In this document: positions 1 to 64,000 of the stretch, in pieces
Position numbering within the stretch: the first letter of the stretch is position 1
Layout of the letters: the number at the start of each line of letters is the position of its first letter
Source: Candidatus Micrarchaeota archaeon
Lineage (GTDB): Archaea > Micrarchaeota > Micrarchaeia > Anstonellales > Bilamarchaeaceae
DNA: 64,000 nucleotides
Assembly: GCA_030648615.1 (NCBI GenBank)
Contig: JAUSHJ010000045.1
Location: forward strand, 25,071 to 89,070
Direction of reading: 5' to 3'
Made by a program: the position numbers and the translations under genes
Notes under the pieces: model-generated
Databases searched by the model: none
What the model was told of the DNA's origin: nothing
Seen by the model: only the letters and a program-made list of their open reading frames with translations

Positions 1-219
1 GATCAATGCTCGTACGACTTTCTTTATCATTTCAGGGTTTCCTTTTTTCACTGAAGCAATTATAATATCCCCAATGCCTATTGATGGATTTCTTGAACGT
101 ACTCCTTTTGTTCCGAGTGTACCTATTACGAATAGTTCTTTTGCACCACTATTATCATTGCAAACCAGATATGAACCGGTTGTAAGACCTTTTGTAATTT
201 TTGCTGTGAGTCCCTTCAT
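1..219 (-). CDS. rpl14: 50S ribosomal protein uL14 (5' part; runs off window)
   Basis: Manual translation from ATG at 219: MKGLTAKITKGLTTGSYLVCNDNSGAKELFVI...GIGDIIIASVKKG; follows uS17. Confidence 0.93.
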   Translation of the reverse strand, partial: MKGLTAKITKGLTTGSYLVCNDNSGAKELFVIGTLGTKGVRSRNPSIGIGDIIIASVKKGNPEMIKKVVRALI

Positions 220-270
220 AATAATCTAATCCATTTATTTAGTTTTAGTGAACAAGTTCACTGCTCCACG

Positions 271-573
271 TTACTCCGTGGATGGCTTTACAATTTCCAA
301 AACAGTCCATGCCTTTGTCTTGCTGATTTTTCTGCACTCGCCCACGGTTACAACATCTCCTATTTTTGCTCCGATGCAAGCTGGATTGTGTGCTGGAATT
401 TTTGAATGTTCCTTTGCCCATCGCCTATATTTCGAAAGGAATTTTGTAATGTCGAGTTCTACCACTGCGGTTAATTTAGCTTTTGTGGTAACTACTCTAC
501 CTTCTGTTCTTCCCCCTCGAACGCGAATGGTTCCGTGAATATAACAATTTTTATCTGTGCATTCTGTTGTCAT
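271..573 (-). CDS. rps17: 30S ribosomal protein uS17
   Basis: CTDKNCYIHG, KYRRWAKEHSKIPAHNP, GECRKISKTK motifs; operon position. Confidence 0.95.
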   Translation of the reverse strand: MTTECTDKNCYIHGTIRVRGGRTEGRVVTTKAKLTAVVELDITKFLSKYRRWAKEHSKIPAHNPACIGAKIGDVVTVGECRKISKTKAWTVLEIVKPSTE

Positions 574-630
574 TTATATACCTCGACATGAGCATCTCTA
601 AGTTATTTAACGCCACTATAATGAGGCGAA

Positions 631-726
631 GCTTGAACTGGTTTCTCTCGAAACATTCAAGGTATTCGAAGTTAGATCTCGTATCCGTTAGACACGAGCT
701 CTCGATGAAAGTTCAATTTCATCAAG
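631..726. repeat. Intergenic cluster of imperfect hairpins
   Basis: CTTGAA..TTCAAG, CTCGT..ACGAG and GATGAAA-GTTCAA-TTTCATC inverted repeats between rnp1 and rps17. Confidence 0.4.
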
Positions 727-794
727 ATTAATAATTCTAATCGAAAATTTTAAAATTCTAAAGTTAATTTAAGAGGAAGGATTTATAAAGACTC

Positions 795-1067
795 CTACAC
801 TTTCTTCGCTCGATCTTCAGGTCTGAACATTATTTCCTTTCCGTCTATGTCAAAAGTACTCTTGTCTCCTAGATAAAATCTAAAGGTACAAGAACGTTTC
901 TGTAACTTTTTTTCTTGTCCGACCTTATTCTCAATTACAATTAAATTTTTCGTCTCATCAACTATTTTTCCTTTAGCACCAATCATATTTCTAGAGTGAG
1001 AATTTACAACTTCCACCATAAGACTAATGAATGTTGCATAGAGAATTGTTTGTCTGTTACGAAACAT
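795..1067 (-). CDS. rnp1: RNase P protein subunit Rpp29
   Basis: GKIVDETKNLIVIE and IDGKEIMFRPEDRAKK motifs; canonical position before uS17; start approximate. Confidence 0.9.
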   Translation of the reverse strand: MFRNRQTILYATFISLMVEVVNSHSRNMIGAKGKIVDETKNLIVIENKVGQEKKLQKRSCTFRFYLGDKSTFDIDGKEIMFRPEDRAKKV

Positions 1068-1824
1068 CTGTTGCACCTTGTAAATTTTCTGGAATGTTTT
1101 TCTTTAATGTAAGTACTATGTCAGCTGTAGAAATTTCTCCGTTTAAATACTGAAGAAAGAAAGGTTGTGATTTCCTTGAAGTTAATCCAGTAAATATAAT
1201 TTCAGGATTATTATTTAAATCGATAATTTTTCTGCAGGCAATTAAAACAATTTCAGGTTTTTGTGAAAACAATACCAGTGCATCTGGATTAAGAGCAAGA
1301 AACGAAAGTATATTGTCCATACCTCGCTTAGTTACTCTTGCTAGTTCAAGAAATGAATTTGGATTTCCCATAAAAGCTAGAGAAAGAGTGTTGGATAAAT
1401 GTTTAAAACAGGAGAAAGCTTTTTGACGGGTCGCAATTGCAATCTCAACAAAAAATGCTGGATCCTTGCTAAAAAGGTTAGATGCTGCCTCATATTCTAA
1501 TAGTCTACTAAGAGAATTAAAAACCATGAAAAGACCGTTGTCACTACTTGCTAGAGCCATTTCAACAAACGGAGTAGGGTCAGCTACAAAAAATTTATAG
1601 AATATTGTACTGTATTTAGAATTCTCCAGACGATAGATAGCCCGACTAAGATTTTCATCAGTGAGTGTTGCTTTCAATTTATTGAGTGCGTCTCTTACCA
1701 GTTCGAGTTTTTTATTTGGGTTATCACTATTTATTATAGCTAAGACCATACCGTCAGAGCAACCTGAGCCTACTGCATGTTTGATGCCTTCAGGAGTTCG
1801 TTTTGTTTTTGGTTGAGTTGACAT
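1057..1824 (-). CDS. Hypothetical helical protein with internal degenerate repeats (DPxxFVExA) and a leader shared with the neighbouring ORF
   Basis: 255 aa ORF, AGGT SD-like motif upstream, no recognised family. Confidence 0.7.
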   Translation of the reverse strand: MSTQPKTKRTPEGIKHAVGSGCSDGMVLAIINSDNPNKKLELVRDALNKLKATLTDENLSRAIYRLENSKYSTIFYKFFVADPTPFVEMALASSDNGLFMVFNSLSRLLEYEAASNLFSKDPAFFVEIAIATRQKAFSCFKHLSNTLSLAFMGNPNSFLELARVTKRGMDNILSFLALNPDALVLFSQKPEIVLIACRKIIDLNNNPEIIFTGLTSRKSQPFFLQYLNGEISTADIVLTLKKNIPENLQGATDVS

Positions 1825-1935
1825 AAATAATACCTATAGATATATTGGATAGTGAAGTAAATAAATTACGTACTTTTTGTTTTTCTTAATTCTTCTAAGT
1901 CTAGATAAGTATTAGTTACAATGACGTATTCACCC

Positions 1936-2442
1936 TTAGGATGTAGCCTTATCAAACTTTTCAAGAAATTGAAAAATTTCAGATGTAAATTCTTTTGGAA
2001 AAAAATCAACTAAAATTAGTAAATATTTATTATCCATATTTTCAAAAAATGAAACGAATACTGCATTTTGAACTTCGTCCTTGCTCTCTTCTTGACACCT
2101 CAATATAAATTGTGCAATTCTTTTTGTTAATTCCGTATCTTTTTTTGTAATTGCATCTTCACAAAATCTACGAAAATAACCAAATACAATATTAACTCCA
2201 ATATCACAATCTTCCTTATTATTTTCATAAATCTGTTTAAATTCAGGAAATGAGTTTATAAGTTCTTTAATAAAATTTTTTTCATTAATTTTTGAATTAT
2301 CACTATTTGCTATGACCCAACCCGTACCGTCAGAACAGTCTGAACCTACAGCATGTTTGATATTTTCAGGAGTTCGTTTTGTGCTTGGTGGAGCTTTTTC
2401 TCCTTTTTGTTGATCGCTAGATCGAAGCTGAAAAATTAGCAT
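1936..2442 (-). CDS. Hypothetical protein, C-terminal part resembles DUF7674/immunity-like helical domain
   Basis: FPEF...IVFGYFRRF...EVQNAVFVSFFENM pattern; N-terminal leader shared with 1057..1824. Confidence 0.55.
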   Translation of the reverse strand: MLIFQLRSSDQQKGEKAPPSTKRTPENIKHAVGSDCSDGTGWVIANSDNSKINEKNFIKELINSFPEFKQIYENNKEDCDIGVNIVFGYFRRFCEDAITKKDTELTKRIAQFILRCQEESKDEVQNAVFVSFFENMDNKYLLILVDFFPKEFTSEIFQFLEKFDKATS

Positions 2443-2747
2443 TATCTCACTTCTATGCTTTCCTTGGGATAACCGAGTTTCTCAAGAACAGCTGACACAT
2501 TCTTTTTGTGATTACCCTGAAGAATAATTATGCCATCTTTAGATGTACCGCCACAGGCAAACTTGTGCTTAAGCTCACTGGCAGTCTGATCAATATGTTC
2601 CTTTTCTATACCTTGAATAATAGTAACTAGTTTCTTGAATTTCTTGGCAGTAGTATAAATAGTAATTTTATTAGCTCCTTGTTTGTCCAAGACTTCACAT
2701 ACACAAAGATCCTTCAATAAGCCGCATTTGTTGCAAATATCTGCCAT
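2442..2747 (-). CDS. sui1: Translation initiation factor SUI1/aIF1
   Basis: CNKCGLLKDLCVCE, LKHKFACGGTSKDGIIILQGNH; position after uL29. Confidence 0.95.
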   Translation of the reverse strand: MADICNKCGLLKDLCVCEVLDKQGANKITIYTTAKKFKKLVTIIQGIEKEHIDQTASELKHKFACGGTSKDGIIILQGNHKKNVSAVLEKLGYPKESIEVR

Positions 2748-2825
2748 TAATAATTTACCTCGATAGGTTTATATGAGTATGAACGAATTTAAAGTAATGT
2801 GTTCACAGTGACTTCAAACATTTAA

Positions 2826-3017
2826 TTATACTGCTGCTTTCCTTGCCAACTCGCCAATGTGGAATTTCAATGCTGCAATAGTTTTTCTCACAGACTTGGA
2901 TTTTTCCATCTTCCCTTCTCCGTGGAGTTCCAGCATTATTCTTTCCATTTCAAGGACTTTCTGCTCTGCCTGAACTTTTGAAAGTTTCTTCATTTCGATT
3001 TTTTTGATTAATGCCAT
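2826..3017 (-). CDS. rpl29: 50S ribosomal protein uL29
   Basis: 63 aa, KSVRKTIAALK motif, position after uS3. Confidence 0.85.
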   Translation of the reverse strand: MALIKKIEMKKLSKVQAEQKVLEMERIMLELHGEGKMEKSKSVRKTIAALKFHIGELARKAAV

Positions 3018-3080
3018 AAATTTTCACCAAATTTATTATCTCAAAAATTGTGATTTTCTCGATGCCATAGGTATCACTTA

Positions 3081-3785
3081 TCACTTTGCAACTGGTTCGC
3101 TCTTAACTACAGATGGAGCTACCGATGGTCTAACTGCAGGTTGTTCTCCTTCAATCGTTTCAGCCGCAGTTATTACCTTTGGCAACGAAAGTACGTGAGT
3201 AGATTTCTTATCTGGAAATACAGTTCCCGGTGGAACTATTCTGACTAAAACACCAATAACACCAAATTTTGTAATTGCATGAAAATGTGCTTCTTTTACA
3301 AGTCTTGCTGGTTCACCTGCTTTTGGTATAAACCCACCTAAAACACGAAGGGTTTTTGCACGACCACCTTTGGACATGACACCAGATGCAACAATTTCTG
3401 CACCCAATGCACCTGCACTTATTATTTCCCTAAGGAAGTAATGTAATATTGAACGTACTTTCTTTCCCATTTCGATGTGTTTTGCAGCTCTTTTTGCCAA
3501 AATTCTTGGTTCTAAAAACTGTTGTTTAACTTCGATAACACTTATCTGCGGGTTTTCAATTTTGAAATCTTTTTTAATATCATCAGTAAGATCGTTGATT
3601 AATTTTCCTCTTTTTCCAATTATTCTTGCAGGATTTATTACTTCTAAGGTGATTCTTGTTACCAATGGAGTTCTCTGAATATCTACGCTAGCTAAACCTG
3701 CACGGTCAAGCTTCTGCTCAAGATATTTCATAATCTGGTATTTGACTATTGGTTCCTCGATAAGTTTGTCTGCATATAACATCAT
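3081..3785 (-). CDS. rps3: 30S ribosomal protein uS3
   Basis: KH motif PARIIGKRGK; KFGVIGVLVRIVPP. Confidence 0.95.
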   Translation of the reverse strand: MMLYADKLIEEPIVKYQIMKYLEQKLDRAGLASVDIQRTPLVTRITLEVINPARIIGKRGKLINDLTDDIKKDFKIENPQISVIEVKQQFLEPRILAKRAAKHIEMGKKVRSILHYFLREIISAGALGAEIVASGVMSKGGRAKTLRVLGGFIPKAGEPARLVKEAHFHAITKFGVIGVLVRIVPPGTVFPDKKSTHVLSLPKVITAAETIEGEQPAVRPSVAPSVVKSEPVAK

Positions 3786-3786
3786 T

Positions 3787-4491
3787 TCACCTTAGCTGCT
3801 TATTTTGCTTGATATTTGACTCCGAATGTTTCACCTTAGCTGTCTGTTTTGCTTCGGATTTTGCATCATGTTTTACTTCTGATCTCGTATCATGTTTTAT
3901 TTCTGAATGTTCATGCTTTTCTTTTGTATCAGATGCCTCTAATTTTGTATCGTGAACATGTGGTTTTGCTTCAGTTTTAACTTCCTGTTTTGGATCTGGT
4001 TTCTTTATGTCAACCTTCTTCAAAGCTCCAGGAGTCCCTTTAAGGACTATTTCAATTCTAGCAGTGGAAAAGTTTTGTTTCATCTTTCTTCCTTTTGCTG
4101 ATAGTCTACCATAAATCATTTTGGTATTTGCTGCTGCATGAACTACAATAAGATCATTTTCACCAAAACCCTTAACGCGTGCATTTGCAATGGCACTTTT
4201 CACTACTTTTAATACTGCAGCTGCGGCTTTCTTTGGATATCTTCCTTGTCTTCCTCCCAATTCTCTTCTGTGCCCAAGATTCTTATTATGACGAGCAAAT
4301 AAAATTGGAATTTCTCCTTCTGCAGCTTTTTCCAAAAATGCAACAACTCTATCAGCTTTTTTCTGAGTTATTCTACCGCAAACCTGTGAAAGATCTCTTG
4401 TAGATGCATCTACTCCTTCCACTCTTGCGAATGCGAAGGAATTGATATCCTCTTTTGTTTCAAATGAGTAACTTTTTGTCATAATCATCAC
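3787..4491 (-). CDS. rpl22: 50S ribosomal protein uL22 with His/Lys/Glu-rich C-terminal extension
   Basis: GRQGRYPKKAA, SAIANARVKG, VVHAAAN motifs. Confidence 0.93.
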   Translation of the reverse strand: MMIMTKSYSFETKEDINSFAFARVEGVDASTRDLSQVCGRITQKKADRVVAFLEKAAEGEIPILFARHNKNLGHRRELGGRQGRYPKKAAAAVLKVVKSAIANARVKGFGENDLIVVHAAANTKMIYGRLSAKGRKMKQNFSTARIEIVLKGTPGALKKVDIKKPDPKQEVKTEAKPHVHDTKLEASDTKEKHEHSEIKHDTRSEVKHDAKSEAKQTAKVKHSESNIKQNKQLR

Positions 4492-4889
4492 TTTAGTGGT
4501 ACGAACTTGCTTCCTCTTGTTGCACCTACACCTGGACCAGAGTGTAATACTCTTCCGATAGTGTGCGAGAAGTCGCCGAGTCGTTTACCTACCTTATCAT
4601 ACGTAATTTCAACTGGTTTGAAATCTTTTCCATTATGAACGCCAAATTTTAACCCTACCCATTCAGGTATGATTACTGCATCTCGAACGTGAGTTCGTAT
4701 AACCTTCTTTGGATTCGTAGTCATAACTTTCTTGACTTTTTCCATGAACTGTTTCAGTCGAGGATTATTACCGAGTCTTTTAAGAGTCCTTCTATTTCTA
4801 GAAGTGGTCATTTTCACGAAATCATCCATTGAAATGGATTTGACATTTTCTGCATCAATACCTTTGAAAGTTTCACGTCGCATTATCAT
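4488..4889 (-). CDS. rps19: 30S ribosomal protein uS19
   Basis: IRTHVRD, VHNGKDF, HSGPGVGATRGSKFVPLK. Confidence 0.96.
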   Translation of the reverse strand: MIMRRETFKGIDAENVKSISMDDFVKMTTSRNRRTLKRLGNNPRLKQFMEKVKKVMTTNPKKVIRTHVRDAVIIPEWVGLKFGVHNGKDFKPVEITYDKVGKRLGDFSHTIGRVLHSGPGVGATRGSKFVPLK

Positions 4890-5641
4890 TCACCTTGAGC
4901 GGCATCCATTGCCTTCTTTGATTTTCTTCTTCCAGTACTTCTGGCTGCTATGTGTCCTACCTTAGAACCTGGAGGTGATCCTCTAGCAATAGTAGTTGGC
5001 TTACCAACGTGGTGCTGTTTACCACCATGTGGGTGGTTATATGCAGACTGGTGAACCCCTCGGTTCATTGGCCAGCGTCTGTGTCTTGCAGTAAACTTAT
5101 GGAATGAATTTCCTGCTTTAAGCATTGGTTTATCCAATCTTCCTCCGCCAGCTGCGACACCAATTTGTGCACGGCATTCGTTGGAAATTATTATTGTTGT
5201 CTTACTTGGCAACCTTAGATATACTACATCATTTTCTTTTGAAATTATATTTGCATAACTTCCTGGTGCGCGAACCATCTTGCCGCCGTCACCTGCATTT
5301 CTTTCAATATTAAATATATAAGCGCCATCTGGAATTCTGTAAAGAGGCAGTACACTCCCTAATAATAGTCTTGCCTGTGCACCGACTTCAATATAATCAC
5401 CAATTGCAATTCCTTCTGGTGCTAGGACATATCCTACTTCACCATTATCATAACGAACACTAATAAGTATGGTATCTCTTGCTGGGTCATCGACTAATTT
5501 CAAAACTTTTCCTCTAAGTACGCCTGTCTTTTCAAGATCATCGTAACTTCTATAGTTCAAATCAGTCTTGAATCTACTTGTTGGAGCAATGTAACGCGGA
5601 CTTGCTGAACCACGTCTCTGTTGTTTTAGTCTCTTACCCAT
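4886..5641 (-). CDS. rpl2: 50S ribosomal protein uL2
   Basis: MGKRLKQQRRG, DGGKMVRAPG, HPHGGKQH, PPGSKVGHIAARSTG. Confidence 0.97.
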   Translation of the reverse strand: MGKRLKQQRRGSASPRYIAPTSRFKTDLNYRSYDDLEKTGVLRGKVLKLVDDPARDTILISVRYDNGEVGYVLAPEGIAIGDYIEVGAQARLLLGSVLPLYRIPDGAYIFNIERNAGDGGKMVRAPGSYANIISKENDVVYLRLPSKTTIIISNECRAQIGVAAGGGRLDKPMLKAGNSFHKFTARHRRWPMNRGVHQSAYNHPHGGKQHHVGKPTTIARGSPPGSKVGHIAARSTGRRKSKKAMDAAQGE

Positions 5642-5714
5642 AAATATTCACCAAATTTATAATCATTTATATTCTACATTTTACCAATCATCATTCTACC
5701 TTCTACCAATCATA

Positions 5715-5975
5715 TTACGCCATCTTCAATTTAGTTGTAACGTCTTCTGCCTTGGAACCTGCTGCTAACTTTACCAGAGCACGTTTTACTCCCTTGGCAG
5801 TTATAAATGTTTTAACATGTACCACTTTGACAGCGAAAAGTTTTTCAACTTCATGCTTCACTTCTGCCTTATTGGCGTTCATACTTATCTCGAATGTTAA
5901 TGTATTTTCGAATTCGATCTTTCCGATCGCTTTTTCAGTTTTAATTGGTGCTAGTAATATCATAAAATCACGCAA
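5715..5975 (-). CDS. rpl23: 50S ribosomal protein uL23
   Basis: PIKTEKA, ENTLTF, ANKAEVKHEVEKLF, GVKRALVKL. Confidence 0.95.
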   Translation of the reverse strand: MRDFMILLAPIKTEKAIGKIEFENTLTFEISMNANKAEVKHEVEKLFAVKVVHVKTFITAKGVKRALVKLAAGSKAEDVTTKLKMA

Positions 5976-6711
5976 ACATTTTTTTCAATTCGTTTAAAGC
6001 ATTCTCACTATATATGGTTACCCTTCCACCAGCACAGCCAGGAGCCAAATGTTTTACTTTCAATTTAGAAGGTGAAACGGTTTCTACACCAGCAATATTT
6101 TTTGCTGCTTTCAAAACGTTTCCAGTGGCAACTACTAATGCACCTTTGCAACCATTGCTCTTGGAATTGATAACCATTGAATTTAAGTTAAGCAACTCGA
6201 AAACTTTTAATACGTCTTGAGTTTTCTTCAGTGATTCAAAAGAATTATCCATAACTAAAGGATAGGAGGCTAAGGAAAGTTTTTTGTATCTTGCATTTAC
6301 AACATCCTTCTGAGCTGTTGCAGCCAATGCACTCATTAATGCTTTCCTGTATTCTTTCTTATTAACTTCTTCTATTATTTTAGTTTCAGGTTTTGGAGGA
6401 TGTGCTCTTCTACCCTTAACAGCATGAGGAACTCGTTTTACTTTACCGAACTGTCCTTTTGGCTGGACTTCGTGAGGTAAGTGTGGAATACCTTTGTTCT
6501 TTATTGCACCGTACATTTCTTTTCTTCCACGGTATTTGGCACTAGTTTCCAAACCTGCAAATTTATAAGAACCCTTTGGCTGGTATTCTTTGCTTTCATC
6601 GCTAAGGACTGCTCGCTTTATCAAATCATCACGATAATGCCCTTCGAAAACTTCCGGCAAATCTATTTGTTTGAGCGCTTTTCCTTCAATCGAATATAAT
6701 GTTGTTTTCAT
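5968..6711 (-). CDS. rpl4: 50S ribosomal protein uL4
   Basis: AGLETSA, VPHAVKGRRAHPPK, HLAPGCAGGRVTIYSE. Confidence 0.96.
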   Translation of the reverse strand: MKTTLYSIEGKALKQIDLPEVFEGHYRDDLIKRAVLSDESKEYQPKGSYKFAGLETSAKYRGRKEMYGAIKNKGIPHLPHEVQPKGQFGKVKRVPHAVKGRRAHPPKPETKIIEEVNKKEYRKALMSALAATAQKDVVNARYKKLSLASYPLVMDNSFESLKKTQDVLKVFELLNLNSMVINSKSNGCKGALVVATGNVLKAAKNIAGVETVSPSKLKVKHLAPGCAGGRVTIYSENALNELKKMFA

Positions 6712-6720
6712 ATGTTACAC

Positions 6721-7665
6721 CTATTGCTTTGAATCCAAAGAAGTATAGTTAAGCTGTGGCTCCTTGAATGCTGGAGAACGAACACCTAATCTTAATTTCA
6801 CAAGTCTCTTTGGTGGACCTGGCACTGAACCATGTACTATTATGTAATCATTTCTTACAAAACCATAGTGAGGAAAACCATCTTTTGGATTTATTTCTTC
6901 TACTTTCTCACTAATTTTCATAATTTGCTTATTCAACTCAGTTCTTTTATGATAACCAGTTTGACCAGCTTGTGGAACAGTGTAAAGTACGTAAGCAGGA
7001 TGCCACTGACCCAAAGTACCTACGTGTCTATATTTACCTGTTGCTTTTCTTCTTTGCTTGGCAATACCAAATCTTTTTACAGGACCTTGCCAGCCTTTAC
7101 CTTTTGTAATAGAAACAATATCTACGAATTCACCATGCTTGAAAACATCTTTTGCTCTTATTTCTTTGCCAGCCAATGTTTTTGCATATTCGATTTTTTC
7201 ATTGACATCTTTTCCACCAATACCAAGTTCCATTCTTTCAATGTGCTTCTTGCCTATCTTGGTTTTTGATGGCTGTACGAAAACTAGTAAACGAACATCA
7301 TTAACAGATTCTACTTTAACTTCCTTTTGCTGTAAAGGTTTTTTTATGTTGAGTAATTTTAATACAGTAGCATCTGCAGTTAAAACATCTGCAATTGAAT
7401 CCATGCCATCGTAGCATCGATAACCATATACTTGTATTGGTGGCACTTCAATTACCGTTGCTGCACCAGTTAGCTCCTGACCTTTTGTAGGAGATTCTCT
7501 GTGATCTATATATGAAATATGAGTCATTCCAACTTTATATCCTGCAAATCCTAGAACACGTTTTTGTTCTTCGTCCTTCCAGTAAACCCTAGGGTTCTGA
7601 CTAGCTGCCCTTTTTCTTGGACGGAATGCCATACTACCTCTGCGCGGTCTTCTTAAGTCTGTCAT
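6721..7665 (-). CDS. rpl3: 50S ribosomal protein uL3
   Basis: RPRRGSMAFRPRKRA, GFAGYKVGMTH, TKGKGWQGPVKRFG. Confidence 0.97.
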   Translation of the reverse strand: MTDLRRPRRGSMAFRPRKRAASQNPRVYWKDEEQKRVLGFAGYKVGMTHISYIDHRESPTKGQELTGAATVIEVPPIQVYGYRCYDGMDSIADVLTADATVLKLLNIKKPLQQKEVKVESVNDVRLLVFVQPSKTKIGKKHIERMELGIGGKDVNEKIEYAKTLAGKEIRAKDVFKHGEFVDIVSITKGKGWQGPVKRFGIAKQRRKATGKYRHVGTLGQWHPAYVLYTVPQAGQTGYHKRTELNKQIMKISEKVEEINPKDGFPHYGFVRNDYIIVHGSVPGPPKRLVKLRLGVRSPAFKEPQLNYTSLDSKQ

Positions 7666-7694
7666 TGATAAAACACCTTATGTTTTTGAAATAT

Positions 7695-7776
7695 CCCAAT
7701 TGTTGCAATGCAACAATGGGCATCTTGTCGCTCAACGCGACAAGCTTGTTGTCCGTTAGGACAATTCATATGAATT
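7695..7776. repeat. Tandem-hairpin element, copy 1
   Basis: CCC-a-ATTGTTGCA-a-TGCAACAAT-GGG; CAT-CTTGTCGC-tcaac-GCGACAAG; TTGTCC-gtta-GGACAA. Confidence 0.9.
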
Positions 7777-7946
7777 ACCTAAAACGTCTTGTGGTGGGTG
7801 TAAAAATGTTTAATTCTTAACACGCTACGAAGACTAAAACCTTTTTCTCTTGCATTGCCCTACATTGACAAATCGCTCTTAGCGACAGCCGAACAGGGTT
7901 GCCAAATTAAAAGTATAGAGTAAATATGAAAAGAAAGGTTTAAATA

Positions 7947-8555
7947 TCAACTGGTGTGTTTTCCAAAATCTTTTGTTTCTCCATTAGCAGGTTGAACTTC
8001 GAATAATTTTAACTTTTCTTCACTTAGAGAATCAACAGTAAGACGAGTTACTAGCTCAGTGTAAAAAAAATGCATACCTTTTTTTGCCCACGCATAAATA
8101 AGCATAATTGCAGTTGCAGCCATGACAGCAAATGCCCATTTTCTTGCAGGCTCACCTAAATCACGCGCATGATCAATTAAACGATTTATCAGAAATGCAA
8201 CCGGCGTAATCACTGACCAAAAAGTACCCACTAAAGTAATAGTTGCAATGCTTACTCTGGCATGCATATAAGCAATTTTTCTTGCTTCCATAACTGCAGT
8301 TTCATCTAGTTTTTTTGATTCTGAAACCATTGGTGTCGCAATGAGAGCACGATCTAATCTACGCATATGTAATACTTCATGAAATATATAAGAACCGGAT
8401 TTACCTATGCCGGCATCTTCTAAATGCAATTTGTCTCCTCTTAATGATTGTGCTTTCAACCGATCTAACTTAAAACGATTTATTCCACTTGGAAGCAGGT
8501 ATGCTCTTTCGAAAGGTTCTTTGAATACCATTTTTCGTTTTATATCGATTGCCAT
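7947..8555 (-). CDS. Orphan two-TM membrane protein (YxxxExxxMR family)
   Basis: Paralog of 8616..9146; two C-terminal hydrophobic segments; AGGTGA SD. Confidence 0.75.
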   Translation of the reverse strand: MAIDIKRKMVFKEPFERAYLLPSGINRFKLDRLKAQSLRGDKLHLEDAGIGKSGSYIFHEVLHMRRLDRALIATPMVSESKKLDETAVMEARKIAYMHARVSIATITLVGTFWSVITPVAFLINRLIDHARDLGEPARKWAFAVMAATAIMLIYAWAKKGMHFFYTELVTRLTVDSLSEEKLKLFEVQPANGETKDFGKHTS

Positions 8556-8615
8556 AAATTACGCGTCACCTGTTTTTCCTGAAGTTTGTTAAACATCGAA
8601 TAATTTTAACTTTTC

Positions 8616-9146
8616 TTAACTTAGAGACTTTCCAAGGAAAAAATCTATTAGCCAGTTAACATAGGATTGAAGAACATCTTGTCCACTTTTGAAACTAGTC
8701 ATAATTGCAGTTGCAACCATAACAGCAACTACCCATTTTCTTGCAGGCTCTATAAAAATCGCTATAGATGCTGCTACTTCACCCGCTAAAAGAGTTATAC
8801 CAACTGCATCAATAGATGCAATGAATAACCGAGCACGCATATATGCATTTTTTCTTTCTCCCATTATTTCTGCTTCCGTAAATTTTTTAAATTCACTGTC
8901 GATGGGAGTTGCAGTAAGCGCACGATCTAATTTACGCATATGACTTATTTCACTGCCAGTATAAACACTCAGACTTATCATAATAGTTGTATCTTCTAAA
9001 AGCAAATTATTTCTTGCCAGTACATTTGACCTTAATTTAGCTAAATTGACAAATTTATTAAGGACCGGAAGTACTTTTTCAAATGGTTCTTTAAATAGCA
9101 TTTTTCTATCTAGACCAAATAATTTTCTAGTTAAATCAGTTCCCAT
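8616..9146 (-). CDS. Orphan two-TM membrane protein (YxxxExxxMR family), C-terminally shortened
   Basis: Shares KMxFKEPFE, HMRxLDRAL, EPARKW with 7947..8555. Confidence 0.75.
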   Translation of the reverse strand: MGTDLTRKLFGLDRKMLFKEPFEKVLPVLNKFVNLAKLRSNVLARNNLLLEDTTIMISLSVYTGSEISHMRKLDRALTATPIDSEFKKFTEAEIMGERKNAYMRARLFIASIDAVGITLLAGEVAASIAIFIEPARKWVVAVMVATAIMTSFKSGQDVLQSYVNWLIDFFLGKSLS

Positions 9147-9191
9147 AAATAACACTAAATTATAATTAGTATAAAAAGGTTTTAAATAGTG

Positions 9192-9626
9192 TTATATCAC
9201 GCTTCTTCGTGTTTTCAAATGAATTGTCGCTTTGAACTTTTTTCTTAAAATTTCCTTTGCCGCCTTTATTCTCTCCCCTTCTTTACCTATTGCAATTCCC
9301 CTATCTTTCTCATCTATTGTAAGTACTATAGCCAAATCGCCCATAATATTCTGAACTTCCACAGATAAAATAGAAATATTATTGAACATACCTCTGACAA
9401 AAAGTTCAGGATCAGACATATCTCCAATTATAATTACTTTTCTCTTGAAGGCATCTCTCAATTTCTGCATATTACTGCCGTTTTTACCTATTGCTTTTCC
9501 TAGTTCAGCAACAGGGACAAGAAAAATAAGCAATGTAGCTGAAGGTTCATAATCAGATGGCATAACACGAGTTATGTTTTCAAAAACAGAAAACATATTT
9601 AAATCATCATTTGTAAGTTCAACCAT
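9192..9626 (-). CDS. nusA: Archaeal NusA (KH-domain transcription factor)
   Basis: GKAIGKNGSN and DRGIAIGKEGERIK KH motifs; downstream of L30e. Confidence 0.93.
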   Translation of the reverse strand: MVELTNDDLNMFSVFENITRVMPSDYEPSATLLIFLVPVAELGKAIGKNGSNMQKLRDAFKRKVIIIGDMSDPELFVRGMFNNISILSVEVQNIMGDLAIVLTIDEKDRGIAIGKEGERIKAAKEILRKKFKATIHLKTRRSVI

Positions 9627-9630
9627 AATT

Positions 9631-10197
9631 TTAACCTTTTACCTCTGTAGCTCCAGATTCTATTTTATTATTTCTATTAACATAATGTTCAAATGTTTTC
9701 CCTAAAAAAGTAACTAAACCGATGGTAATTCCACCAGCAATACCTTGAAATATCCAATGACGATGATATGTGGAAAACAATGCTGCTAAAACAGGAGCGC
9801 TAAGAATAGTTGCTACTGTAGCCTCGCATGAAATTGGAAACCATGTATTTACTCGTGATGAATGTGTGTATCCAATTTCCCTTACTTCGAATCGTTCTTG
9901 TTCCGTCAACGTTTTCTGTGGCCATTCAAATATTTCTGCTTTTATTGCATGCGCTTTAACACGCATTAATTTAGTCTCTTCAATTTTATATCTCGCAAAA
10001 ACAATTGGATGCGATAGTATTGCAAGTGTCCTGCCTTTTCTTGGATTAACATAAGTATAAGAAAAATCAGATACTTTTCCATTTCCCCTCGTATCTGGAT
10101 GAATTAAACCTTTCCCAGTATATTTTGAGACGTAAAAAGCAAATACTTTGTCAATCGCCGATTTGAAAAGAACAGCTTTACCTTGTACAACAACCAT
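9631..10197 (-). CDS. Orphan two-TM membrane protein (YxxxExxxMR family) between rpl30e and nusA
   Basis: HPIVFARYKIEETKLMR motif, two hydrophobic segments; start approximate. Confidence 0.7.
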   Translation of the reverse strand: MVVVQGKAVLFKSAIDKVFAFYVSKYTGKGLIHPDTRGNGKVSDFSYTYVNPRKGRTLAILSHPIVFARYKIEETKLMRVKAHAIKAEIFEWPQKTLTEQERFEVREIGYTHSSRVNTWFPISCEATVATILSAPVLAALFSTYHRHWIFQGIAGGITIGLVTFLGKTFEHYVNRNNKIESGATEVKG

Positions 10198-10226
10198 TTG
10201 TGTTAACCTTTTTTTACAATGCAAAA

Positions 10227-10661
10227 TTACTTTGCTTTCTTCTTTACAAGATCAAGAATGTTTGAACTTCCTTGTTCATAAATCGACAATATGCTAATTG
10301 GAAATGGTTTACCGCATATGGAACCGAGATCGATTGAACTACCTTCAAATTCAATTGTAGGTACCTCGCTCTTCAATGCCTTGAATTTTTCCATGACTCC
10401 TGAGACATTGCCAGCAACTACGAAAAGTTTTGCCTTGCCAACTGCAGCATTCTTGAGACCAATATTAGAACCAAATTCTACTTTTCCACTTTCAACTGCC
10501 AATCTGATTGCAGCACTTAGAGGATTTTCTTTTTCTTTCTTAGACTTTCTCCTTCGCACTACTTTCTTAGTTGGAGCATACTCGTCTTTTCCTGCTTCGA
10601 GTTCACTATCAGTTTCAGTACTTTCTTCTACGCCCATTTTTTCTTCTTTTTCGTCAACCAT
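10227..10661 (-). CDS. rpl30e: 50S ribosomal protein eL30 with charged N-terminal extension
   Basis: LAVESGKVEFG, FEGSSIDLGSICGKPF. Confidence 0.93.
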   Translation of the reverse strand: MVDEKEEKMGVEESTETDSELEAGKDEYAPTKKVVRRRKSKKEKENPLSAAIRLAVESGKVEFGSNIGLKNAAVGKAKLFVVAGNVSGVMEKFKALKSEVPTIEFEGSSIDLGSICGKPFPISILSIYEQGSSNILDLVKKKAK

Positions 10662-10689
10662 AAAAATTACCCCTCATTTTTGTAAATAT

Positions 10690-11766
10690 TTACTTCTTTC
10701 CCTTTAGTATAAGCTTAATCTTACCAGTACCAACCGGAACGGTCTGACCAACTATAATATTTTCAGTTACACCGATAAGATTTTCATCTTCAGAGAACGC
10801 ACTTGCATTTATCAAATGCTTTATTGTTTCTTCGAAAGCTGCTCTTCCGAGTACACCGACTTTTTCTCCGCTTAAACCGTGTCTTCCAATTGATTTGACT
10901 TGACCAGAATAACATACTGCATCGGAAACAAGCATGATATGCCTAATGTCAACATAAAGTTTTTGCATGTCCATGACATCTTTTATTTCTTTTATGATTG
11001 CATTTCTAGCAGCTTCTATACCGAAAACTCGTTCGATTTCTTTTATGTTATTAGTATAGATTCTTTTCGGATCTACTGCTGGATTTTCCATGGCACCTAA
11101 AATATTACTTCCTGCAGCTCTTATAAAGTATTCACCGTCTCCTTTAAGTACCACTGCTCGTTCTATTCCAGGAACTCCTTTCACTATTCCGTTCTTAATT
11201 TTATTTCCGAGTCTGCGGACATTTTTAGCTGTGAACTCCAATGTCTCCTGTGGTTCGCCTTCCTTGGCAGTTTTTTTCTTCTCTTTTTTAGGAGAAATTA
11301 CTATTTTTTCTTCTCCTACTATTTTGAGATTAGCAGAAAAGTTTTCAAGAGCTTTCTTGAGTGCGTTGAAAGTAACACCTAAAGTTTTTCCATCTTTCTC
11401 ATTAAACGTAACAGTTATTGTCTTATCTGAAAGATCATCTTCTACTCTGGCGACATCTCTTACGAACACACTGGTTATTTCCAGCATTATTTTTCCAGCT
11501 TCTGCTTCACTTTTGTGAGCACTCTTGAGATAAATATCGATGACTGGTTTCTTTGGTTCTTTTTTTGAATCTACTATTTCAATTAATCTAGGAAGACCAG
11601 TTGGCACGTGCTCTGCTACACCTGCATAGTGGAATGTTCTCATTGTCATCTGTGTACCTGGTTCACCGATGCTTTGTGCTGCGATTACTCCAACTGCTTC
11701 GAACGCAGGAATAGATGCTTTCCTTAATTTTTCCATTTTGTCAGATTTATCAGATTTTTCTACCAT
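10690..11766 (-). CDS. rpoA2: RNA polymerase subunit A'' (Rpo1C)
   Basis: [39 protein letters not shown]. Confidence 0.97.
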
Positions 11767-11788
11767 ATAAAAATCACCATTTTTATAT

Positions 11789-11818
11789 ATTTGTCGGCAT
11801 TTTTTCTTGACGACAAAT
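11789..11818. repeat. Solo hairpin unit of the tandem-hairpin family
   Basis: ATTTGTCG-gcattttttcttga-CGACAAAT just upstream of the rpoA2 SD. Confidence 0.6.
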
Positions 11819-11848
11819 CATAAATTTTTCACCTTGTAAATATTATTT

Positions 11849-12247
11849 TCATCTTATAACCAACTGAGCTCGCATAGAAGCTAAATACTGATCACTTTGA
11901 ACTTCGGAACGATTTACAACATAGAATGCCTGTTTCACTTCTTGTGGCAAAGATCCGACTAATCCCAAGAAACGAGACTGTGCAGTTGTAACCGCAGCAA
12001 CAAACTGTGATACTTCAGTACGAGTTTTTCTACCCTTACCCATAGATACGATATCATGTCTCAAAGCATGAAGTTGCCCAATTCTAGAAGCTAGGACAGA
12101 ATCTTCCTCTCCAGTAGCATACTTCACTTTTTTCTGTCGATCTTTCAACACAATCTCTACTGCACCAACCTGATTTGTAAATCCACGAACGTATGCTCGA
12201 GCATGATCCGGTAAAGGTTTTCCTTTGATATTAGAATGTCTTGTCAT
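11849..12247 (-). CDS. Orphan basic protein (MTR-start) between rpoA1 and rpoA2
   Basis: 132 aa ORF, GGAG SD. Confidence 0.7.
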   Translation of the reverse strand: MTRHSNIKGKPLPDHARAYVRGFTNQVGAVEIVLKDRQKKVKYATGEEDSVLASRIGQLHALRHDIVSMGKGRKTRTEVSQFVAAVTTAQSRFLGLVGSLPQEVKQAFYVVNRSEVQSDQYLASMRAQLVIR

Positions 12248-12268
12248 TGTATCTCCATTTAAATATTA

Positions 12269-12526
12269 TTAGTATCGTTTAGTTGGCTTTGCAACAGGAC
12301 AGATTAATGGAATTGGATACTCTCCCATTGAACCTAGCATATAGCTGCCACCAACATCGTGATAAATCGTAGGTCTTCTTCTTACGTATAATGTTGCACT
12401 TGCACATAAAATACCCTCACGTTCTACCAACGGTTCTTTTCTATGAATTACTAACCTGCTACCTCGTTGAAGCGAATAATGTCCTCTGATATTTCTTTCT
12501 TCTCTTCTTGTGAGTGTTCTTGTCAT
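12269..12526 (-). CDS. Orphan basic protein (MTR-start)
   Basis: 85 aa ORF, GGTGA SD. Confidence 0.65.
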   Translation of the reverse strand: MTRTLTRREERNIRGHYSLQRGSRLVIHRKEPLVEREGILCASATLYVRRRPTIYHDVGGSYMLGSMGEYPIPLICPVAKPTKRY

Positions 12527-12539
12527 TATTATTCACCAG

Positions 12540-12815
12540 TTATACATCAATATTTCCTTTACTAGCTGTACGTATTTCTCTAGCCCTCGCTTCGTTCCTT
12601 TCATTGGATTCTGCTACGTCTCTATCGATTCTTCGAGCATATTCTTGAAAGAACTGAACACTTGCACGAGTGTCAGCAAGTTGTTTTTCTGATGATTTGA
12701 TTTCTGGAACTTCTACTTCCAAAGGTTTACTTTTGAACGGAGGCTTTGTTGTATCTACAACGCTACCCGTCCTTCCGCTTCTACGACGTTGTGTATCAGC
12801 TCTGAATCTTGTCAT
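12540..12815 (-). CDS. Orphan basic/coiled-coil protein (MTR-start)
   Basis: 91 aa ORF, GGTGA SD. Confidence 0.65.
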   Translation of the reverse strand: MTRFRADTQRRRSGRTGSVVDTTKPPFKSKPLEVEVPEIKSSEKQLADTRASVQFFQEYARRIDRDVAESNERNEARAREIRTASKGNIDV

Positions 12816-12891
12816 TTTTTCACCATCAAATTAAATGCCTCGAGACCCAGAACCAAAATTCGGAACTGAAGACTCGAAACTCAAAACAGAA

Positions 12892-15558
<2,667 letters not shown>

Positions 15559-15580
15559 GTTTATTACCTCGTGAATATTA

Positions 15581-16183
15581 TTATCCTGATTGAGTTCCTG
15601 CACTTGATACTCCTCGTAAATGTTCTACGTTAGATAATATTGCTTCTGAAATATCAAATTGTACAGTCAATTTAGGATCGTAAGCTTTTCTTTCGCAACG
15701 TTGTCTTGCTACGTAACCCCATACCAAAGCAATTGCTACTCCAGCTGCAGAAGCCATGAACCGAAGATTGGAAAGACTAGGTCCGAGTGTCACGAAATGC
15801 GTAGCGATATCTGCAGCAAGAATAAGCGCAGTACCACCGGTTGCAATAATAGAACCTCGCAAGTCCCCCAGATGCTGCCATGCATTGGAATATGCATTCT
15901 TTCTAGCAGTTCTAACTATTACTTCACGCGATTCCACATTCGGAGAAGTCACCGGAGTCGCAACTTTAGCTTTAGCAATATCTCGCATGTATTTTCTTTC
16001 TGCCCTTGCATACCTAAATGCACAGACTGGATGCTCGAGCATTAGACTACGTTCGCCATCCAGATATTTTCTGCTGAAAACATCAAACGCTGATTTGCCT
16101 TTCGTAGATTTGAAACTAGCTCTAACTGTATCTTGCACTTCGCGGAACATCACACGTTCACTGAAACCGTATATTTTTACCAT
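15581..16183 (-). CDS. Orphan two-TM membrane protein (YxxxExxxMR family) between rpoB' and rpoA'
   Basis: HPVCAFRYARAERKYMR, ARKNAY, two hydrophobic segments. Confidence 0.7.
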   Translation of the reverse strand: MVKIYGFSERVMFREVQDTVRASFKSTKGKSAFDVFSRKYLDGERSLMLEHPVCAFRYARAERKYMRDIAKAKVATPVTSPNVESREVIVRTARKNAYSNAWQHLGDLRGSIIATGGTALILAADIATHFVTLGPSLSNLRFMASAAGVAIALVWGYVARQRCERKAYDPKLTVQFDISEAILSNVEHLRGVSSAGTQSG

Positions 16184-16258
16184 GATTTTTCAACCTTCTA
16201 CCAGAGTTCTACCATCTAGCATCTACCCTCTACCCGTAGTTCTAGCTTCTAGCAATAA

Positions 16259-18103
16259 CTATCCTTTATCCCTCATCAATAATCTTGGGAATATATACAA
16301 TGATTTTATTTCATCAAGCAACAACTTGAATGCGTAACTCATTTCAACTGCATGAACATTTTCACTTTCACAAACAGGACAAACATCCTTGTTTCTTGCG
16401 TAATCATGAGTTGCAACTCCACCACATTCGTTACAAACGAGTTGTACAGTCTTGTCGCTTTCTTCAAGCAGTCTTTCCCTGATTAACATACTTGCGCCGT
16501 AACCAAGTAAACAATCACGTTCCATTTCCCCGAATCTGAGACCACCTTCTCTTGCGCGGCCTTCAGTTGGCTGATGAGTAAGTAATTGCACTGGACCTCT
16601 CGATCTTACGTGCATCTTATTGCTTGCCAAGTGATGCAATCTCTGATAGAAAACTACACCAATGAATATTTTTGCTTTTATCTGCATACCAGTAATACCA
16701 TCATATAATATTTCTTCTCCGTGTTCTTCGAAACCGTTTTTCTTTAATATGTCACGATATTCTTCTTCACGATTACCACTGAACGCAGTTCCGTTCATCA
16801 ATTTACCTACTATACTTCCTGCTTTTCCACCTAGGGTTTCAAGCAAGTGACCACATGTCATTCTGCTTGGTATTGCGTGAGGGTTAACTATCAAATCTGG
16901 CACGATACCTTGAGCAGTAAATGGTAAATCTTCCGGTTGTGCTAAAAGACCGAGTACACCTTTCTGTCCATGTCTTGATGCAAACTTATCTCCTACCTCA
17001 GGAATTTTTATCACTCTTAGTCTGACCTTAACCAATCGGTTTCCGCTTGGACCTTCTGTGATAAGAACTGAGTCGACTTTTCCTGTTTCTCCAGGTTTCA
17101 GTGCTAGTGAGCTTTCTCTTTTTTTCTCTTCAACTGAACCAAAAACAGATATTTCTTCAAGGAATCTTGGAGGTGAGGTTTTACCAACTAAAACTTCTTT
17201 TCCAAATACTTCGCTTTCTGGTAAAATTATACCATCTTCAGATAAATGTTTGTAAATCTCTTCACCACGATAGCCAGCTACTTCTGGAGTTGGTGCTTCT
17301 ATTTTATCTTTCTGACCACCAGGATAAATTCTTTCTTCTGTTTCGTATGTTTTGAGCATTGCAGTTCTGAATAAACCCCTATCAATGGCAGCACGATTAA
17401 CGACAATAGCATCTGCCATGTTGTAACCGTGATAACTAGTTAATGCAACTACACAGTTTTGACCTGCAGCTTTATTTTTAAGTTTCAAAGCGTCATACAT
17501 CTTGGTTTTTACAAGAGGTTGCTGTGGACCGTAGAGAATATATGCTCTCGTATCAAATCTAAGATTGAAATTAGATGCATATGTACCAAGACTTTGCTTA
17601 GCCATTGCGCAAGCCATGGTAATTCTCGGTGAAGAGTTATATTCTGGGTAAGGAAGAACTGATGCAACTACACCAAATATTGTTGAGGCATCGATTTCCA
17701 AATGAGTATGCTCTGGGGAAATGCTCTCTGGCTTCAGTGCCACGTAGGCATTCTCTTCCTCTTGAGCATCCAGGAATTCTATAACTCCCATTTTTATCAA
17801 ATGATGCCAATTGATTGTATTATTTTTTAATTTCTCAAGCATTTCTGAAGTAAGTCTTGCCTTTCCAGCTTCCACTACGATATAAGGTCTGCGTACTCTA
17901 CCTTTATCAGTAGTTATATGTAATTCATCAGCTTTTTCAGTATAGTAAACGTTAACCTGGTGATTGAGTTCGTTGGTTCTTCTTTTTTCTCTCAAACGAT
18001 TTGCAAGATCTCTACCATTAGCGTGAGTACCGACTAATTTCCCATTAAGATAAATTGAAGTTCGTGCATCTGCAGATCTCACTCTTCTTTTCCTTTTTGC
18101 CAT
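16259..18103 (-). CDS. rpoB1: RNA polymerase subunit B' (Rpo2C)
   Basis: GDKFASRHGQKG, NPHAIPSRMT, GGLRFGEMERD, C-terminal Zn ribbon. Confidence 0.98.
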   Translation of the reverse strand: MAKRKRRVRSADARTSIYLNGKLVGTHANGRDLANRLREKRRTNELNHQVNVYYTEKADELHITTDKGRVRRPYIVVEAGKARLTSEMLEKLKNNTINWHHLIKMGVIEFLDAQEEENAYVALKPESISPEHTHLEIDASTIFGVVASVLPYPEYNSSPRITMACAMAKQSLGTYASNFNLRFDTRAYILYGPQQPLVKTKMYDALKLKNKAAGQNCVVALTSYHGYNMADAIVVNRAAIDRGLFRTAMLKTYETEERIYPGGQKDKIEAPTPEVAGYRGEEIYKHLSEDGIILPESEVFGKEVLVGKTSPPRFLEEISVFGSVEEKKRESSLALKPGETGKVDSVLITEGPSGNRLVKVRLRVIKIPEVGDKFASRHGQKGVLGLLAQPEDLPFTAQGIVPDLIVNPHAIPSRMTCGHLLETLGGKAGSIVGKLMNGTAFSGNREEEYRDILKKNGFEEHGEEILYDGITGMQIKAKIFIGVVFYQRLHHLASNKMHVRSRGPVQLLTHQPTEGRAREGGLRFGEMERDCLLGYGASMLIRERLLEESDKTVQLVCNECGGVATHDYARNKDVCPVCESENVHAVEMSYAFKLLLDEIKSLYIFPRLLMRDKG

Positions 18104-18127
18104 AAAATGAACACCTCAAACTTTGTT

Positions 18128-18219
18128 TGAGGACCGACAAATCGAAGTTTCGATTTGTGGTCCACAAAATGCCACTAGCATTTTGTAGGATTTTTGAACA
18201 ACAGTTCAATCAATCCTCA
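18128..18219. repeat. Multi-hairpin element of inverse polarity (ACAA...TTGT)
   Basis: GGACC-g-ACAAATCGAA-gt-TTCGATTTGT-GGTCC; ACAAAATGC-cacta-GCATTTTGT; TTGAAC-aaca-GTTCAA. Confidence 0.75.
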
Positions 18220-18235
18220 TTAATGAATATTATTT

Positions 18236-18550
18236 TTATTCTAGTTTACTTCGACGCCTACTGTAAGTTATAGCAACCGGAACACGTCCAGAGCCTGGAT
18301 GAGTAATACCATCACGTACACTATGAGTTGGACCGACTACAATTCCTCCACGAATGAGACTAGTTTCTCTAGCCCGAACAAATGGATGTCCACCACCATC
18401 ACCAAATGCAGAAGCTTCTGCAAGTGGATTTTCAACCAAACCTCTTCGATTACGAACATCTGCCCTGACACCGGCATGTCTTCTGCTGGTATTGACTGGC
18501 TCTGCAGCTTGTCTTTGAATTGATCGATCTTGAGTTTTTTGTCTTGACAT
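18236..18550 (-). CDS. Orphan Arg/Gly-rich protein between rpoB'' and rpoB'
   Basis: Open frame filling the gap, start just after the rpoB'' stop. Confidence 0.55.
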   Translation of the reverse strand: MSRQKTQDRSIQRQAAEPVNTSRRHAGVRADVRNRRGLVENPLAEASAFGDGGGHPFVRARETSLIRGGIVVGPTHSVRDGITHPGSGRVPVAITYSRRRSKLE

Positions 18551-18555
18551 GAAAA

Positions 18556-20004
18556 TCACTTGACGTCAAACGCTTTGAGCAATTTATGAATTTCCTCATC
18601 ATCAATACCTGTGGAAACTTCTGCCATAACTGCAATGTTCTTTACAAGAGAACAACTTGGACCTTCTGGAGTTTCGTTCGGACATAATTTACCAAGATGA
18701 GTACCATGGAGATCTCTTGCTTTGAAGTGTGGATGCTTCTTGCTCAGTGGAGAAATAACTCTCCTCAAATGCGAAATAGTTGAAAGATAACTGACACGAT
18801 CAAGTAATTGTGAAACACCAGTTTGACCTGCAATCCAGTTACCGGTTGCCATTGCATATCTTATTCTGTCTGCCATAGCATCCTGTCTAACTAAAGTATG
18901 TACTTGCAATCTTCTTCCACGAGCATCTGCTCTTGAAGCCTGATAAACTAAATCTTTGATCAAGAATTGGAATGCATATCTAAACAACTCTTCCATCATT
19001 TCTCCGGCTAATTTCACTCGCTTATTTGCATAGTGATCTTTGTCATCAGGAGCAATTTCTTTATATGAAACTCGGGTTGCTTTTTCTGCCATCTTTATTA
19101 AAAATTTAGCTTTTTCAATTCTGTCAGCTTTTGTTACACCAACGTGAGGCAAAAGATAATTATCGATTAGGCTTTCCATCCTGTTTAATCGGAATTCTGC
19201 AGGCTGGCCTGGAGAAAGTTTTCTGCTAAGTAGATCGACTGCATCTTCTCTGACTTTACTCTCTTCTGTTTCCGTATTGAGTATCACATCGTTCTGTATG
19301 TGCTTCTGCTGAGAGAATGCTTTTGATATCTCGCTATTACTTTCGAAAGCTAAAACTCTCAAAAGTTGAAGTAATGGTATTCCTGCTGGAGCTGATGGGA
19401 ATTCTACGCTGAATGCACCATCTGCATTTCTTTCAACCACACATCTTGCTCTAAATCCATAATGAGTTGAAAATATTTTTGCCACGATACCAGATTTTTC
19501 TGTGGTTACCATCAGTTTGTTTGGTACCAAATCTTCTATGCTAACCAATACACGTTCACTTCCATTGATGATAAAATATCCACCCGGATCGTCTGGATCT
19601 TCGCCATTTTGAATAAGTTCGCTTTCACTTAAATTAGATAAATAACATAATTTTGATTTTACCATTACTGGAATTTCACCAATAAAAACATCACTGTAGG
19701 TTGGTCGTTCAACACCGTTGAAAATTGGAATTATTTCAAGAAAAACAGGTGAAGCGTAGGTAAGATTTCTTAATCGTGCTTCAGTTGGATGGATCTGCAT
19801 GTAACCACCTTTTACTTCGTAATATCGTGGCTGCTCTATCCTAACTTTTCCAAGCTTAAGTTCAAAACCTTCTACGTTAGTTTGTATTTTTCCTATATGA
19901 GTAACAACATCCTGTATCCCCTTATCAACAAATTTATTGTAGGATTCGAATTGTTGTTTTACTAAAGTATTTGCTCGATAATATGCTTCAATTAATCCAT
20001 CCAT
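18556..20004 (-). CDS. rpoB2: RNA polymerase subunit B'' (Rpo2N)
   Basis: EARLRNLTYASP, DPGGYFIINGSERV, CPNETPEGPSCSLVKN. Confidence 0.98.
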   Translation of the reverse strand: MDGLIEAYYRANTLVKQQFESYNKFVDKGIQDVVTHIGKIQTNVEGFELKLGKVRIEQPRYYEVKGGYMQIHPTEARLRNLTYASPVFLEIIPIFNGVERPTYSDVFIGEIPVMVKSKLCYLSNLSESELIQNGEDPDDPGGYFIINGSERVLVSIEDLVPNKLMVTTEKSGIVAKIFSTHYGFRARCVVERNADGAFSVEFPSAPAGIPLLQLLRVLAFESNSEISKAFSQQKHIQNDVILNTETEESKVREDAVDLLSRKLSPGQPAEFRLNRMESLIDNYLLPHVGVTKADRIEKAKFLIKMAEKATRVSYKEIAPDDKDHYANKRVKLAGEMMEELFRYAFQFLIKDLVYQASRADARGRRLQVHTLVRQDAMADRIRYAMATGNWIAGQTGVSQLLDRVSYLSTISHLRRVISPLSKKHPHFKARDLHGTHLGKLCPNETPEGPSCSLVKNIAVMAEVSTGIDDEEIHKLLKAFDVK

Positions 20005-20047
20005 TAATTACACCCCATTGCGATTTCCTGTGAAAAACAGTAACCGA

Positions 20048-20308
20048 TTAACCATCTATGACTAACTTATAACAGGTAGATTTGCCAGTAAGATCACTAC
20101 GATTTATTTCTACTACGTCATCTACGCTTGCCTTTAGAGCTACCATTGAACTATCAGAAACAAGTAACCTAGGAAGCTGCCATTTAGTTATATTATATTT
20201 CTTAAGAACTCGATTTTTTTCTTCTGTGGACAGAATCTTCATTTCTGGCACGAGTACATGCGAGAGAACGTCTATACCTTCGGTTTTTACTTTCTTTCTC
20301 TTAACCAA
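20048..20308 (-). CDS. rpoH: RNA polymerase subunit H (Rpo5)
   Basis: HVLVPEMKILS, QLPRL, VVEINRS; probable TTG start after GGTGG. Confidence 0.92.
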   Translation of the reverse strand: MVKRKKVKTEGIDVLSHVLVPEMKILSTEEKNRVLKKYNITKWQLPRLLVSDSSMVALKASVDDVVEINRSDLTGKSTCYKLVIDG

Positions 20309-20496
20309 CGAACCACCTATAGAATAGATATACAAACAGGCGATATGACTAGTAAACTGCAAAAAACAGAGTTCCAGCAATCGCTCTAAAGCATTATCAT
20401 AGTTTGTCTAAGAGATAATTTAGGAAGGAAAGATTTAAATAACATTGCTTAAAATGCTAAATTGCATATTTACAAGGTCGATAATGTTGCTAGTAA

Positions 20497-21315
20497 CTAG
20501 GAACTAATAGAGAATAACTGATTCAAACGCGCAGCTTCCAGTTGAACAGAAGTTAGTAAATTTAAAGAATCTGGAATTACTCCAGCTGCAAATTTTGTTA
20601 TATCTTCCACAGTAACGTCTCGTGCAAGTTCTTTTGTAATTTTTCCTTTCCCATTGATTTCTATAAGATCATGCGTAACGTATGTCACTCTGAACGCTCC
20701 ATGACAGTTATAACCTGCATCGATGATACGCCTAGAATAGAAACCGCTAACATCACGAACCACGGGTCTTACACCTGCACTATCAACTCGGAATAACCAT
20801 CTCTTTTTTCGATCTCTAATCCTTTGTGCTAAGCCCTGATCCATTTGTAAAGGTACTCTTGTGGCATCATCCACTATCCCACACTCGCCATTGATTTGAA
20901 TAAACGGAGTTATAACAGTAATTTGTTGTAGTTTAGCTAAGACAATTACTCTTTGGTCAGAAACTTCTAAACTTTCAGGATCGACAAATAGACCTGCATT
21001 TTCTACCCCCACTACTTCTTTAGGAACACATGAACCAGGAAATATCCATTCCTTCCGTCCATCATTTTTATGATTATCAACGATGTCTATTCCTTTCTTA
21101 AATAACGCATATCTTTCCGGGTAAACAAGAATTTCTCTTGACCAGACAGGATAAACACTCCTCATTTCTTGATATCTTTTTGACCCTACAAGATAATTAT
21201 CATGTAAAACATTGGAAGGCAATCCACCTTGAGCAGCTATAGCATTTCTGGCTTCAATAAAAGGCAGGTTCTGAGCAATTGGAACTATTCTTGGACGGAA
21301 TATAAGATTTGTCAT
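20497..21315 (-). CDS. Hypothetical protein related to 58092/58782 ORFs, with DGR-target-like segment
   Basis: PF..SN..LVGS motif shared; RPVVRDVSGFYSRRIIDAGYNCHGAFRV. Confidence 0.65.
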   Translation of the reverse strand: MTNLIFRPRIVPIAQNLPFIEARNAIAAQGGLPSNVLHDNYLVGSKRYQEMRSVYPVWSREILVYPERYALFKKGIDIVDNHKNDGRKEWIFPGSCVPKEVVGVENAGLFVDPESLEVSDQRVIVLAKLQQITVITPFIQINGECGIVDDATRVPLQMDQGLAQRIRDRKKRWLFRVDSAGVRPVVRDVSGFYSRRIIDAGYNCHGAFRVTYVTHDLIEINGKGKITKELARDVTVEDITKFAAGVIPDSLNLLTSVQLEAARLNQLFSISS

Positions 21316-21395
21316 AAATAACACTACTCAAAATATTTTAATATGTGATATGAAGGGATTAATAATGTTTGTATATGGTACTGATGCTAACGAGA

Positions 21396-21779
21396 CTAAT
21401 GCCCCTTAGATTTCGCCATATAAGATATTACAGAAGCCAGGAAATAGTAATATAAAACAAATATTATGAAAACTACGATTCGATTAAGATAACTGTAAGT
21501 GTTTATCCCAAAATAACTAATTATTGAAATAATTATGTGCCCAGTTACAAGAAGTGGAGCAGATATTGCTAACCATATCCAGTAGAAGACTAACGATAAT
21601 GTAGAGTCTACGTAAAATCTGAAAGTCTCATAGAATGGAGCGAGTTTCAAATCATCAGATCTTGCACCATAAAAAGTTGAAGAATAACTGCCCAAGAAGT
21701 GCAGTACAATAAGAAATATGAATAAAATAATATTGATAACTCCTGGCTTGAATAATGCGAAATGATCTTCTTCTGCCAT
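21396..21779 (-). CDS. Hypothetical small polytopic membrane protein
   Basis: Hydrophobic ORF; probable start MAEEDH avoids overlap with guaA-A. Confidence 0.6.
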   Translation of the reverse strand: MAEEDHFALFKPGVINIILFIFLIVLHFLGSYSSTFYGARSDDLKLAPFYETFRFYVDSTLSLVFYWIWLAISAPLLVTGHIIISIISYFGINTYSYLNRIVVFIIFVLYYYFLASVISYMAKSKGH

Positions 21780-21830
21780 AGCTATAATTAATAGTGCAAG
21801 GATTAAAAAGCGAACCTCAGTAAAAAACTT

Positions 21831-22406
21831 ATGAGCACCCTCATTGTCGATCACGGTTCCCAATATACTCACTTGATTAAGAGAAATTGTCGTGACTTAG
21901 GTTACGATGCTGAAATTGTCAATAGCAAAACCGGCAAACTAAGCGAGATTAATATAACTGAAATTAAAAAAATTATTCTAAGCGGTGGTCCTAGTTCAGT
22001 TTATGCAAATAGCAATGGGCTGGGGGAAGAAATAGCAAAGAAAGTAGCAACAAGTGAAATAAAAGTTCCAATATTAGGAATATGTTTCGGACATCAACTG
22101 CTAGCACACGTCTTCGGTGGAAAGGTTGAAAAAGGAAAAAGTGCGGAATATGGATTAAGCAGAATTACTATTGATGATGAAGATTTACTACTTAGCGGAA
22201 TACCTAAAGAGTTTAATGCCTGGACGAGCCACTTTGATGAAGTCAATGAATTACCAAAAAAATTTATAGCACTTGCACACAGTGACTCTTGTAAATACGA
22301 GGCAATGCGGCACGAAACCAGAAATATTTTTGGTTTGCAATTTCATCCAGAAGTCTGGCACACTGAACATGGTGAACAGATTTTGAAGAATTTTTTGGAG
22401 TTATAA
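21831..22406 (+). CDS. guaAA: GMP synthase glutamine amidotransferase subunit A
   Basis: DHGSQYTHLI, LSGGPSSV, GICFGHQ, GLQFHPEV triad. Confidence 0.92.
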   Translation: MSTLIVDHGSQYTHLIKRNCRDLGYDAEIVNSKTGKLSEINITEIKKIILSGGPSSVYANSNGLGEEIAKKVATSEIKVPILGICFGHQLLAHVFGGKVEKGKSAEYGLSRITIDDEDLLLSGIPKEFNAWTSHFDEVNELPKKFIALAHSDSCKYEAMRHETRNIFGLQFHPEVWHTEHGEQILKNFLEL

Positions 22407-22476
22407 GGCGCCACATAAAAAACTCATGTCGCCTAGCTAGTCATTTGTTTTTCTTACAGACGCGATTCCAGTCGCT

Positions 22477-22540
22477 CTCGATTGTTCTGTGGAACAATGG
22501 GCATATTGTCGCCGTAGCGACAATCATGTCGCGACAGCCG
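22477..22540. repeat. Tandem-hairpin element, copy 2
   Basis: CTC-g-ATTGTTC-tgtg-GAACAAT-GGG; CAT-ATTGTCGC-cgta-GCGACAAT-c-ATG; TGTCGCGACA. Confidence 0.88.
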
Positions 22541-22584
22541 TTTAATGAATAGAAATTAATAACTAGCACTGTATTAACTTAGTT

Positions 22585-23208
22585 ATGGAAGTCCTCGTAC
22601 AAAAAGTAAATTCAGTGAAAAGAACTGCAATATCAAAATTAGTAGATCAACGATCGGAAGAATTTGAAGCTGTTTTTGCAGATGATTCCAAAGTATTCTC
22701 AGAATTATGCTTTTGTTTGACTACTGCAAACTCCAGTGCAGAAATGGGAATAAAAGTTCAAAATGCACTTCAAGGAAGATTAGATAAGCTCACTAGAAAA
22801 GAACTTAGTGTTGAACTAAGAAAATTAGGCTATAGATTCTACAATAAGAGAGCAGAGTACATTGACGAAGCAAAGCAGTGGCGTAATATAAAAAATAAAA
22901 TAAAAGAGTTCCAAGGTGAAATTGAATTAAGAGAGTGGCTGGTTGAGAATATTCTTGGTTTCGGATATAAGGAAGCATCTCATTTTCTTAGAAATATAGG
23001 ATTCAAGGAACTTGCAATTTTAGACAGACATGTTTTACGCACAATGCATGAGCATGGAATGATAAAAGAATTACCAAAAACACTTAACAGAAAAAGATAT
23101 TTGGAGTATGAGGGTAAGTTAGAGGAAATTTGTAAAAGAACAAACCTTAATCAGTCACAACTTGACCTTTATCTTTGGTACATGAAGACGGGTAAAGTTT
23201 TGAAATAA
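22585..23208 (+). CDS. ogg: 8-oxoguanine DNA glycosylase/AP lyase
   Basis: FSELCFCLTTANSSA, GYKEASHFLRNIG, AILDRH, LDLYLWYMKTGKVLK. Confidence 0.93.
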   Translation: MEVLVQKVNSVKRTAISKLVDQRSEEFEAVFADDSKVFSELCFCLTTANSSAEMGIKVQNALQGRLDKLTRKELSVELRKLGYRFYNKRAEYIDEAKQWRNIKNKIKEFQGEIELREWLVENILGFGYKEASHFLRNIGFKELAILDRHVLRTMHEHGMIKELPKTLNRKRYLEYEGKLEEICKRTNLNQSQLDLYLWYMKTGKVLK

Positions 23209-23370
23209 TTTATGAAGAAAAACATGTTTTGGGGCGATCTTCAAATACGCAGTATTTGAACGAGCTAGAGAGCGACATTTGCTCTCTGGACAACCGCCCT
23301 TTTGATTAGTTGAGCTAGAGCAATAAAATTGCGGTGTGGTATATGAAAACTGGCAAGATTTTGAAGTGAG

Positions 23371-24369
23371 CTATTCCGCCATCCTAAATCCCTCAGTTTC
23401 TGCCAGCTTGGCATGTGCGTATAATTCATTATATATAGCTTGTAAGGTTGGATTGGACTGAGTAAGTTTTGTCGTTGCATCTCTTAATGTTTCATAAGCT
23501 AACGCTAATTCTGGAGATAATGAAATACCTGCAATGTTTCTGAAGACTGAGTTCTCAACTAGATATCTAGCTACAATTTCACTTACAAATATTGGCGCGT
23601 ATCTATTAAGATATTCTGGTTTTGCCTTAATATTAGCTGCGTCTCTTTGAATATCCTCAGAGAGCACAAATGATTGTTCATCTTGTAAGATCCTCAGTTT
23701 CACTCTTACTTCGGAAATTACTATTCTTAACTCTATTTTAGATTGTTCGTCTTTGGGAATTGCAACTAATACTGGCAACAGATGATTATCTGATAAGAGC
23801 CCTCTAGATTTCATAACATATGTAGAGGCGTCTTCAGTAAATGCATCAAAACCCAAATGATAATCATCTACTACGTGTTTATATTCATGATCGAAATAAA
23901 ATTTCCAGCGCGCAGCCCAAAAATCTACAGCACTTTCTGTAGTATTCCAAGAATGAAGAAGAGCAAGGCAAAAACTTATGGCTCGTTCACCACTATCATT
24001 GATTTCATGACCAACATAGGCCATAGTGTCTATCTCTCCGAGTGAACATTTTTGTTCTGCAATTTTGATAGCTACGGTGTGTACCAAATTCTTTTTCGCA
24101 AGTGATTCTCCTATATTAGTCACTCTGGCCATAATTGCATTTCTTAAATCCGCTGGATACAACTCAAAAAAATTTCCCTTTTTCATATTAGTGAACAGTG
24201 GAGATGGTGTTGATTGTGAAAAGGGCGCATCTTTTTCCTTTTTGGAATTTGCTGGGTCTTCTACTAATGGCGGATTACCAATTAATATAAATGGCACGAC
24301 CAAATTTAAAATTGCTAAACTAATATTATGCCTAAATTTAAACGGTCTTATTTTTGGTTTTCTATTCAT
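23371..24369 (-). CDS. Orphan N-terminally anchored protein with HExxH motif (possible Zn metallopeptidase)
   Basis: Hydrophobic segment near residues 15-32; YFDHEYKHVVD. Confidence 0.55.
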   Translation of the reverse strand: MNRKPKIRPFKFRHNISLAILNLVVPFILIGNPPLVEDPANSKKEKDAPFSQSTPSPLFTNMKKGNFFELYPADLRNAIMARVTNIGESLAKKNLVHTVAIKIAEQKCSLGEIDTMAYVGHEINDSGERAISFCLALLHSWNTTESAVDFWAARWKFYFDHEYKHVVDDYHLGFDAFTEDASTYVMKSRGLLSDNHLLPVLVAIPKDEQSKIELRIVISEVRVKLRILQDEQSFVLSEDIQRDAANIKAKPEYLNRYAPIFVSEIVARYLVENSVFRNIAGISLSPELALAYETLRDATTKLTQSNPTLQAIYNELYAHAKLAETEGFRMAE

Positions 24370-24393
24370 GTGATAATAAGTGTATGAATATAT

Positions 24394-25146
24394 TTAAAAC
24401 TCTTTACCCTCATTCTTTTTCATGTTTGTGCAGAAATAGTTTCCATCTTTTTTATAGAATAATAGACTTGCCTTAGAACAAACTATTTCTCCGTCAATGG
24501 CATTGCTAACTTCAAATGATTTTGGAGTAAGATATGGTATTCTTCTTGCATCTTTTGAATGAACTAAATCTGAAAACACTTCACTTGCTGAAACTAAATC
24601 AATTGCCGCTCTTAATTTTGCATCATCAAACTTCCCAGCAAGAGCGATCTTCATTTTCCTGTCAACACGAACTGCATTCTTGAAACCGAAAGTATGCTGA
24701 AGATTATTTTCAGTGGAGTAGGCATCTTCTGCATTGTCAAAACGCATTAATTCCACAAAATAGTCTGCACCCTGCTCCATAGTTCTTGTTTCTACACGTT
24801 CTGTCCTTGTCACTCCACACTTAATTATAGAATCGCCAAATGCTGCAAGGTAAATACTAAAATTCTGCTTGGACATTTCCTCTTTGATGTGTTCATAGCC
24901 AGTAAAATTAAGTCGAGTATAAACCTTTGAAATGTCCTTGTGCATACAGTAAAAACATTGCTTTGCACCTGCACGATTATATTTGCATTTGTGCCAACCA
25001 TGCTCCGTCTGATAGCCAACACATTTTTTATCAATTGAAAATTCAGCAGTTAAATTTCTTGATAATTCAACATCTTTTAGCTCATCATCTTCCCAGAAAG
25101 TCATTTTTGGAGATGGGGAGGAGTAGAAGTATATAAGATGATTCAT
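24394..25146 (-). CDS. DUF2797-like protein
   Basis: CVGY...C...QCFYC, IYLAAFG..IKCGVT..R...RTMEQGA. Confidence 0.75.
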   Translation of the reverse strand: MNHLIYFYSSPSPKMTFWEDDELKDVELSRNLTAEFSIDKKCVGYQTEHGWHKCKYNRAGAKQCFYCMHKDISKVYTRLNFTGYEHIKEEMSKQNFSIYLAAFGDSIIKCGVTRTERVETRTMEQGADYFVELMRFDNAEDAYSTENNLQHTFGFKNAVRVDRKMKIALAGKFDDAKLRAAIDLVSASEVFSDLVHSKDARRIPYLTPKSFEVSNAIDGEIVCSKASLLFYKKDGNYFCTNMKKNEGKEF

Positions 25147-25253
25147 GCTTCAATAAAACACTTCACAATTAAATGCGTTTCTAAAATTACTAATTTAATC
25201 GCATCACCGAATTGACAGATGATTTTTAACACCTTGCAGTTATTATCATTTTT

Positions 25254-25877
25254 GTGCACACACATACACCGAGACAACGTGTAGTCTATTACAAAGATAA
25301 TACTGGTAGAGTTCATGGAATGGACAAGGAAACATTTTTTAGACACCCTGCACTTTCAGAACGATTAACCTTAGTCTCAATAGAAAATCTCCCTATTAGG
25401 CAACCAGGCTATGATGTAGATGGGAATTGGAGAAGTATAACCGAAACTAAAATAGTCGAACATGTAATTAATGGTGGAACTAGAAAAGGTCACCTGAATT
25501 TCGTTTCATTGACAATGTGTGGAATCCCTGCTTTCGATCTTGAAATAATATCAAAGAAAAAATTTAGAGCCACCAAAATAGTAAAAGCCATATGTGAATT
25601 GTTAAATAGAAAAGATGCAGACATACAAAAAGAAATTGAAAAACATAAAGAAGATTGTGTAATAGGCTCTGATTGTCTTCCATGTAAATCCACTACAGCT
25701 GATTACAAAAATTATCTAATTAAAACTTTAAAGTATATTGAAGAATTAGGAATAGGAAAAATTGACTGGAAAGAGGTAGAAAAAATTATTCCGAATGCAA
25801 GAGCAATGAGGTTTAACTTGGATTTAGATACAAAAGATGGGACATTTTTCATTTATGGTGCAATAGTAGATCAGTAA
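25254..25877 (+). CDS. Hypothetical protein
   Basis: 207 aa ORF, no recognised family. Confidence 0.55.
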   Translation: MHTHTPRQRVVYYKDNTGRVHGMDKETFFRHPALSERLTLVSIENLPIRQPGYDVDGNWRSITETKIVEHVINGGTRKGHLNFVSLTMCGIPAFDLEIISKKKFRATKIVKAICELLNRKDADIQKEIEKHKEDCVIGSDCLPCKSTTADYKNYLIKTLKYIEELGIGKIDWKEVEKIIPNARAMRFNLDLDTKDGTFFIYGAIVDQ

Positions 25878-26686
25878 CTAGATAGACTAATTTTATCTCC
25901 AATTTTTATTTTATGTTTATCGGCAAAATTACCCATATTAACTGCAATTTCAACTCTTCCAAAATCATCATCTAAAATAACTTCTTTTCCTTTTTCTACT
26001 TCACCAAAAGTAAGTGAGTATCTTAATTCAATGATTTCGGTTTTAGTTTTGATTTTTATAATGTCACCAAGTTTAGCAAGTTTATGCATTTCTTCTGCAA
26101 GAACATTTACGAATAAACCCCCGAATTTATTTATGTGAATAATTTCACAGTCTATTTTTCTATTTTCAATTTTCGCATTTTCATACGAAGATTTGGTCAA
26201 TTCACTTGATTTTAGTTCCTTGCCGAATTCATCAATCTTAACTCCGTTCGCAAGATAAGCAGCTGCTGGAATAAAAATATCTCTACCATGAAATACTGGA
26301 GAAACTGGCAATTGCATGTATTTTTCATTAGTTATTTCTACAACTTTTTCTATCCCACCTAAGAACCAGGTTGCTGAAATTAGTACTCCGTTGTCAGGAC
26401 CAATAAGATAATCACCACGCTTTGTTTTGATGATAATTGCTTTTCTTTTTGTACCAACACCTGGGTCAACAACACAAACATGATGACCAATAGGCAAATA
26501 GGCAACTGATTCTAAAATTCTAGCACCTGACCGAATATCAAAACTATCAATATTAGAAGCTAATTCGATTACGTGTGCATCTTCACATATTTTTAATGCA
26601 GTTGCCATTAGCACACCGCTGCCTTTCGTGGAAGGTCCAAAATCAGTAATAAAACTTATGAAAGGACGTTTCATAATAAACCCCAC
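25871..26686 (-). CDS. SAM hydroxide adenosyltransferase / chlorinase-fluorinase family (DUF62)
   Basis: FITDFG, VCVVDPGVGTKR, GPDNGVL, SPVFHGRDIF, EIAVNMG. Confidence 0.92.
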   Translation of the reverse strand: MGFIMKRPFISFITDFGPSTKGSGVLMATALKICEDAHVIELASNIDSFDIRSGARILESVAYLPIGHHVCVVDPGVGTKRKAIIIKTKRGDYLIGPDNGVLISATWFLGGIEKVVEITNEKYMQLPVSPVFHGRDIFIPAAAYLANGVKIDEFGKELKSSELTKSSYENAKIENRKIDCEIIHINKFGGLFVNVLAEEMHKLAKLGDIIKIKTKTEIIELRYSLTFGEVEKGKEVILDDDFGRVEIAVNMGNFADKHKIKIGDKISLSSY

Positions 26687-26687
26687 A

Positions 26688-27788
26688 TTACCTAGTAATG
26701 TCCCCTTCCTTTATCTGTTCCAGATATTCTTTATGTTTAGCAAAATAGTCACGAGAAGGCTTAAGCATATTTACCAATTCACGAGCAACTGCATTCTTAA
26801 GATCCATAGGATGTAATTTTCCTTCTGCGTAGACACTCTTAAGCTCTTCTGCTGTTTCGAACACTATGTCGCCACCAAACTTAGCAGGTCTTTCAATTTT
26901 CAATGGTCGATCACGTAACACTAAATATTCTGCATACTCAACCATTGGATTTCCATCAGAAACTTTCTCAGGACAGTATGCCTTCTTTATTTTTCTCTGA
27001 ATTTCTTCTTCTGAATCATGAACGAATATTGCTGAATCTGGCTTTGATTTACTCATCTTAGCATCTATTAGCTCATCTACTTTTGCATCAACAGTAGTAC
27101 CAGTTTCTACACCAGGAGCATTCATCCTTCCCGGACCCTGTAACCCTGGAAGCAGATGCCCATGTACAGCACAAATCTTCTTCTTGAACTTTGGAGCTAA
27201 CTCATAAGCAAGCATGTGAACTTTTCTCTGATCCATACCTGCATGAGCTATTTGTACATCTAAAAGAAAGATATCTGCTGCCTGCATCGCAGGATAAACA
27301 ACTGCTGAACTTTGTAACGTCTCTGATTCTTTTCTCCCCATAATTGTAACACAGCGAAGCATACGATTCATAGTAGTGTCTTTTGAAATTTTTAGCATGT
27401 CTGCCCAAAACTCAGGATGTTTTTTGTAGGTAGTACTGGCAAGAAGAAAATCTACTTTCTCTTCATCTATACCTGCACTAATTAACGCATGTTTAAAGTA
27501 ACCTTCTCCGATTTTTTGAATTTTATCTAAATCTCCACCGAACTTACCGTTAATCCATGCATGATAATCTGCAAGCCATATAGTAGGCTTAATACCTGCA
27601 GCCAAGAAATCTTTTATCTTTAGGCCAACTGCCAAACCGGAACCGATATGTACCATACCGGATATTTCATAGCCGATGTAGTGTTTAGGGTGAGCGTAAT
27701 TCTCGAATATTTCTCTTAGGTCTTTTTCAGTAACTACTTCTTCAGTAGGTTTTTTCTTAACTAGGTCTATTTTTGTTTCAATGTCCAT
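26688..27788 (-). CDS. tyrS: Tyrosine-tRNA ligase
   Basis: YIGYEISGMVHIGS, YPAMQAADIF, AGMDQRKVH, KMSKS, LHPMDLK. Confidence 0.96.
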   Translation of the reverse strand: MDIETKIDLVKKKPTEEVVTEKDLREIFENYAHPKHYIGYEISGMVHIGSGLAVGLKIKDFLAAGIKPTIWLADYHAWINGKFGGDLDKIQKIGEGYFKHALISAGIDEEKVDFLLASTTYKKHPEFWADMLKISKDTTMNRMLRCVTIMGRKESETLQSSAVVYPAMQAADIFLLDVQIAHAGMDQRKVHMLAYELAPKFKKKICAVHGHLLPGLQGPGRMNAPGVETGTTVDAKVDELIDAKMSKSKPDSAIFVHDSEEEIQRKIKKAYCPEKVSDGNPMVEYAEYLVLRDRPLKIERPAKFGGDIVFETAEELKSVYAEGKLHPMDLKNAVARELVNMLKPSRDYFAKHKEYLEQIKEGDITR

Positions 27789-27884
27789 AGTGATCACGTA
27801 CATGTGCCATAAATAATGAATTTATTAAGGTCGATACCTAATAAAAAGTATAGGATATATTAAAACCCCCGTTTTAAGTTAATA

Positions 27885-28910
27885 ATGCGATCAAAAATAG
27901 CAACAATGATGATTATAATTATGGTGTTTGGTTGTACTTCCTATCAAGATAGTATTGACCAAAATAAGACTTCTGACTTAGTGTTACCTGCAAATGATAT
28001 AACTGACAACGCCAGCGAAAATTATACATTTGAAAGTCCATTTGCGTATATCGAATACAAAAATAAAACTGAATTAAAAGAAATTTATTACAATTTTGAA
28101 AAGAATGGATTTGGTGGATGCAATGCAAAACTATATTTGGACAAAACAGGAAGATTAGAAAAATTACAATTTGTAGATATGCTAGAACCTGGAAAAAATA
28201 AAGAGAATATTTTTGTAAGAACCAGTAATTGTAGCGGCCACAACATTATATTAAGCGGAAATAGAGAAATGATAGCTAGATGGCTAGCAAATGCTCTTGC
28301 TGAAAATTCAGACATAACCGAAGTATATAATAAAAACATAGAGATGACAATAACTGAACTAAACTATTCTGGCAGAATCATGGATATACGAATAGATACA
28401 CCTCGCCAAAATAATATTTCCGGGTATCCCGTAAAGAGCGTATATGATATAGACGGAATAGGTATAATTTCTTCTGCCAGAATTGCTTTGAGTGAATATA
28501 ATGGCACAAAATATTATTGGATCACAATTAGTAGAAGTTATTATCCTGAACCAAAGATAAAGATAAAACCAAAGATAGAACTTAAGGAAGCAAAGGAAAA
28601 ACTAGTGGAAAATTATAATAAAAAAGCAGAGGAATGCAAAAAAGAATATTCTAGTGCAAGTTCAGAATCAGCACCAAAACCTAACTGCAGTTTTATAAAT
28701 AGAACAATTTTGCTTACGGAAGATGAAGAAAAAAATAGCAGGATGTATCAAAGCTCGTTAGTGGTTATTGCTAGAGAAAACGACCTATTAGAAAGACTAG
28801 AATATAAGTTAGCTTGGAATATGATAATGAAGAGGAATTGCGATAATGATGCGTATGTAGATGCGATGACAGGAGAACTAATAACTATAATTGATCATTG
28901 TGACTATTAA
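27885..28910 (+). CDS. Hypothetical exported lipoprotein-like protein with PepSY-like C-terminus
   Basis: Signal ending VFGC; C-terminal LAW...AYVDAMTGELI. Confidence 0.6.
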   Translation: MRSKIATMMIIIMVFGCTSYQDSIDQNKTSDLVLPANDITDNASENYTFESPFAYIEYKNKTELKEIYYNFEKNGFGGCNAKLYLDKTGRLEKLQFVDMLEPGKNKENIFVRTSNCSGHNIILSGNREMIARWLANALAENSDITEVYNKNIEMTITELNYSGRIMDIRIDTPRQNNISGYPVKSVYDIDGIGIISSARIALSEYNGTKYYWITISRSYYPEPKIKIKPKIELKEAKEKLVENYNKKAEECKKEYSSASSESAPKPNCSFINRTILLTEDEEKNSRMYQSSLVVIARENDLLERLEYKLAWNMIMKRNCDNDAYVDAMTGELITIIDHCDY

Positions 28911-29485
28911 TCGAGTTTCTTCAAATTAGCATACCATTCGGTGCTTTTCATTGTTTTAATTTTGTCCATAAGTTTCTTTGCAGTTGGAGTTTTTAGTCTT
29001 TTCTCAATGCTCACGAGCCACTCTTCCGCTGCAGTGTAGCCAATTTCCAGATACTCCTTAGCTTGCAGTGCCATTTCTAGCAAATCTGCATCCTTGAGAA
29101 TTGTTTTTTCTCGCTCACTAAGATTATAAAGATGATTAACAGACTGTTTTAGTTCATTTGGTAGCATTGCAATCTGCTCTTGTTCAACTTTTGAACCTAA
29201 TACCTCTTGTTTATCGATATATTTTGCAGCTACTTTATTTACATCTAGTATTCTGCATTCGTGTATATCGTGGAATACTGCTGCACTACATATTTTATTT
29301 GCTATACTATCATCTTGACATTCTAGTTTTGCAAGAACAAATGCAACTACTGCTGTACGAAATGAATGTTCAGCAACGCTTTCAGGATCTTTTATACCTG
29401 CAAGCCACCATCCGCTGCGTTTCACTCGTTTAAGAGTACCTGCTTCAAATAGATATTTTGTAATATTTGAGAAATCGTCTTGCAT
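28907..29485 (-). CDS. HD-domain phosphohydrolase (YfbR/HDDC2-like)
   Basis: LKRVKRSGW, PESVAEHSFR, FHDIHE, DADLLE. Confidence 0.9.
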   Translation of the reverse strand: MQDDFSNITKYLFEAGTLKRVKRSGWWLAGIKDPESVAEHSFRTAVVAFVLAKLECQDDSIANKICSAAVFHDIHECRILDVNKVAAKYIDKQEVLGSKVEQEQIAMLPNELKQSVNHLYNLSEREKTILKDADLLEMALQAKEYLEIGYTAAEEWLVSIEKRLKTPTAKKLMDKIKTMKSTEWYANLKKLD

Positions 29486-29493
29486 TAGTTCAC

Positions 29494-30039
29494 CTATTCT
29501 TGATATGTCTCAAAAATTAAATCGTTAAACTCATATTCCAACGAATTCTCTTTTAATATTTTATCCATGTCCTCACCGCTTAAAGTTGAACATGTTTCTG
29601 GTATTATAATGTGCTTCACATTTTTATGCTCGAACGAAACAAAAACCCGTTTATTTTTTGCGAGAAGTACTTTTACATTTGGCGTATCAATGGCACGAAG
29701 CAATGCTGTGAGCAAAATCGCCTTATCCATTGGATGTGCTGCCTTTATCTCAACTATTTCTTCAAAACTCATCCAGAAAGGAATCGATAGTTCAAAATTA
29801 TGTATTGACTCGATATAATCTAAAATAAGTGGCAATGCTTGAGAAAAATTAGTTTTATAATCGTAAACAGGCAAACGTGCGATTAATTGATCCTTTAAGT
29901 TTTTAATAAAATCAGTGTAAGGAGAACAACGTTGCCGTAGCTCAGTAATATTCTGCTCTTCCTGTTTTGCGATTAAATCCTTGTACCTACTAACAATCAA
30001 CATGTACAGCTTAAGCTTTGTCTCGGTGTCTATTGACAT
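29494..30039 (-). CDS. Hypothetical protein (possible degenerate transglutaminase-like fold)
   Basis: FW..EE....A..DKAILLTALLRA pattern without catalytic Cys. Confidence 0.55.
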   Translation of the reverse strand: MSIDTETKLKLYMLIVSRYKDLIAKQEEQNITELRQRCSPYTDFIKNLKDQLIARLPVYDYKTNFSQALPLILDYIESIHNFELSIPFWMSFEEIVEIKAAHPMDKAILLTALLRAIDTPNVKVLLAKNKRVFVSFEHKNVKHIIIPETCSTLSGEDMDKILKENSLEYEFNDLIFETYQE

Positions 30040-30063
30040 CTAAGTTATAATAAATAGAAAGGT

Positions 30064-30516
30064 TTAAGGCGATTTTGATTCGTAACCGATGATCTTTTTT
30101 CCTGTTTTTTGTTCTAATTCTGCAAGCATAAGTTTGTAATTATCGAACGAATCGATACGAATCAAAATATGCGACGTATTCATCGTATGTAATGTAAGAT
30201 TCCAGCTAGGATACACACCAAGATAATCATAGAAGCATTCAAATTTCGTGATATCCTTTAAGTTAATTTTTATCTTCTTTTTAGATGTAAACAACCAAAT
30301 CAAATCTGAAGTTATTATTACTCGCACAATTTTGGACAAGAGAGTTAAATAAAATATTGAAGAAACAACGATAAACAAAACGATGAGTGTAACTCCAAGA
30401 TAAATATTTTCACTGACAACCGCGGACAGTATATAAATAAGGATAATGAAGATACCAACATGACAACCTAAAGATAATTGTTCTTCGAAGTCAAAAAGCC
30501 TGCGTTTGTATTCCAT
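30064..30516 (-). CDS. Hypothetical two-TM protein with PH-like C-terminal domain
   Basis: Two hydrophobic helices then beta-rich IKINLKDITKF segment. Confidence 0.55.
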   Translation of the reverse strand: MEYKRRLFDFEEQLSLGCHVGIFIILIYILSAVVSENIYLGVTLIVLFIVVSSIFYLTLLSKIVRVIITSDLIWLFTSKKKIKINLKDITKFECFYDYLGVYPSWNLTLHTMNTSHILIRIDSFDNYKLMLAELEQKTGKKIIGYESKSP

Positions 30517-30549
30517 TCAGCTCACTTCAGTAAACTTCAATTTTGATTA

Positions 30550-30678
30550 CTATTCTGGAAGCGATCTCCAGTTTTTCCTCATTTTATTAACTAGGTTAAT
30601 CATTTCTTCTGTGTCGTTATCGCTCATGAAACTCCAGGCTCCGGCAAACTCCATAAAACTTTTTTTGTTAATTGCCAT
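30550..30678 (-). CDS. 42-aa ORF resembling the C-terminal half of a VapB/DUF217 antitoxin (possible remnant)
   Basis: Manual translation MAINKKSFMEFAGAWSFMSDNDTEEMINLVNKMRKNWRSLPE; start abuts ilvE stop. Confidence 0.5.
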   Translation of the reverse strand: MAINKKSFMEFAGAWSFMSDNDTEEMINLVNKMRKNWRSLPE

Positions 30679-31602
30679 TCATCTCACATACTCGAGCCAT
30701 TTTTCGTATCTTGGCTCTTTGCCAGTAACAATACCACGAAACTTTTTCTGTAAAGCAGCAGTAATAGGGCCTTTCTTTCCTTTTCCGATGGTTACATCAT
30801 CCACTCTGCTAATAAAATTTATTTCTGAAGCAGTGCCAGTCATAAATACTTCATCTGCAGTATATAACTCATCCCTTAGAACAGATTTCTCTTCTACAAC
30901 GTAACCAAGGTCTTTTGCCATTTCAATCACCGATTCTCGTGTAACTCCACCAAGGACACTATCATAAAATGGAGGTGTAATTAACTTACCTTTTCTTGCA
31001 AGAAAGATATTTTCCCCAGTTCCTTCGCTTACATGACCCTCGTCAGTAAGCATGATTGCTTCATCAAACCCTTCCCTTTCTGCTTCTGCTTTTGCTAGGA
31101 CGGAATTCATATAATTAGCACTTGCTTTAACATGTGGAGATAGTTGATTAACTGAAATCCTATGCCAACTTGAGATACAACAATGTAAACCACGTTCAGC
31201 TTTTTTAGGATCAAAATAATGATCAAAACGTACTGGAGCTATGGCAACCTTTACAGGAACATCTTTCATACTTAGACCCATAGTTTTGTAACCAAGATAA
31301 ATTATTGGTCTTATGTAACAATGATCAACTTTGTTTACCTTGATTACTTGAAAAACAGCTTTTCTAAATTGTTCTTGTGAATACGGAATTTCAAAATGAT
31401 ATGACTTTGCGCCTCGGTATAATCTTGCGATATGATCTTTAAGTCTGAATACGGCTGGACCTTTTTTCGTAGAGTAACACCTCAGACCTTCGAATATTGC
31501 TGTACCATAATGCAACGCGTGGGTAAGCACGTGCACCTGTGCTTTTTTCCATGGAACTAATTTTCCGTCCATCCAAATTTTTTTGAGTTCTATTCCTGCC
31601 AT
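30679..31602 (-). CDS. ilvE: Branched-chain amino acid aminotransferase
   Basis: HALHYGTAIFEG, KASANY, SEGTGENIF, DEVFMTGTASE. Confidence 0.96.
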   Translation of the reverse strand: MAGIELKKIWMDGKLVPWKKAQVHVLTHALHYGTAIFEGLRCYSTKKGPAVFRLKDHIARLYRGAKSYHFEIPYSQEQFRKAVFQVIKVNKVDHCYIRPIIYLGYKTMGLSMKDVPVKVAIAPVRFDHYFDPKKAERGLHCCISSWHRISVNQLSPHVKASANYMNSVLAKAEAEREGFDEAIMLTDEGHVSEGTGENIFLARKGKLITPPFYDSVLGGVTRESVIEMAKDLGYVVEEKSVLRDELYTADEVFMTGTASEINFISRVDDVTIGKGKKGPITAALQKKFRGIVTGKEPRYEKWLEYVR

Positions 31603-31711
31603 GATAAAGAGTAGAGGTTAAGGATTAAATAGATTTTGACAACTAAAATAAAGGGAAAATAAAAAAAATAGAAAATCAAGACTCGAAATATCTAAACACT
31701 AAAATCGAATC

Positions 31712-31864
31712 TCAAAATAGCGGGAATACTACACTAGTAAGGAATGCTACGAGTACAACGACTATCACAGTCATAAGAATGTAGTCATCGTTGTGAAACC
31801 AATGGTCCTTACCGGATGCAAATCCGCCTGATTTTTTCTGGGTTTTTGATTTTTTGGTCGCCAT
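31712..31864 (-). CDS. 50-aa tail-anchored membrane protein
   Basis: Manual translation MATKKSKTQKKSGGFASGKDHWFHNDDYILMTVIVVVLVAFLTSVVFPLF; TTTATAAA about 25 bp upstream. Confidence 0.65.
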   Translation of the reverse strand: MATKKSKTQKKSGGFASGKDHWFHNDDYILMTVIVVVLVAFLTSVVFPLF

Positions 31865-32001
31865 GATAATATATACGACGTGGATATTTATAAAGTTAAC
31901 GCTGAAGAAGCAAGTTTAACATAGAGAAATAATGTGACGCTGCTTTTTAAAATATTCGAATATAAATGTTATAAAAGATAAGAATATAAGTAGGTGAGAT
32001 C

Positions 32002-33381
32002 ATACATAACGAACATGCACCTCTAGCAGTTAGAGACAGTCACTTAATACCCTGGGCAGAAAATACATTAAACTTTGCAAGCGTGCCTGTACAATACGGC
32101 TACGGTTGTTTAGATGGACAAGTTAATGGACTAGTCTTAGATGAAGGTAAAGCATTTTTAGTAGCAGTAGATCTTGGTGCACACATTGCAAGACATATTT
32201 ACAATAGCTTAAGGTCTGTTGAATATAGGACAGTTGAACAGATCGGCACATTAGAAGAAGCAATAAAACTTGGGAGAAATTATGATTCTGATTATAAAAA
32301 TAGACTTGCAACAAGAACAGGAGAAATAGGTTTTAGAGAGTATTTTGATATTTATATAAGATTAATGTTTGAAAATATGAATCAGGGATTTGTCCATGGA
32401 AATTATGTGAGACCATTCTATGCCCCGTGTGATGAAAGAATAGATGGAGAACAGACTGATTTTCAGATAAACGGCAGAATATACAAAAAAACATTAACTA
32501 TTATGATGCTCCATTGGCCAGCACTATTAGTTCCAAGAGTTCCGACATTTGATGGCTTAAATGTTTTATTAACAACTAGTTCAGCGTCACCATACCCAGG
32601 TACAAGCTTAATAGAATACAAGGCAGAATCTTCCTATGCACCTACGAGAGGACCTGCAGTAGAAGAAAAAAACCAATTTAACGACAGATTTGGAAAAGAA
32701 CTAATAATTCATGAGGTTTTGATATTTGACCATAGCAGAAAATTTGCTAGGGAAGGAAGTGGATCTAATTTATTTTTATATGATCCGAGAAGCAGAACAT
32801 TTTACACTCCTTATTTGGATGGATCCATATTTCCTGGATTAACTAGAGATTTTGTAATGAGATTGATCAAAGGGGAATTTGGAGAAACGTTGAATTTGAA
32901 GGTGCAAGAATTAAATTTTGATGATAAATTTATAGGAGACGTTGCAAAACATGGGGGAGAACTTTTCCTTACAGGAAGTGCACTTGGAGTAGTATCTGCA
33001 AGAAGATTGATTGTGCGTAACGATAAAAAATCTGGAACTCTAACAGATTATGACATTATAGAATTTGAAAGACAACCTGAGTCCCCCGTATCACGAATTG
33101 GAGATTGCTATCGATGTTTTAGCAGTGGCAACGGAGCAGAAATCAAAACAAAAGAAGGAACCGTAAGAATGACTGAATTTTCTTCCTGGAGCGTAATGTT
33201 TGAGGTTCCAAAAGAATTAGCAACCAAAGCAAAAGAGGCATATACTTCTATAAATGGAACACGATTGGATTTGCCAACTGATCAGATTCTAAGAAGCGGA
33301 AAAGTTATTGCTATTACACCAAGAGAAAGAAGAGTAGTTACTAAAGGAGACTATGATAGAAGAAAAAAGGCAACGGTATAG
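32002..33381 (+). CDS. Divergent PLP fold-type IV aminotransferase (IlvE paralog)
   Basis: QYGYGCLDG, YKAESSY, REGSGSNLF, IFPGLTRDFV, LFLTGSA; homology extends upstream of GTG 32083, so start is inferred. Confidence 0.75.
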   Translation: MHNEHAPLAVRDSHLIPWAENTLNFASVPVQYGYGCLDGQVNGLVLDEGKAFLVAVDLGAHIARHIYNSLRSVEYRTVEQIGTLEEAIKLGRNYDSDYKNRLATRTGEIGFREYFDIYIRLMFENMNQGFVHGNYVRPFYAPCDERIDGEQTDFQINGRIYKKTLTIMMLHWPALLVPRVPTFDGLNVLLTTSSASPYPGTSLIEYKAESSYAPTRGPAVEEKNQFNDRFGKELIIHEVLIFDHSRKFAREGSGSNLFLYDPRSRTFYTPYLDGSIFPGLTRDFVMRLIKGEFGETLNLKVQELNFDDKFIGDVAKHGGELFLTGSALGVVSARRLIVRNDKKSGTLTDYDIIEFERQPESPVSRIGDCYRCFSSGNGAEIKTKEGTVRMTEFSSWSVMFEVPKELATKAKEAYTSINGTRLDLPTDQILRSGKVIAITPRERRVVTKGDYDRRKKATV

Positions 33382-33383
33382 TA

Positions 33384-35135
33384 CTAGCTAGAATAGTAAT
33401 AGTCCCCACTCGCCTTCTGTTCAGAATCCAATGAACTGCCAGGCTTATTGATACGTGGACGGTTGCTATCCTTATCTCGTCTCATCGTTATTCCTGCCAT
33501 CTTCAAAAACGCATTCATACCTTCTTTTTTAGAATATGGAGAAGACGCATGACCTTTCACTGAACTTTTTCCATCGAAAACTACTAATCGGTTAGCAACG
33601 GCATCCATGAAAACGATATCGTGGTCAACTACGAAAGCACTCTTGTCACTTTCATTTATTACTTTCCTCAGAAGAGAAGCAAACTCAAATCGTTGTTCCA
33701 CATCTAAAAATGCACTTGGTTCATCAAACAGATAGACATCAGCATCTCTGCTTACGGCCATAGATAGTGCAACTCTTTGTAGTTCTCCGCCACTTAATTC
33801 TGTTAACTTCTTTTCTAGCAAACTAGAAATTTTTAATTTTCTTTTACATTCTTCAAGAATTGCAATGTTTAATGATTGTGAAGCAAAAACTTCGTTTACT
33901 GTCACTTCTTCTGCATGAGCATATTGCGGCTTGTAAGATACTTTTAATTTTATTTTAGATTCGCCCTTATCTGGTTTCTCCACACCAGCCAGAATCTTAA
34001 CAAATAAGGATTTTCCTAGAGCATTCTTGCCTACAATACCAACTATTTCCCCTTTTCTCAGATCTCCAGAATCACTTGAAAATGAAAATGAATCAAACGT
34101 CTTCTTTATTCCTTCGTATTTTAGCATTGGAGAGCTTTTTATCTCCCCTTCACTGTGTTTAGTAAATTCTATTGCATGATTCCTAAACCTAACATTCTCC
34201 TCTTTTAGCATACCTTCAAGATACTCGTTTATACCTGCCCGAACGTTTTTTACTCCGGAAACTATGCCATAAACATTTTCATCACCGTAGAAAAGGTAAA
34301 CATAGTCACTAACGTAATCAAGCAGAGTGAGATCATGTTCTGCGATTACGACATTCTTTAAAAGAGAAAGATCTTTGATTACAATGCCGACGCGAAGACG
34401 TTCCTCTATATCTAAATAATTAGTGAATTCATCGAAATAATAGATATCTGCATCTTTCAAATATGTCACTGCCACTGCGATTTTCTGAAGCTCTCCCCCG
34501 CTTAATTGAGAAACATCTCTTTGAAGAATATCTTGTATTGCGAATAACTCTATTGCTTTATCAGTTTTTTCTTTTGATATTTTTTTCAATAAATCAATTA
34601 CCTTGCCCTTAAACACATCACGCAATTTGTCCACATGCTGAGGTTTATGACTAACTTTAATAGAGCTTTTAATATCTGAAAAATATCTTCTTTCTTCCAG
34701 AGATAAATTAGCAGTTATTTCTGATTCTTTTGGTTCATGATCTAGTATTGCAAAATTAGGTGAGAGTTGTTTGCTCAAAAGTTTTATTGCAGTTGTTTTT
34801 CCTATCCCATTTTTTCCTACCAATGAAACTGCACCACCTTTTGGCAGTGGCAAACCATAAAGTCTAAATGCATTAATGCCATATTGGTACATTGGGAATT
34901 GTTTTTTCTTTTCTTCTGCAAGATTAATTATAGAAATACAATCAACCGGGCATTTCTTTACACATAGTGAACAGCCAATGCAGACATCTTCGTAGATAAC
35001 TGGATAATTAGAATCTTTTTCTATGATTATGCATTCTTCGCCAATACGATTAGGAGGGCAGACATGTTGGCAAACATAGCCACATTTCTCCCTTATGCAA
35101 AGATCCCGATCTATTACTGCCACTCGTGTTACCAT
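33384..35135 (-). CDS. rli: ABCE1/RLI ribosome recycling ATPase
   Basis: N-terminal Fe-S cysteines, two LSGGELQ ABC domains, RPRINKPGS. Confidence 0.95.
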   Translation of the reverse strand: MVTRVAVIDRDLCIREKCGYVCQHVCPPNRIGEECIIIEKDSNYPVIYEDVCIGCSLCVKKCPVDCISIINLAEEKKKQFPMYQYGINAFRLYGLPLPKGGAVSLVGKNGIGKTTAIKLLSKQLSPNFAILDHEPKESEITANLSLEERRYFSDIKSSIKVSHKPQHVDKLRDVFKGKVIDLLKKISKEKTDKAIELFAIQDILQRDVSQLSGGELQKIAVAVTYLKDADIYYFDEFTNYLDIEERLRVGIVIKDLSLLKNVVIAEHDLTLLDYVSDYVYLFYGDENVYGIVSGVKNVRAGINEYLEGMLKEENVRFRNHAIEFTKHSEGEIKSSPMLKYEGIKKTFDSFSFSSDSGDLRKGEIVGIVGKNALGKSLFVKILAGVEKPDKGESKIKLKVSYKPQYAHAEEVTVNEVFASQSLNIAILEECKRKLKISSLLEKKLTELSGGELQRVALSMAVSRDADVYLFDEPSAFLDVEQRFEFASLLRKVINESDKSAFVVDHDIVFMDAVANRLVVFDGKSSVKGHASSPYSKKEGMNAFLKMAGITMRRDKDSNRPRINKPGSSLDSEQKASGDYYYSS

Positions 35136-35191
35136 AATTATCAGTAGAAGTAATGAAAGAAAGAAATTAAAAGAGAATTAGATTATGAAAT

Positions 35192-36646
35192 TTATGCGCT
35201 TCCTGAATTCCTTAAATCATAAAGATTCCGATAAATTAAGACATTCGCAACTACGCCAGGCTGGAAACCGTGAGTAATTGAGAGACTTTCGTCATTACCA
35301 TGATAATTATCAGCAGGGGAGTTAAACGCATTGAAAACTACAGGAACGCCCAAAAGAACTTGGTAATACATTGCTATAGGCTCAGTTCCACCACAACCCA
35401 TAAAATCAACTTTTGAAACATCGAAACCAACAGCCATGCCATCGGCAACTGCTTTGAAAGTTGCACTAGAAGTATCCTGCGCAAATGGATGAGCTAAAGA
35501 TTCAGCAACTATAGACAGCGCACTTTTTGAAAGGTTGGTGAATTCTGCTAATCTTCGATAAGCTTCTGCCTTGAACAATTTAAAGACAGCTTTAGGATCC
35601 TGATTTGCTACAAGTCTCATCGTCACGTATGCCTTAACATGGGTAGGTATGAGATTTGCAACTACTAATCCTTCATCAGTTCTGCTAAGCACAGTATGAC
35701 ATTCATAACTCGGTTGAGTCCATATTGTTTCCTGAGCGCTATGACCAGCTAGAGTTTGTATAACTCTTAAACCGTTATTGCGTCTAAAAAGAGCCATGTC
35801 GAAAGGCATTGCATTAAATGCTAAACGTTCAGAATCAGAAAGTATACGAACCGAATCATAAAATCCAGGAATATTAACCTTACCAGTTCGTAGATCCTTC
35901 ATGTCTAAGATTTTATTCAATGCCAATAGTGCATTAACCGTAAGATTTGTACCAGAATGCGGATCATTCGTCCCTAATTTCAGTTCAACATTTGCACCAA
36001 CAAGACCCCTGGCCATAGTAGTCACTACAGGAGAGCTCATTCTTCCAGGTTGAGAATCTGTAAGTATTACTAGATCACATTTCAAAAGTTGCTTATTAGC
36101 TCTAATGAAATTATCCATTTTAGGACTTCCGATTTCTTCTCCACCTTCTATTAAGAATTTAATATTAACTGGAACAGGAATTCCTAAATCTCGCATCATT
36201 TTTACTGCCATAAAATGTGTAAGTACTTGTCCCCAATCGTCGCTAGTACCTCTACCAAAAACTCGAATTTCGCCGCCTCGAGTTACCAGTTTTGGTTTGT
36301 GTGGCTTTGTTACATGCCACTGTTTAGCGGAAGAGGGTTGACCATCATAGTGTCCACCTACTAAAATAGTTGGAGCATTTGGAAGATCGGATTTTATTTC
36401 ACCGTAAACAGTAGGATGACATCCGGGATGATTTATTATCCTGGCATTTGGTACTCCTAAAGCTTTCATCGTATCTCTTACAATTTTTGCCGTTGACATC
36501 TGGTCATCCGGAGTCTTGTTTTTACTAACTGGAGAATCAGCGATAACTGGAAAAAGGAATTGAGTTACTGGTTTAACACCTAAACGTTCAACTGAACGTC
36601 TCACTTGACCAACATCAATAGTTCTTGCTTGTAAAATTGCTCCCAT
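35192..36646 (-). CDS. Divergent M20-family metallopeptidase (dipeptidase-like)
   Basis: GHYDGQP, GRGTSDD, EGGEEIGS, YHGNDE metal-ligand motifs. Confidence 0.85.
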   Translation of the reverse strand: MGAILQARTIDVGQVRRSVERLGVKPVTQFLFPVIADSPVSKNKTPDDQMSTAKIVRDTMKALGVPNARIINHPGCHPTVYGEIKSDLPNAPTILVGGHYDGQPSSAKQWHVTKPHKPKLVTRGGEIRVFGRGTSDDWGQVLTHFMAVKMMRDLGIPVPVNIKFLIEGGEEIGSPKMDNFIRANKQLLKCDLVILTDSQPGRMSSPVVTTMARGLVGANVELKLGTNDPHSGTNLTVNALLALNKILDMKDLRTGKVNIPGFYDSVRILSDSERLAFNAMPFDMALFRRNNGLRVIQTLAGHSAQETIWTQPSYECHTVLSRTDEGLVVANLIPTHVKAYVTMRLVANQDPKAVFKLFKAEAYRRLAEFTNLSKSALSIVAESLAHPFAQDTSSATFKAVADGMAVGFDVSKVDFMGCGGTEPIAMYYQVLLGVPVVFNAFNSPADNYHGNDESLSITHGFQPGVVANVLIYRNLYDLRNSGSA

Positions 36647-36727
36647 TTGGATACCCCCATAATTAGTTTACGTAGAATTAATTTTAGTACAACAATTTAA
36701 AAATTAGTGTCACATTGTTAGTAGTTC

Positions 36728-37618
36728 TTACTCTCCCAAAGAAGGTGGAATCGCTCCACTTTCCTTTTTCTTTCTAGGTCGATAGGATTTCTTTGGTGTT
36801 GCTACTTCAGACATTGGTTGATAAGATCTGGATTTATACGCACTGCCGCTTGAAGAATTGCCTGAAGAACCCTTTGAAGAATAAACATAGTATGCGATCG
36901 CACCTACAAGTACGACGAAACCAAGTCCTGCCAATAGTAAAAGAATCAGACCAGAATCTAATCCATTACTCGTTGGAATTATTGGAGATTCTGTGTTTTT
37001 AACAGGAGGAATGACTACACTAGTATTTGTTTCGTTCGTACTAACATTTTGTAACGGAACGATAACTTCAGTATTATTTTCCACAATAACTGGAGGTAAA
37101 TTAGTCGTATTATTAACAGTATTATTCTGAATAGTAACATTCACAATGATAGTTTCATTATTTTTAGGTGGTACTACCACCGGAGGCAATACAACAGGGC
37201 AAAGTGAAAATTGTAATTTAACAGTATCAGAAGGCCTATAGGCATCCTGAACAGCAATAATTTGATACGTGCCAGGCTTAATTAACAAAACAGATGTTTC
37301 TCCGATAATATTAGTAATATTATTTGCTACCTCACCAATATAGGGATCAACTAATAAAAGTCTCACGGCACCGCCAGTTACATAATTTCCATTTAAAGCA
37401 TCAGTAGTAATAATTTTAATATTCGCAGAACTATCGGAATTACATGTAACTGAATAGTTGATAGCCATATCTCTTCTTGGAGAGTTATTAGGATTATCTT
37501 GTTGGGTAGGCGCAGGATCAAATTTAAGTGAATTGCCATGTATCAAAGGCAATGCAACTGAAGCAAACAAAAACATTATCGATAAAACTACTGCCACGTC
37601 ATATTTTGATATTTTCAT
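36728..37618 (-). CDS. Hypothetical surface glycoprotein (signal peptide, beta domain, N-x-T-rich linker, C-terminal TM)
   Basis: Probable start MKISKY with GGTGA SD; many NxT sequons. Confidence 0.7.
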   Translation of the reverse strand: MKISKYDVAVVLSIMFLFASVALPLIHGNSLKFDPAPTQQDNPNNSPRRDMAINYSVTCNSDSSANIKIITTDALNGNYVTGGAVRLLLVDPYIGEVANNITNIIGETSVLLIKPGTYQIIAVQDAYRPSDTVKLQFSLCPVVLPPVVVPPKNNETIIVNVTIQNNTVNNTTNLPPVIVENNTEVIVPLQNVSTNETNTSVVIPPVKNTESPIIPTSNGLDSGLILLLLAGLGFVVLVGAIAYYVYSSKGSSGNSSSGSAYKSRSYQPMSEVATPKKSYRPRKKKESGAIPPSLGE

Positions 37619-37639
37619 CGAGAAATCACCGCGTGCATT

Positions 37640-37725
37640 TCCGATTGTTCGATGTTTCGAACAATGGACATATTGTTGCGTTGCGCAACAATCTTGTCGA
37701 GACATTTGTCCTGCATGGGACAAAT
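37640..37725. repeat. Tandem-hairpin element, copy 3
   Basis: TCC-g-ATTGTTCGA-tgtt-TCGAACAAT-GGA; CAT-ATTGTTGCG-ttg-CGCAACAAT; ATTTGTCC-tgcatg-GGACAAAT. Confidence 0.9.
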
Positions 37726-37854
37726 CGTAAAGTCGCCATTGAGTATTAAAGAAGCAATCTTTATAAAGTTTTAGAGAGCAAAAAATTACGTTAGAATGAT
37801 AAACTAGTTCAATTAATTCAGAAACTAAGGCGATTTACCAAGGGGGATGGAACA

Positions 37855-38154
37855 ATGGAAGAAACGACTACAGTACAGCCTAGAAAAGATGAAAATGTTA
37901 TTTATGTAGGAAAAAAACCTACTATGAGTTATGTATTAGCAACCATAACTCAATTCAATAATGGAGCTGAATCAGTAATACTCAAAGCTAGAGGCAAATT
38001 AATATCTACAGCTGTCGATACTGCGGAAATAGTAAGAAACAGATTTATGCCTAATTGTAAAATCGCAGACATAAAAATAAAAACTGAAGAACTTACTTCT
38101 GAAGATGGATCTCTAAACAAAGTATCTGCCATAGAGATAACTATTCAAAAATAA
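37855..38154 (+). CDS. albA: DNA/RNA-binding protein Alba
   Basis: [43 protein letters not shown]. Confidence 0.96.
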
Positions 38155-38182
38155 TAATTAGTTTTTGAATAAGGGTGATTGA

Positions 38183-38794
38183 TTGGCTATAATGTTGGAT
38201 AAACAAGGTATTGCAATAGCAGTAATGATGGCAGTGGCCATTGTTTACTTTAGCAATGCGAATTACTTATTACTTATACTAGTTTTTTACGCTCTCGCCC
38301 TCATGGTTACTAAATACGAGTATAAAAGAAAAAAAGACCAGGGAATTTACGAACATGAAAGAAGTTGGGAAAATGTACTTTCAAACGGTCTCGTACCAAC
38401 CATGTTAGCTGTTGCCAGCCCATATATAGGAAGCGGTGCATTTATTGGAGCTGTATCTGCCATAACCGCTGATAAATTTGCTTCTGAACTAGGAGTTTTT
38501 GACAAAACGCCGCTCTCATTGGAAAATCTTAAACCTGTTAAACCGGGAACCAGCGGAGCAGTGAGCGTACTTGGATTTGTGGTTTCGTTGATGGGCGGTT
38601 GTTTTATAGGTGTAGCTACGATGTTTATCTTCAATAAAACTGCTAATGAAGCAATTATAATCGCAGTAATTGGATTAGCAGGTTCAGTTGTAGACAGCCT
38701 GTTCGGAGTGCTGGAAGAAAAAGGATTCGGAACTAAAGGTACGACAAATATGATTTGTTCGATAACTGGCGGACTACTTGGATATTTTAGGTGA
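38183..38794 (+). CDS. DUF92/TMEM19 family membrane protein
   Basis: RSWENVLSNG, ADKFASELG, PGTSGAVSVLG. Confidence 0.9.
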   Translation: MAIMLDKQGIAIAVMMAVAIVYFSNANYLLLILVFYALALMVTKYEYKRKKDQGIYEHERSWENVLSNGLVPTMLAVASPYIGSGAFIGAVSAITADKFASELGVFDKTPLSLENLKPVKPGTSGAVSVLGFVVSLMGGCFIGVATMFIFNKTANEAIIIAVIGLAGSVVDSLFGVLEEKGFGTKGTTNMICSITGGLLGYFR

Positions 38795-38801
38795 TTTCTC
38801 G

Positions 38802-39491
38802 ATGAAAACATTTGTATTATGCGGCGGACTTGGAACAAGACTTAGACCACTTACACTAAAAACGCCAAAGCCAATGCTTTTAGTTGGTGGAAAACCAATA
38901 TTATTTTATGTTATAGATAATTTGAGAAAAAATGGATTTGTTGATATAGTTCTTACTGTAGGGTATTTGAATGAACAGATGAAAGATTACTTCGGTGATG
39001 GTAAAAAATTTGGTGTAAAGATAGAATACCTCATTGAGAAAGAAAGACTGAATACTGCTGGATCAATTTTACCATTTAACGGTAAGCTCAAAGAAACATT
39101 TGCAGTGGTTATGGGAGATCATCTCACTAATGTAAACATGAAAAAAATGCTTGAATTTCACAAAAAAAGTGGTGCAATAGTCACCATCGCACTTCAAACA
39201 CAAAAACTAAAAATAGATTATGGTGTTGTAGATATTGACAACGACAAAGTCGCAGCATTCAGAGAGAAACCTGTTTTGGAACATCTGATAAATACTGGGA
39301 TGTATATCTGCGAACCTCAAATATTTGATTACATAAAAGAAAAAGAGGATTTTGCACATGATGTTTTCCCAAGATTGTTGAAACAAGGCAAAAAGATAGC
39401 TGCTTATCACCTGCCGGATGAATGGTTTGATATTGGACGGCTCAGTGATTATGAAAATGCCGGGGAATTGCTGAAGAGGCTGAATTTATAA
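38802..39491 (+). CDS. Sugar-phosphate nucleotidyltransferase
   Basis: LCGGLGTRLRPLT..PKPM, EKP, INTGMY, WFDIG. Confidence 0.92.
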   Translation: MKTFVLCGGLGTRLRPLTLKTPKPMLLVGGKPILFYVIDNLRKNGFVDIVLTVGYLNEQMKDYFGDGKKFGVKIEYLIEKERLNTAGSILPFNGKLKETFAVVMGDHLTNVNMKKMLEFHKKSGAIVTIALQTQKLKIDYGVVDIDNDKVAAFREKPVLEHLINTGMYICEPQIFDYIKEKEDFAHDVFPRLLKQGKKIAAYHLPDEWFDIGRLSDYENAGELLKRLNL

Positions 39492-39514
39492 ATAGTTATT
39501 AATAGTAAAAACAT

Positions 39515-40087
39515 ATGCGACTGCAATTTAGTCCAAAACAAATGTTTTCTAATTCCTTAAGGACAGTCAGAAATGGCTATTACCTGATTGATGATGTAAC
39601 ACATGCAACGATCCATAAAGTAGGAGATGACGTTGAAAAAGCAAGTAGTAAAGCAACCAAAGGATTGTTCGTTTTGCATAAAGAAAGAGTTGCAAGATTT
39701 ATGACCAGGATAAGTCCGCTCGCTACCGTAGCCACAATGATGAGTAAAAATATGCTAAATATATTACTTCCGGTAGCAATAGCCATGGCATTTGACACGG
39801 TGATTTTTTCAAAAGTAATTAGGTCTTCATCAGAACATGCAAAACGAAATGATGGTACCGAAAGCAGAGCAAATTATTTCCTGACCCTGGCAAGACTACC
39901 TTTTCTTGGTTTGGGGACAATTGCGCTATTGCTCGGAATACGAGAACACGATGCAATTAACTTTGGGATTTCAATATATATGACAGCACATGGGATTGCA
40001 TTTTACCTTGCCAGCTCTTCAAATGGAATGCTTAACAAGGCAAGAGAGTGGCTCATGACGTCTTCGGTAAAACCAACAACCAGTTAG
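39515..40087 (+). CDS. Orphan membrane protein
   Basis: 190 aa ORF with several hydrophobic segments. Confidence 0.6.
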   Translation: MRLQFSPKQMFSNSLRTVRNGYYLIDDVTHATIHKVGDDVEKASSKATKGLFVLHKERVARFMTRISPLATVATMMSKNMLNILLPVAIAMAFDTVIFSKVIRSSSEHAKRNDGTESRANYFLTLARLPFLGLGTIALLLGIREHDAINFGISIYMTAHGIAFYLASSSNGMLNKAREWLMTSSVKPTTS

Positions 40088-40117
40088 ATTTATAAGAGAT
40101 AGATTGTTTTACTAATT

Positions 40118-41179
40118 ATGGAAATTTCTCAGGAAATGTTGGCTAGAGCAAAAAATAAAGGCAAGCTAATTCTTCATGATGAAGAGATAAAATACTCCAG
40201 ATTTCGGGAAGGTTCTGGTAAAATACCACGAGGAACAGTTTTGATTGGTGAAAGAATAATCTTTGGTTTTCCACACATTAAACGAATTTTCACGTTACAA
40301 AAAGGACTAGAAAAAAATATAACTGAGGACGAGTTTTACATAGAAGAGAAAATAGATGGATTCAATGTACGTGCTATATTGATTGATGGAAAGATTTTTG
40401 CATTTAGTAGAGGTGGATTCGTTGATCCTTTTGTAACTGAAAAAGTGAGAGAGATACAACTAGAAAAGTTTTTCTCTGATTATCCTAATTCCGTACTTTG
40501 TGGAGAGATGATTGGTAGAACACCTTATACCCGAAATGATTTTGAGCCTAAACTGCTTGTGTTCGACATTATGAATGCCGATGGAGAGTACGTGGAAGTT
40601 GAAAAAAAGTACGAAATACTAAAAAATTATAAAATTGATAGCGTCCCTACTTTTGGAAGATTTACTATAAAAAATATGGAAAAAATAAAACAAGTTGCAT
40701 TGAAACTCATGAAAGAAAAGAAAGAAGGCATGGTAATCAAAAGCAGAATTAGCAACCGCTGTAAATATGTGAATCCGTTTGCTGACATCCATGACATTAT
40801 TGGTAATGCAAGAATTATGTTCGACATGCCTTCTGGCTTTTTCATCCAGCGCGTTTTACGTTCAGCGATGTTTATTAGAGATTTCAAACTGGATGAAAAC
40901 AAGTACGCAAAAGAACTTGGCAGTGCATTTTATGGGAAACTTATTGAAACGCTAAAAGAAGTAGAAAAAGGAAAACTTATTGCAGAAGAATTTGAGATTT
41001 CCATAAAAGATGTTTCTATCTGGAACAAAATAGTAAAGCACATGGGAAAAGAGATAAAACTTGAGAAGATTTCGGAAAAGAAAGAGAATGGAAAATTAAG
41101 AATAAAATTTAGAAAAATATACAAGAGAACAAATCAGAAATTCCGGGAATTTTTATCCGGAAAGGGAATTGAGGATTAA
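40118..41179 (+). CDS. rnl: ATP-dependent RNA ligase, Rnl3/Pab1020 family
   Basis: GFPHIKR, motif I EEKIDGFNVR, FSRGGF, LCGEM, EGMVIK, KYV. Confidence 0.9.
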   Translation: MEISQEMLARAKNKGKLILHDEEIKYSRFREGSGKIPRGTVLIGERIIFGFPHIKRIFTLQKGLEKNITEDEFYIEEKIDGFNVRAILIDGKIFAFSRGGFVDPFVTEKVREIQLEKFFSDYPNSVLCGEMIGRTPYTRNDFEPKLLVFDIMNADGEYVEVEKKYEILKNYKIDSVPTFGRFTIKNMEKIKQVALKLMKEKKEGMVIKSRISNRCKYVNPFADIHDIIGNARIMFDMPSGFFIQRVLRSAMFIRDFKLDENKYAKELGSAFYGKLIETLKEVEKGKLIAEEFEISIKDVSIWNKIVKHMGKEIKLEKISEKKENGKLRIKFRKIYKRTNQKFREFLSGKGIED

Positions 41180-41193
41180 CTTTGCAGACCACT

Positions 41194-41315
41194 CCCAATT
41201 GTTCGATGTTTCGAACAACACGATTGTCCGGCGTACCGGACAATGTGCGCATTGTCGCGCTCGACAATTGCGTGGGCATATTGTTGCGTAGCGCAACAAT
41301 AATGTCGTGGCGGCA
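41194..41315. repeat. Tandem-hairpin element, copy 4 (with nested 54-bp hairpin pair)
   Basis: TTGTTCGA-tgtt-TCGAACAA; ATTGTCCGG-cgta-CCGGACAAT; ATTGTCG-cgct-CGACAAT; ATTGTTGCG-tag-CGCAACAAT. Confidence 0.92.
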
Positions 41316-41321
41316 GATCAA

Positions 41322-41855
41322 TTATATCGATAATTTTACGTAATCAATCAAATCATAACGCATACTTAATCCACTTTTTCTTTTCTTGGCCAAGTTCTGT
41401 ACGAAGCCGAGTTTCATATAGAAATCTATTGCTTTTTCGTATGCGTCAACAGTTACAAACCTACAACCAATTTCCTTAAGGATAGAAGATGCAATTTTAC
41501 CCATAGCTACCTTAACTAAAAATGTACCTATGCCAAGCTTTGCAAAATTTTTATGAACTGCCAACCTGCCTATCTTAACAGCTGGATATTCCCCCAACCT
41601 TTGTTTTGGTTCAGACATTGCTTCTTTTTCTCCTAAATCTAAACGGATGGAATCTGAAGAAAGACTAAAATAACCAACAATTTGGTTTTTGTGCAAACAT
41701 AAATAGGTAATTGCTAAAGCACCATTTTGATAAAGTAAAGCATCATCTTTAAGAAAAGAATTAAGATCTGAGTCACCACAATCAAAAGCAAGTAGATCGA
41801 AACCCGCTGAAAGTTTTACGATATCCAATTTATTAAAATCTATAATGTCTTGCAT
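41322..41855 (-). CDS. GNAT-family acetyltransferase, probable toxin
   Basis: FDCGDSDLNSFL, YPAVKIGRLAV, GIGTFL, GCRFVTVDAY, FYMKLGF. Confidence 0.88.
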   Translation of the reverse strand: MQDIIDFNKLDIVKLSAGFDLLAFDCGDSDLNSFLKDDALLYQNGALAITYLCLHKNQIVGYFSLSSDSIRLDLGEKEAMSEPKQRLGEYPAVKIGRLAVHKNFAKLGIGTFLVKVAMGKIASSILKEIGCRFVTVDAYEKAIDFYMKLGFVQNLAKKRKSGLSMRYDLIDYVKLSI

Positions 41856-41862
41856 TAAACCA

Positions 41863-42015
41863 CTAAAATGGTTTTTTTATATATAATTCGATACATTCTT
41901 TGATAAACTGAGCCTTCTTAAAACTAGGGTTAACCTCTGCATTTTCAGTTTCTTCATAGAACCTTTTTGCATCCTCTCCTTTTAGGATAGGAGTAGACTC
42001 GATTGGTTTTGCCAT
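41863..42015 (-). CDS. 50-aa putative antitoxin of the GNAT toxin
   Basis: Manual translation MAKPIESTPILKGEDAKRFYEETENAEVNPSFKKAQFIKECIELYIKKPF directly upstream of GNAT. Confidence 0.75.
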   Translation of the reverse strand: MAKPIESTPILKGEDAKRFYEETENAEVNPSFKKAQFIKECIELYIKKPF

Positions 42016-42129
42016 GTTTATACCTAACAAGATTATTTATAATCCTTATTTAAAAGTTATCGAATTTCAGGTGGAAAGGTGATTGAGGATTGAGTAACAA
42101 TTTAAACATATGTGAACAATAAACTACTT

Positions 42130-42777
42130 ATGGCAACACAATTAATTAACAGAAAAACTGCACTCACAGAGCTCACAAGAATTCTTAAAAAAATAGATAG
42201 ACGAGAAGCTTTTCATGAAGTCGGAACTTTAATTGAAAAAATATTCGATCCAAAAACGCCTACATACGAACTGGACAGATTTAAAGTACAGATAATTTTT
42301 TATGAAAACGGAAAGCACATGCTAATTCCTCTGGACACAAAAAAAGCATATGAAGAACTCAGACAAGCATTAGATGAAGTTCTGCGTTTACGAGGCTATA
42401 GAAGTAATATACTGACATATCAGGAACATTGTCTACTAGGAAGCACTCAATCAGAAACTTTTGCCAGAGACCCATATAAACCAATAGGAATACTAAGGAG
42501 GGAATTAGGAATAGAAGAAACAATGCTTGCCAGAAAACTAGAATTGAAAGGCGGTGCCAGAGCATACTTCTACGGATTAAAAAGAGAAGGTATTATCGGA
42601 GTAACTACTTCGCTTGAACCACTTGATACAGAAGGAAGAACAGTGAGAGACCCGAGACCCATTAGCATGGAAAAATTGGATGAAGCACTAGCAAAAGGAA
42701 TACCACTGGAACAAATATTCGATCTCTGTGTAATTCCGTTCGTGAAGGATCCCGAATTTCCATTTAGAAGAGAGTAG
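42130..42777 (+). CDS. Hypothetical protein
   Basis: ORF without recognised family; start approximate. Confidence 0.6.
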   Translation: MATQLINRKTALTELTRILKKIDRREAFHEVGTLIEKIFDPKTPTYELDRFKVQIIFYENGKHMLIPLDTKKAYEELRQALDEVLRLRGYRSNILTYQEHCLLGSTQSETFARDPYKPIGILRRELGIEETMLARKLELKGGARAYFYGLKREGIIGVTTSLEPLDTEGRTVRDPRPISMEKLDEALAKGIPLEQIFDLCVIPFVKDPEFPFRRE

Positions 42778-43353
42778 CTATTTCTTCATCTTCTTAAGCA
42801 TTGCAAACATCTTACTGCCATTAAGCCATTCGCAACCAACCTTATTCGCGAATTTCAAAACACCTTCATCACTACTAACTAAAGTTGCCTCTAACTCTTT
42901 TGCAAGCATAACTAACTCAAAATCCTCTTTACTGTCAAGTAAACCTGCACGAACAGCATCCCTATATTTCTCTCTTAACTTCTGAAGTTTAACATTATTC
43001 TCAGGTTTATTATCCTGAGCATATTCCTCTGCCAATCGCAATCCTTTATTCATGCGACCTCGCACGTCCTCAATGAAATCGTGGAGCACTGCAGCAGGAA
43101 GATAAAGTGCATAAATATTTGGTGCTCTTTTTTTTATATGCAATTCAAATTCACTTGAAATTTTTTCTCCAATAAAATTCTTCAACTCCATGAATATCAA
43201 AGAGGGCATGTAAAACTCTGCATCCAGTTTAGATATCATTTTGATGAAAGATTTTACTGCAAGCGGAGGGGTCTTACCGAATTTCTCCCGTGCATGAGGA
43301 TTTACAAATAATGAAGTATCTAATACAAATCTTCTGGTTAGTACCATAGGCAT
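42778..43353 (-). CDS. HARP protein-only RNase P (Aq880/UPF0278, RNA ligase partner PIN family)
   Basis: RFVLDTSLFVNP, RGRMNKGLRLAE, LREKYRDAVRAGLLDSKED, SSDEG. Confidence 0.92.
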   Translation of the reverse strand: MPMVLTRRFVLDTSLFVNPHAREKFGKTPPLAVKSFIKMISKLDAEFYMPSLIFMELKNFIGEKISSEFELHIKKRAPNIYALYLPAAVLHDFIEDVRGRMNKGLRLAEEYAQDNKPENNVKLQKLREKYRDAVRAGLLDSKEDFELVMLAKELEATLVSSDEGVLKFANKVGCEWLNGSKMFAMLKKMKK

Positions 43354-43389
43354 GAACTCAAGGACAAGGATTAAATATATTGCTGAAAA

Positions 43390-43480
43390 AGGACAAAATA
43401 ATAAAAATTTTGTCCTGTTGTAAATTCTTATAGAATTTACAGTAGAACTAGAAGCCCCAGGATTCCAAATCTGGAACCTG
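43390..43480. repeat. Three adjacent hairpins upstream of HARP
   Basis: AGGACAAAAT-aataaaa-ATTTTGTCCT; TGTAAATTCT-tat-AGAATTTACA; CAGG-a-TTCCA-aatc-TGGAA-CCTG. Confidence 0.65.
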
Positions 43481-43515
43481 AGACCCTAGAACCTATATTT
43501 ATTGTCTAGCAACTA

Positions 43516-44739
43516 TTATTTTTTCTTTGTTGTATCTGCACTGGTATTCTTTTTGAATTTCTTATAGATTTTGTATATCACAAAGATAATGATTACTGTA
43601 GGAAGCAGGAATCCGATTAATCCGGATAGCACCAGCAAAGCAGCTGATAGAGCAGCAAAGAATGTCCCTGTAAGATCTTCCAAAGGCAATTGGAGATTTG
43701 TCTTAACAGTAGATTTATCTTCTGTAAGTGTTACATAGACAAGAGACTTCTCCGGTCTATTCTTCTCATCAACATCTTTGCTTAGTTGTTTGACTTCTCC
43801 CAGAGCCTTGGCTTTCTCCATGAAAGAATCGAGCTTGTTCGAAGAAACTTGCACTACAGCATAGTATGTTTTCTGACCTGTTGATTCTACGAATCTAAGA
43901 GAACTGATTGATCCTCCTTCATCTGCAACTACAGCCTTAAGCGAATCAAGTGAAGTTGAAAGTTTCCCCTCATTTACCTTAACAGTCATATCTCCTTCTT
44001 TTGCTTCCGATGCAGCAACATCTTCATAGAGATCAAGAGTTATTGTTGACTTTTGTATCTTCCCTTCAAGTGTCCCCTTTTCATTTTTTAACTGTTCTAT
44101 TTCTGTTTCTATTCTTGTAATTTCTCTCTCAACAGTTATCAAATCTTCTACTAGTTCACTTTTATTATAAAGAATATAAAGTCTCTGCAACTCGATGTTT
44201 TTGTTTTGCAATCTTAGATCCAGATCACGATATTGTTTTGTAACATCTTCGATATTTACATTTGCTCCTTTTAATTCACCTAAATTTTTCAACTGTTCAA
44301 AAACACTATCAAATTTTTCAGGAGAAATCTTAAATGAAATAGAATAATGTTTTTGACCACTATATTCATCGTAAGATGTTGAAATTACGGTTCCACCTTG
44401 GGTTTCTACTATGCCTGTGGCTCCCTTTACTTTTTCATCAAGCTGACCACGTTCAAGCTTTATAGATATGGAGCCTTCTTTTGTTTTTAACGGCTGTTCA
44501 CCAGTAAACGTATCTGAAACCTTAGCTTCGTAATTAGCCCCGTCACTTAATGGAGCGTCTGAATAAGAAATAGAATTCTCATCTGAAAATGTATTAGAAG
44601 AAGATGTTACAGGAAAATAATCTGAACTAGATATATCATTTTTTTGTTCAGTAGTAGAATTAATTCCGGATAGACCAGCACATCCTGCAGACAGCAAGAA
44701 AATTCCAAACAGCAAAATAAAGAAAATGTTCAATTTCAT
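43516..44739 (-). CDS. DUF4349-like lipoprotein with duplicated domain and C-terminal TM
   Basis: LSAGC lipobox, EDVTKQYRDL, LITVEREITRIETEIEQL; GG.I.S...LGE repeated twice. Confidence 0.8.
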   Translation of the reverse strand: MKLNIFFILLFGIFLLSAGCAGLSGINSTTEQKNDISSSDYFPVTSSSNTFSDENSISYSDAPLSDGANYEAKVSDTFTGEQPLKTKEGSISIKLERGQLDEKVKGATGIVETQGGTVISTSYDEYSGQKHYSISFKISPEKFDSVFEQLKNLGELKGANVNIEDVTKQYRDLDLRLQNKNIELQRLYILYNKSELVEDLITVEREITRIETEIEQLKNEKGTLEGKIQKSTITLDLYEDVAASEAKEGDMTVKVNEGKLSTSLDSLKAVVADEGGSISSLRFVESTGQKTYYAVVQVSSNKLDSFMEKAKALGEVKQLSKDVDEKNRPEKSLVYVTLTEDKSTVKTNLQLPLEDLTGTFFAALSAALLVLSGLIGFLLPTVIIIFVIYKIYKKFKKNTSADTTKKK

Positions 44740-44847
44740 AATTTATATTAAAAAGTAAAAGAATAAGAATGATTCGAATTTGTTAACATTTGCCCTAAAC
44801 ATTTTACTTTCTAGCAATCGCTCTGCCCTCTAGCAATAACTCTACCT

Positions 44848-44979
44848 CTCAATTGTCCAATATTTTGGACAACATTATTGTCCAGCGGGACAATATGCAT
44901 CTTGTTGCTCATAGCAACAAGCTTTGACGCATCTGCGTCAAATTTTGTCAGGATTTTTATCATCCTGACAAAGCTTGTC
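44848..44979. repeat. Tandem-hairpin element, copy 5 (five hairpins)
   Basis: TTGTCCAA-tatt-TTGGACAA; ATTGTCC-agcg-GGACAAT; CTTGTTGCT-cat-AGCAACAAG; TTTGACGCA-tc-TGCGTCAAA; TTTGTCAGGAT-ttttatc-ATCCTGACAAA. Confidence 0.92.
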
Positions 44980-44985
44980 TACCAA

Positions 44986-46035
44986 CTATATTAACTTAAT
45001 TAACCCTCTTCCTATTTCTGGAATATTCCCACCGAGCAGACTAGTTGTTGAAAGTACGAATGAAAAAACTATTACCATTGAAATCATTGGCAAGAAACAT
45101 ACTGATACGGTAAGTTGTTTGAGAATTGCAGGCGAAAGGACATTGGTCAATGAATCTATGTCGCCCCTGTAAGCATTAATCCATGAATTAACCTCATAAA
45201 CTTTTGATGGATTAGCATAGCCACAGTATTGAACTTCTTCAAGAGCAGGTAATGCACATACGTAAGCCACTGGATTATGAGTAATAGAATTAGAAACAGC
45301 GGTTGGATCAGCTAAAGTGGGTTGACCCATAAAACTTGGTCTTATAACAGGCAAAGAAATCGCTGATGAGATAATATAGGTAAACGGAAATATAAAATAC
45401 AACCCTAAAGAAAGCGCCATAACATAACCTCCTGCACCTCGAGTAGGTGGAAATGCACGAAGAATAACACCTAAACTTAAAATGAAAAGACCATATGAAC
45501 CTATGAACTTAGATATGTGAATAAGCAGATAATAAAAAAACATGTAGAATTGTGTTAATTCTGTGGCATTTTTTATGCGCTCAGCAAGTATCTTAAAACC
45601 AAAACCGCTTGCATGCTCACTCATGAATATTTCCATATATACAGATGTACCGGCTTCAACTGGTATGCTAGCGACATAGAGAGAACGCATTAAAGTTCGA
45701 GCACATGCTGCTGCCGGATCCATGTACATTATCATAATATCAGTAAGATGTGTACCAGGAGGAAAAACAATCTGACCTGGAAGTAAGCCTACTGAAGTTG
45801 CATAAAGATTCGTAGCTATACTTACTAGCATGCTCTCTCCGCCTGTGACAAATGTAATTAACATGAGAACTATAAAAACAGTTGAAATTGCATAAATAAG
45901 TTCAGTTTTGGCTGTCTGCTCAAGATTTTTTAGATCAAAGACTTTGGAAAACATGTATACTATTGCTGAGGCTATGATAGCTACCATGGAAACTGAAATA
46001 GCAATACCTTCCCAACCTACCACGTATTCTACCAT
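44986..46035 (-). CDS. Polytopic membrane protein, CedA/VirB6-like paralog 6
   Basis: LGVILRAFPPTRGAGG motif shared with five neighbours. Confidence 0.65.
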   Translation of the reverse strand: MVEYVVGWEGIAISVSMVAIIASAIVYMFSKVFDLKNLEQTAKTELIYAISTVFIVLMLITFVTGGESMLVSIATNLYATSVGLLPGQIVFPPGTHLTDIMIMYMDPAAACARTLMRSLYVASIPVEAGTSVYMEIFMSEHASGFGFKILAERIKNATELTQFYMFFYYLLIHISKFIGSYGLFILSLGVILRAFPPTRGAGGYVMALSLGLYFIFPFTYIISSAISLPVIRPSFMGQPTLADPTAVSNSITHNPVAYVCALPALEEVQYCGYANPSKVYEVNSWINAYRGDIDSLTNVLSPAILKQLTVSVCFLPMISMVIVFSFVLSTTSLLGGNIPEIGRGLIKLI

Positions 46036-46036
46036 T

Positions 46037-47266
46037 TTATATCAGCCTCGTAAGTGAATTGACATCTATTTCTTCGCCCAATGTCTTACTAAGATATTTA
46101 ACACTTTGAACAAACAATAATACTTGGAATGCAGGTAATAAATAGCCTATTACCAGTCCCATACCAACAGTAGCCATAGGTATTAGAAATGCGGTTGTTA
46201 CAGCAGCACCGAAAGCTACGGAAATCAGTTTACCTATCATGTCCAAAAAGCCAACGGTAACATTTTTGAAAAAATCAAAAATAATATCTCCCGTGTTCTT
46301 GGACTGTTCTTTTAGCGAGTCTGCTTTAGAATCTACAGTATGTGCAGTAAGGCCATAGATAGTAACACTTGCAAAATTATTTATATTATTATCGTAGACG
46401 TTTATTATGGAATCACTAGTTGTGAACAGCATTATGTATGAGGCATTTACATAGAGAGGATAAAGAAGCATGAAACCTATGGCTAACGCTATCAACGTCC
46501 CACCAAATCTACGAGTTGGAGTAAAACAGCGGAGAAATATACCTATTGGAAGATAATATTTTAGACAAGCTGCAATGGCAAATTTTAGTACGTTCAACTG
46601 TGCGATATTAATAATGAGTGCAATTGCCAGTGAAGTAAAAACATTGTAAATCATTTGTTTTAAAGGTGCGGCAAAACCAGCACCTGGAGTAGCAACTATA
46701 CCTACACCCAATGGTCTTGAATATGGAGTAATGGAAGCTAATTGATCGAGCCAAAGGTTTAGTGCATAATTAACATGCATCCAACCTTCAATCTTATCTG
46801 TTATTGAAGTGAAATATTTTTCAGTAGTATCATAAAAACCTAAACTACTGATAGCAGGATCAGTAATACTGGGAAAAACTGCCCCTAGCGTAAGAGAACA
46901 CATTGGAACCATGGCAGCTATGAAAGAACCTACAATGATTACACTTGCAAAAACTTCAAATAATTCTAATTTTACAAAACTTCTAATAGTATCAGTTTTA
47001 AAAAAATAGGAAAACATGTAAAGAAAAGTCAACAGCATGATAGATGCTACGATAGCTAATGGCCAAAATGGGACCCAGGTAGTCCAGAAATCTGAATCGG
47101 CAGCACCTTGAGAGCATATGAAAGCCTGGAGAGAAGAATTTGCAGGTGCACCTCCTTGACCACCTGTGGATGGTGTAGAACTCAGCCCTTCCATAGTACA
47201 ACCTGAAAGCAAAAGTAGAATTGCAAATGAAAGGACATAGAATAGTTTTTTAGTCATCATATCCAC
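46037..47266 (-). CDS. Polytopic membrane protein, CedA/VirB6-like paralog 5 (lipobox-like LSGC)
   Basis: IGIFLRCFTPTRRFGG motif. Confidence 0.65.
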   Translation of the reverse strand: MDMMTKKLFYVLSFAILLLLSGCTMEGLSSTPSTGGQGGAPANSSLQAFICSQGAADSDFWTTWVPFWPLAIVASIMLLTFLYMFSYFFKTDTIRSFVKLELFEVFASVIIVGSFIAAMVPMCSLTLGAVFPSITDPAISSLGFYDTTEKYFTSITDKIEGWMHVNYALNLWLDQLASITPYSRPLGVGIVATPGAGFAAPLKQMIYNVFTSLAIALIINIAQLNVLKFAIAACLKYYLPIGIFLRCFTPTRRFGGTLIALAIGFMLLYPLYVNASYIMLFTTSDSIINVYDNNINNFASVTIYGLTAHTVDSKADSLKEQSKNTGDIIFDFFKNVTVGFLDMIGKLISVAFGAAVTTAFLIPMATVGMGLVIGYLLPAFQVLLFVQSVKYLSKTLGEEIDVNSLTRLI

Positions 47267-48513
47267 CTTGCAAAAGACATAAAGTTAACATCCACACTCA
47301 ACCAACTCGCCACTTCTCTTGCAAATGTCAGAGTCGTAAAAATATTTATGAATGGCAATAATATGCTTATTATAACGATATAATAAATCGCACTTCGTAT
47401 GAGTTCAAACGCGGTGGTAAGTCCTGCACCTATAAAGAAAGGCACGAATACCCCAGCAGCCAGGAATGAGATTGAAACTACAGTAAGTCCTACTCCCAGA
47501 AGGCCGCTATTAGTTACAAAATCAGTCATAATGCTCTTCTGCGACGTTACATCTACACCTAAACTATACTGAAGAATAGTATGTGCTTCATGAGTTACTA
47601 AAAACATAAACGGATACATTATCGCAAAACTAAAGAAAAGCGCTAATATTGCATCTCCAGCACCTCGTAGTGGTGGAATTGCCCTTAGAACTACACCTAG
47701 AGGAATGAAGAATGTCCATGTCCATTTTTTTATCATGCATAGCATGACTAAATGTATTATCCACTCACCTAAACCTACGGAAAGAAGCTGCATTGTAAAA
47801 CCCAGCATATCGACTATGGGCTTAAGTATTGGACCTAAATTAAATGAAAACATAGCACGCCAGGTTATTCCAAACCACATGGTAGCACTGAAAAGAGTAT
47901 GAATTATTGTATTGTATATCAAAAGAAAACCATAGGCTGAAGAAATTTCAGCTATCATTTGCCTGGAAAATGCCATAGATGCATCTATCATCGTATTCTG
48001 CTGGAGAACTGGATCGGTAGTGGTAAATGTTTTAAATCCATACCAGGTTTGACTTGCTTGCATAAACATAACTATGAATAGCAAAGCCAGAACAGTCCTG
48101 CCAAGTTCAAACATCAAATCCTTTGATACAGCAACAAGATTCTGAGACTGAAACAATTGACTAAACATGTAAATCAGGATTGCAACAAAAAGCACAATTA
48201 GCACAGACATGATGACATAGTTAGTCCATTCTGCACCGAATATGGTTAAATATTCTTTTGGAACACCTGGAACAGTAGAAACCCAGGATGTACCGCAACT
48301 ACCTGGGTCCACAATATCATAAATAGTACTTGCTGCAGCATTTGCTTGAGCACCCCCTCTTGTAAAACCAGGAATGTCATTAACGAATTTACTTATGGTG
48401 TCAATTATACCAGTACTTGGAGGGGGTGAAGTCTGCGCAAATGAAATTGTAGAAAGCAGTAGCACTAGTGCAACCACGAAAAATATTTTTTTGTTATCCA
48501 GTTTGTAATTCAT
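47257..48513 (-). CDS. Polytopic membrane protein, CedA/VirB6-like paralog 4
   Basis: LGVVLRAIPPLRGAG motif; probable start MNYKLD with signal peptide. Confidence 0.65.
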   Translation of the reverse strand: MNYKLDNKKIFFVVALVLLLSTISFAQTSPPPSTGIIDTISKFVNDIPGFTRGGAQANAAASTIYDIVDPGSCGTSWVSTVPGVPKEYLTIFGAEWTNYVIMSVLIVLFVAILIYMFSQLFQSQNLVAVSKDLMFELGRTVLALLFIVMFMQASQTWYGFKTFTTTDPVLQQNTMIDASMAFSRQMIAEISSAYGFLLIYNTIIHTLFSATMWFGITWRAMFSFNLGPILKPIVDMLGFTMQLLSVGLGEWIIHLVMLCMIKKWTWTFFIPLGVVLRAIPPLRGAGDAILALFFSFAIMYPFMFLVTHEAHTILQYSLGVDVTSQKSIMTDFVTNSGLLGVGLTVVSISFLAAGVFVPFFIGAGLTTAFELIRSAIYYIVIISILLPFINIFTTLTFAREVASWLSVDVNFMSFARWI

Positions 48514-48529
48514 AGAATCATCAGTTTGC

Positions 48530-48634
48530 TTTGACATCTTTGATGTCAAATATCCCAATTGTCGTTTGACGACAATGGGCATCTTGTTGCTTCAAGCAAC
48601 AAGCTTGTGTCAGCATTTTTCTGCCCTGCTGACA
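48530..48634. repeat. Tandem-hairpin element, copy 6
   Basis: TTTGACATC-ttt-GATGTCAAA; CCC-a-ATTGTCGT-ttg-ACGACAAT-GGG; CAT-CTTGTTGCTT-c-AAGCAACAAG; TGTCAGCA..TGCTGACA. Confidence 0.92.
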
Positions 48635-48678
48635 ATGCTCTGCTGTGCAAATCTGTAAAGTAACATAGTTACTTCACA

Positions 48679-50034
48679 TCATATAAGGTGTGTTAAACCA
48701 GCTATTTCTACATCTCCACCCAAAGTTATTGAAATACTTCTTATTGCTGCAATGGTTGCAAGAACTCCGAAGAATGAAAAAAATACAGAGAAGAAAGTTA
48801 ACCTTGACACAACATCCATTACTCCACCGTCTTCAAGTGAAATGGATACGAAATTATCATAGAATTTTTTCTTTCCCAGATTACCTGTAAATGTAGTACC
48901 AACACCTTGTAACTCTTTTAAGTCAGCATCACTCAACTGATTCGTACGAGCAGTTAGATCTGCATCACCATTAGGTAAATTTAGATTAACACTTGGGAAA
49001 TAACCATCTGGAGAAGCACCATCTGCAATTTTATCTCTTGTAACTTGAGGCTCAACTCCAACTAAACTATAATAATCAAGCTGCTGCTGATTGAGGTCGT
49101 AACTGCCAGTGAGAAGTGGCACTTTACCGTTTATATAAAGATGATCTGCAATAGATGGGATATTATCAGGACCAAGGTATGCGGCATGCTGTATAGAAAT
49201 GGCTAACATTGCACCAAAAACATAGAACATAGGAAATATATAGAATAGTGCAAGAGCGATAGCCATGAGCAAACCCCCAAGACGCCTAGTAAATGAAAAT
49301 GTCCTAAGTACAAGACCAACAATGAAGAGATTTGGAAATAGTGCCTTTGATACAAAAGCTATTAGTATTTCCTGAAACTTGGTAAGCGTCATCATCTTCA
49401 TAGCAAAATCAAACCCAGCAGTCTTCATCGCATTACCCATGGTAAAAAAACCACGCCAGGGAGTTATGGTGAAGAAACCTGCTTTGTCAGTAACGAATTC
49501 GATATTTATCGCAAAATCAGCTATTGTTGAAGTAATCATGTATGATTGATAAATCTTAAATGCAACGTTTGAAGTTTCTTGGAAAATAGTATTTAAATAA
49601 TATATGGAAAGACGAATATGGCAATGAGGTATGTCAGCATAGGGAGAAACTGAACTAAGTGCAAGTGGATCTGCAGCTCTATCGTAATTAGTACCTGGTG
49701 CAAATGAGCATATATCCTGAGTTACATATTTACCTGGATTTGCAGCATCTGGAAAAAACCCTTGAGTAAGATACGAAGGATTAGACCCAGAGGAATCGTG
49801 CAATATCCCATAAGCAACACTGTCAAACATACCTATCCAAGAGAAAACTGCAGCAAGAAGAATCAGTGAATAAAATATTTCAAACAACTCTAATTTTGCC
49901 CATAGTTTCATCTTGTCATCTACAAGAACACTACCGAACATATACACCAGTGAGACTAGCACGGTACTTATTACCACTAATATGACCGCAACGAAACTCC
50001 ACGAAGAATATAATGCAGTTAGTGAATCAACCAT
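48679..50034 (-). CDS. Polytopic membrane protein, CedA/VirB6-like paralog 3
   Basis: VGLVLRTFSFTRRLGG; C-terminal GGDVEIAGLTHLI. Confidence 0.65.
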   Translation of the reverse strand: MVDSLTALYSSWSFVAVILVVISTVLVSLVYMFGSVLVDDKMKLWAKLELFEIFYSLILLAAVFSWIGMFDSVAYGILHDSSGSNPSYLTQGFFPDAANPGKYVTQDICSFAPGTNYDRAADPLALSSVSPYADIPHCHIRLSIYYLNTIFQETSNVAFKIYQSYMITSTIADFAINIEFVTDKAGFFTITPWRGFFTMGNAMKTAGFDFAMKMMTLTKFQEILIAFVSKALFPNLFIVGLVLRTFSFTRRLGGLLMAIALALFYIFPMFYVFGAMLAISIQHAAYLGPDNIPSIADHLYINGKVPLLTGSYDLNQQQLDYYSLVGVEPQVTRDKIADGASPDGYFPSVNLNLPNGDADLTARTNQLSDADLKELQGVGTTFTGNLGKKKFYDNFVSISLEDGGVMDVVSRLTFFSVFFSFFGVLATIAAIRSISITLGGDVEIAGLTHLI

Positions 50035-50038
50035 AGTA

Positions 50039-51034
50039 TCAACTACTTTTTCCAGATAGGAATTTCATAAATGCGTTTATAAACGCAAGAGTTATCGTCG
50101 CTGAAAGGGCAGGAATAAATAAACTCGGTATTGATAACGCCCCTAGCGATTCTATTATGGGAAAGAAAAATGCTGGAGTTGCTATTATATTGACTCCGAA
50201 TTCTGAGAAAAGAAACTTTACAAATGGGGCAATAATGGGAATTCTTCCAAGTGGATTTTGATTATTACCAAGAACACCGAACAGAACCCATTGACCGCCA
50301 CAAAGCATAGTAACATCAAAAGTTTTTCCAGAATATATCTGGTCAGGCTTAGGGAAACCCATCAGTTGATCGTTATAAACCTGCATACTCAGGATATATG
50401 TAAGTGGAAAAACTGACTGAAAACCTATTGCTATGGCTATCAGAAATATACCTGCCTGTCTAGTTGGTGGAAAGAACCTTAGAATAATACCTGCTGGAAA
50501 TACAAACGGCAGCAATATGGCATCGATGATGACGAAAATAGTAGACTGTGCGGTAAGGCTCCCGTAAACTGCTATAAGTCCGTAGCCAACAACATTAGTT
50601 ATGGAAACCAGAGAATCTATACCTGGAAATAGTTTATAAGACAGAGTAAGTACGTACTCCCCAATACGTCTTTGGAAAGTACTAAGAACAGAAAGGCATA
50701 CCTGAGCCCTGAAAACATCAGTTATGGCATTTTGAGTACTCTCTCTTATTTGATAGATATAACCTATGGCAATATCTATGGCAGATTGAGAGGAACCACC
50801 CCCAACAATATCTGAAGCAACTGTGGAAGCAATGAAATTAGAAGATTCTAAGAAAGCTATGGAAAATATTACTATCAACAATGAGACAAAAACCTCTTGA
50901 AGTTCTATATTGAAATATGCTTCCAGTTCATTAGACTGAGTAAGTTTAGCTGCCATATAAGTAAGTGCTAGGAAAATAGTCATGATGAAGCCCATGATGA
51001 ATATTACCCAACCGTAGATAGCTATGTCAACCAT
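50039..51034 (-). CDS. Polytopic membrane protein, CedA/VirB6-like paralog 2
   Basis: AGIILRFFPPTRQAG motif. Confidence 0.65.
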   Translation of the reverse strand: MVDIAIYGWVIFIMGFIMTIFLALTYMAAKLTQSNELEAYFNIELQEVFVSLLIVIFSIAFLESSNFIASTVASDIVGGGSSQSAIDIAIGYIYQIRESTQNAITDVFRAQVCLSVLSTFQRRIGEYVLTLSYKLFPGIDSLVSITNVVGYGLIAVYGSLTAQSTIFVIIDAILLPFVFPAGIILRFFPPTRQAGIFLIAIAIGFQSVFPLTYILSMQVYNDQLMGFPKPDQIYSGKTFDVTMLCGGQWVLFGVLGNNQNPLGRIPIIAPFVKFLFSEFGVNIIATPAFFFPIIESLGALSIPSLFIPALSATITLAFINAFMKFLSGKSS

Positions 51035-51036
51035 TT

Positions 51037-52704
51037 TTACACCAATTTTGTTAATCCTGCTATTTCAAGTTCCCCACCTATTATGGCTGCAACATTTCGA
51101 TACATTGTAATTGTAAATATTATTTCTAAAACTGAAGTTATTATTATTAATACGATCAATTGAGAAACGGTAACTACTTCATCTATAATGAATTTATAAA
51201 GCCCAGAAGTAGATGCAGATGGGAAGAAAGGATTATTTGATAACGGATGGTGAATTACTTCTGCCATTGCACCTACAAATCCGGAAGTCATAGACCACAT
51301 AAACTTGCCTATGGTAAAAATATTATCCGTTGCAGCTGACAGAACACCTCCAAAATTAGATATGAGTTTCTTTCCGCTACACAGAAGACCCCAGAAACCG
51401 CTTCCGCATGCAGCCTGAACCTGGAACTCAGTTAATGTTTCTGATGCGAATTCATCTGTAAGCTCATCTTTTTTGTGTTCAGTTTCAATATCTACAAGTT
51501 CCTGTATTTTAGCTGGGTCAGGATTACCTAGCGGACTTATGGTTTTCGGAACATAGTTGAAATCTGCGGGTTTATATACATCAAATATCAAATAATTTGA
51601 AAAAAGAACTGAAAGCGGATATACATAAAATACTACGAACGAAATTGCGATAAGGCTCGAACCGGTTTTTCTTGTCATTGGAAAAGCTCTGAAAACTATA
51701 CCCAGAGGCAGAATTATCAGGGGGATTATATCTCTTGCAAAACCAAGAATTATTTGTTTTGCCATGATCGCAGTTATTACAAAACCTATTGCTTCTACAA
51801 CAACCGTATGTGCGTTACTCAGAAGCACAAGCCCGTCATAGGGCATAAATGAAAATGTGACTAGATTTACCAAAGGCAATGGAGAACCTAGAGGAAACGA
51901 TAAAGTTGAAAGAAAACCTATGAGGACTTCAAATAGATAAAGCTGGCTATAGGTAGCACGCATCTTTTCGAATAGTATATCAAGAGCTGCACTTGCAAGA
52001 TAAATGTGAGGAGAAACTGAAATTTCTGGACTTGTGGCATGGGCAGCAATAGCATCACCAACATTTGGTGAACCTGCAGTCAATATGCCAACTATCAAAT
52101 TAGGCAAATATGCATTACTTGCAAGCCAAAACCAAACTATAATCACGCTGAATATTGTTGCGGCTAGTTCTTCCTTGGCTATGGCACTTAGGGGTGGATG
52201 CTGAAAGAAATATGCCATCATGTAAGTGGCTGCTGTTATGAGCATGCAAAGCGTTATGGATTTGAGAACTGGGAGATATATAAGACTAAACATCGACGGA
52301 ATACCAGAGTCTGGATGCTCTATACCTTGAAGTGCGACAGTTGTGAGAATAGGGCTAAGTACAAATGCTATAATTGCAGCAAAAAGTGCTCCCAAAAGTA
52401 GATTGTGAGACCATACTACAGCACGTGCCCTAGTTTCTGCGCCTGATAACTGACCGACAACATAAACTAATGCTGCGAACATTATCATCATCATTATGCC
52501 GATGGGAACCCAGGAGCCATAAAGGTCAAAAAAGGCACAAATCTCATATGAAACCGTACCTGGTACGGGAGCATTTATTCGGTGTAAATTACAAAAATCT
52601 TCAACACCCTGGGCGGAAACGATATTACTAACAGAAATAAGAAAAAATACGATAAGAAATAATTTTGTAACTGTACCTGAGGGTAGAATAACACGATCTG
52701 CCAT
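51037..52704 (-). CDS. Polytopic membrane protein, CedA/VirB6-like paralog 1 with N-terminal VirB2/TrbC pilin-like hairpin
   Basis: LGIVFRAFPMTRKTG; GGELEIAGLTKLV; extra ALVYVVGQLSGAETRARAVVW segment. Confidence 0.65.
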   Translation of the reverse strand: MADRVILPSGTVTKLFLIVFFLISVSNIVSAQGVEDFCNLHRINAPVPGTVSYEICAFFDLYGSWVPIGIMMMIMFAALVYVVGQLSGAETRARAVVWSHNLLLGALFAAIIAFVLSPILTTVALQGIEHPDSGIPSMFSLIYLPVLKSITLCMLITAATYMMAYFFQHPPLSAIAKEELAATIFSVIIVWFWLASNAYLPNLIVGILTAGSPNVGDAIAAHATSPEISVSPHIYLASAALDILFEKMRATYSQLYLFEVLIGFLSTLSFPLGSPLPLVNLVTFSFMPYDGLVLLSNAHTVVVEAIGFVITAIMAKQIILGFARDIIPLIILPLGIVFRAFPMTRKTGSSLIAISFVVFYVYPLSVLFSNYLIFDVYKPADFNYVPKTISPLGNPDPAKIQELVDIETEHKKDELTDEFASETLTEFQVQAACGSGFWGLLCSGKKLISNFGGVLSAATDNIFTIGKFMWSMTSGFVGAMAEVIHHPLSNNPFFPSASTSGLYKFIIDEVVTVSQLIVLIIITSVLEIIFTITMYRNVAAIIGGELEIAGLTKLV

Positions 52705-52766
52705 AGGATACTTTATACTGTTTCGGATTATAAATATTACCTTACATACATGTTATTGGTAAAAAT

Positions 52767-53354
52767 ATGGTTAACCATCCAGATAGCGAACATGGCACTA
52801 GTCCGATATTGGGAGGAGTAATTGCATTATTCGTAATTTTAATATCTGTAGCTGTTGGTATAAATAAAATAGAAATTGAATTCCCTAGCATCATTCATCC
52901 AAGAAAAACTGAAATATTTAAAACGTTAGAAAAAATAGAAAGAACTACGATGAAATGTCTAGAATTAAGTGAAAATAGTGAAGAAATATGTGGATGTAGA
53001 AAAACAGGATTACTTGCAAAACAAGAATTGCGTGCTATTTCTGAAACATTTCTTGATGAACCAGATAAAGATATATTAGTAATACTAAGTCAAACTGTAG
53101 ATCAACGAATAATAAGACTAATGAGTCCTGCATTTAGTCGATTACATCCAGAATGTTCAAATCAGGATTTAATGGGGCTTTATGGGTGGATGGAACGTCG
53201 TAAAGGGTGCTATTGTTCAGTGAATTTAAATGTTCAAGCAAAAGAAATAAATGAATTCTATAAAGAAGCGGTCAAAACGTTAAGTGGAAAAAAAGAGCGA
53301 ATAGAGACAATAGTCGAAAGACATTTTCCAAAAGTAGCTGCAAGAGTAAGATAA
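52767..53354 (+). CDS. Orphan N-terminally anchored Cys-containing protein
   Basis: One TM near N-terminus, CGC and CYC motifs. Confidence 0.6.
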   Translation: MVNHPDSEHGTSPILGGVIALFVILISVAVGINKIEIEFPSIIHPRKTEIFKTLEKIERTTMKCLELSENSEEICGCRKTGLLAKQELRAISETFLDEPDKDILVILSQTVDQRIIRLMSPAFSRLHPECSNQDLMGLYGWMERRKGCYCSVNLNVQAKEINEFYKEAVKTLSGKKERIETIVERHFPKVAARVR

Positions 53355-53410
53355 AAGCTAGAATATCAAATTACGATAGAATAAAAATCTAATTAATCTA
53401 ATAAACCACT

Positions 53411-56176
53411 ATGGATACTTCTGAGAATCTTGATTTCACCAGTGTAGAGGCTAAGTGGCAGGCACATTGGAAGAAAGAAAAAACATACGAACCTGAAATT
53501 GATAAAAAGAAAAAAAAGAAATTTGTAACTGCAGCTTTTCCCTACCCTAACTCGCCACAGCACATAGGCCATGGAAGAACCTACACTACTACAGATGTCC
53601 ATGCACGCTATCTAAGATTGAAAGATTACAATGTAATTTTTCCCATGGGTTTTCACGTTACAGGTACACCAATAATTGCAATGGCTAAAAGAATTGCCGA
53701 TGGTGACAGTGAATTATACGATGTATTCAAAAGAATATATGAAATACCTGATGAAACTACGAAAACGCTCACTGATCCGACTACGCTGGTAATGCATTTC
53801 TCCAAAGAAATAGAGGAAGGGATGAAAGAAATGGGTTACAGCATAGACTGGAGAAGAAAATTTTATTCATTTGACAAGCATTTTAATAAGTTCATAGAAT
53901 GGCAATTCGAAAAATTAAAGCAATTAGGTTATCTGGTGCAGGGGGAACATCCGATAGCATGGTGCCCTGCTGACAATCAGGCAGTGGGTGGGCACGATAC
54001 AAAGGGAGATGTTGATCCTGAATTAAAAGATTTCACAGCTGTGAAGTTTAGATATGGAGATGGATTCCTGCTTACGGCAACACTAAGACCAGAAACTATT
54101 TACGGGGTCACAAATATCTGGATAAATCCAGAAATAATGCACGTAAAAGCAAAGAGCAAAAAGACTGGAGAAAATTATTATATTTCAAAAAAAGCAGCTG
54201 AAAAAATGAACTCCCAGGGTTTTGAACTTGAGATTTTAGAGGAACTTAAAGGAGAAAAAATGCTTAGTGACAATATGAAAGCTAAAAACCCTATTACTGG
54301 AGATGATTTACCGCTCTACTCTGCTTTATACGTGAAAGATGATACCGGAACTGGCATAGTTATGAGCGTACCTTCACATGCACCCTACGATCACATCGCA
54401 CTTCTAGATATGGGTATCAAACTCGATTACGCACAAATAATCAAAGTTGACGGCTACAAATTCATGGCAAAAGAACTCGTTGAACAACGAGGAATAAAGG
54501 ATCAGCACGACCCAAAAATTGAAGACATAGTAAAAGAAGTTTACAAAAAAGAAATACTTACCGGAGTAATGATTATTGGCCCCCATAAAGGAGAGAAGGT
54601 CTCTATTGCAATAGAAAAAACAAAAAATGAAATGATCAAAAACAAACAGGCATTTCCTTTCTGGGAAATAACCAATAAACCTGTGTACTGTCGTTGCGGT
54701 GCAGAGGTAGTTGCGACTATACTAAAAAATCAATGGTTTATCGATTACGGAAACGAGCAATGGAAAGAAAAAGCTAGAGAGTGCATAGCTGGAATGACAA
54801 TAGTTCCTGAAAAAACAAGGCAAGAATATCTTGCTACTCTAGAATGGCTTAGACAAAAAGCATGTGCCAGAGCAAGCGGGCTTGGAACTAAATTTCCATT
54901 CGAAAAAAATAGAATGATTGAAGCGTTATCAGATAGTACAATTTACATAGCATTTTATTGTTTTTCCTATCTTCTAAAAAATATGGAAGAAGGTGAACTC
55001 AACGAAGAATTTTTCGACTATGTTCTGCTTGGGAAAGGTAAAGGAAATCCAAAATGGAAAGAAGCAAGAGAGCAATTCGAGTACTGGTATGGAGAAGATT
55101 CCTACCATAGTGGTGCAGATTTAGTAAGAAATCATTTGCCATTTCACATATTTAATCATGTTGCCATTTTTGACAAAAAATACTGGCCAAAACAATTTGT
55201 CACAAACGGATTCGTATTAATGGATGGAAAGAAAATGAGCAAAAGCATGGGAAATATTTTGCCATTGAGAAAGGCAATAAAAGAGTATGGTGCTGATGTC
55301 ATAAGATTTTCCGTAGTAAGCGGCGCAGATTTAACACAGGATACCGATTTCAACAAGAGCGTGGCAGAGGGGACCAAAAGCAGGCTTGAGTTCATTGCTA
55401 AACTAGTTACAGAGATTTCTAATGCAAAAGACAAAAAGAAAGATTCCAGAATAGATAAGTGGTTGCTCTCTCGTATGAATAGAAAAATTAAAAATGCAGA
55501 AGAACTTTACGAAAAAATAGCACTAAGAGAACTATCACTGGAGATATTTTATGATGTTTACAATGATCTTCAATGGTACCTGAAGCGTAGTGGCAATGAA
55601 AGCTATGGAGAAACGATAAAAGAATTCCTTAAAGTTTGGAGCGTACTAATTCAGCCATTCATGCCACACCTGGCAGAAGAATTCTGGAATTTACTTGGAG
55701 AAAAGAAAACTATTTCAAAATTCCCTGAATATAATGACAAGAAAATTAATGAAAAAATAGAAAGGGGAGAAGAACTCGTAAAACAAACTTTAGATGATGC
55801 ACTGAATATAGCAAAACTTCTTGGAAAAAAACCAGAAAAAATATATATTTATGTTGCTTCAGAATGGAAGAGGAAACTGTATAACATAGTTAAAAATGAA
55901 AAGGCATTTGACAAAGTAATGAAAACAACTTCACAAGATTCAGAACTCAGGACGCACATGCAAGACGTGCAAAGAATTACGAAACAGTTGATGAAGAATG
56001 CTTATTCACTTCAAGAAATAGAAAATGAAAAAGATGAACTTGCAACTCTCAAAGACGCAGAAGAATTCTTAACAAAGGAACTTGACTGCCCTGTGAATGT
56101 GGCAAGTGACAGTGGAGCAAAGCATGAACGTGCTAAGAATGCATTGCCTGGAAAACCCGCAATAGTATTGGAGTAA
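53411..56176 (+). CDS. leuS: Leucine-tRNA ligase (archaeal type)
   Basis: AFPYPNSPQHIGH, ATLRPET, GTGIVMSVPSHAPYD, KMSKS, ALPGKPAI. Confidence 0.96.
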   Translation: MDTSENLDFTSVEAKWQAHWKKEKTYEPEIDKKKKKKFVTAAFPYPNSPQHIGHGRTYTTTDVHARYLRLKDYNVIFPMGFHVTGTPIIAMAKRIADGDSELYDVFKRIYEIPDETTKTLTDPTTLVMHFSKEIEEGMKEMGYSIDWRRKFYSFDKHFNKFIEWQFEKLKQLGYLVQGEHPIAWCPADNQAVGGHDTKGDVDPELKDFTAVKFRYGDGFLLTATLRPETIYGVTNIWINPEIMHVKAKSKKTGENYYISKKAAEKMNSQGFELEILEELKGEKMLSDNMKAKNPITGDDLPLYSALYVKDDTGTGIVMSVPSHAPYDHIALLDMGIKLDYAQIIKVDGYKFMAKELVEQRGIKDQHDPKIEDIVKEVYKKEILTGVMIIGPHKGEKVSIAIEKTKNEMIKNKQAFPFWEITNKPVYCRCGAEVVATILKNQWFIDYGNEQWKEKARECIAGMTIVPEKTRQEYLATLEWLRQKACARASGLGTKFPFEKNRMIEALSDSTIYIAFYCFSYLLKNMEEGELNEEFFDYVLLGKGKGNPKWKEAREQFEYWYGEDSYHSGADLVRNHLPFHIFNHVAIFDKKYWPKQFVTNGFVLMDGKKMSKSMGNILPLRKAIKEYGADVIRFSVVSGADLTQDTDFNKSVAEGTKSRLEFIAKLVTEISNAKDKKKDSRIDKWLLSRMNRKIKNAEELYEKIALRELSLEIFYDVYNDLQWYLKRSGNESYGETIKEFLKVWSVLIQPFMPHLAEEFWNLLGEKKTISKFPEYNDKKINEKIERGEELVKQTLDDALNIAKLLGKKPEKIYIYVASEWKRKLYNIVKNEKAFDKVMKTTSQDSELRTHMQDVQRITKQLMKNAYSLQEIENEKDELATLKDAEEFLTKELDCPVNVASDSGAKHERAKNALPGKPAIVLE

Positions 56177-56180
56177 ACAT

Positions 56181-57200
56181 ATGTTATTCGCAAAAGTAAG
56201 AAAAAATATAGGTGAACGTGTAAGAAAGGAGCTTTTGCACAGAGAAGTTCTTTCAGCTAATTATAAAGTAAAAACAGATAATCATTTTGTCTATTTCCCA
56301 GTAACACGAAAAATAAATTTACATGGAGTACATTACATAACCATAGTTGTTGAACCTCAAAAGAAAAAACCAAAAAGTGTCGTTGAATATCTTGAAGAGA
56401 AATACGGGAAAACTACTACACAACAACTTACAAAGTCATTTGATATTGTAGGAGACATTGCGATAGTAGAATTACCTGAACGACTGGCACATTTTGACAG
56501 CAAAGTTGCAGAAGCAGTAATTGCGATACACCCCAATATTAAAGTCGTTGCGAAGAAACTTGGTGCGATGTCTGGAGAATTTCGCGTAAGACCGATGAAA
56601 GTAATTTATGGGGAGAATCGCACAGAAACGATACACCGAGAAAATGACTGCCTAATGAAAGTAGATGTTGCAAGAGCGTATTTCTCCGTAAGATTAAGCA
56701 CAGAAAGAATGAGAATTGCAACTTTAGTTAGAGAAGGTGAAAACGTACTAGTTATGTTCTCTGGTGTTGCACCATTTGCACTGGTGATCGCAAAAAGAAA
56801 ACCGCACACAAAGATAGTATGTATAGAATTAAACGAAGTGGCAGTGCAATATGCAAATGAAAATGTCAAGTTAAATAAATTTTATAATATAGAAAATATT
56901 TGTGGAGATGTTAAAGACGTTATACCTGAAAGATTTTTAAATTGGGCAGACAGAGTAGTTATGCCACTGCCAAAAACTTCTAATGAATTCCTAGATGTTG
57001 CATTCAAAGCTGCGAAAAACGGTGCGATGATACACCTATACCACATAGGTGATTTTGAGAATGCAGAAGAACTGATCCACAAGGTAGCAAAAGAAAATAA
57101 TGCATCTGTAAATATAACTGGTCATCACATTGTAAGACCCTACGCACCTAGGCTAGATCAGATTTGTGTTGATTTCGTAGTTAGGAAAAAAAATCAATAG
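56181..57200 (+). CDS. trm5: tRNA m1G37 methyltransferase Trm5/Met-10 family
   Basis: SFDIVGDIAI, YFSVRLSTER, MFSGVAPF, DRVVMPLP. Confidence 0.85.
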   Translation: MLFAKVRKNIGERVRKELLHREVLSANYKVKTDNHFVYFPVTRKINLHGVHYITIVVEPQKKKPKSVVEYLEEKYGKTTTQQLTKSFDIVGDIAIVELPERLAHFDSKVAEAVIAIHPNIKVVAKKLGAMSGEFRVRPMKVIYGENRTETIHRENDCLMKVDVARAYFSVRLSTERMRIATLVREGENVLVMFSGVAPFALVIAKRKPHTKIVCIELNEVAVQYANENVKLNKFYNIENICGDVKDVIPERFLNWADRVVMPLPKTSNEFLDVAFKAAKNGAMIHLYHIGDFENAEELIHKVAKENNASVNITGHHIVRPYAPRLDQICVDFVVRKKNQ

Positions 57201-58051
57201 ATTCCAGCCAGCAATCCAATCAGGAAAAACAATAACATTCCAAGAACAAGCGGTGGCAACGCAGGCAGAACTAATTTTTTATTTAAGAACAAGTGAAGAA
57301 AAACTAAAAGTGAAACGGTTGCACCTAGAAAAACCATAATGACTGCATTGAAACCAAATGGCAAAACCGAAACCTCAAGCATTATCGGAGCAATTATATC
57401 CCCAGTACCTAAATCTATTCTGTGTCGTTTTCCTTCAACAAACCTTGGAGTACCTTCAGCCGTTTGTGCAGTGATTGTAAAAGCAAGATCTTTTTTTATA
57501 ATAAATTCGGCCATCTCCACCATGTGTTTTGTGGTGAATACTGCCACAAAATCATATAGTGAAAGCAAGACCAAAAACAAGACTGCAGGAACGAGACCAA
57601 ACGATATACCAAATATTGCACCTACCCCTGCCGTAGCTAATACGGCTGCTGCATTCTTTGCTTTTGGTAAAACAAATTTTATGGCTGCAAATGCAAGCCC
57701 GGCAGCAATTCCAAAGGTAGTCGCATAACCATAGTCAAGAAAAATGCGTGAGATTGCATAGAAAACAATTGATGACGAAGTTGAAATCATAAAAAATTCA
57801 AGAAGTCTAAATAATATTTCGTGAGTTTTGAAAAACCTGATCATGATTATTATAAAAACTGCACCTATTAGGATGAAACCAAAATAATACAATGCGTTTA
57901 TCGGTTCATTTATATCTTCATTAACTGCAAAAGAAGCTACGTAGGGATTTGCTAATGTATCGTTCAGAATTATTATTCCTGTATAAATGCCCATTAACTG
58001 GGCAACTATGAATAATACTAGCAGATTGAATATGAGTTTCATATAATCCAT
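57194..58051 (-). CDS. Presenilin/SPP-family intramembrane aspartyl protease
   Basis: LYDFVAVF, LGTGD, LPALP motifs. Confidence 0.9.
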   Translation of the reverse strand: MDYMKLIFNLLVLFIVAQLMGIYTGIIILNDTLANPYVASFAVNEDINEPINALYYFGFILIGAVFIIIMIRFFKTHEILFRLLEFFMISTSSSIVFYAISRIFLDYGYATTFGIAAGLAFAAIKFVLPKAKNAAAVLATAGVGAIFGISFGLVPAVLFLVLLSLYDFVAVFTTKHMVEMAEFIIKKDLAFTITAQTAEGTPRFVEGKRHRIDLGTGDIIAPIMLEVSVLPFGFNAVIMVFLGATVSLLVFLHLFLNKKLVLPALPPLVLGMLLFFLIGLLAGIY

Positions 58052-58091
58052 TTAGAAGGCGTAATTTATAATTAAGCTATTTGACAAAATA

Positions 58092-58748
58092 TTATAAGCT
58101 TTCTACTGCCATGCCGTAACAAAGGGATGGTTCGTCACCAAGAACAACGTTCTGTCCGACATCACCACCAAACAAAACGTCGTAACCACGAGCAACAGGG
58201 CCAACTTTCTTATCAATTCTGGATAAATGCCTGGCTTGCTCAGAAAATGCTACTTGCTCTCCAGTTGGAATTCCATGAATAGGATCAGCTAAATACCAAC
58301 CATCTCTTATGGGAAATGCTGAGACGATATCAACTGCACTTGCATGAACTATCCGGTTATTTCCATCTATTTCTAAAGTATAATCAGGGTGTTCTGCAAC
58401 TAGAATAGCATTTCGTTCATTTCTATAAACATCTGGAACAGTAAATACCCATTTGATTTTTGTTTTAGAATCAATACATTCAATTTGTTTTCCTAGTTTT
58501 TTACCTGGTTTTGCATGGGCAATCATTGTAGCTGACCAGCATCTAAATGCATCTGCAATAGTTCTCCATTCTTCACTTCCAACTAATGCTCGAGTTAGTC
58601 TTATATTAGAGGTTACAATTCTATCCTCTACATTCGCTCTTGCTAAACCCTCTTCGAATGGAACTCCATTTGCTCTAGTTATAAAGGTAGCAATATTAGA
58701 ACCTCTGATTCTTTCTTGAACTTTATGTTGAACGATTGCAAATGTCAT
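58092..58748 (-). CDS. Hypothetical protein, DGR-target-like (tandem paralog B)
   Basis: Near-identical core with 58782..59447, divergent C-terminus GPVARGYDVLFGGDVGQNVVLGDEPSLCYGMAVE. Confidence 0.7.
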   Translation of the reverse strand: MTFAIVQHKVQERIRGSNIATFITRANGVPFEEGLARANVEDRIVTSNIRLTRALVGSEEWRTIADAFRCWSATMIAHAKPGKKLGKQIECIDSKTKIKWVFTVPDVYRNERNAILVAEHPDYTLEIDGNNRIVHASAVDIVSAFPIRDGWYLADPIHGIPTGEQVAFSEQARHLSRIDKKVGPVARGYDVLFGGDVGQNVVLGDEPSLCYGMAVESL

Positions 58749-58781
58749 AATAAAAACCTTCAATAAACTAAAACCAAAAGA

Positions 58782-59447
58782 TTAAAAAGTCTCAACTACC
58801 ACCCCAAAAGAATCGGACTGGCCATTTAGAACTACATATTGTTTAGGGTCGACGTTGAAATTGCAAAAAGTGAAGATGAGACCACGAACAATGGGACCGA
58901 CTAGTTTAGCAGTTCTCCATAAATACCTAGCATTAGGATTTGAAAAGTGAACCTGATCTCCTGCTGGTATACCATGTTTTGAATCTAGCAAATAACACCC
59001 AGTTTTTCCTGGAAACTCCGAAACCAAATCAACTGCACTTGCATGAACTATCCGGTTATTTCCATCTATTTCTAAAGTATAATCAGGGTGTTCTGCAACT
59101 AGAATAGCATTTCCTTCATTTCTATAAACATCTGGAACAGTAAATACCCATTTGATTTTTGTTTTAGGATCAATATATTCAATTTGTTTGCCTAGTTTTT
59201 TACCTGGCTCTACATAGGCAGTAATTGTACCAGACCGACAAGGAAATGCATCTGCTATGGTTCTCCATTCTTCGCTTCCAACTAATGCTCGATCTAATCT
59301 TTTATTAGAAGCTTTAACTAAACCTTGTGCATCTACTTCTGGCAAAACTTTATCGAAAGGAACACCTGCATATCTAGGTATTAATACTGCTAAATTAGGA
59401 CCTCTAATTCTTCGAACTTCTGTTCTTTGAACTGCTGCAATACCCAT
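58782..59447 (-). CDS. Hypothetical protein, DGR-target-like (tandem paralog A)
   Basis: GGAGG SD; C-terminus GPIVRGLIFTFCNFNVDPKQYVVLNGQSDSFGVVVE. Confidence 0.7.
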   Translation of the reverse strand: MGIAAVQRTEVRRIRGPNLAVLIPRYAGVPFDKVLPEVDAQGLVKASNKRLDRALVGSEEWRTIADAFPCRSGTITAYVEPGKKLGKQIEYIDPKTKIKWVFTVPDVYRNEGNAILVAEHPDYTLEIDGNNRIVHASAVDLVSEFPGKTGCYLLDSKHGIPAGDQVHFSNPNARYLWRTAKLVGPIVRGLIFTFCNFNVDPKQYVVLNGQSDSFGVVVETF

Positions 59448-59470
59448 AGATAAACGCCTCCAGAGAAGTA

Positions 59471-61516
59471 TTACTTCTCCCCGACCAGCTTCACATGACC
59501 ATGCTCTTTCTCATATATTTCTCCTTTTCTTAGAAGTTCTGTAAGAATTCTTCTTGTCGTCTGCTCATCTATACCGGAACTTATTGCCATCTGAATTATC
59601 TTATCCAACTCAGCACTATCATTATTACGAAGAAGATCTTTTATGATGTCAATTATAGTATCTACTTTTTGGAGCTTCTCGCGTTCACTCTTAGGCTTGC
59701 CAGTGGCTACCACATCAACATCTAATACCCCGGTAGCTTTATCAGTCATAATTTGTTTCATGACATGATTCATAAGTGAAACTGCCATTTCAGCATCACG
59801 TTGTTCTACCAGTGGATTAAGTCGAATTTTTGCATTTGCTTCTGCTAATCTCACCAAACCTTCCAAATAACGAGGAGTAATTGCAATTGCACCTGCATCC
59901 TTGCTTCTTCTTCTCAAATCAACATAGAAATCTTTTATTTTATCTACTGCTTCATTTGTAAGTAAAGGTCTGATATTTCTTCTAGCATAGGCAATGTATT
60001 TCCTTAGAAAATCCTTTTCTACTAAGCGTTTATCTTCACGCGGTGCATCTCCCTTATGCGCTGCAAGTATCTGCTGTGCCAATTTCAGGTCTTTCTCTTC
60101 GTCTAATACGTCTACTATTGGAAATATTAAATCGAATCTCGACAAAAGTGTTGGTGGCACGTCAAATTGATCGCCTAAATTTTTATTCTGATCAAATCTG
60201 CCATATTTAGGATTTGCTGCAGCAAGAATCGCAGTTTTTGTTTTGAATGTGGCGACCATACCAGCTTTTGCAATACTTATCTGCTGGGATTCCATAACTT
60301 CGTGAAGTGCAGAACGATCTTCTTCTTCGATTTTATCGAACTCATCTAATTGAGCAGTACCACCGCTTGCAAGTACCAATGCACCTGCTTTCAGTGTCCA
60401 TCCACCCTCTCCTAATTCGTCCTTTTCGGCGCTCACCGTTAATCCCACACCACTCGTTGATTTACCACTAACAAAAATACTTTTTGGAGCTATATCTGAA
60501 ACACTATGCAAAAAACGGGATTTAGCAAGTCCCGGATCCCCTATAAGCAAAACATGTATATCGTCTCTTATGGGCAAACCACCAGGCATAGTTTTACCCC
60601 GTGTACCTCCAAATAACTGAAGTATCAATGCGCGTTTAACTTCCTGATGACCATAAATACCAGGTGCAATGGAATCGACCAAAATCTGCTCAATGTTAGA
60701 ATCTCTAGAAAATTCCAATATGCGTTTCTCCTCTTCCTTATCTATTTCTATTTCTTCAAAATCTTTTTTCAAACTTTTCACATATACTACATCTAAAAAT
60801 CGGCCATAAAGCATTTCTTGTTTCTGCTTTGTTTTTATCGGTTGTTTTAATCTTAGTACACCAACAACTTCAACATTGTCACCTGGAGAAATAGTATTTA
60901 TGAAATCGTCTTCCATTAAAAGCTCAATGTGAGCTGCAGGTGCACTGCCACGCACACGTTCAAGAAGCTCCTGTGCTTCTGCCTTCTGAATATCAGTAAA
61001 TTTACTTTCTTCATCCATTTGTTTTAAAGCAAATTTTTTACAAGTTTCGCATTTTTTTGGAGGGATAAAGTTTTTAGTTACTATTTCCCTCATAGTACTA
61101 TCGCACACATCACACTTGAACACAGCAATTTTTACCTTATGCATTGTTTCTGCACGTTTTGTTATAACACCCTTGAAAGAAACAAGTTCGTTAAGATCCT
61201 TGGCCCCCAGTTGCTCTATTAGAATATCTGTACCTGGAAAATTATGAAAACGAATATGTGGAGCAAAAATACCTCCACTTGCAAGGGAAAAATTCATCAG
61301 TTTTATTGATTCTTCTGCAGCTGCTATTACTAAATCAGGCTCTTTCATCAGCTTATCTGCTAAATCTGGATCAAAACGTTCTAGATCAGAATAGTCTATG
61401 AATATACTCCTTTTTTTAGGATAGACTAGAAGCAAACCATCAATATGTTTTTTATAAATTGATGTAAAGAATTCGTTGAACGAACTTATCAAAGGAGTCA
61501 GATCCAGTTTTTCCAT
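59471..61516 (-). CDS. mcm: MCM replicative helicase
   Basis: C4 Zn finger, GDPGLAKS Walker A, LDEFDK, AAANP, LLSRFDL; no intein; start MEKLDL. Confidence 0.97.
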   Translation of the reverse strand: MEKLDLTPLISSFNEFFTSIYKKHIDGLLLVYPKKRSIFIDYSDLERFDPDLADKLMKEPDLVIAAAEESIKLMNFSLASGGIFAPHIRFHNFPGTDILIEQLGAKDLNELVSFKGVITKRAETMHKVKIAVFKCDVCDSTMREIVTKNFIPPKKCETCKKFALKQMDEESKFTDIQKAEAQELLERVRGSAPAAHIELLMEDDFINTISPGDNVEVVGVLRLKQPIKTKQKQEMLYGRFLDVVYVKSLKKDFEEIEIDKEEEKRILEFSRDSNIEQILVDSIAPGIYGHQEVKRALILQLFGGTRGKTMPGGLPIRDDIHVLLIGDPGLAKSRFLHSVSDIAPKSIFVSGKSTSGVGLTVSAEKDELGEGGWTLKAGALVLASGGTAQLDEFDKIEEEDRSALHEVMESQQISIAKAGMVATFKTKTAILAAANPKYGRFDQNKNLGDQFDVPPTLLSRFDLIFPIVDVLDEEKDLKLAQQILAAHKGDAPREDKRLVEKDFLRKYIAYARRNIRPLLTNEAVDKIKDFYVDLRRRSKDAGAIAITPRYLEGLVRLAEANAKIRLNPLVEQRDAEMAVSLMNHVMKQIMTDKATGVLDVDVVATGKPKSEREKLQKVDTIIDIIKDLLRNNDSAELDKIIQMAISSGIDEQTTRRILTELLRKGEIYEKEHGHVKLVGEK

Positions 61517-61595
61517 AATATCATCTAGAAAGGAGAAGAAGTGGAATACTATTAGATGACAAGGGTTTAATAAATTTATCTTGAAAACAAAAAAT

Positions 61596-62792
61596 ATGAA
61601 AAAAGCAATTTTATTCATTATAGATGGACTAGGAGATCTTCCGCATCCTGAAACTGGTAAAACACCGTTGCAGACTGCAAGACTTTTGAATTTTGAGAGA
61701 ATGGCAAAAGAAGGTTCCACTGGATTAATGAGTACTATTTCTAACGGAGTAGTGCCAGGCAGCGATGTTTCACATCTTCAGATACTTGGTTACGACCCTA
61801 AAGAATTTTATCCTGGACGTGGACCGTTGGAAGCCTATGGAGCTAACATGGAATTAAAGAAAGGGGATGTTGCATTCCGAGCAAACTTCGCAACACTTAC
61901 TGGTGGAAAAATCACTGATAGACGCGCAGGAAGGATAGATAGCGCAAGTGCAAAAAAACTTGAAAGCACCATCAACATGAAAATAGATGGTGTGCAATTT
62001 ATTTTCAAAGCAACAACAGAACATCGCGGTGCATTAGTAATGCGAGGAAAAGGACTTTCTGCAAACATTACGGATAGCGATCCACACCACGATAACGAAA
62101 CACCTATTTGTAAATCATTAGATAAAAAATCTGCAAAAACTGCAAAACTAATCAACAAATTTACTTCTGAAGTATATAAGAAACTAAATAATCATGAAGT
62201 CAATAAAGGAAGAGAGAAACCAGCCAATGTAATTCTCCTTAGAAGTGCTGGAATTGCAATGCAAGTTCCAAAGTTTCAGGAACAGTTCAAATTAACCGCA
62301 GCGTGTATCGCAGGTGGTGCACTCTACAAAGGAATTGCGAAATACCTGAGCATAGACGTAATTGAAGTAGATGGTGCTACCGGAGATAAAAACACTAGCC
62401 TTACTGCAAAAGGTAACGCAGCAGTAACTGTACTCAAAAACCATGATTTTGTATTTCTACATGTAAAAGCGTGCGACAGCTTCGGACACGATGGAGATTT
62501 CGAAGGCAAAACAAATATGCTGAAAAGAATTGATGCTGAATTACTTCCAATTCTACGTGAGAGCGGGGCAGCAATAATAATTACAGGAGATCATTCAACG
62601 CCGTGCATAAGAAAAGCACATTCTGGCCATGAAGTACCAATTCTAATCTGGGCTAAGGGGGAGAGGGTAGATGGTGGAACTACTTTCGATGAAATTGCAT
62701 GTATGAAAGGTGGCATAGGGCATATTAGGGGAAAAAATGTGATGCCACTAATTTTGGATATAATTGAAAAAGCAGAAAAATACGGAAGTTAA
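61596..62792 (+). CDS. apgM: 2,3-bisphosphoglycerate-independent phosphoglycerate mutase (archaeal)
   Basis: IIDGLGD, PGSDVSHL, GRGPLEA, DSFGHDG, TGDHSTP. Confidence 0.95.
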   Translation: MKKAILFIIDGLGDLPHPETGKTPLQTARLLNFERMAKEGSTGLMSTISNGVVPGSDVSHLQILGYDPKEFYPGRGPLEAYGANMELKKGDVAFRANFATLTGGKITDRRAGRIDSASAKKLESTINMKIDGVQFIFKATTEHRGALVMRGKGLSANITDSDPHHDNETPICKSLDKKSAKTAKLINKFTSEVYKKLNNHEVNKGREKPANVILLRSAGIAMQVPKFQEQFKLTAACIAGGALYKGIAKYLSIDVIEVDGATGDKNTSLTAKGNAAVTVLKNHDFVFLHVKACDSFGHDGDFEGKTNMLKRIDAELLPILRESGAAIIITGDHSTPCIRKAHSGHEVPILIWAKGERVDGGTTFDEIACMKGGIGHIRGKNVMPLILDIIEKAEKYGS

Positions 62793-62809
62793 CTAATTAT
62801 TAAAAATGC

Positions 62810-62866
62810 TTGGAAAGAAAACGATAAAAATAAAGAAAAAAAGGGAAAAAAATAAAAAAACGAGAG
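62810..62866 (-). terminator. Oligo-T terminator-like tract
   Basis: Long T runs on the minus strand immediately after the pilin stop, convergent with apgM. Confidence 0.5.
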
Positions 62867-62868
62867 AA

Positions 62869-63498
62869 TTACTTCTCCCTGACTGAACCAGTTATGGCTG
62901 CACTTGCTTGTCTCCATACACTTTGATCAACATCGTTGTCAAAATTGTACCAAACCACAAATTGGCCTCGGAAATCTCCACCCACTGCAATTGAAACAGG
63001 AGTTGATGGAGTACCTGGTTTAGAAATACAATCAACAGTTGGAGAATCGGAACCAGTCAAAAATTTGACGCTTCCACCTGCAGGTACATTTAAGTCAGAT
63101 ACGAATTTTGTTCCCCAATTCCTTTTTACATCTCCAATAGCTGCATTAGTACAAAGAACCTGATGTACTTTAACATTCTGGCCTTGTTGATTAAACATTT
63201 GAATGGAAACTTTAACTACTCCGCCTTCATTGAATATCGTTGGCTTAGTGTCACCACAGCTCAAACCCGGTTGTGAGAACAAGCAGTTTTCAGGTGGCTT
63301 AAAGAATTGTCCAGATAGGAACCACAATGCGGCCAATACAATTACTATGACTAAGATTGCCCAACCATAGGTCATGAGGTATTCCATCGCCGCCTGTCCT
63401 TTCAGGTGGCGAGCTTTGAACGAATTGTCGTTCAAACTAATGGCAGCTTGCCCGCGCAAAGAATTGTTTTTCTTTATTTTATTACTATACATACACAA
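62869..63498 (-). CDS. Type IV pilin-like protein with class III signal peptide
   Basis: KGQAAMEYLMTYGWAILVIVIVLAALW; start could be 63492. Confidence 0.88.
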   Translation of the reverse strand: MCMYSNKIKKNNSLRGQAAISLNDNSFKARHLKGQAAMEYLMTYGWAILVIVIVLAALWFLSGQFFKPPENCLFSQPGLSCGDTKPTIFNEGGVVKVSIQMFNQQGQNVKVHQVLCTNAAIGDVKRNWGTKFVSDLNVPAGGSVKFLTGSDSPTVDCISKPGTPSTPVSIAVGGDFRGQFVVWYNFDNDVDQSVWRQASAAITGSVREK

Positions 63499-63508
63499 AT
63501 CACCTACA

Positions 63509-64000
63509 CTAAGTTAATGAAAAGAAAAATGCTGCAAAGAAAGCATTCACCAGGAAATAAACTACATATGCTATGCTACAAACAAACGGGAAATATTTAA
63601 GTCCTTCATTCCTTGAACCAGTTTTGATAACACCAACTATAAATGATGAAAATAGAGAAGTGAGGAATATGATTGCAAGACTAAAGTAGAAAAATTCTCC
63701 AGAAGTTATTATAGGTGTTTGTAACCCAACAGTAGAAATACTTCCGAAAACACCAGTATTAACAGAAGAAACACTTGGTATTGCCAATCTATACTTTTCA
63801 AATACTTCTACGAGCTTTCCGGCAACTGCAAATAGGAATGGCGTACCGAAAGTACTTGCAAATAGAATGAATATCTCATATAAAATAAGTGATGATGCCA
63901 CTTCCTTTTTTGTTATTCCTGTTGAACGTACATCTTCAGAAGTACGAGTAAGTACAGCTGCAATTTCACCACCTGAGGCAGAGGATTGTTTTATCAATGC
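63509..64000 (-). CDS. Type II secretion F/PilC-TadC family membrane platform protein (3' part)
   Basis: SGGEIAAVL...Y.IFILFAS..GTPFLF...GVIKTG....GLKY; adjacent to pilin. Confidence 0.8.
   Translation of the reverse strand, partial: ALIKQSSASGGEIAAVLTRTSEDVRSTGITKKEVASSLILYEIFILFASTFGTPFLFAVAGKLVEVFEKYRLAIPSVSSVNTGVFGSISTVGLQTPIITSGEFFYFSLAIIFLTSLFSSFIVGVIKTGSRNEGLKYFPFVCSIAYVVYFLVNAFFAAFFFSLT

What the first reader, a model, noticed from the sequence alone, without database searches (positions are those of the whole stretch)
7695..48634. Dispersed family of covarying tandem-hairpin elements with bulged bases (REP/BIME-like, in an archaeon)
Seen: six intergenic arrays (7695, 22477, 37640, 41194, 44848, 48530) of 3-5 abutting hairpins, all in the same + strand orientation. 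The stem base (A/C)TTGT...ACAA(T/G) and a GGGCAT-like junction are conserved, while inner stems differ between copies yet pair perfectly (TGCA/TGCA, TCGA/TCGA, CCGG/CCGG, CCAA/TTGG, CGT/ACG, TGCG/CGCA). Units come as mirror pairs: NNN-b-ATTGT..ACAAT-N'N'N' with a 5' bulge, then CAT-ATTGT..ACAAT-b-(A/T)TG with a 3' bulge. Established: hairpins with extrahelical bases are the substrates of HUH transposases (IS200/IS605 TnpA, RAYT/REP) and integron integrases (attC). Inference: a structure-selected, non-autonomous mobile or modular element, or an RNA-processing/protein-binding motif, that I do not recognise from archaea. No mobilising enzyme is in the window.
Basis: partly seen in the sequence, partly recalled or inferred. 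Interest (0 to 1): 0.9.

Follow-up and report, generated by a model that had tools for sequence, protein, structure and literature searches.

The report
Nesting double-hairpin mobile modules in Micrarchaeota
The six hairpin arrays are real: each is a roughly 50-57-base two-hairpin DNA module inserted precisely into an older small repeat, part of a family of over a hundred copies in this tiny archaeon that also sits in frame inside housekeeping enzymes, and it is likely moved as folded single-stranded DNA by a transposase-type enzyme that is not yet identified.

Summary
Confirmed and reinterpreted. The arrays are nested insertions of one unit, a 48-60 nt pair of abutting hairpins with a 6-nt centre and two single-base bulges. 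This Micrarchaeota genome holds 112 modules against 0-1 in shuffles. Mobility is shown. Copies of a 130-bp IS200/IS605-type mini-element are empty or filled at three sites. Removing nested modules restores canonical ones. Arginyl-tRNA synthetase carries 52 extra codons absent from 10 of 10 orthologues. Insertion is precise, without target duplication, mostly at T^T and often in hairpin loops. Stems are almost pure Watson-Crick and orientation is unbiased, which favours DNA over RNA. The modules fail the REP, IS200/IS605-end and attC tests. No mobilising enzyme was identified. The genome's only HUH candidate is an ordinary IS200 TnpA, and its co-occurrence with modules is weak (p=0.25). I found no description in ten literature searches, but this scan has already noted the family on other DNA, in this genome and in other Micrarchaeota. 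Verdict: a new variant of non-autonomous palindromic mini-elements, an archaeal analogue of REP/RPE and mitochondrial double-hairpin elements.

The parts
7695..7748 (+). Family-A double-hairpin module, 54 nt, inserted at T^T at the foot of the host's hairpin
7666..7769 (+). Host mini-element ('F'): follows a TCAT and ends in TCAT; on the - strand it supplies a GGTG ribosome-site-like motif just before the start of ribosomal protein L3 (6721-7665, -)
   Evidence: role as ribosome site inferred
18133..18189 (-).
22477..22528 (+). Family-A module, 52 nt, in the loop (CT^TC) of a short host hairpin ('G'); empty look-alikes of the host occur elsewhere in the genome
37640..37696 (+). Family-A module, 57 nt, inside an F-type host that starts after TCAT at 37615
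41194..41304 (+). Outer family-A module (57 nt once the nested one is removed) in the loop of a G-type host hairpin, between convergent genes
41219..41272 (+). Nested 54-nt module inserted in the 3' arm of the outer module's first hairpin (ACAA^TGGG); predicted to make a four-way junction
   Evidence: parse and DNA fold
44848..44977 (+). Rearranged family-A composite in a 7-nt repeat tract; appears to have lost the stretch between two junctions
   Evidence: the deletion is inferred from the intact form at G000:C27
44923..44974 (+). Different hairpin pair ('C', 52 nt) with a 4-nt direct repeat, inserted into the end of the family-A composite
48554..48607 (+). Family-A module, 54 nt, at AT^TG inside a C-type pair
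48530..48638 (+). C-type host pair, which accounts for the first and last hairpins of the sixth array

Best explanation
The arrays are nested insertions of a 48-60 nt non-coding, two-hairpin mobile DNA module, which likely moves as folded single-stranded DNA cut and rejoined by an HUH (IS200/IS605 TnpA-type) enzyme acting in trans. SHOWN: the unit (3 bp, bulge, stem-loop; 6-nt centre; stem-loop, bulge, 3 bp); precise insertion without target duplication; preference for T^T and for hairpins, including hairpins of IS200/IS605 mini-elements and of other modules; tolerance inside proteins. PREDICTED from the fold: the two hairpins stack into a dumbbell with both bulges on one strand and the element's two ends meeting midway between them, so two cuts and a reciprocal strand transfer on that strand would release a closed ~54-nt dumbbell circle, and the reverse would insert it. 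INFERRED: the enzyme reads shape (bulge, 6 bp, bulge) rather than sequence, because stems change completely between genera while the grammar stays. INFERRED and weakest: the enzyme is TnpA or a relative, working without the usual 4-nt guide. Confidence is about 0.9 for mobility, 0.75 for a DNA-level single-strand route and 0.45 for an HUH enzyme.
For: Empty versus filled: in the 130-bp mini-element, site 1 has 9 empty and 7 filled copies (plus one filled copy with an altered flank), site 2 has 21 and 2, site 3 has 16 and 3. Sites 1 and 2 are exact insertions at T^T. Sixteen modules appear only after a nested one is removed, and 8 double and 1 triple nestings occur in 18 loci of relatives. ArgRS has +52 codons against 10 of 10 orthologues; a phosphomutase has about +36 residues against 9 of 9. 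Targets: T at -1 in 78 of 95 and at +1 in 87 of 95; an enclosing stem of 3 bp or more in 38 of 95 against a mean of 16.8 (maximum 29) in 1000 flank permutations. DNA level: 161 of 170 Watson-Crick pairs, no GNRA/UNCG loop enrichment, no orientation bias. Shape over sequence: the same grammar with unrelated stems in L203, L211, L213 and L217. For HUH: a one-strand central join needs no homology; an IS200/IS605 transposase above cut-off is the only HUH Y1 found in G000; modules sit in the left-end hairpins of IS200-like elements L013 and L025; the host mini-element was found in 4 of 40 relatives and all four carry TnpA. The single-contig relative G014 has no TnpA hit and 0 modules in 400 kb.
Against: No enzyme is tied to the modules. 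The module ends do not obey the IS200/IS605 guide rule: no conserved target tetranucleotide. The G000 tnpA has no module beside it and looks like an ordinary IS200. TnpA was found in 5 of 11 module-positive and 6 of 25 module-negative family genomes (Fisher p=0.25); the two richest relatives, G035 and G001, had no hit (75% and 89% complete). G004 has TnpA but only 1 doubtful module in 400 kb. No circle or excised allele was seen. Filled copies at each mini-element site carry the same module, so they count as about four events, not 13. Site 3 differs from the empty form by one base. Fewer than half of the targets are demonstrably in hairpins.
Confidence: 0.45

Rival explanations
1. Same mobile modules, but moved by another structure-specific activity: an undescribed strand transferase, or host hairpin/junction nucleases plus a ligase or topoisomerase.
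For: The ends break the TnpA and RAYT guide rules. Co-occurrence with TnpA is weak. Several unrelated pair families with different end rules coexist in the genome. None of 82 scanned genes flanking modules in relatives is a known mobiliser.
Against: No candidate gene was identified. Precise, repeated joins at one point of the fold are hard to get from general repair (inference).
Confidence: 0.3
2. attC-like sites: the fold rebuilds a tyrosine-recombinase site (inverted arms, 6-nt spacer, extrahelical bases) used by one of the two Xer-like proteins.
For: Arms flank a 6-nt centre and both bulges lie on one strand. Two tyrosine recombinases are encoded.
Against: The join is in the middle of the spacer, not at its edge; an edge crossover does not reproduce the real empty site. 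Donor and target share no core. Both proteins score far below the integron-integrase cut-off (52.7 and 45.9 against 265 bits). No gene cassettes.
Confidence: 0.08
3. RNA route: excised by the archaeal splicing endonuclease, ligated into RNA loops and copied back by a reverse transcriptase.
For: One module lies in a tRNA intron (G000:C54). The genome has an RT. RT was found in 6 of 11 module-positive against 6 of 25 module-negative genomes (p=0.12).
Against: No bulge-helix-bulge geometry. Coding insertions face both ways. No wobble pairs. The RT belongs to a diversity-generating retroelement and is split. In-frame lengths suggest translation rather than splicing.
Confidence: 0.07
4. Not independently mobile: modules arose rarely, hitch-hiked on mini-transposons and were shuffled by recombination, with palindromes kept perfect by arm-to-arm correction.
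For: Many modules sit in larger repeats. Identical hairpins recur in different modules (158 distinct hairpins among 98 modules). Deletions between junctions occur (window 44848; C65:52004).
Against: 95 distinct target sites with sharp, homology-free ends. Bulges are kept while stems are corrected.
Confidence: 0.06
5. A functional RNA or protein-binding motif (processing, termination, regulation) under host selection.
For: Covarying stems. Many copies lie near gene starts or ends.
Against: Both orientations, no relation to gene strand. Inside coding frames and absent from orthologues. No wobble or tetraloops. No Rfam match.
Confidence: 0.04

Closest known systems
REP / BIME / REPIN elements with RAYT (TnpA-REP)
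   Same: Small, dispersed, mostly extragenic imperfect hairpins in mosaic arrays; bulged stems; non-autonomous (PMC3479197, PMC6006769, passages).
   Different: No GTAG foot; cut at T^T, not C^T; hairpins abut with no spacer; stems vary freely; no REP-flanked tnpA. The passages read say that only the IS200 subclass of Y1 enzymes was seen in archaea (PMC6006769) and that REPINs have not been detected there (10.1101/2021.07.10.451892).
Non-autonomous IS200/IS605 derivatives
   Same: Two hairpins, no target duplication. The hairpin foot (CCC..GGG plus an irregularity) resembles the IS end hairpins in these genomes.
   Different: No guide and tetranucleotide logic. The modules are passengers inside such mini-elements, which do begin after and end in TCAT.
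Double-hairpin elements of fungal mitochondria
   Same: Two-hairpin, potentially mobile elements, intergenic and in RNA genes (PMC10085805, passages); no moving enzyme was named in those passages.
   Different: Those are GC-rich and organellar. Here archaeal, with a fixed bulge grammar and nesting. No homology test was possible.
Rickettsia palindromic elements; Methanocaldococcus coding palindromic repeats (Suyama 2005)
   Same: In-frame insertion into conserved enzymes and into RNA genes (PMC10969869, PMC2229807, passages). The archaeal case was seen only as a citation.
   Different: RPEs are 105-150 bp long stem-loops with terminal inverted repeats. These are ~54-nt double hairpins that grow by nesting.
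Cyanobacterial small dispersed repeats (Elhai 2008)
   Same: Recalled, paper not held: very small, structure-conserved, nested, found in 7-nt repeats and mini-transposons. One passage confirms site-specific insertion of SDR5 in HIP1 (PMC5861425).
   Different: Recalled as 21-27 nt with a shared core at the target. Here 48-60 nt and no shared core.
Integron attC sites
   Same: A folded single strand with extrahelical bases on one strand (recalled).
   Different: No GTTRRRY/RYYYAAC core, no cassettes, no integron integrase, central join.

Membership tests
REP/REPIN (RAYT) | Conserved GTAG-type tetranucleotide at the 5' hairpin foot | tested here: not met
   Modules begin directly with the 3-bp foot. 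GTAG lies beside the end in only 5 of 95 sites, all from a 7-nt repeat target (listing).
REP/REPIN (RAYT) | RAYT-class Y1 gene flanked by the repeats | tested here: not met
   The only Y1 in G000 matches IS200/IS605 transposase NF033573 and has no module beside it. The genome is 89.75% complete.
REP/REPIN (RAYT) | Cleavage at C^T | tested here: not met
   Insertion points are mostly T^T, inferred from junctions, not from an assay.
REP/REPIN (RAYT) | Many dispersed imperfect palindromes in mosaic arrays | tested here: met
IS200/IS605 non-autonomous element | No target-site duplication | tested here: met
   Exact insertions at two mini-element sites and in L213 versus L215.
IS200/IS605 non-autonomous element | Insertion 3' of a conserved tetra/pentanucleotide set by a 4-nt guide | tested here: not met
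   Positions -5 to -3 are unconserved. Pairing rule: general form from PMC3479197 passages, base-by-base form recalled.
IS200/IS605 non-autonomous element | Mobilisation by TnpA through a single-stranded circle | not testable with these tools
   Needs biochemistry or circle-junction reads.
Integron attC | RYYYAAC/GTTRRRY core with crossover in it, and an integron integrase | tested here: not met
   No shared core at targets; integrases far below TIGR02249.
MITE (class II) | Terminal inverted repeats and target-site duplication | tested here: not met
   The ends are not inverted repeats of each other, and there is no duplication.
RPE-like coding palindromic elements | In-frame insertion in conserved proteins, absent from orthologues | tested here: met
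   ArgRS, phosphomutase. Translation itself is untested.
Mitochondrial double-hairpin elements | Homology to described DHE families | not tested
   No DHE sequences were fetched; the likeness is architectural only.
Known structured RNA (Rfam 15) | Score at a family's gathering threshold | tested here: not met
   0 matches in the window.

The most novel reading that the evidence does not exclude
A new class of minimal mobile DNA: a ~54-nt dumbbell defined only by shape (bulge, 6 bp, bulge), excised as a closed circle and homed without any guide or homology into DNA hairpins by an undescribed strand-transfer enzyme. It parasitises other mobile elements and itself, builds branched arrays, and adds new loops to essential proteins. 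The enzyme would be a scar-free, hairpin-targeted insertion tool.
Probability: 0.25. Interest if true: 0.88.

Novelty: new variant of a known kind. Interest (0 to 1): 0.68.

Why it matters
REP-type repeats were reported as undetected in archaea (10.1101/2021.07.10.451892). Here a reduced-genome DPANN lineage carries about 68 parsed modules per Mb, and they remodel gene starts, a tRNA intron and essential enzymes. How very small palindromic elements (RPEs, mitochondrial double hairpins, cyanobacterial small repeats) move is, to my knowledge, a long-standing open question. This family has exact ends, known empty sites, a target preference and a short list of candidate enzymes, so the question can be tested in vitro with oligonucleotides.

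Tried and rejected
Enzyme hunt in G000 (89.75% complete): no hit for serine resolvase, IS110, Y2 transposase (67) or TnpB (30, 31). A Y1 profile built from 14 related proteins found only the C47 gene. A HUH-motif scan gave no second candidate. The 17 ORFs flanked by arrays on both sides were read by eye and none looked like a mobiliser. Of 111 ORFs beside modules in relatives, 82 were scanned against Pfam and none was a transposase or recombinase. Lagging-strand or replichore bias: none. Functional strand from wobble: uninformative; folding energy is slightly lower on the - strand in 73 of 95, and I did not treat that as evidence. A universal multiple-of-three rule was rejected: 123 of 185 overall (88) but 0 of 10 in an unbiased 400-kb sample of G013. 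Reads: no RNA holder was listed. Contigs of X1 (possibly the source of this DNA) and X2 showed no joint skipping a module in 36000-50000, and X3 laid nothing; contigs cannot show absence. The arrays at 7695 and 22477 stayed unchecked against reads. Viral contigs: 4 matches, none a double hairpin. No covariance model or R-scape run was made; covariation was counted per stem position instead. Literature: ten full-text searches listed no paper describing this family. Subscription journals are largely not held, and no supplements were read.
Full report
OBSERVATION. The six arrays are present at the stated starts, between or at the ends of housekeeping genes such as ribosomal protein L3, Alba and an RNA ligase. 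The window is G000:C56:25071-89070 of a 1.65-Mb, 76-contig genome. Units of the form TTGT-stem-loop-ACAA form 51 clusters of two or more, against 0 in five shuffles. Sequence-free clusters of abutting perfect hairpins number 164, against 4 and 8, so several pair families coexist. Rfam gives nothing.

THE UNIT. The repeating object is a pair: 3 bp, one bulged base, a 6-10 bp perfect stem-loop; then, with no linker, 3 bp, a second stem-loop, one bulged base. A parser for this grammar finds 112 modules in G000 (96 directly, 16 more after nested ones are removed) against 1 and 0 in shuffles. Lengths over all loci are 48-60 nt. The parser demands perfect stems, so I tested pairing independently. 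Anchored on the junction motif alone, 26 of 28 sites have the upstream and 28 of 28 the downstream hairpin, and 161 of 170 inner pairs are Watson-Crick, with one G-T and one C-A. Inner stem positions show two to four different Watson-Crick pair types. Loops show no GNRA or UNCG enrichment on either strand. Orientation is 27 + to 23 -, neighbours agree 12 to 9, and there is no link to GC skew or gene strand. This points to DNA palindromes rather than an RNA motif (inference).

DISTRIBUTION. A junction pattern matched 12 of 36 same-family genomes (one match does not pair, so 11) and 0 of 24 from other families of the order. A scan of the species-level genome collection gave 74 loci. Of 26 matches in 24 archaeal loci, 23 were true double hairpins, all in records named Candidatus Micrarchaeota; two overlapping loci count two sites twice, and the misses were a contig end, a long loop and one chance hit. 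Of 54 other matches, including 4 viral, none was. I therefore place G000 in Micrarchaeota (inference from kin). The metagenome scan added 39 loci.

MOBILITY. (a) A 130-bp mini-element with about 20 copies follows a TCAT, ends in TCAT and has IS200/IS605-like end hairpins. It is empty or filled at three points: 9 empty and 7 filled (plus one filled copy with an altered flank), 21 and 2, 16 and 3. The first two are exact insertions at T^T with no duplication or loss; the third differs by one base. Filled copies at a site carry the same module, so this is about four events spread by the host element. (b) A short host hairpin is filled at 7 places, including window 22477 and 41194, and empty with the predicted TTC loop at 5. 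(c) Removing nested modules restores canonical ones, most often at ACAA^TGG; 8 double and 1 triple nestings were found in 18 loci of relatives chosen for junction matches. (d) In G028 the related mini-element is empty in L215 and exactly filled in L213. (e) ArgRS has 52 extra codons, holding a nested 108-nt pair, absent from 10 of 10 orthologues. A phosphomutase has about 36 extra residues against 9 of 9 (one orthologue has a shorter insert of its own). Five further apparent coding insertions (PheRS, a methyltransferase-like gene and three others) were not compared with orthologues. One module lies in a tRNA intron.

WHAT THE WINDOW'S ARRAYS ARE. Each is a module inside an older element. At 7695 and 37640 the host is a TCAT-bounded mini-element that lands on ATGA start codons. 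At 22477 and 41194 it is the loop of a short hairpin. At 48554 it is a pair of another family that has short direct repeats. At 44848 the module sits in a 7-nt repeat tract, with such a pair nested in its end.

TARGET. Among 95 distinct sites (50 from G000), -1 is T in 78 and +1 is T in 87; positions -5 to -3 are free. An enclosing stem of 3 bp or more is present in 38, against 16.8 expected (maximum 29 in 1000 permutations). The loops hit include those of IS200/IS605-type end hairpins. Whether the +1 T is chosen in the target or sometimes supplied by the module is unresolved.

LENGTH. In G000, 67 of 98 distinct modules are multiples of three against 34% expected from unit lengths; 9 of 9 hand-picked coding and 58 of 89 other modules are. 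In all, 77% of frames are stop-free against 39% in shuffles. Copies share descent, so these are not independent, and an unbiased sample of G013 gave 0 of 10. The bias is lineage-specific and probably reflects survival in genes (inference).

MECHANISM. The predicted fold puts the two element ends together in the middle of a 6-bp helix between two bulges on the same strand. Excision would need two cuts and one reciprocal transfer on that strand and would give a closed dumbbell; insertion is the reverse. A tyrosine recombinase would cross over at the spacer edge, which does not reproduce the real empty site; a serine recombinase would cut both strands (established chemistry, recalled). HUH chemistry fits. 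The same grammar carries unrelated stems in other genera, so shape is what is conserved. G000 has one Y1 gene, an IS200/IS605 transposase with ordinary ends and no module beside it. It also has two Xer-like proteins below all curated cut-offs and a split DGR reverse transcriptase; there was no hit for resolvase, IS110, Y2 or TnpB. For TnpA: modules lie in IS left-end hairpins in L013 and L025. The host mini-element occurs in 4 of 40 relatives, all with TnpA, against 7 of the other 32 with both tests (kin are not independent). G014 has neither a TnpA hit nor a module in 400 kb. Against: there is no guide logic; TnpA is in 5 of 11 positive and 6 of 25 negative genomes (p=0.25); G004 has TnpA and one doubtful module in 400 kb, while G013 has TnpA and 10. 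I put an HUH mover at 0.45 and another structure-specific activity at 0.3.

COMPARISON AND PAPERS SEEN. Passages only: PMC6006769, PMC10085805, PMC10969869, 10.1101/2021.07.10.451892 (65), PMC2229807, PMC5861425, PMC3479197. Elhai 2008 was not held and is recalled, as are attC anatomy and the base-by-base guide rule. Suyama 2005 and Paquin 2000 were seen only as citations. All other papers were seen as search listings only, and no supplements were read. The family works like REP/BIME, RPE and mitochondrial double-hairpin elements but fails the defining tests for REP, IS200/IS605 ends, attC and classical MITEs. Ten searches listed no description. Family letters A-H are my own labels.

EARLIER SCAN NOTES. 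Consulted after most of the analysis. The scan has reported this family several times, in this genome and in other Micrarchaeota, also without an enzyme. These notes are not independent support. They gave one lead, tRNA introns, which I checked.

VERDICT. Real, mobile, apparently undescribed in print; a new variant of non-autonomous palindromic mini-elements with an unusual shape-defined, self-nesting design and an unidentified mover. Interest 0.68.

Noticed in passing
L179:1288-2395 (G000:C71); table: The reverse transcriptase of a diversity-generating retroelement is split at a run of ten G. In 20 of the 21 RT matches listed in the family, 17 begin at profile position 55-70 in open frames of at most 263 aa. 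This suggests a conserved split, programmed frameshift or phase switch.
   Followed up: no
window 7666-7769, 37619-37729; G000:C15, C38, C44, C65, C69, C70: Mini-elements that follow TCAT and end in a hairpin plus TCAT land on ATGA start codons and bring a GGTG ribosome-site-like motif, apparently rebuilding the translation start. They seem to fit the IS200/IS605 guide rule (recalled).
   Followed up: partly
window 43390-43442 and 12 more sites: Another hairpin-pair family (50-54 nt, one of 103), always followed by TA; no multiple-of-three bias (3 of 13).
   Followed up: partly
window 44923-44974, 48530-48638: A hairpin-pair family whose ends form 3-5 nt direct repeats that vary with the target, so its end rule differs from family A.
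   Followed up: partly
window 23231-23300; G000:C39:29600, C44:42487: A further three-copy hairpin-pair repeat with covarying stems.
   Followed up: no
L018:2278-2841: A nested module pair sits in frame in a gene resembling the DGR target of L179, in the hairpin just after the variable region.
   Followed up: no
G000:C8:12400-12750, C44:53900-54200; L018, L113, L116: A repeat of about 170 bp, found at unrelated loci in several genomes, that is empty or filled with modules at two points.
   Followed up: partly
G000 whole genome: ARAGORN found only 16 tRNA genes, 10 of them interrupted, several at odd positions; many tRNAs may be missed because of introns.
   Followed up: no
window 58092-59447 and 7947-9155: Two pairs of adjacent, similar genes of unknown function (84% over 300 nt; 70-88% in parts).
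   Followed up: no

Follow-up and report, generated by a model that had tools for sequence, protein, structure and literature searches.

The closest described relatives of the elements considered here are the REPINs and BIMEs, for which a doublet of inverted short palindromes has been proposed as the mobile unit, and which are described as inserting into or next to existing copies (PMC3116915). A bulge in the REP stem is reported to matter for enzyme binding (PMC3479197). According to bioRxiv 2021.07.10.451892, REPINs have gone undetected in archaea, and the IS200 subclass is the only one named as seen among archaeal Y1 enzymes in the account of PMC6006769. IS200/IS605 elements are described as excising precisely, as a single-strand circle, and inserting into a specific single-stranded DNA target (PMC5027513); the attC sites of integrons are folded strands in which one exchange yields an atypical Holliday junction that is resolved by replication (PMC8946536); and the mitochondrial double-hairpin elements and GC clusters of yeast are tiny mobile palindromes, which merge and shuffle (PMC4478555). 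A search of the literature on Micrarchaeota palindromic repeats, archaeal REPINs and RAYTs, and archaeal miniature elements, its scope lying mostly outside the subscription journals, found no report of such elements. How REP doublets move is unsettled even in bacteria.

The 64,000-nt stretch of DNA analysed here (the window) is C56:25071-89070 of a Candidatus Micrarchaeota genome, G000, that comprises 1.65 Mb in 76 contigs and is ~90% complete. One of its hairpin arrays, copy 4, lies between two convergent genes, considered here as neighbours only: an archaeal RNA ligase of the Pab1020 type (40118..41179, plus strand; TIGR01209 over cut-off) and a GNAT acetyltransferase (41322..41855, minus strand). 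A small ORF precedes the GNAT gene (window 41322-42016), a layout like that of toxin-antitoxin pairs of the TacAT type; a similar-looking GNAT follows a recombinase gene at another locus, L358.

Copy 4 is built in three layers. The outermost is a small repeat, K (left part 41184..41193, right part 41305..41316, both plus strand), empty copies of which are present on, for example, contigs C38, C41, C44, C62, C65 and C67. Seated at T^T in the 3-nt loop of K is a doublet of the outer family, E, in which the left unit, L, has a foot of CCC or TCC and the right unit, R, one of CRY or CAA. The L hairpin of this host runs as far as a cut at CAA^ (41194..41218, plus strand) and is completed by its displaced foot, TGGG (41273..41276, plus strand), which in the predicted fold is paired with 41194-41198, so closing a four-way junction; the R hairpin, with its 3' bulge, follows (41277..41304, plus strand). 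Within the interrupted L hairpin lies the third layer, a 54-nt doublet of the nested family, N (41219..41272, plus strand), which is made of two R-type units. Unit 1 (41219..41247, plus strand, 29 nt, CAC-g-core-GTG) has a 3-bp foot, a 5' bulged G, a 9-bp perfect stem and a 4-nt loop, and unit 2 (41248..41272, plus strand, 25 nt, CGC-core-t-GCG) has a 3-bp foot, a perfect stem and a 3' bulged T; not a single base separates the two hairpins. The original prediction, that one 5'-bulged and one 3'-bulged unit had been placed exactly between ACAA and TGGG without target duplication, holds to the base: the 54-mer lies between ...GAACAA and TGGGC... and has no base in common with either flank (junction ambiguity 0 and 0). 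A third family of doublets, M, has feet of 2 bp.

That the doublet is the unit inserted, as had been proposed, is borne out by its occurrence elsewhere in the genome. The 54-mer is found four times, identical in the window, at C54:34806 and at C55:4199, and with one substitution at C70:8466. The four hosts differ in their L heads, their R heads and their outer flanks, with the head differences extending up to 5-6 nt from the junction; since the hosts differ in their own hairpins and flanks, host and insert did not move together in one piece. A filled and an empty sister locus (C70:8441 and C43:1973), whose hosts are 1 edit apart, share a private mismatch and have similar flanks, differ by exactly the insert. 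When 2 N, 1 M and 2 E doublets are removed from a 339-nt array on C54, their boundaries set by hand from the family rules, a 70-nt repeat remains that differs from a copy on C51 by 2 substitutions and by no insertion or deletion. No joined-end (circle-junction) or tandem form of a doublet was found in the genome, the single match being a case of M nesting.

The nearest empty relative of the host in copy 4 is copy 3 (37640..37696, plus strand), an intact E doublet with a TCC/GGA foot. The resemblance noted earlier between the two is real: the first hairpin core is identical and there are 5 edits in 57 nt. Copy 3 is nevertheless a paralog of copy 4 and not its ancestral allele. Might the short forms be deletions from longer ancestral arrays, or the arrays have grown by local slippage or fold-back, without any insertion? 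Some deletions between short repeats are indeed present. Copy 5 (44848..44897, plus strand) consists of an L hairpin cut at CAA^ plus a single N unit; the unit starts straight after ACAA, as had been noted, but the doublet is incomplete, its second unit and the rest of the host left hairpin, with the foot, having been lost. Its first unit is present in a complete doublet at C27:5739, and copy 5 is a deletion product. C55:13601, like copy 5, shows rearrangement between short repeats. At the 54-mer junctions, in contrast, no direct repeat supports a deletion, so that the derivation of copy 3 by this route, which the original prediction had raised against itself, finds no support. The same 54-mer sits in four unrelated hosts, the insert is not copied from adjacent sequence, and intact L hairpins outnumber interrupted ones by 75 to 18 (in one parse). 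A history of deletion or slippage is already largely refuted and is very improbable.

Sequencing reads are consistent with this copy number. In run X1, which is the only run containing the locus and, as the possible source of the assembly, is not independent of it, a 58-nt unitig over 41212-41269 has a depth of 36, as against ~10-11 on either side, which fits ~4 copies. No empty allele, lacking 41219-41272, appears in that run: no contig joint of X1 skips the insert (contigs drop rare variants). The copy 4 locus is absent from runs X2 and X3.

Doublets exceed the chance level. A C..G doublet parse finds 79 of them in G000, whereas two locally shuffled genomes yield 0 each; the window has 11 occurrences of ATTGT..ACAAT, compared with a shuffle mean of 3.3 and a maximum of 9. 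The many extragenic copies belong to several families (48 E, 18-19 N and 21 M rows), and most doublets land outside other doublets. The assembly is itself broken by doublet arrays, one 137-nt array being common to four contig ends (C24, C29, C70 and C71), so that the copy numbers given are minima and the rows include some duplicates. Hairpin heads are diverse, with 87 distinct cores among 132 and 13 head combinations among 18 N doublets. Four cores are common to N and E units; with single heads shared in this way by different doublets and families, a doublet does not persist as a clonal unit over long times.

Among the other frequent hosts of E, M and other doublets is a repeat bounded by TCAT direct repeats (e.g., C12:727-857, C51:20040 and C54:34635). 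It exists in a 130-nt form, near-identical among copies and containing two inner hairpins, one of which has the same TTTA loop as the local IS200 ends, and in diverged 66-70-nt forms without those hairpins; by the IS200 guide rule the repeat may be an IS200 MITE, a reading against which stands the lack of the hairpins in the short forms. An internally deleted IS200 with nested doublets lies at C44:45700-46250. In a related genome an E doublet beside an IS200 left-end hairpin has been copied together with it to a second place (G013:C3:15-44 and C3:135099-135128); doublets thus appear to hitch-hike on IS ends. A further family consists of TTGAC/TTGTC hairpins 1 base apart (C15:11377, C39:24442, C8:52536 and the window from 44922 onward), with an apparent 4-5-nt duplication, judged by eye, that overlaps the last stem bases, unlike anything in E, N or M.

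The existing copies also define where each family goes. N doublets defined without reference to their flanks number 19, of which 17 are at CAA^TGG, one at CAA^TTG and one at CAA^AGT. Eighteen of the 19 interrupt an L hairpin in its 3' arm, 1 bp above the bulge and on the arm opposite to it (17 hosts identified by script, the 18th having a stem mismatch), and their polarity is constant: 18/18 begin with CAC or CAT on the CAA side, and unit 2 of copy 4 is on the TGG side in 8/8 genome copies that carry it. The tabulation of junctions across all copies thus yields anything but a random distribution. That 18 of 19 doublets sit at one bond without duplicated bases makes N likely to be a tiny mobile element that parasitises another. 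The proposed ACAA^T site is upheld as a rule for N (18/19) and for N only. After un-nesting, 48/48 E doublets have T on their 3' side and, on their 5' side, T (39), A (8) or C (1), and 0/48 are at CAA^TGG; E inserts at N^T in unrelated sequence. M is seated at Y^R, in most cases centrally within E or M (21 rows, some of them duplicates); the left Y was imposed by the filter, and the right R, which was free, is found in 21/21 rows, several of them from one repeated array. Arrays therefore grow by several targeting rules.

An A lies directly outside the R-type end, on its own strand, at 48/48 E right ends and at both ends of 18/19 N doublets; since N consists of two such ends, it is forced to A^T. 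The rule that the middle base of unit 1 sets the flanking base holds for N and for CG^ cases, fails for 9/48 E doublets, and was rejected. The CAATGG hexamer occurs at 963 genome sites, 70 of them non-coding and 45 in an intact L; as it is thus rare in non-coding DNA except within L units, targeting by the hexamer only is disfavoured just modestly (<= ~0.003, by hand arithmetic). Targeting of N by CNA^TNG only is excluded, there being 491 non-coding sites of this kind. Imperfect stems are found in 5/19 interrupted and 4/49 intact L hairpins, a difference that is not significant (p = 0.10).

The single site and single polarity of N in this genome (18/18) would also be produced if a filled L were copied into an empty L through the 5-6 conserved bases on each side, by gene conversion or template switching and with no dedicated enzyme for nesting. 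The swapping of heads between units and the rearrangements between short repeats at copy 5 and C55:13601 are in keeping with such homing, which is the main rival account of spread among L units. Set against it are the 13 N head combinations at the site, which require many founder insertions anyway, and the divergence of host heads almost up to the junction; homing also does not explain N-type doublets at non-homologous sites in other genomes or E doublets in unrelated sequence. Overall it is unlikely.

A loose E/N pattern is matched in 29/81 family genomes, with 76 matches in G000, 30 in G346, 16 in G001 and 1-7 elsewhere; a reversed-pattern control gives 7 matches in 6 genomes, and 21 of the 29 genomes have true hairpins, as judged from the matches listed. 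E-type doublets with CC feet are at T^T in 19/19 cases among those listed. Among the loci of other genomes that were examined, there are fifteen distinct N-type doublets (L068 and L098 merged by script; four of 19 rows left out, L069 and L089 as bacterial coding chance matches and L180 and L186 as another family at T^T). Ten are at A^T and five are not (three CG^T, one G^C and one A^G), in breach of the A^T rule. Six of the ten lie in a perfect stem by script and one more, by eye, in a decayed L; of the A^T cases, L033 is in an R unit, and by eye L062 is at the mirror bond of an L-type 5' arm, L115 in the stem of another family and L384 in plain sequence. E doublets at L191 (in G244) and L313 lie at GCT^TCG, in sequence that resembles the ends of DGR target genes in G000. 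A strict N-junction pattern was matched only by G000 among 301 genomes and was discarded as too strict. A broad contig scan returned at least 106 stretches, mostly chance; a metagenome scan returned 119, of which 9 passed a context filter and ~5 look real; 17 pattern matches in viral contigs included no true doublet; and Rfam gave no match near a gathering score.

The hairpins themselves indicate what is recognised. Heads found by their foot motifs alone are Watson-Crick paired at 72/72 positions (N unit 1) and at 151/156 (L). Their mismatches include 1 G-T as against 3 A-C, with neither RNA-type wobble nor an excess of G-T, and foot pairs covary. Watson-Crick heads without a G-T excess, together with covarying feet, point to recognition of foot and bulge at the level of DNA. 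The same observations bear on a different route, in which doublet transcripts would be cut out, closed into circles and copied into DNA by a reverse transcriptase (RT) resident in the cell. An RT is present in 11/21 genomes judged to have true hairpins, the four richest among them, and in 13/60 others, a weak co-occurrence among kin that are not independent and in which larger genomes carry more of every mobile gene; doublets are also found in tRNA-intron contexts (L358 and L184). Yet no RT was found in G009, G003 or G023, the stems are not enriched in G-T, orientation to flanking genes is unbiased (20/15/12/9), and the ends are precise, with neither duplication nor tails. Spread through RNA is accordingly improbable. 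The RT of G000, split and of the DGR type, spans two frames (C71:1615-2722); of the RT matches listed for the family, 18/27 start at Pfam position 61-70 and lie in open frames of 158-263 aa, a pattern suggestive of a split that is conserved or of a programmed frameshift.

The preferred reading, which is probable though by no means assured, is that the 54-base doublet is a non-autonomous mobile element that a cut-and-rejoin enzyme inserts, with donor and target both acting as folded single strands. Folded as a circle, the 54-mer retains both hairpins (-21.8 kcal/mol), and the predicted fold of the filled locus is a four-way junction; any doublet in a stem yields such a junction, so the fold is no proof of mechanism. 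Because its hairpins abut, the folded doublet amounts to a nicked rod, into which the two hairpins would stack. If both junctions were cut and the ends rejoined, the product would be a closed dumbbell that has a 6-bp centre and two bulges, and the host would be restored exactly. Insertion would be the converse, a single strand exchange between dumbbell and host stem that generates a four-way junction, to be fixed by replication. We infer both the exit of the dumbbell and its entry, the latter modelled on attC and the precise single-strand excision on IS200/IS605. The enzyme would read foot and bulge, not head, and this would explain why heads are free in sequence yet perfectly paired. The likeliest chemistry is that of a phosphotyrosine enzyme, of the HUH or the tyrosine-recombinase type and acting in trans, for the present as a candidate only.

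Searches for that enzyme have covered incomplete genomes throughout, so that their non-matches are not true absences. The single Y1 protein of G000 is a plain IS200 TnpA that has its own ends. In a search of this genome and 110 others, Y1 proteins occur in 5/8 pattern-positive genomes and in 25/103 of the rest; all inspected loci look like plain IS200 with their own ends, and none gave a candidate for the doublet enzyme. Y1 was not found in G337, G338, G009 and G230, which are rich in doublets and incomplete. Tyrosine recombinases are present in 16/21 doublet genomes and in 32/60 others, and were not found in the rich, incomplete genomes G346, G003 and G019. G000 has two, neither anywhere near the integron-integrase cut-off; TIGR02249 gives the three tyrosine recombinases that were scanned 33-53 bits, compared with a cut-off of 265. 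The recombinase beside a doublet at L358, which comes after a tRNA-like gene containing the doublet, is no integrase of the integron kind and was set aside. In five rich genomes (75-91% complete) the RAYT model NF047646 gave no match over cut-off (0/5), nor, in five rich genomes each, did models for IS110 (0/5) and serine recombinases (resolvase; 0/5); a Y2/IS91 model also gave 0/5, a count that carries no information, its control likewise being without a match anywhere. HUH motif scans, a look for transposase-like ORFs between paired arrays and paralog clustering at 45% identity yielded no candidate.

Some consequences can be drawn. The junction rule can be read to the base, and filled and empty pairs and a nesting order are at hand, so that a 54-nt oligonucleotide and a 25-nt hairpin constitute a complete substrate pair with which the enzyme could be sought and assayed. 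An insertase that is scarless, guided by structure and suited to tiny cargo would be a new chemistry of archaeal genome change and possibly a tool, and the spread of doublets would explain contig breaks and the growth of non-coding DNA in some Micrarchaeota. A larger claim is offered tentatively, as one that may well prove wrong: that these are a new class of minimal mobile DNA, two-hairpin elements of ~50 bases that depart as covalently closed dumbbells and insert by one strand exchange at a chosen bond, each end dictating the neighbouring target base, through an archaeal recombinase outside the known transposase families, in a hierarchy of hyperparasites (a K or T host, then E, then N and M) whose free heads might serve as programmable carriers.

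The doublets can be compared with each of the known systems. IS200/IS605 elements insert without target duplication, as does N; the doublets differ in that their hairpins are terminal and abutting, with the feet as the element ends and without guide or linker, and in that both ends constrain the target base. Against the IS200/IS605 pattern of a conserved tetra- or pentanucleotide target on one side only, N has CAA^ in 19/19 cases and also ^T in 18/19, and E fixes only ^T. Of the lagging-strand bias of IS200/IS605 no sign was seen by local GC skew (in short contigs a weak proxy), 27/59 doublets being on the positive-skew strand, and no TnpA was found in the four rich, incomplete genomes named above. 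The likeness to attC is one of anatomy only: a folded single strand, extrahelical bases and a variable terminal structure. The boxes of attC have the consensus RYYYAAC/GTTRRRY; the doublet units have no such boxes, and there are neither cassette genes nor a shared crossover base. Yeast GC clusters have a putative target duplication, which the doublets lack, and what sets these apart from the mitochondrial elements is family-specific targeting of a single bond in a cellular chromosome. REPs and REPINs come closest, with an inverted palindrome pair as the unit, many extragenic copies in several families and insertion into existing copies. The differences are that the 5' GTAG/GTGG tetranucleotide is absent, its place being taken by feet (CCCA, CCCG or TCCA; CACG, CATT, CGCA or CAAG) paired with the 3' arm; that the spacer is 0 nt, as opposed to the variable spacer between REP ends; that heads are variable where those of REPs are conserved; that junctions are A^T, N^T and Y^R rather than the CT of REPINs; and that no RAYT over cut-off was found in the five rich, incomplete genomes. 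The doublets work like a REPIN and fail REP membership as described, by the GTAG guide, the spacer, the conserved heads and the RAYT (PMC3479197, PMC6006769). Their precise, family-specific nesting is real, and it represents the way of life of the REP doublet in a new variant form.
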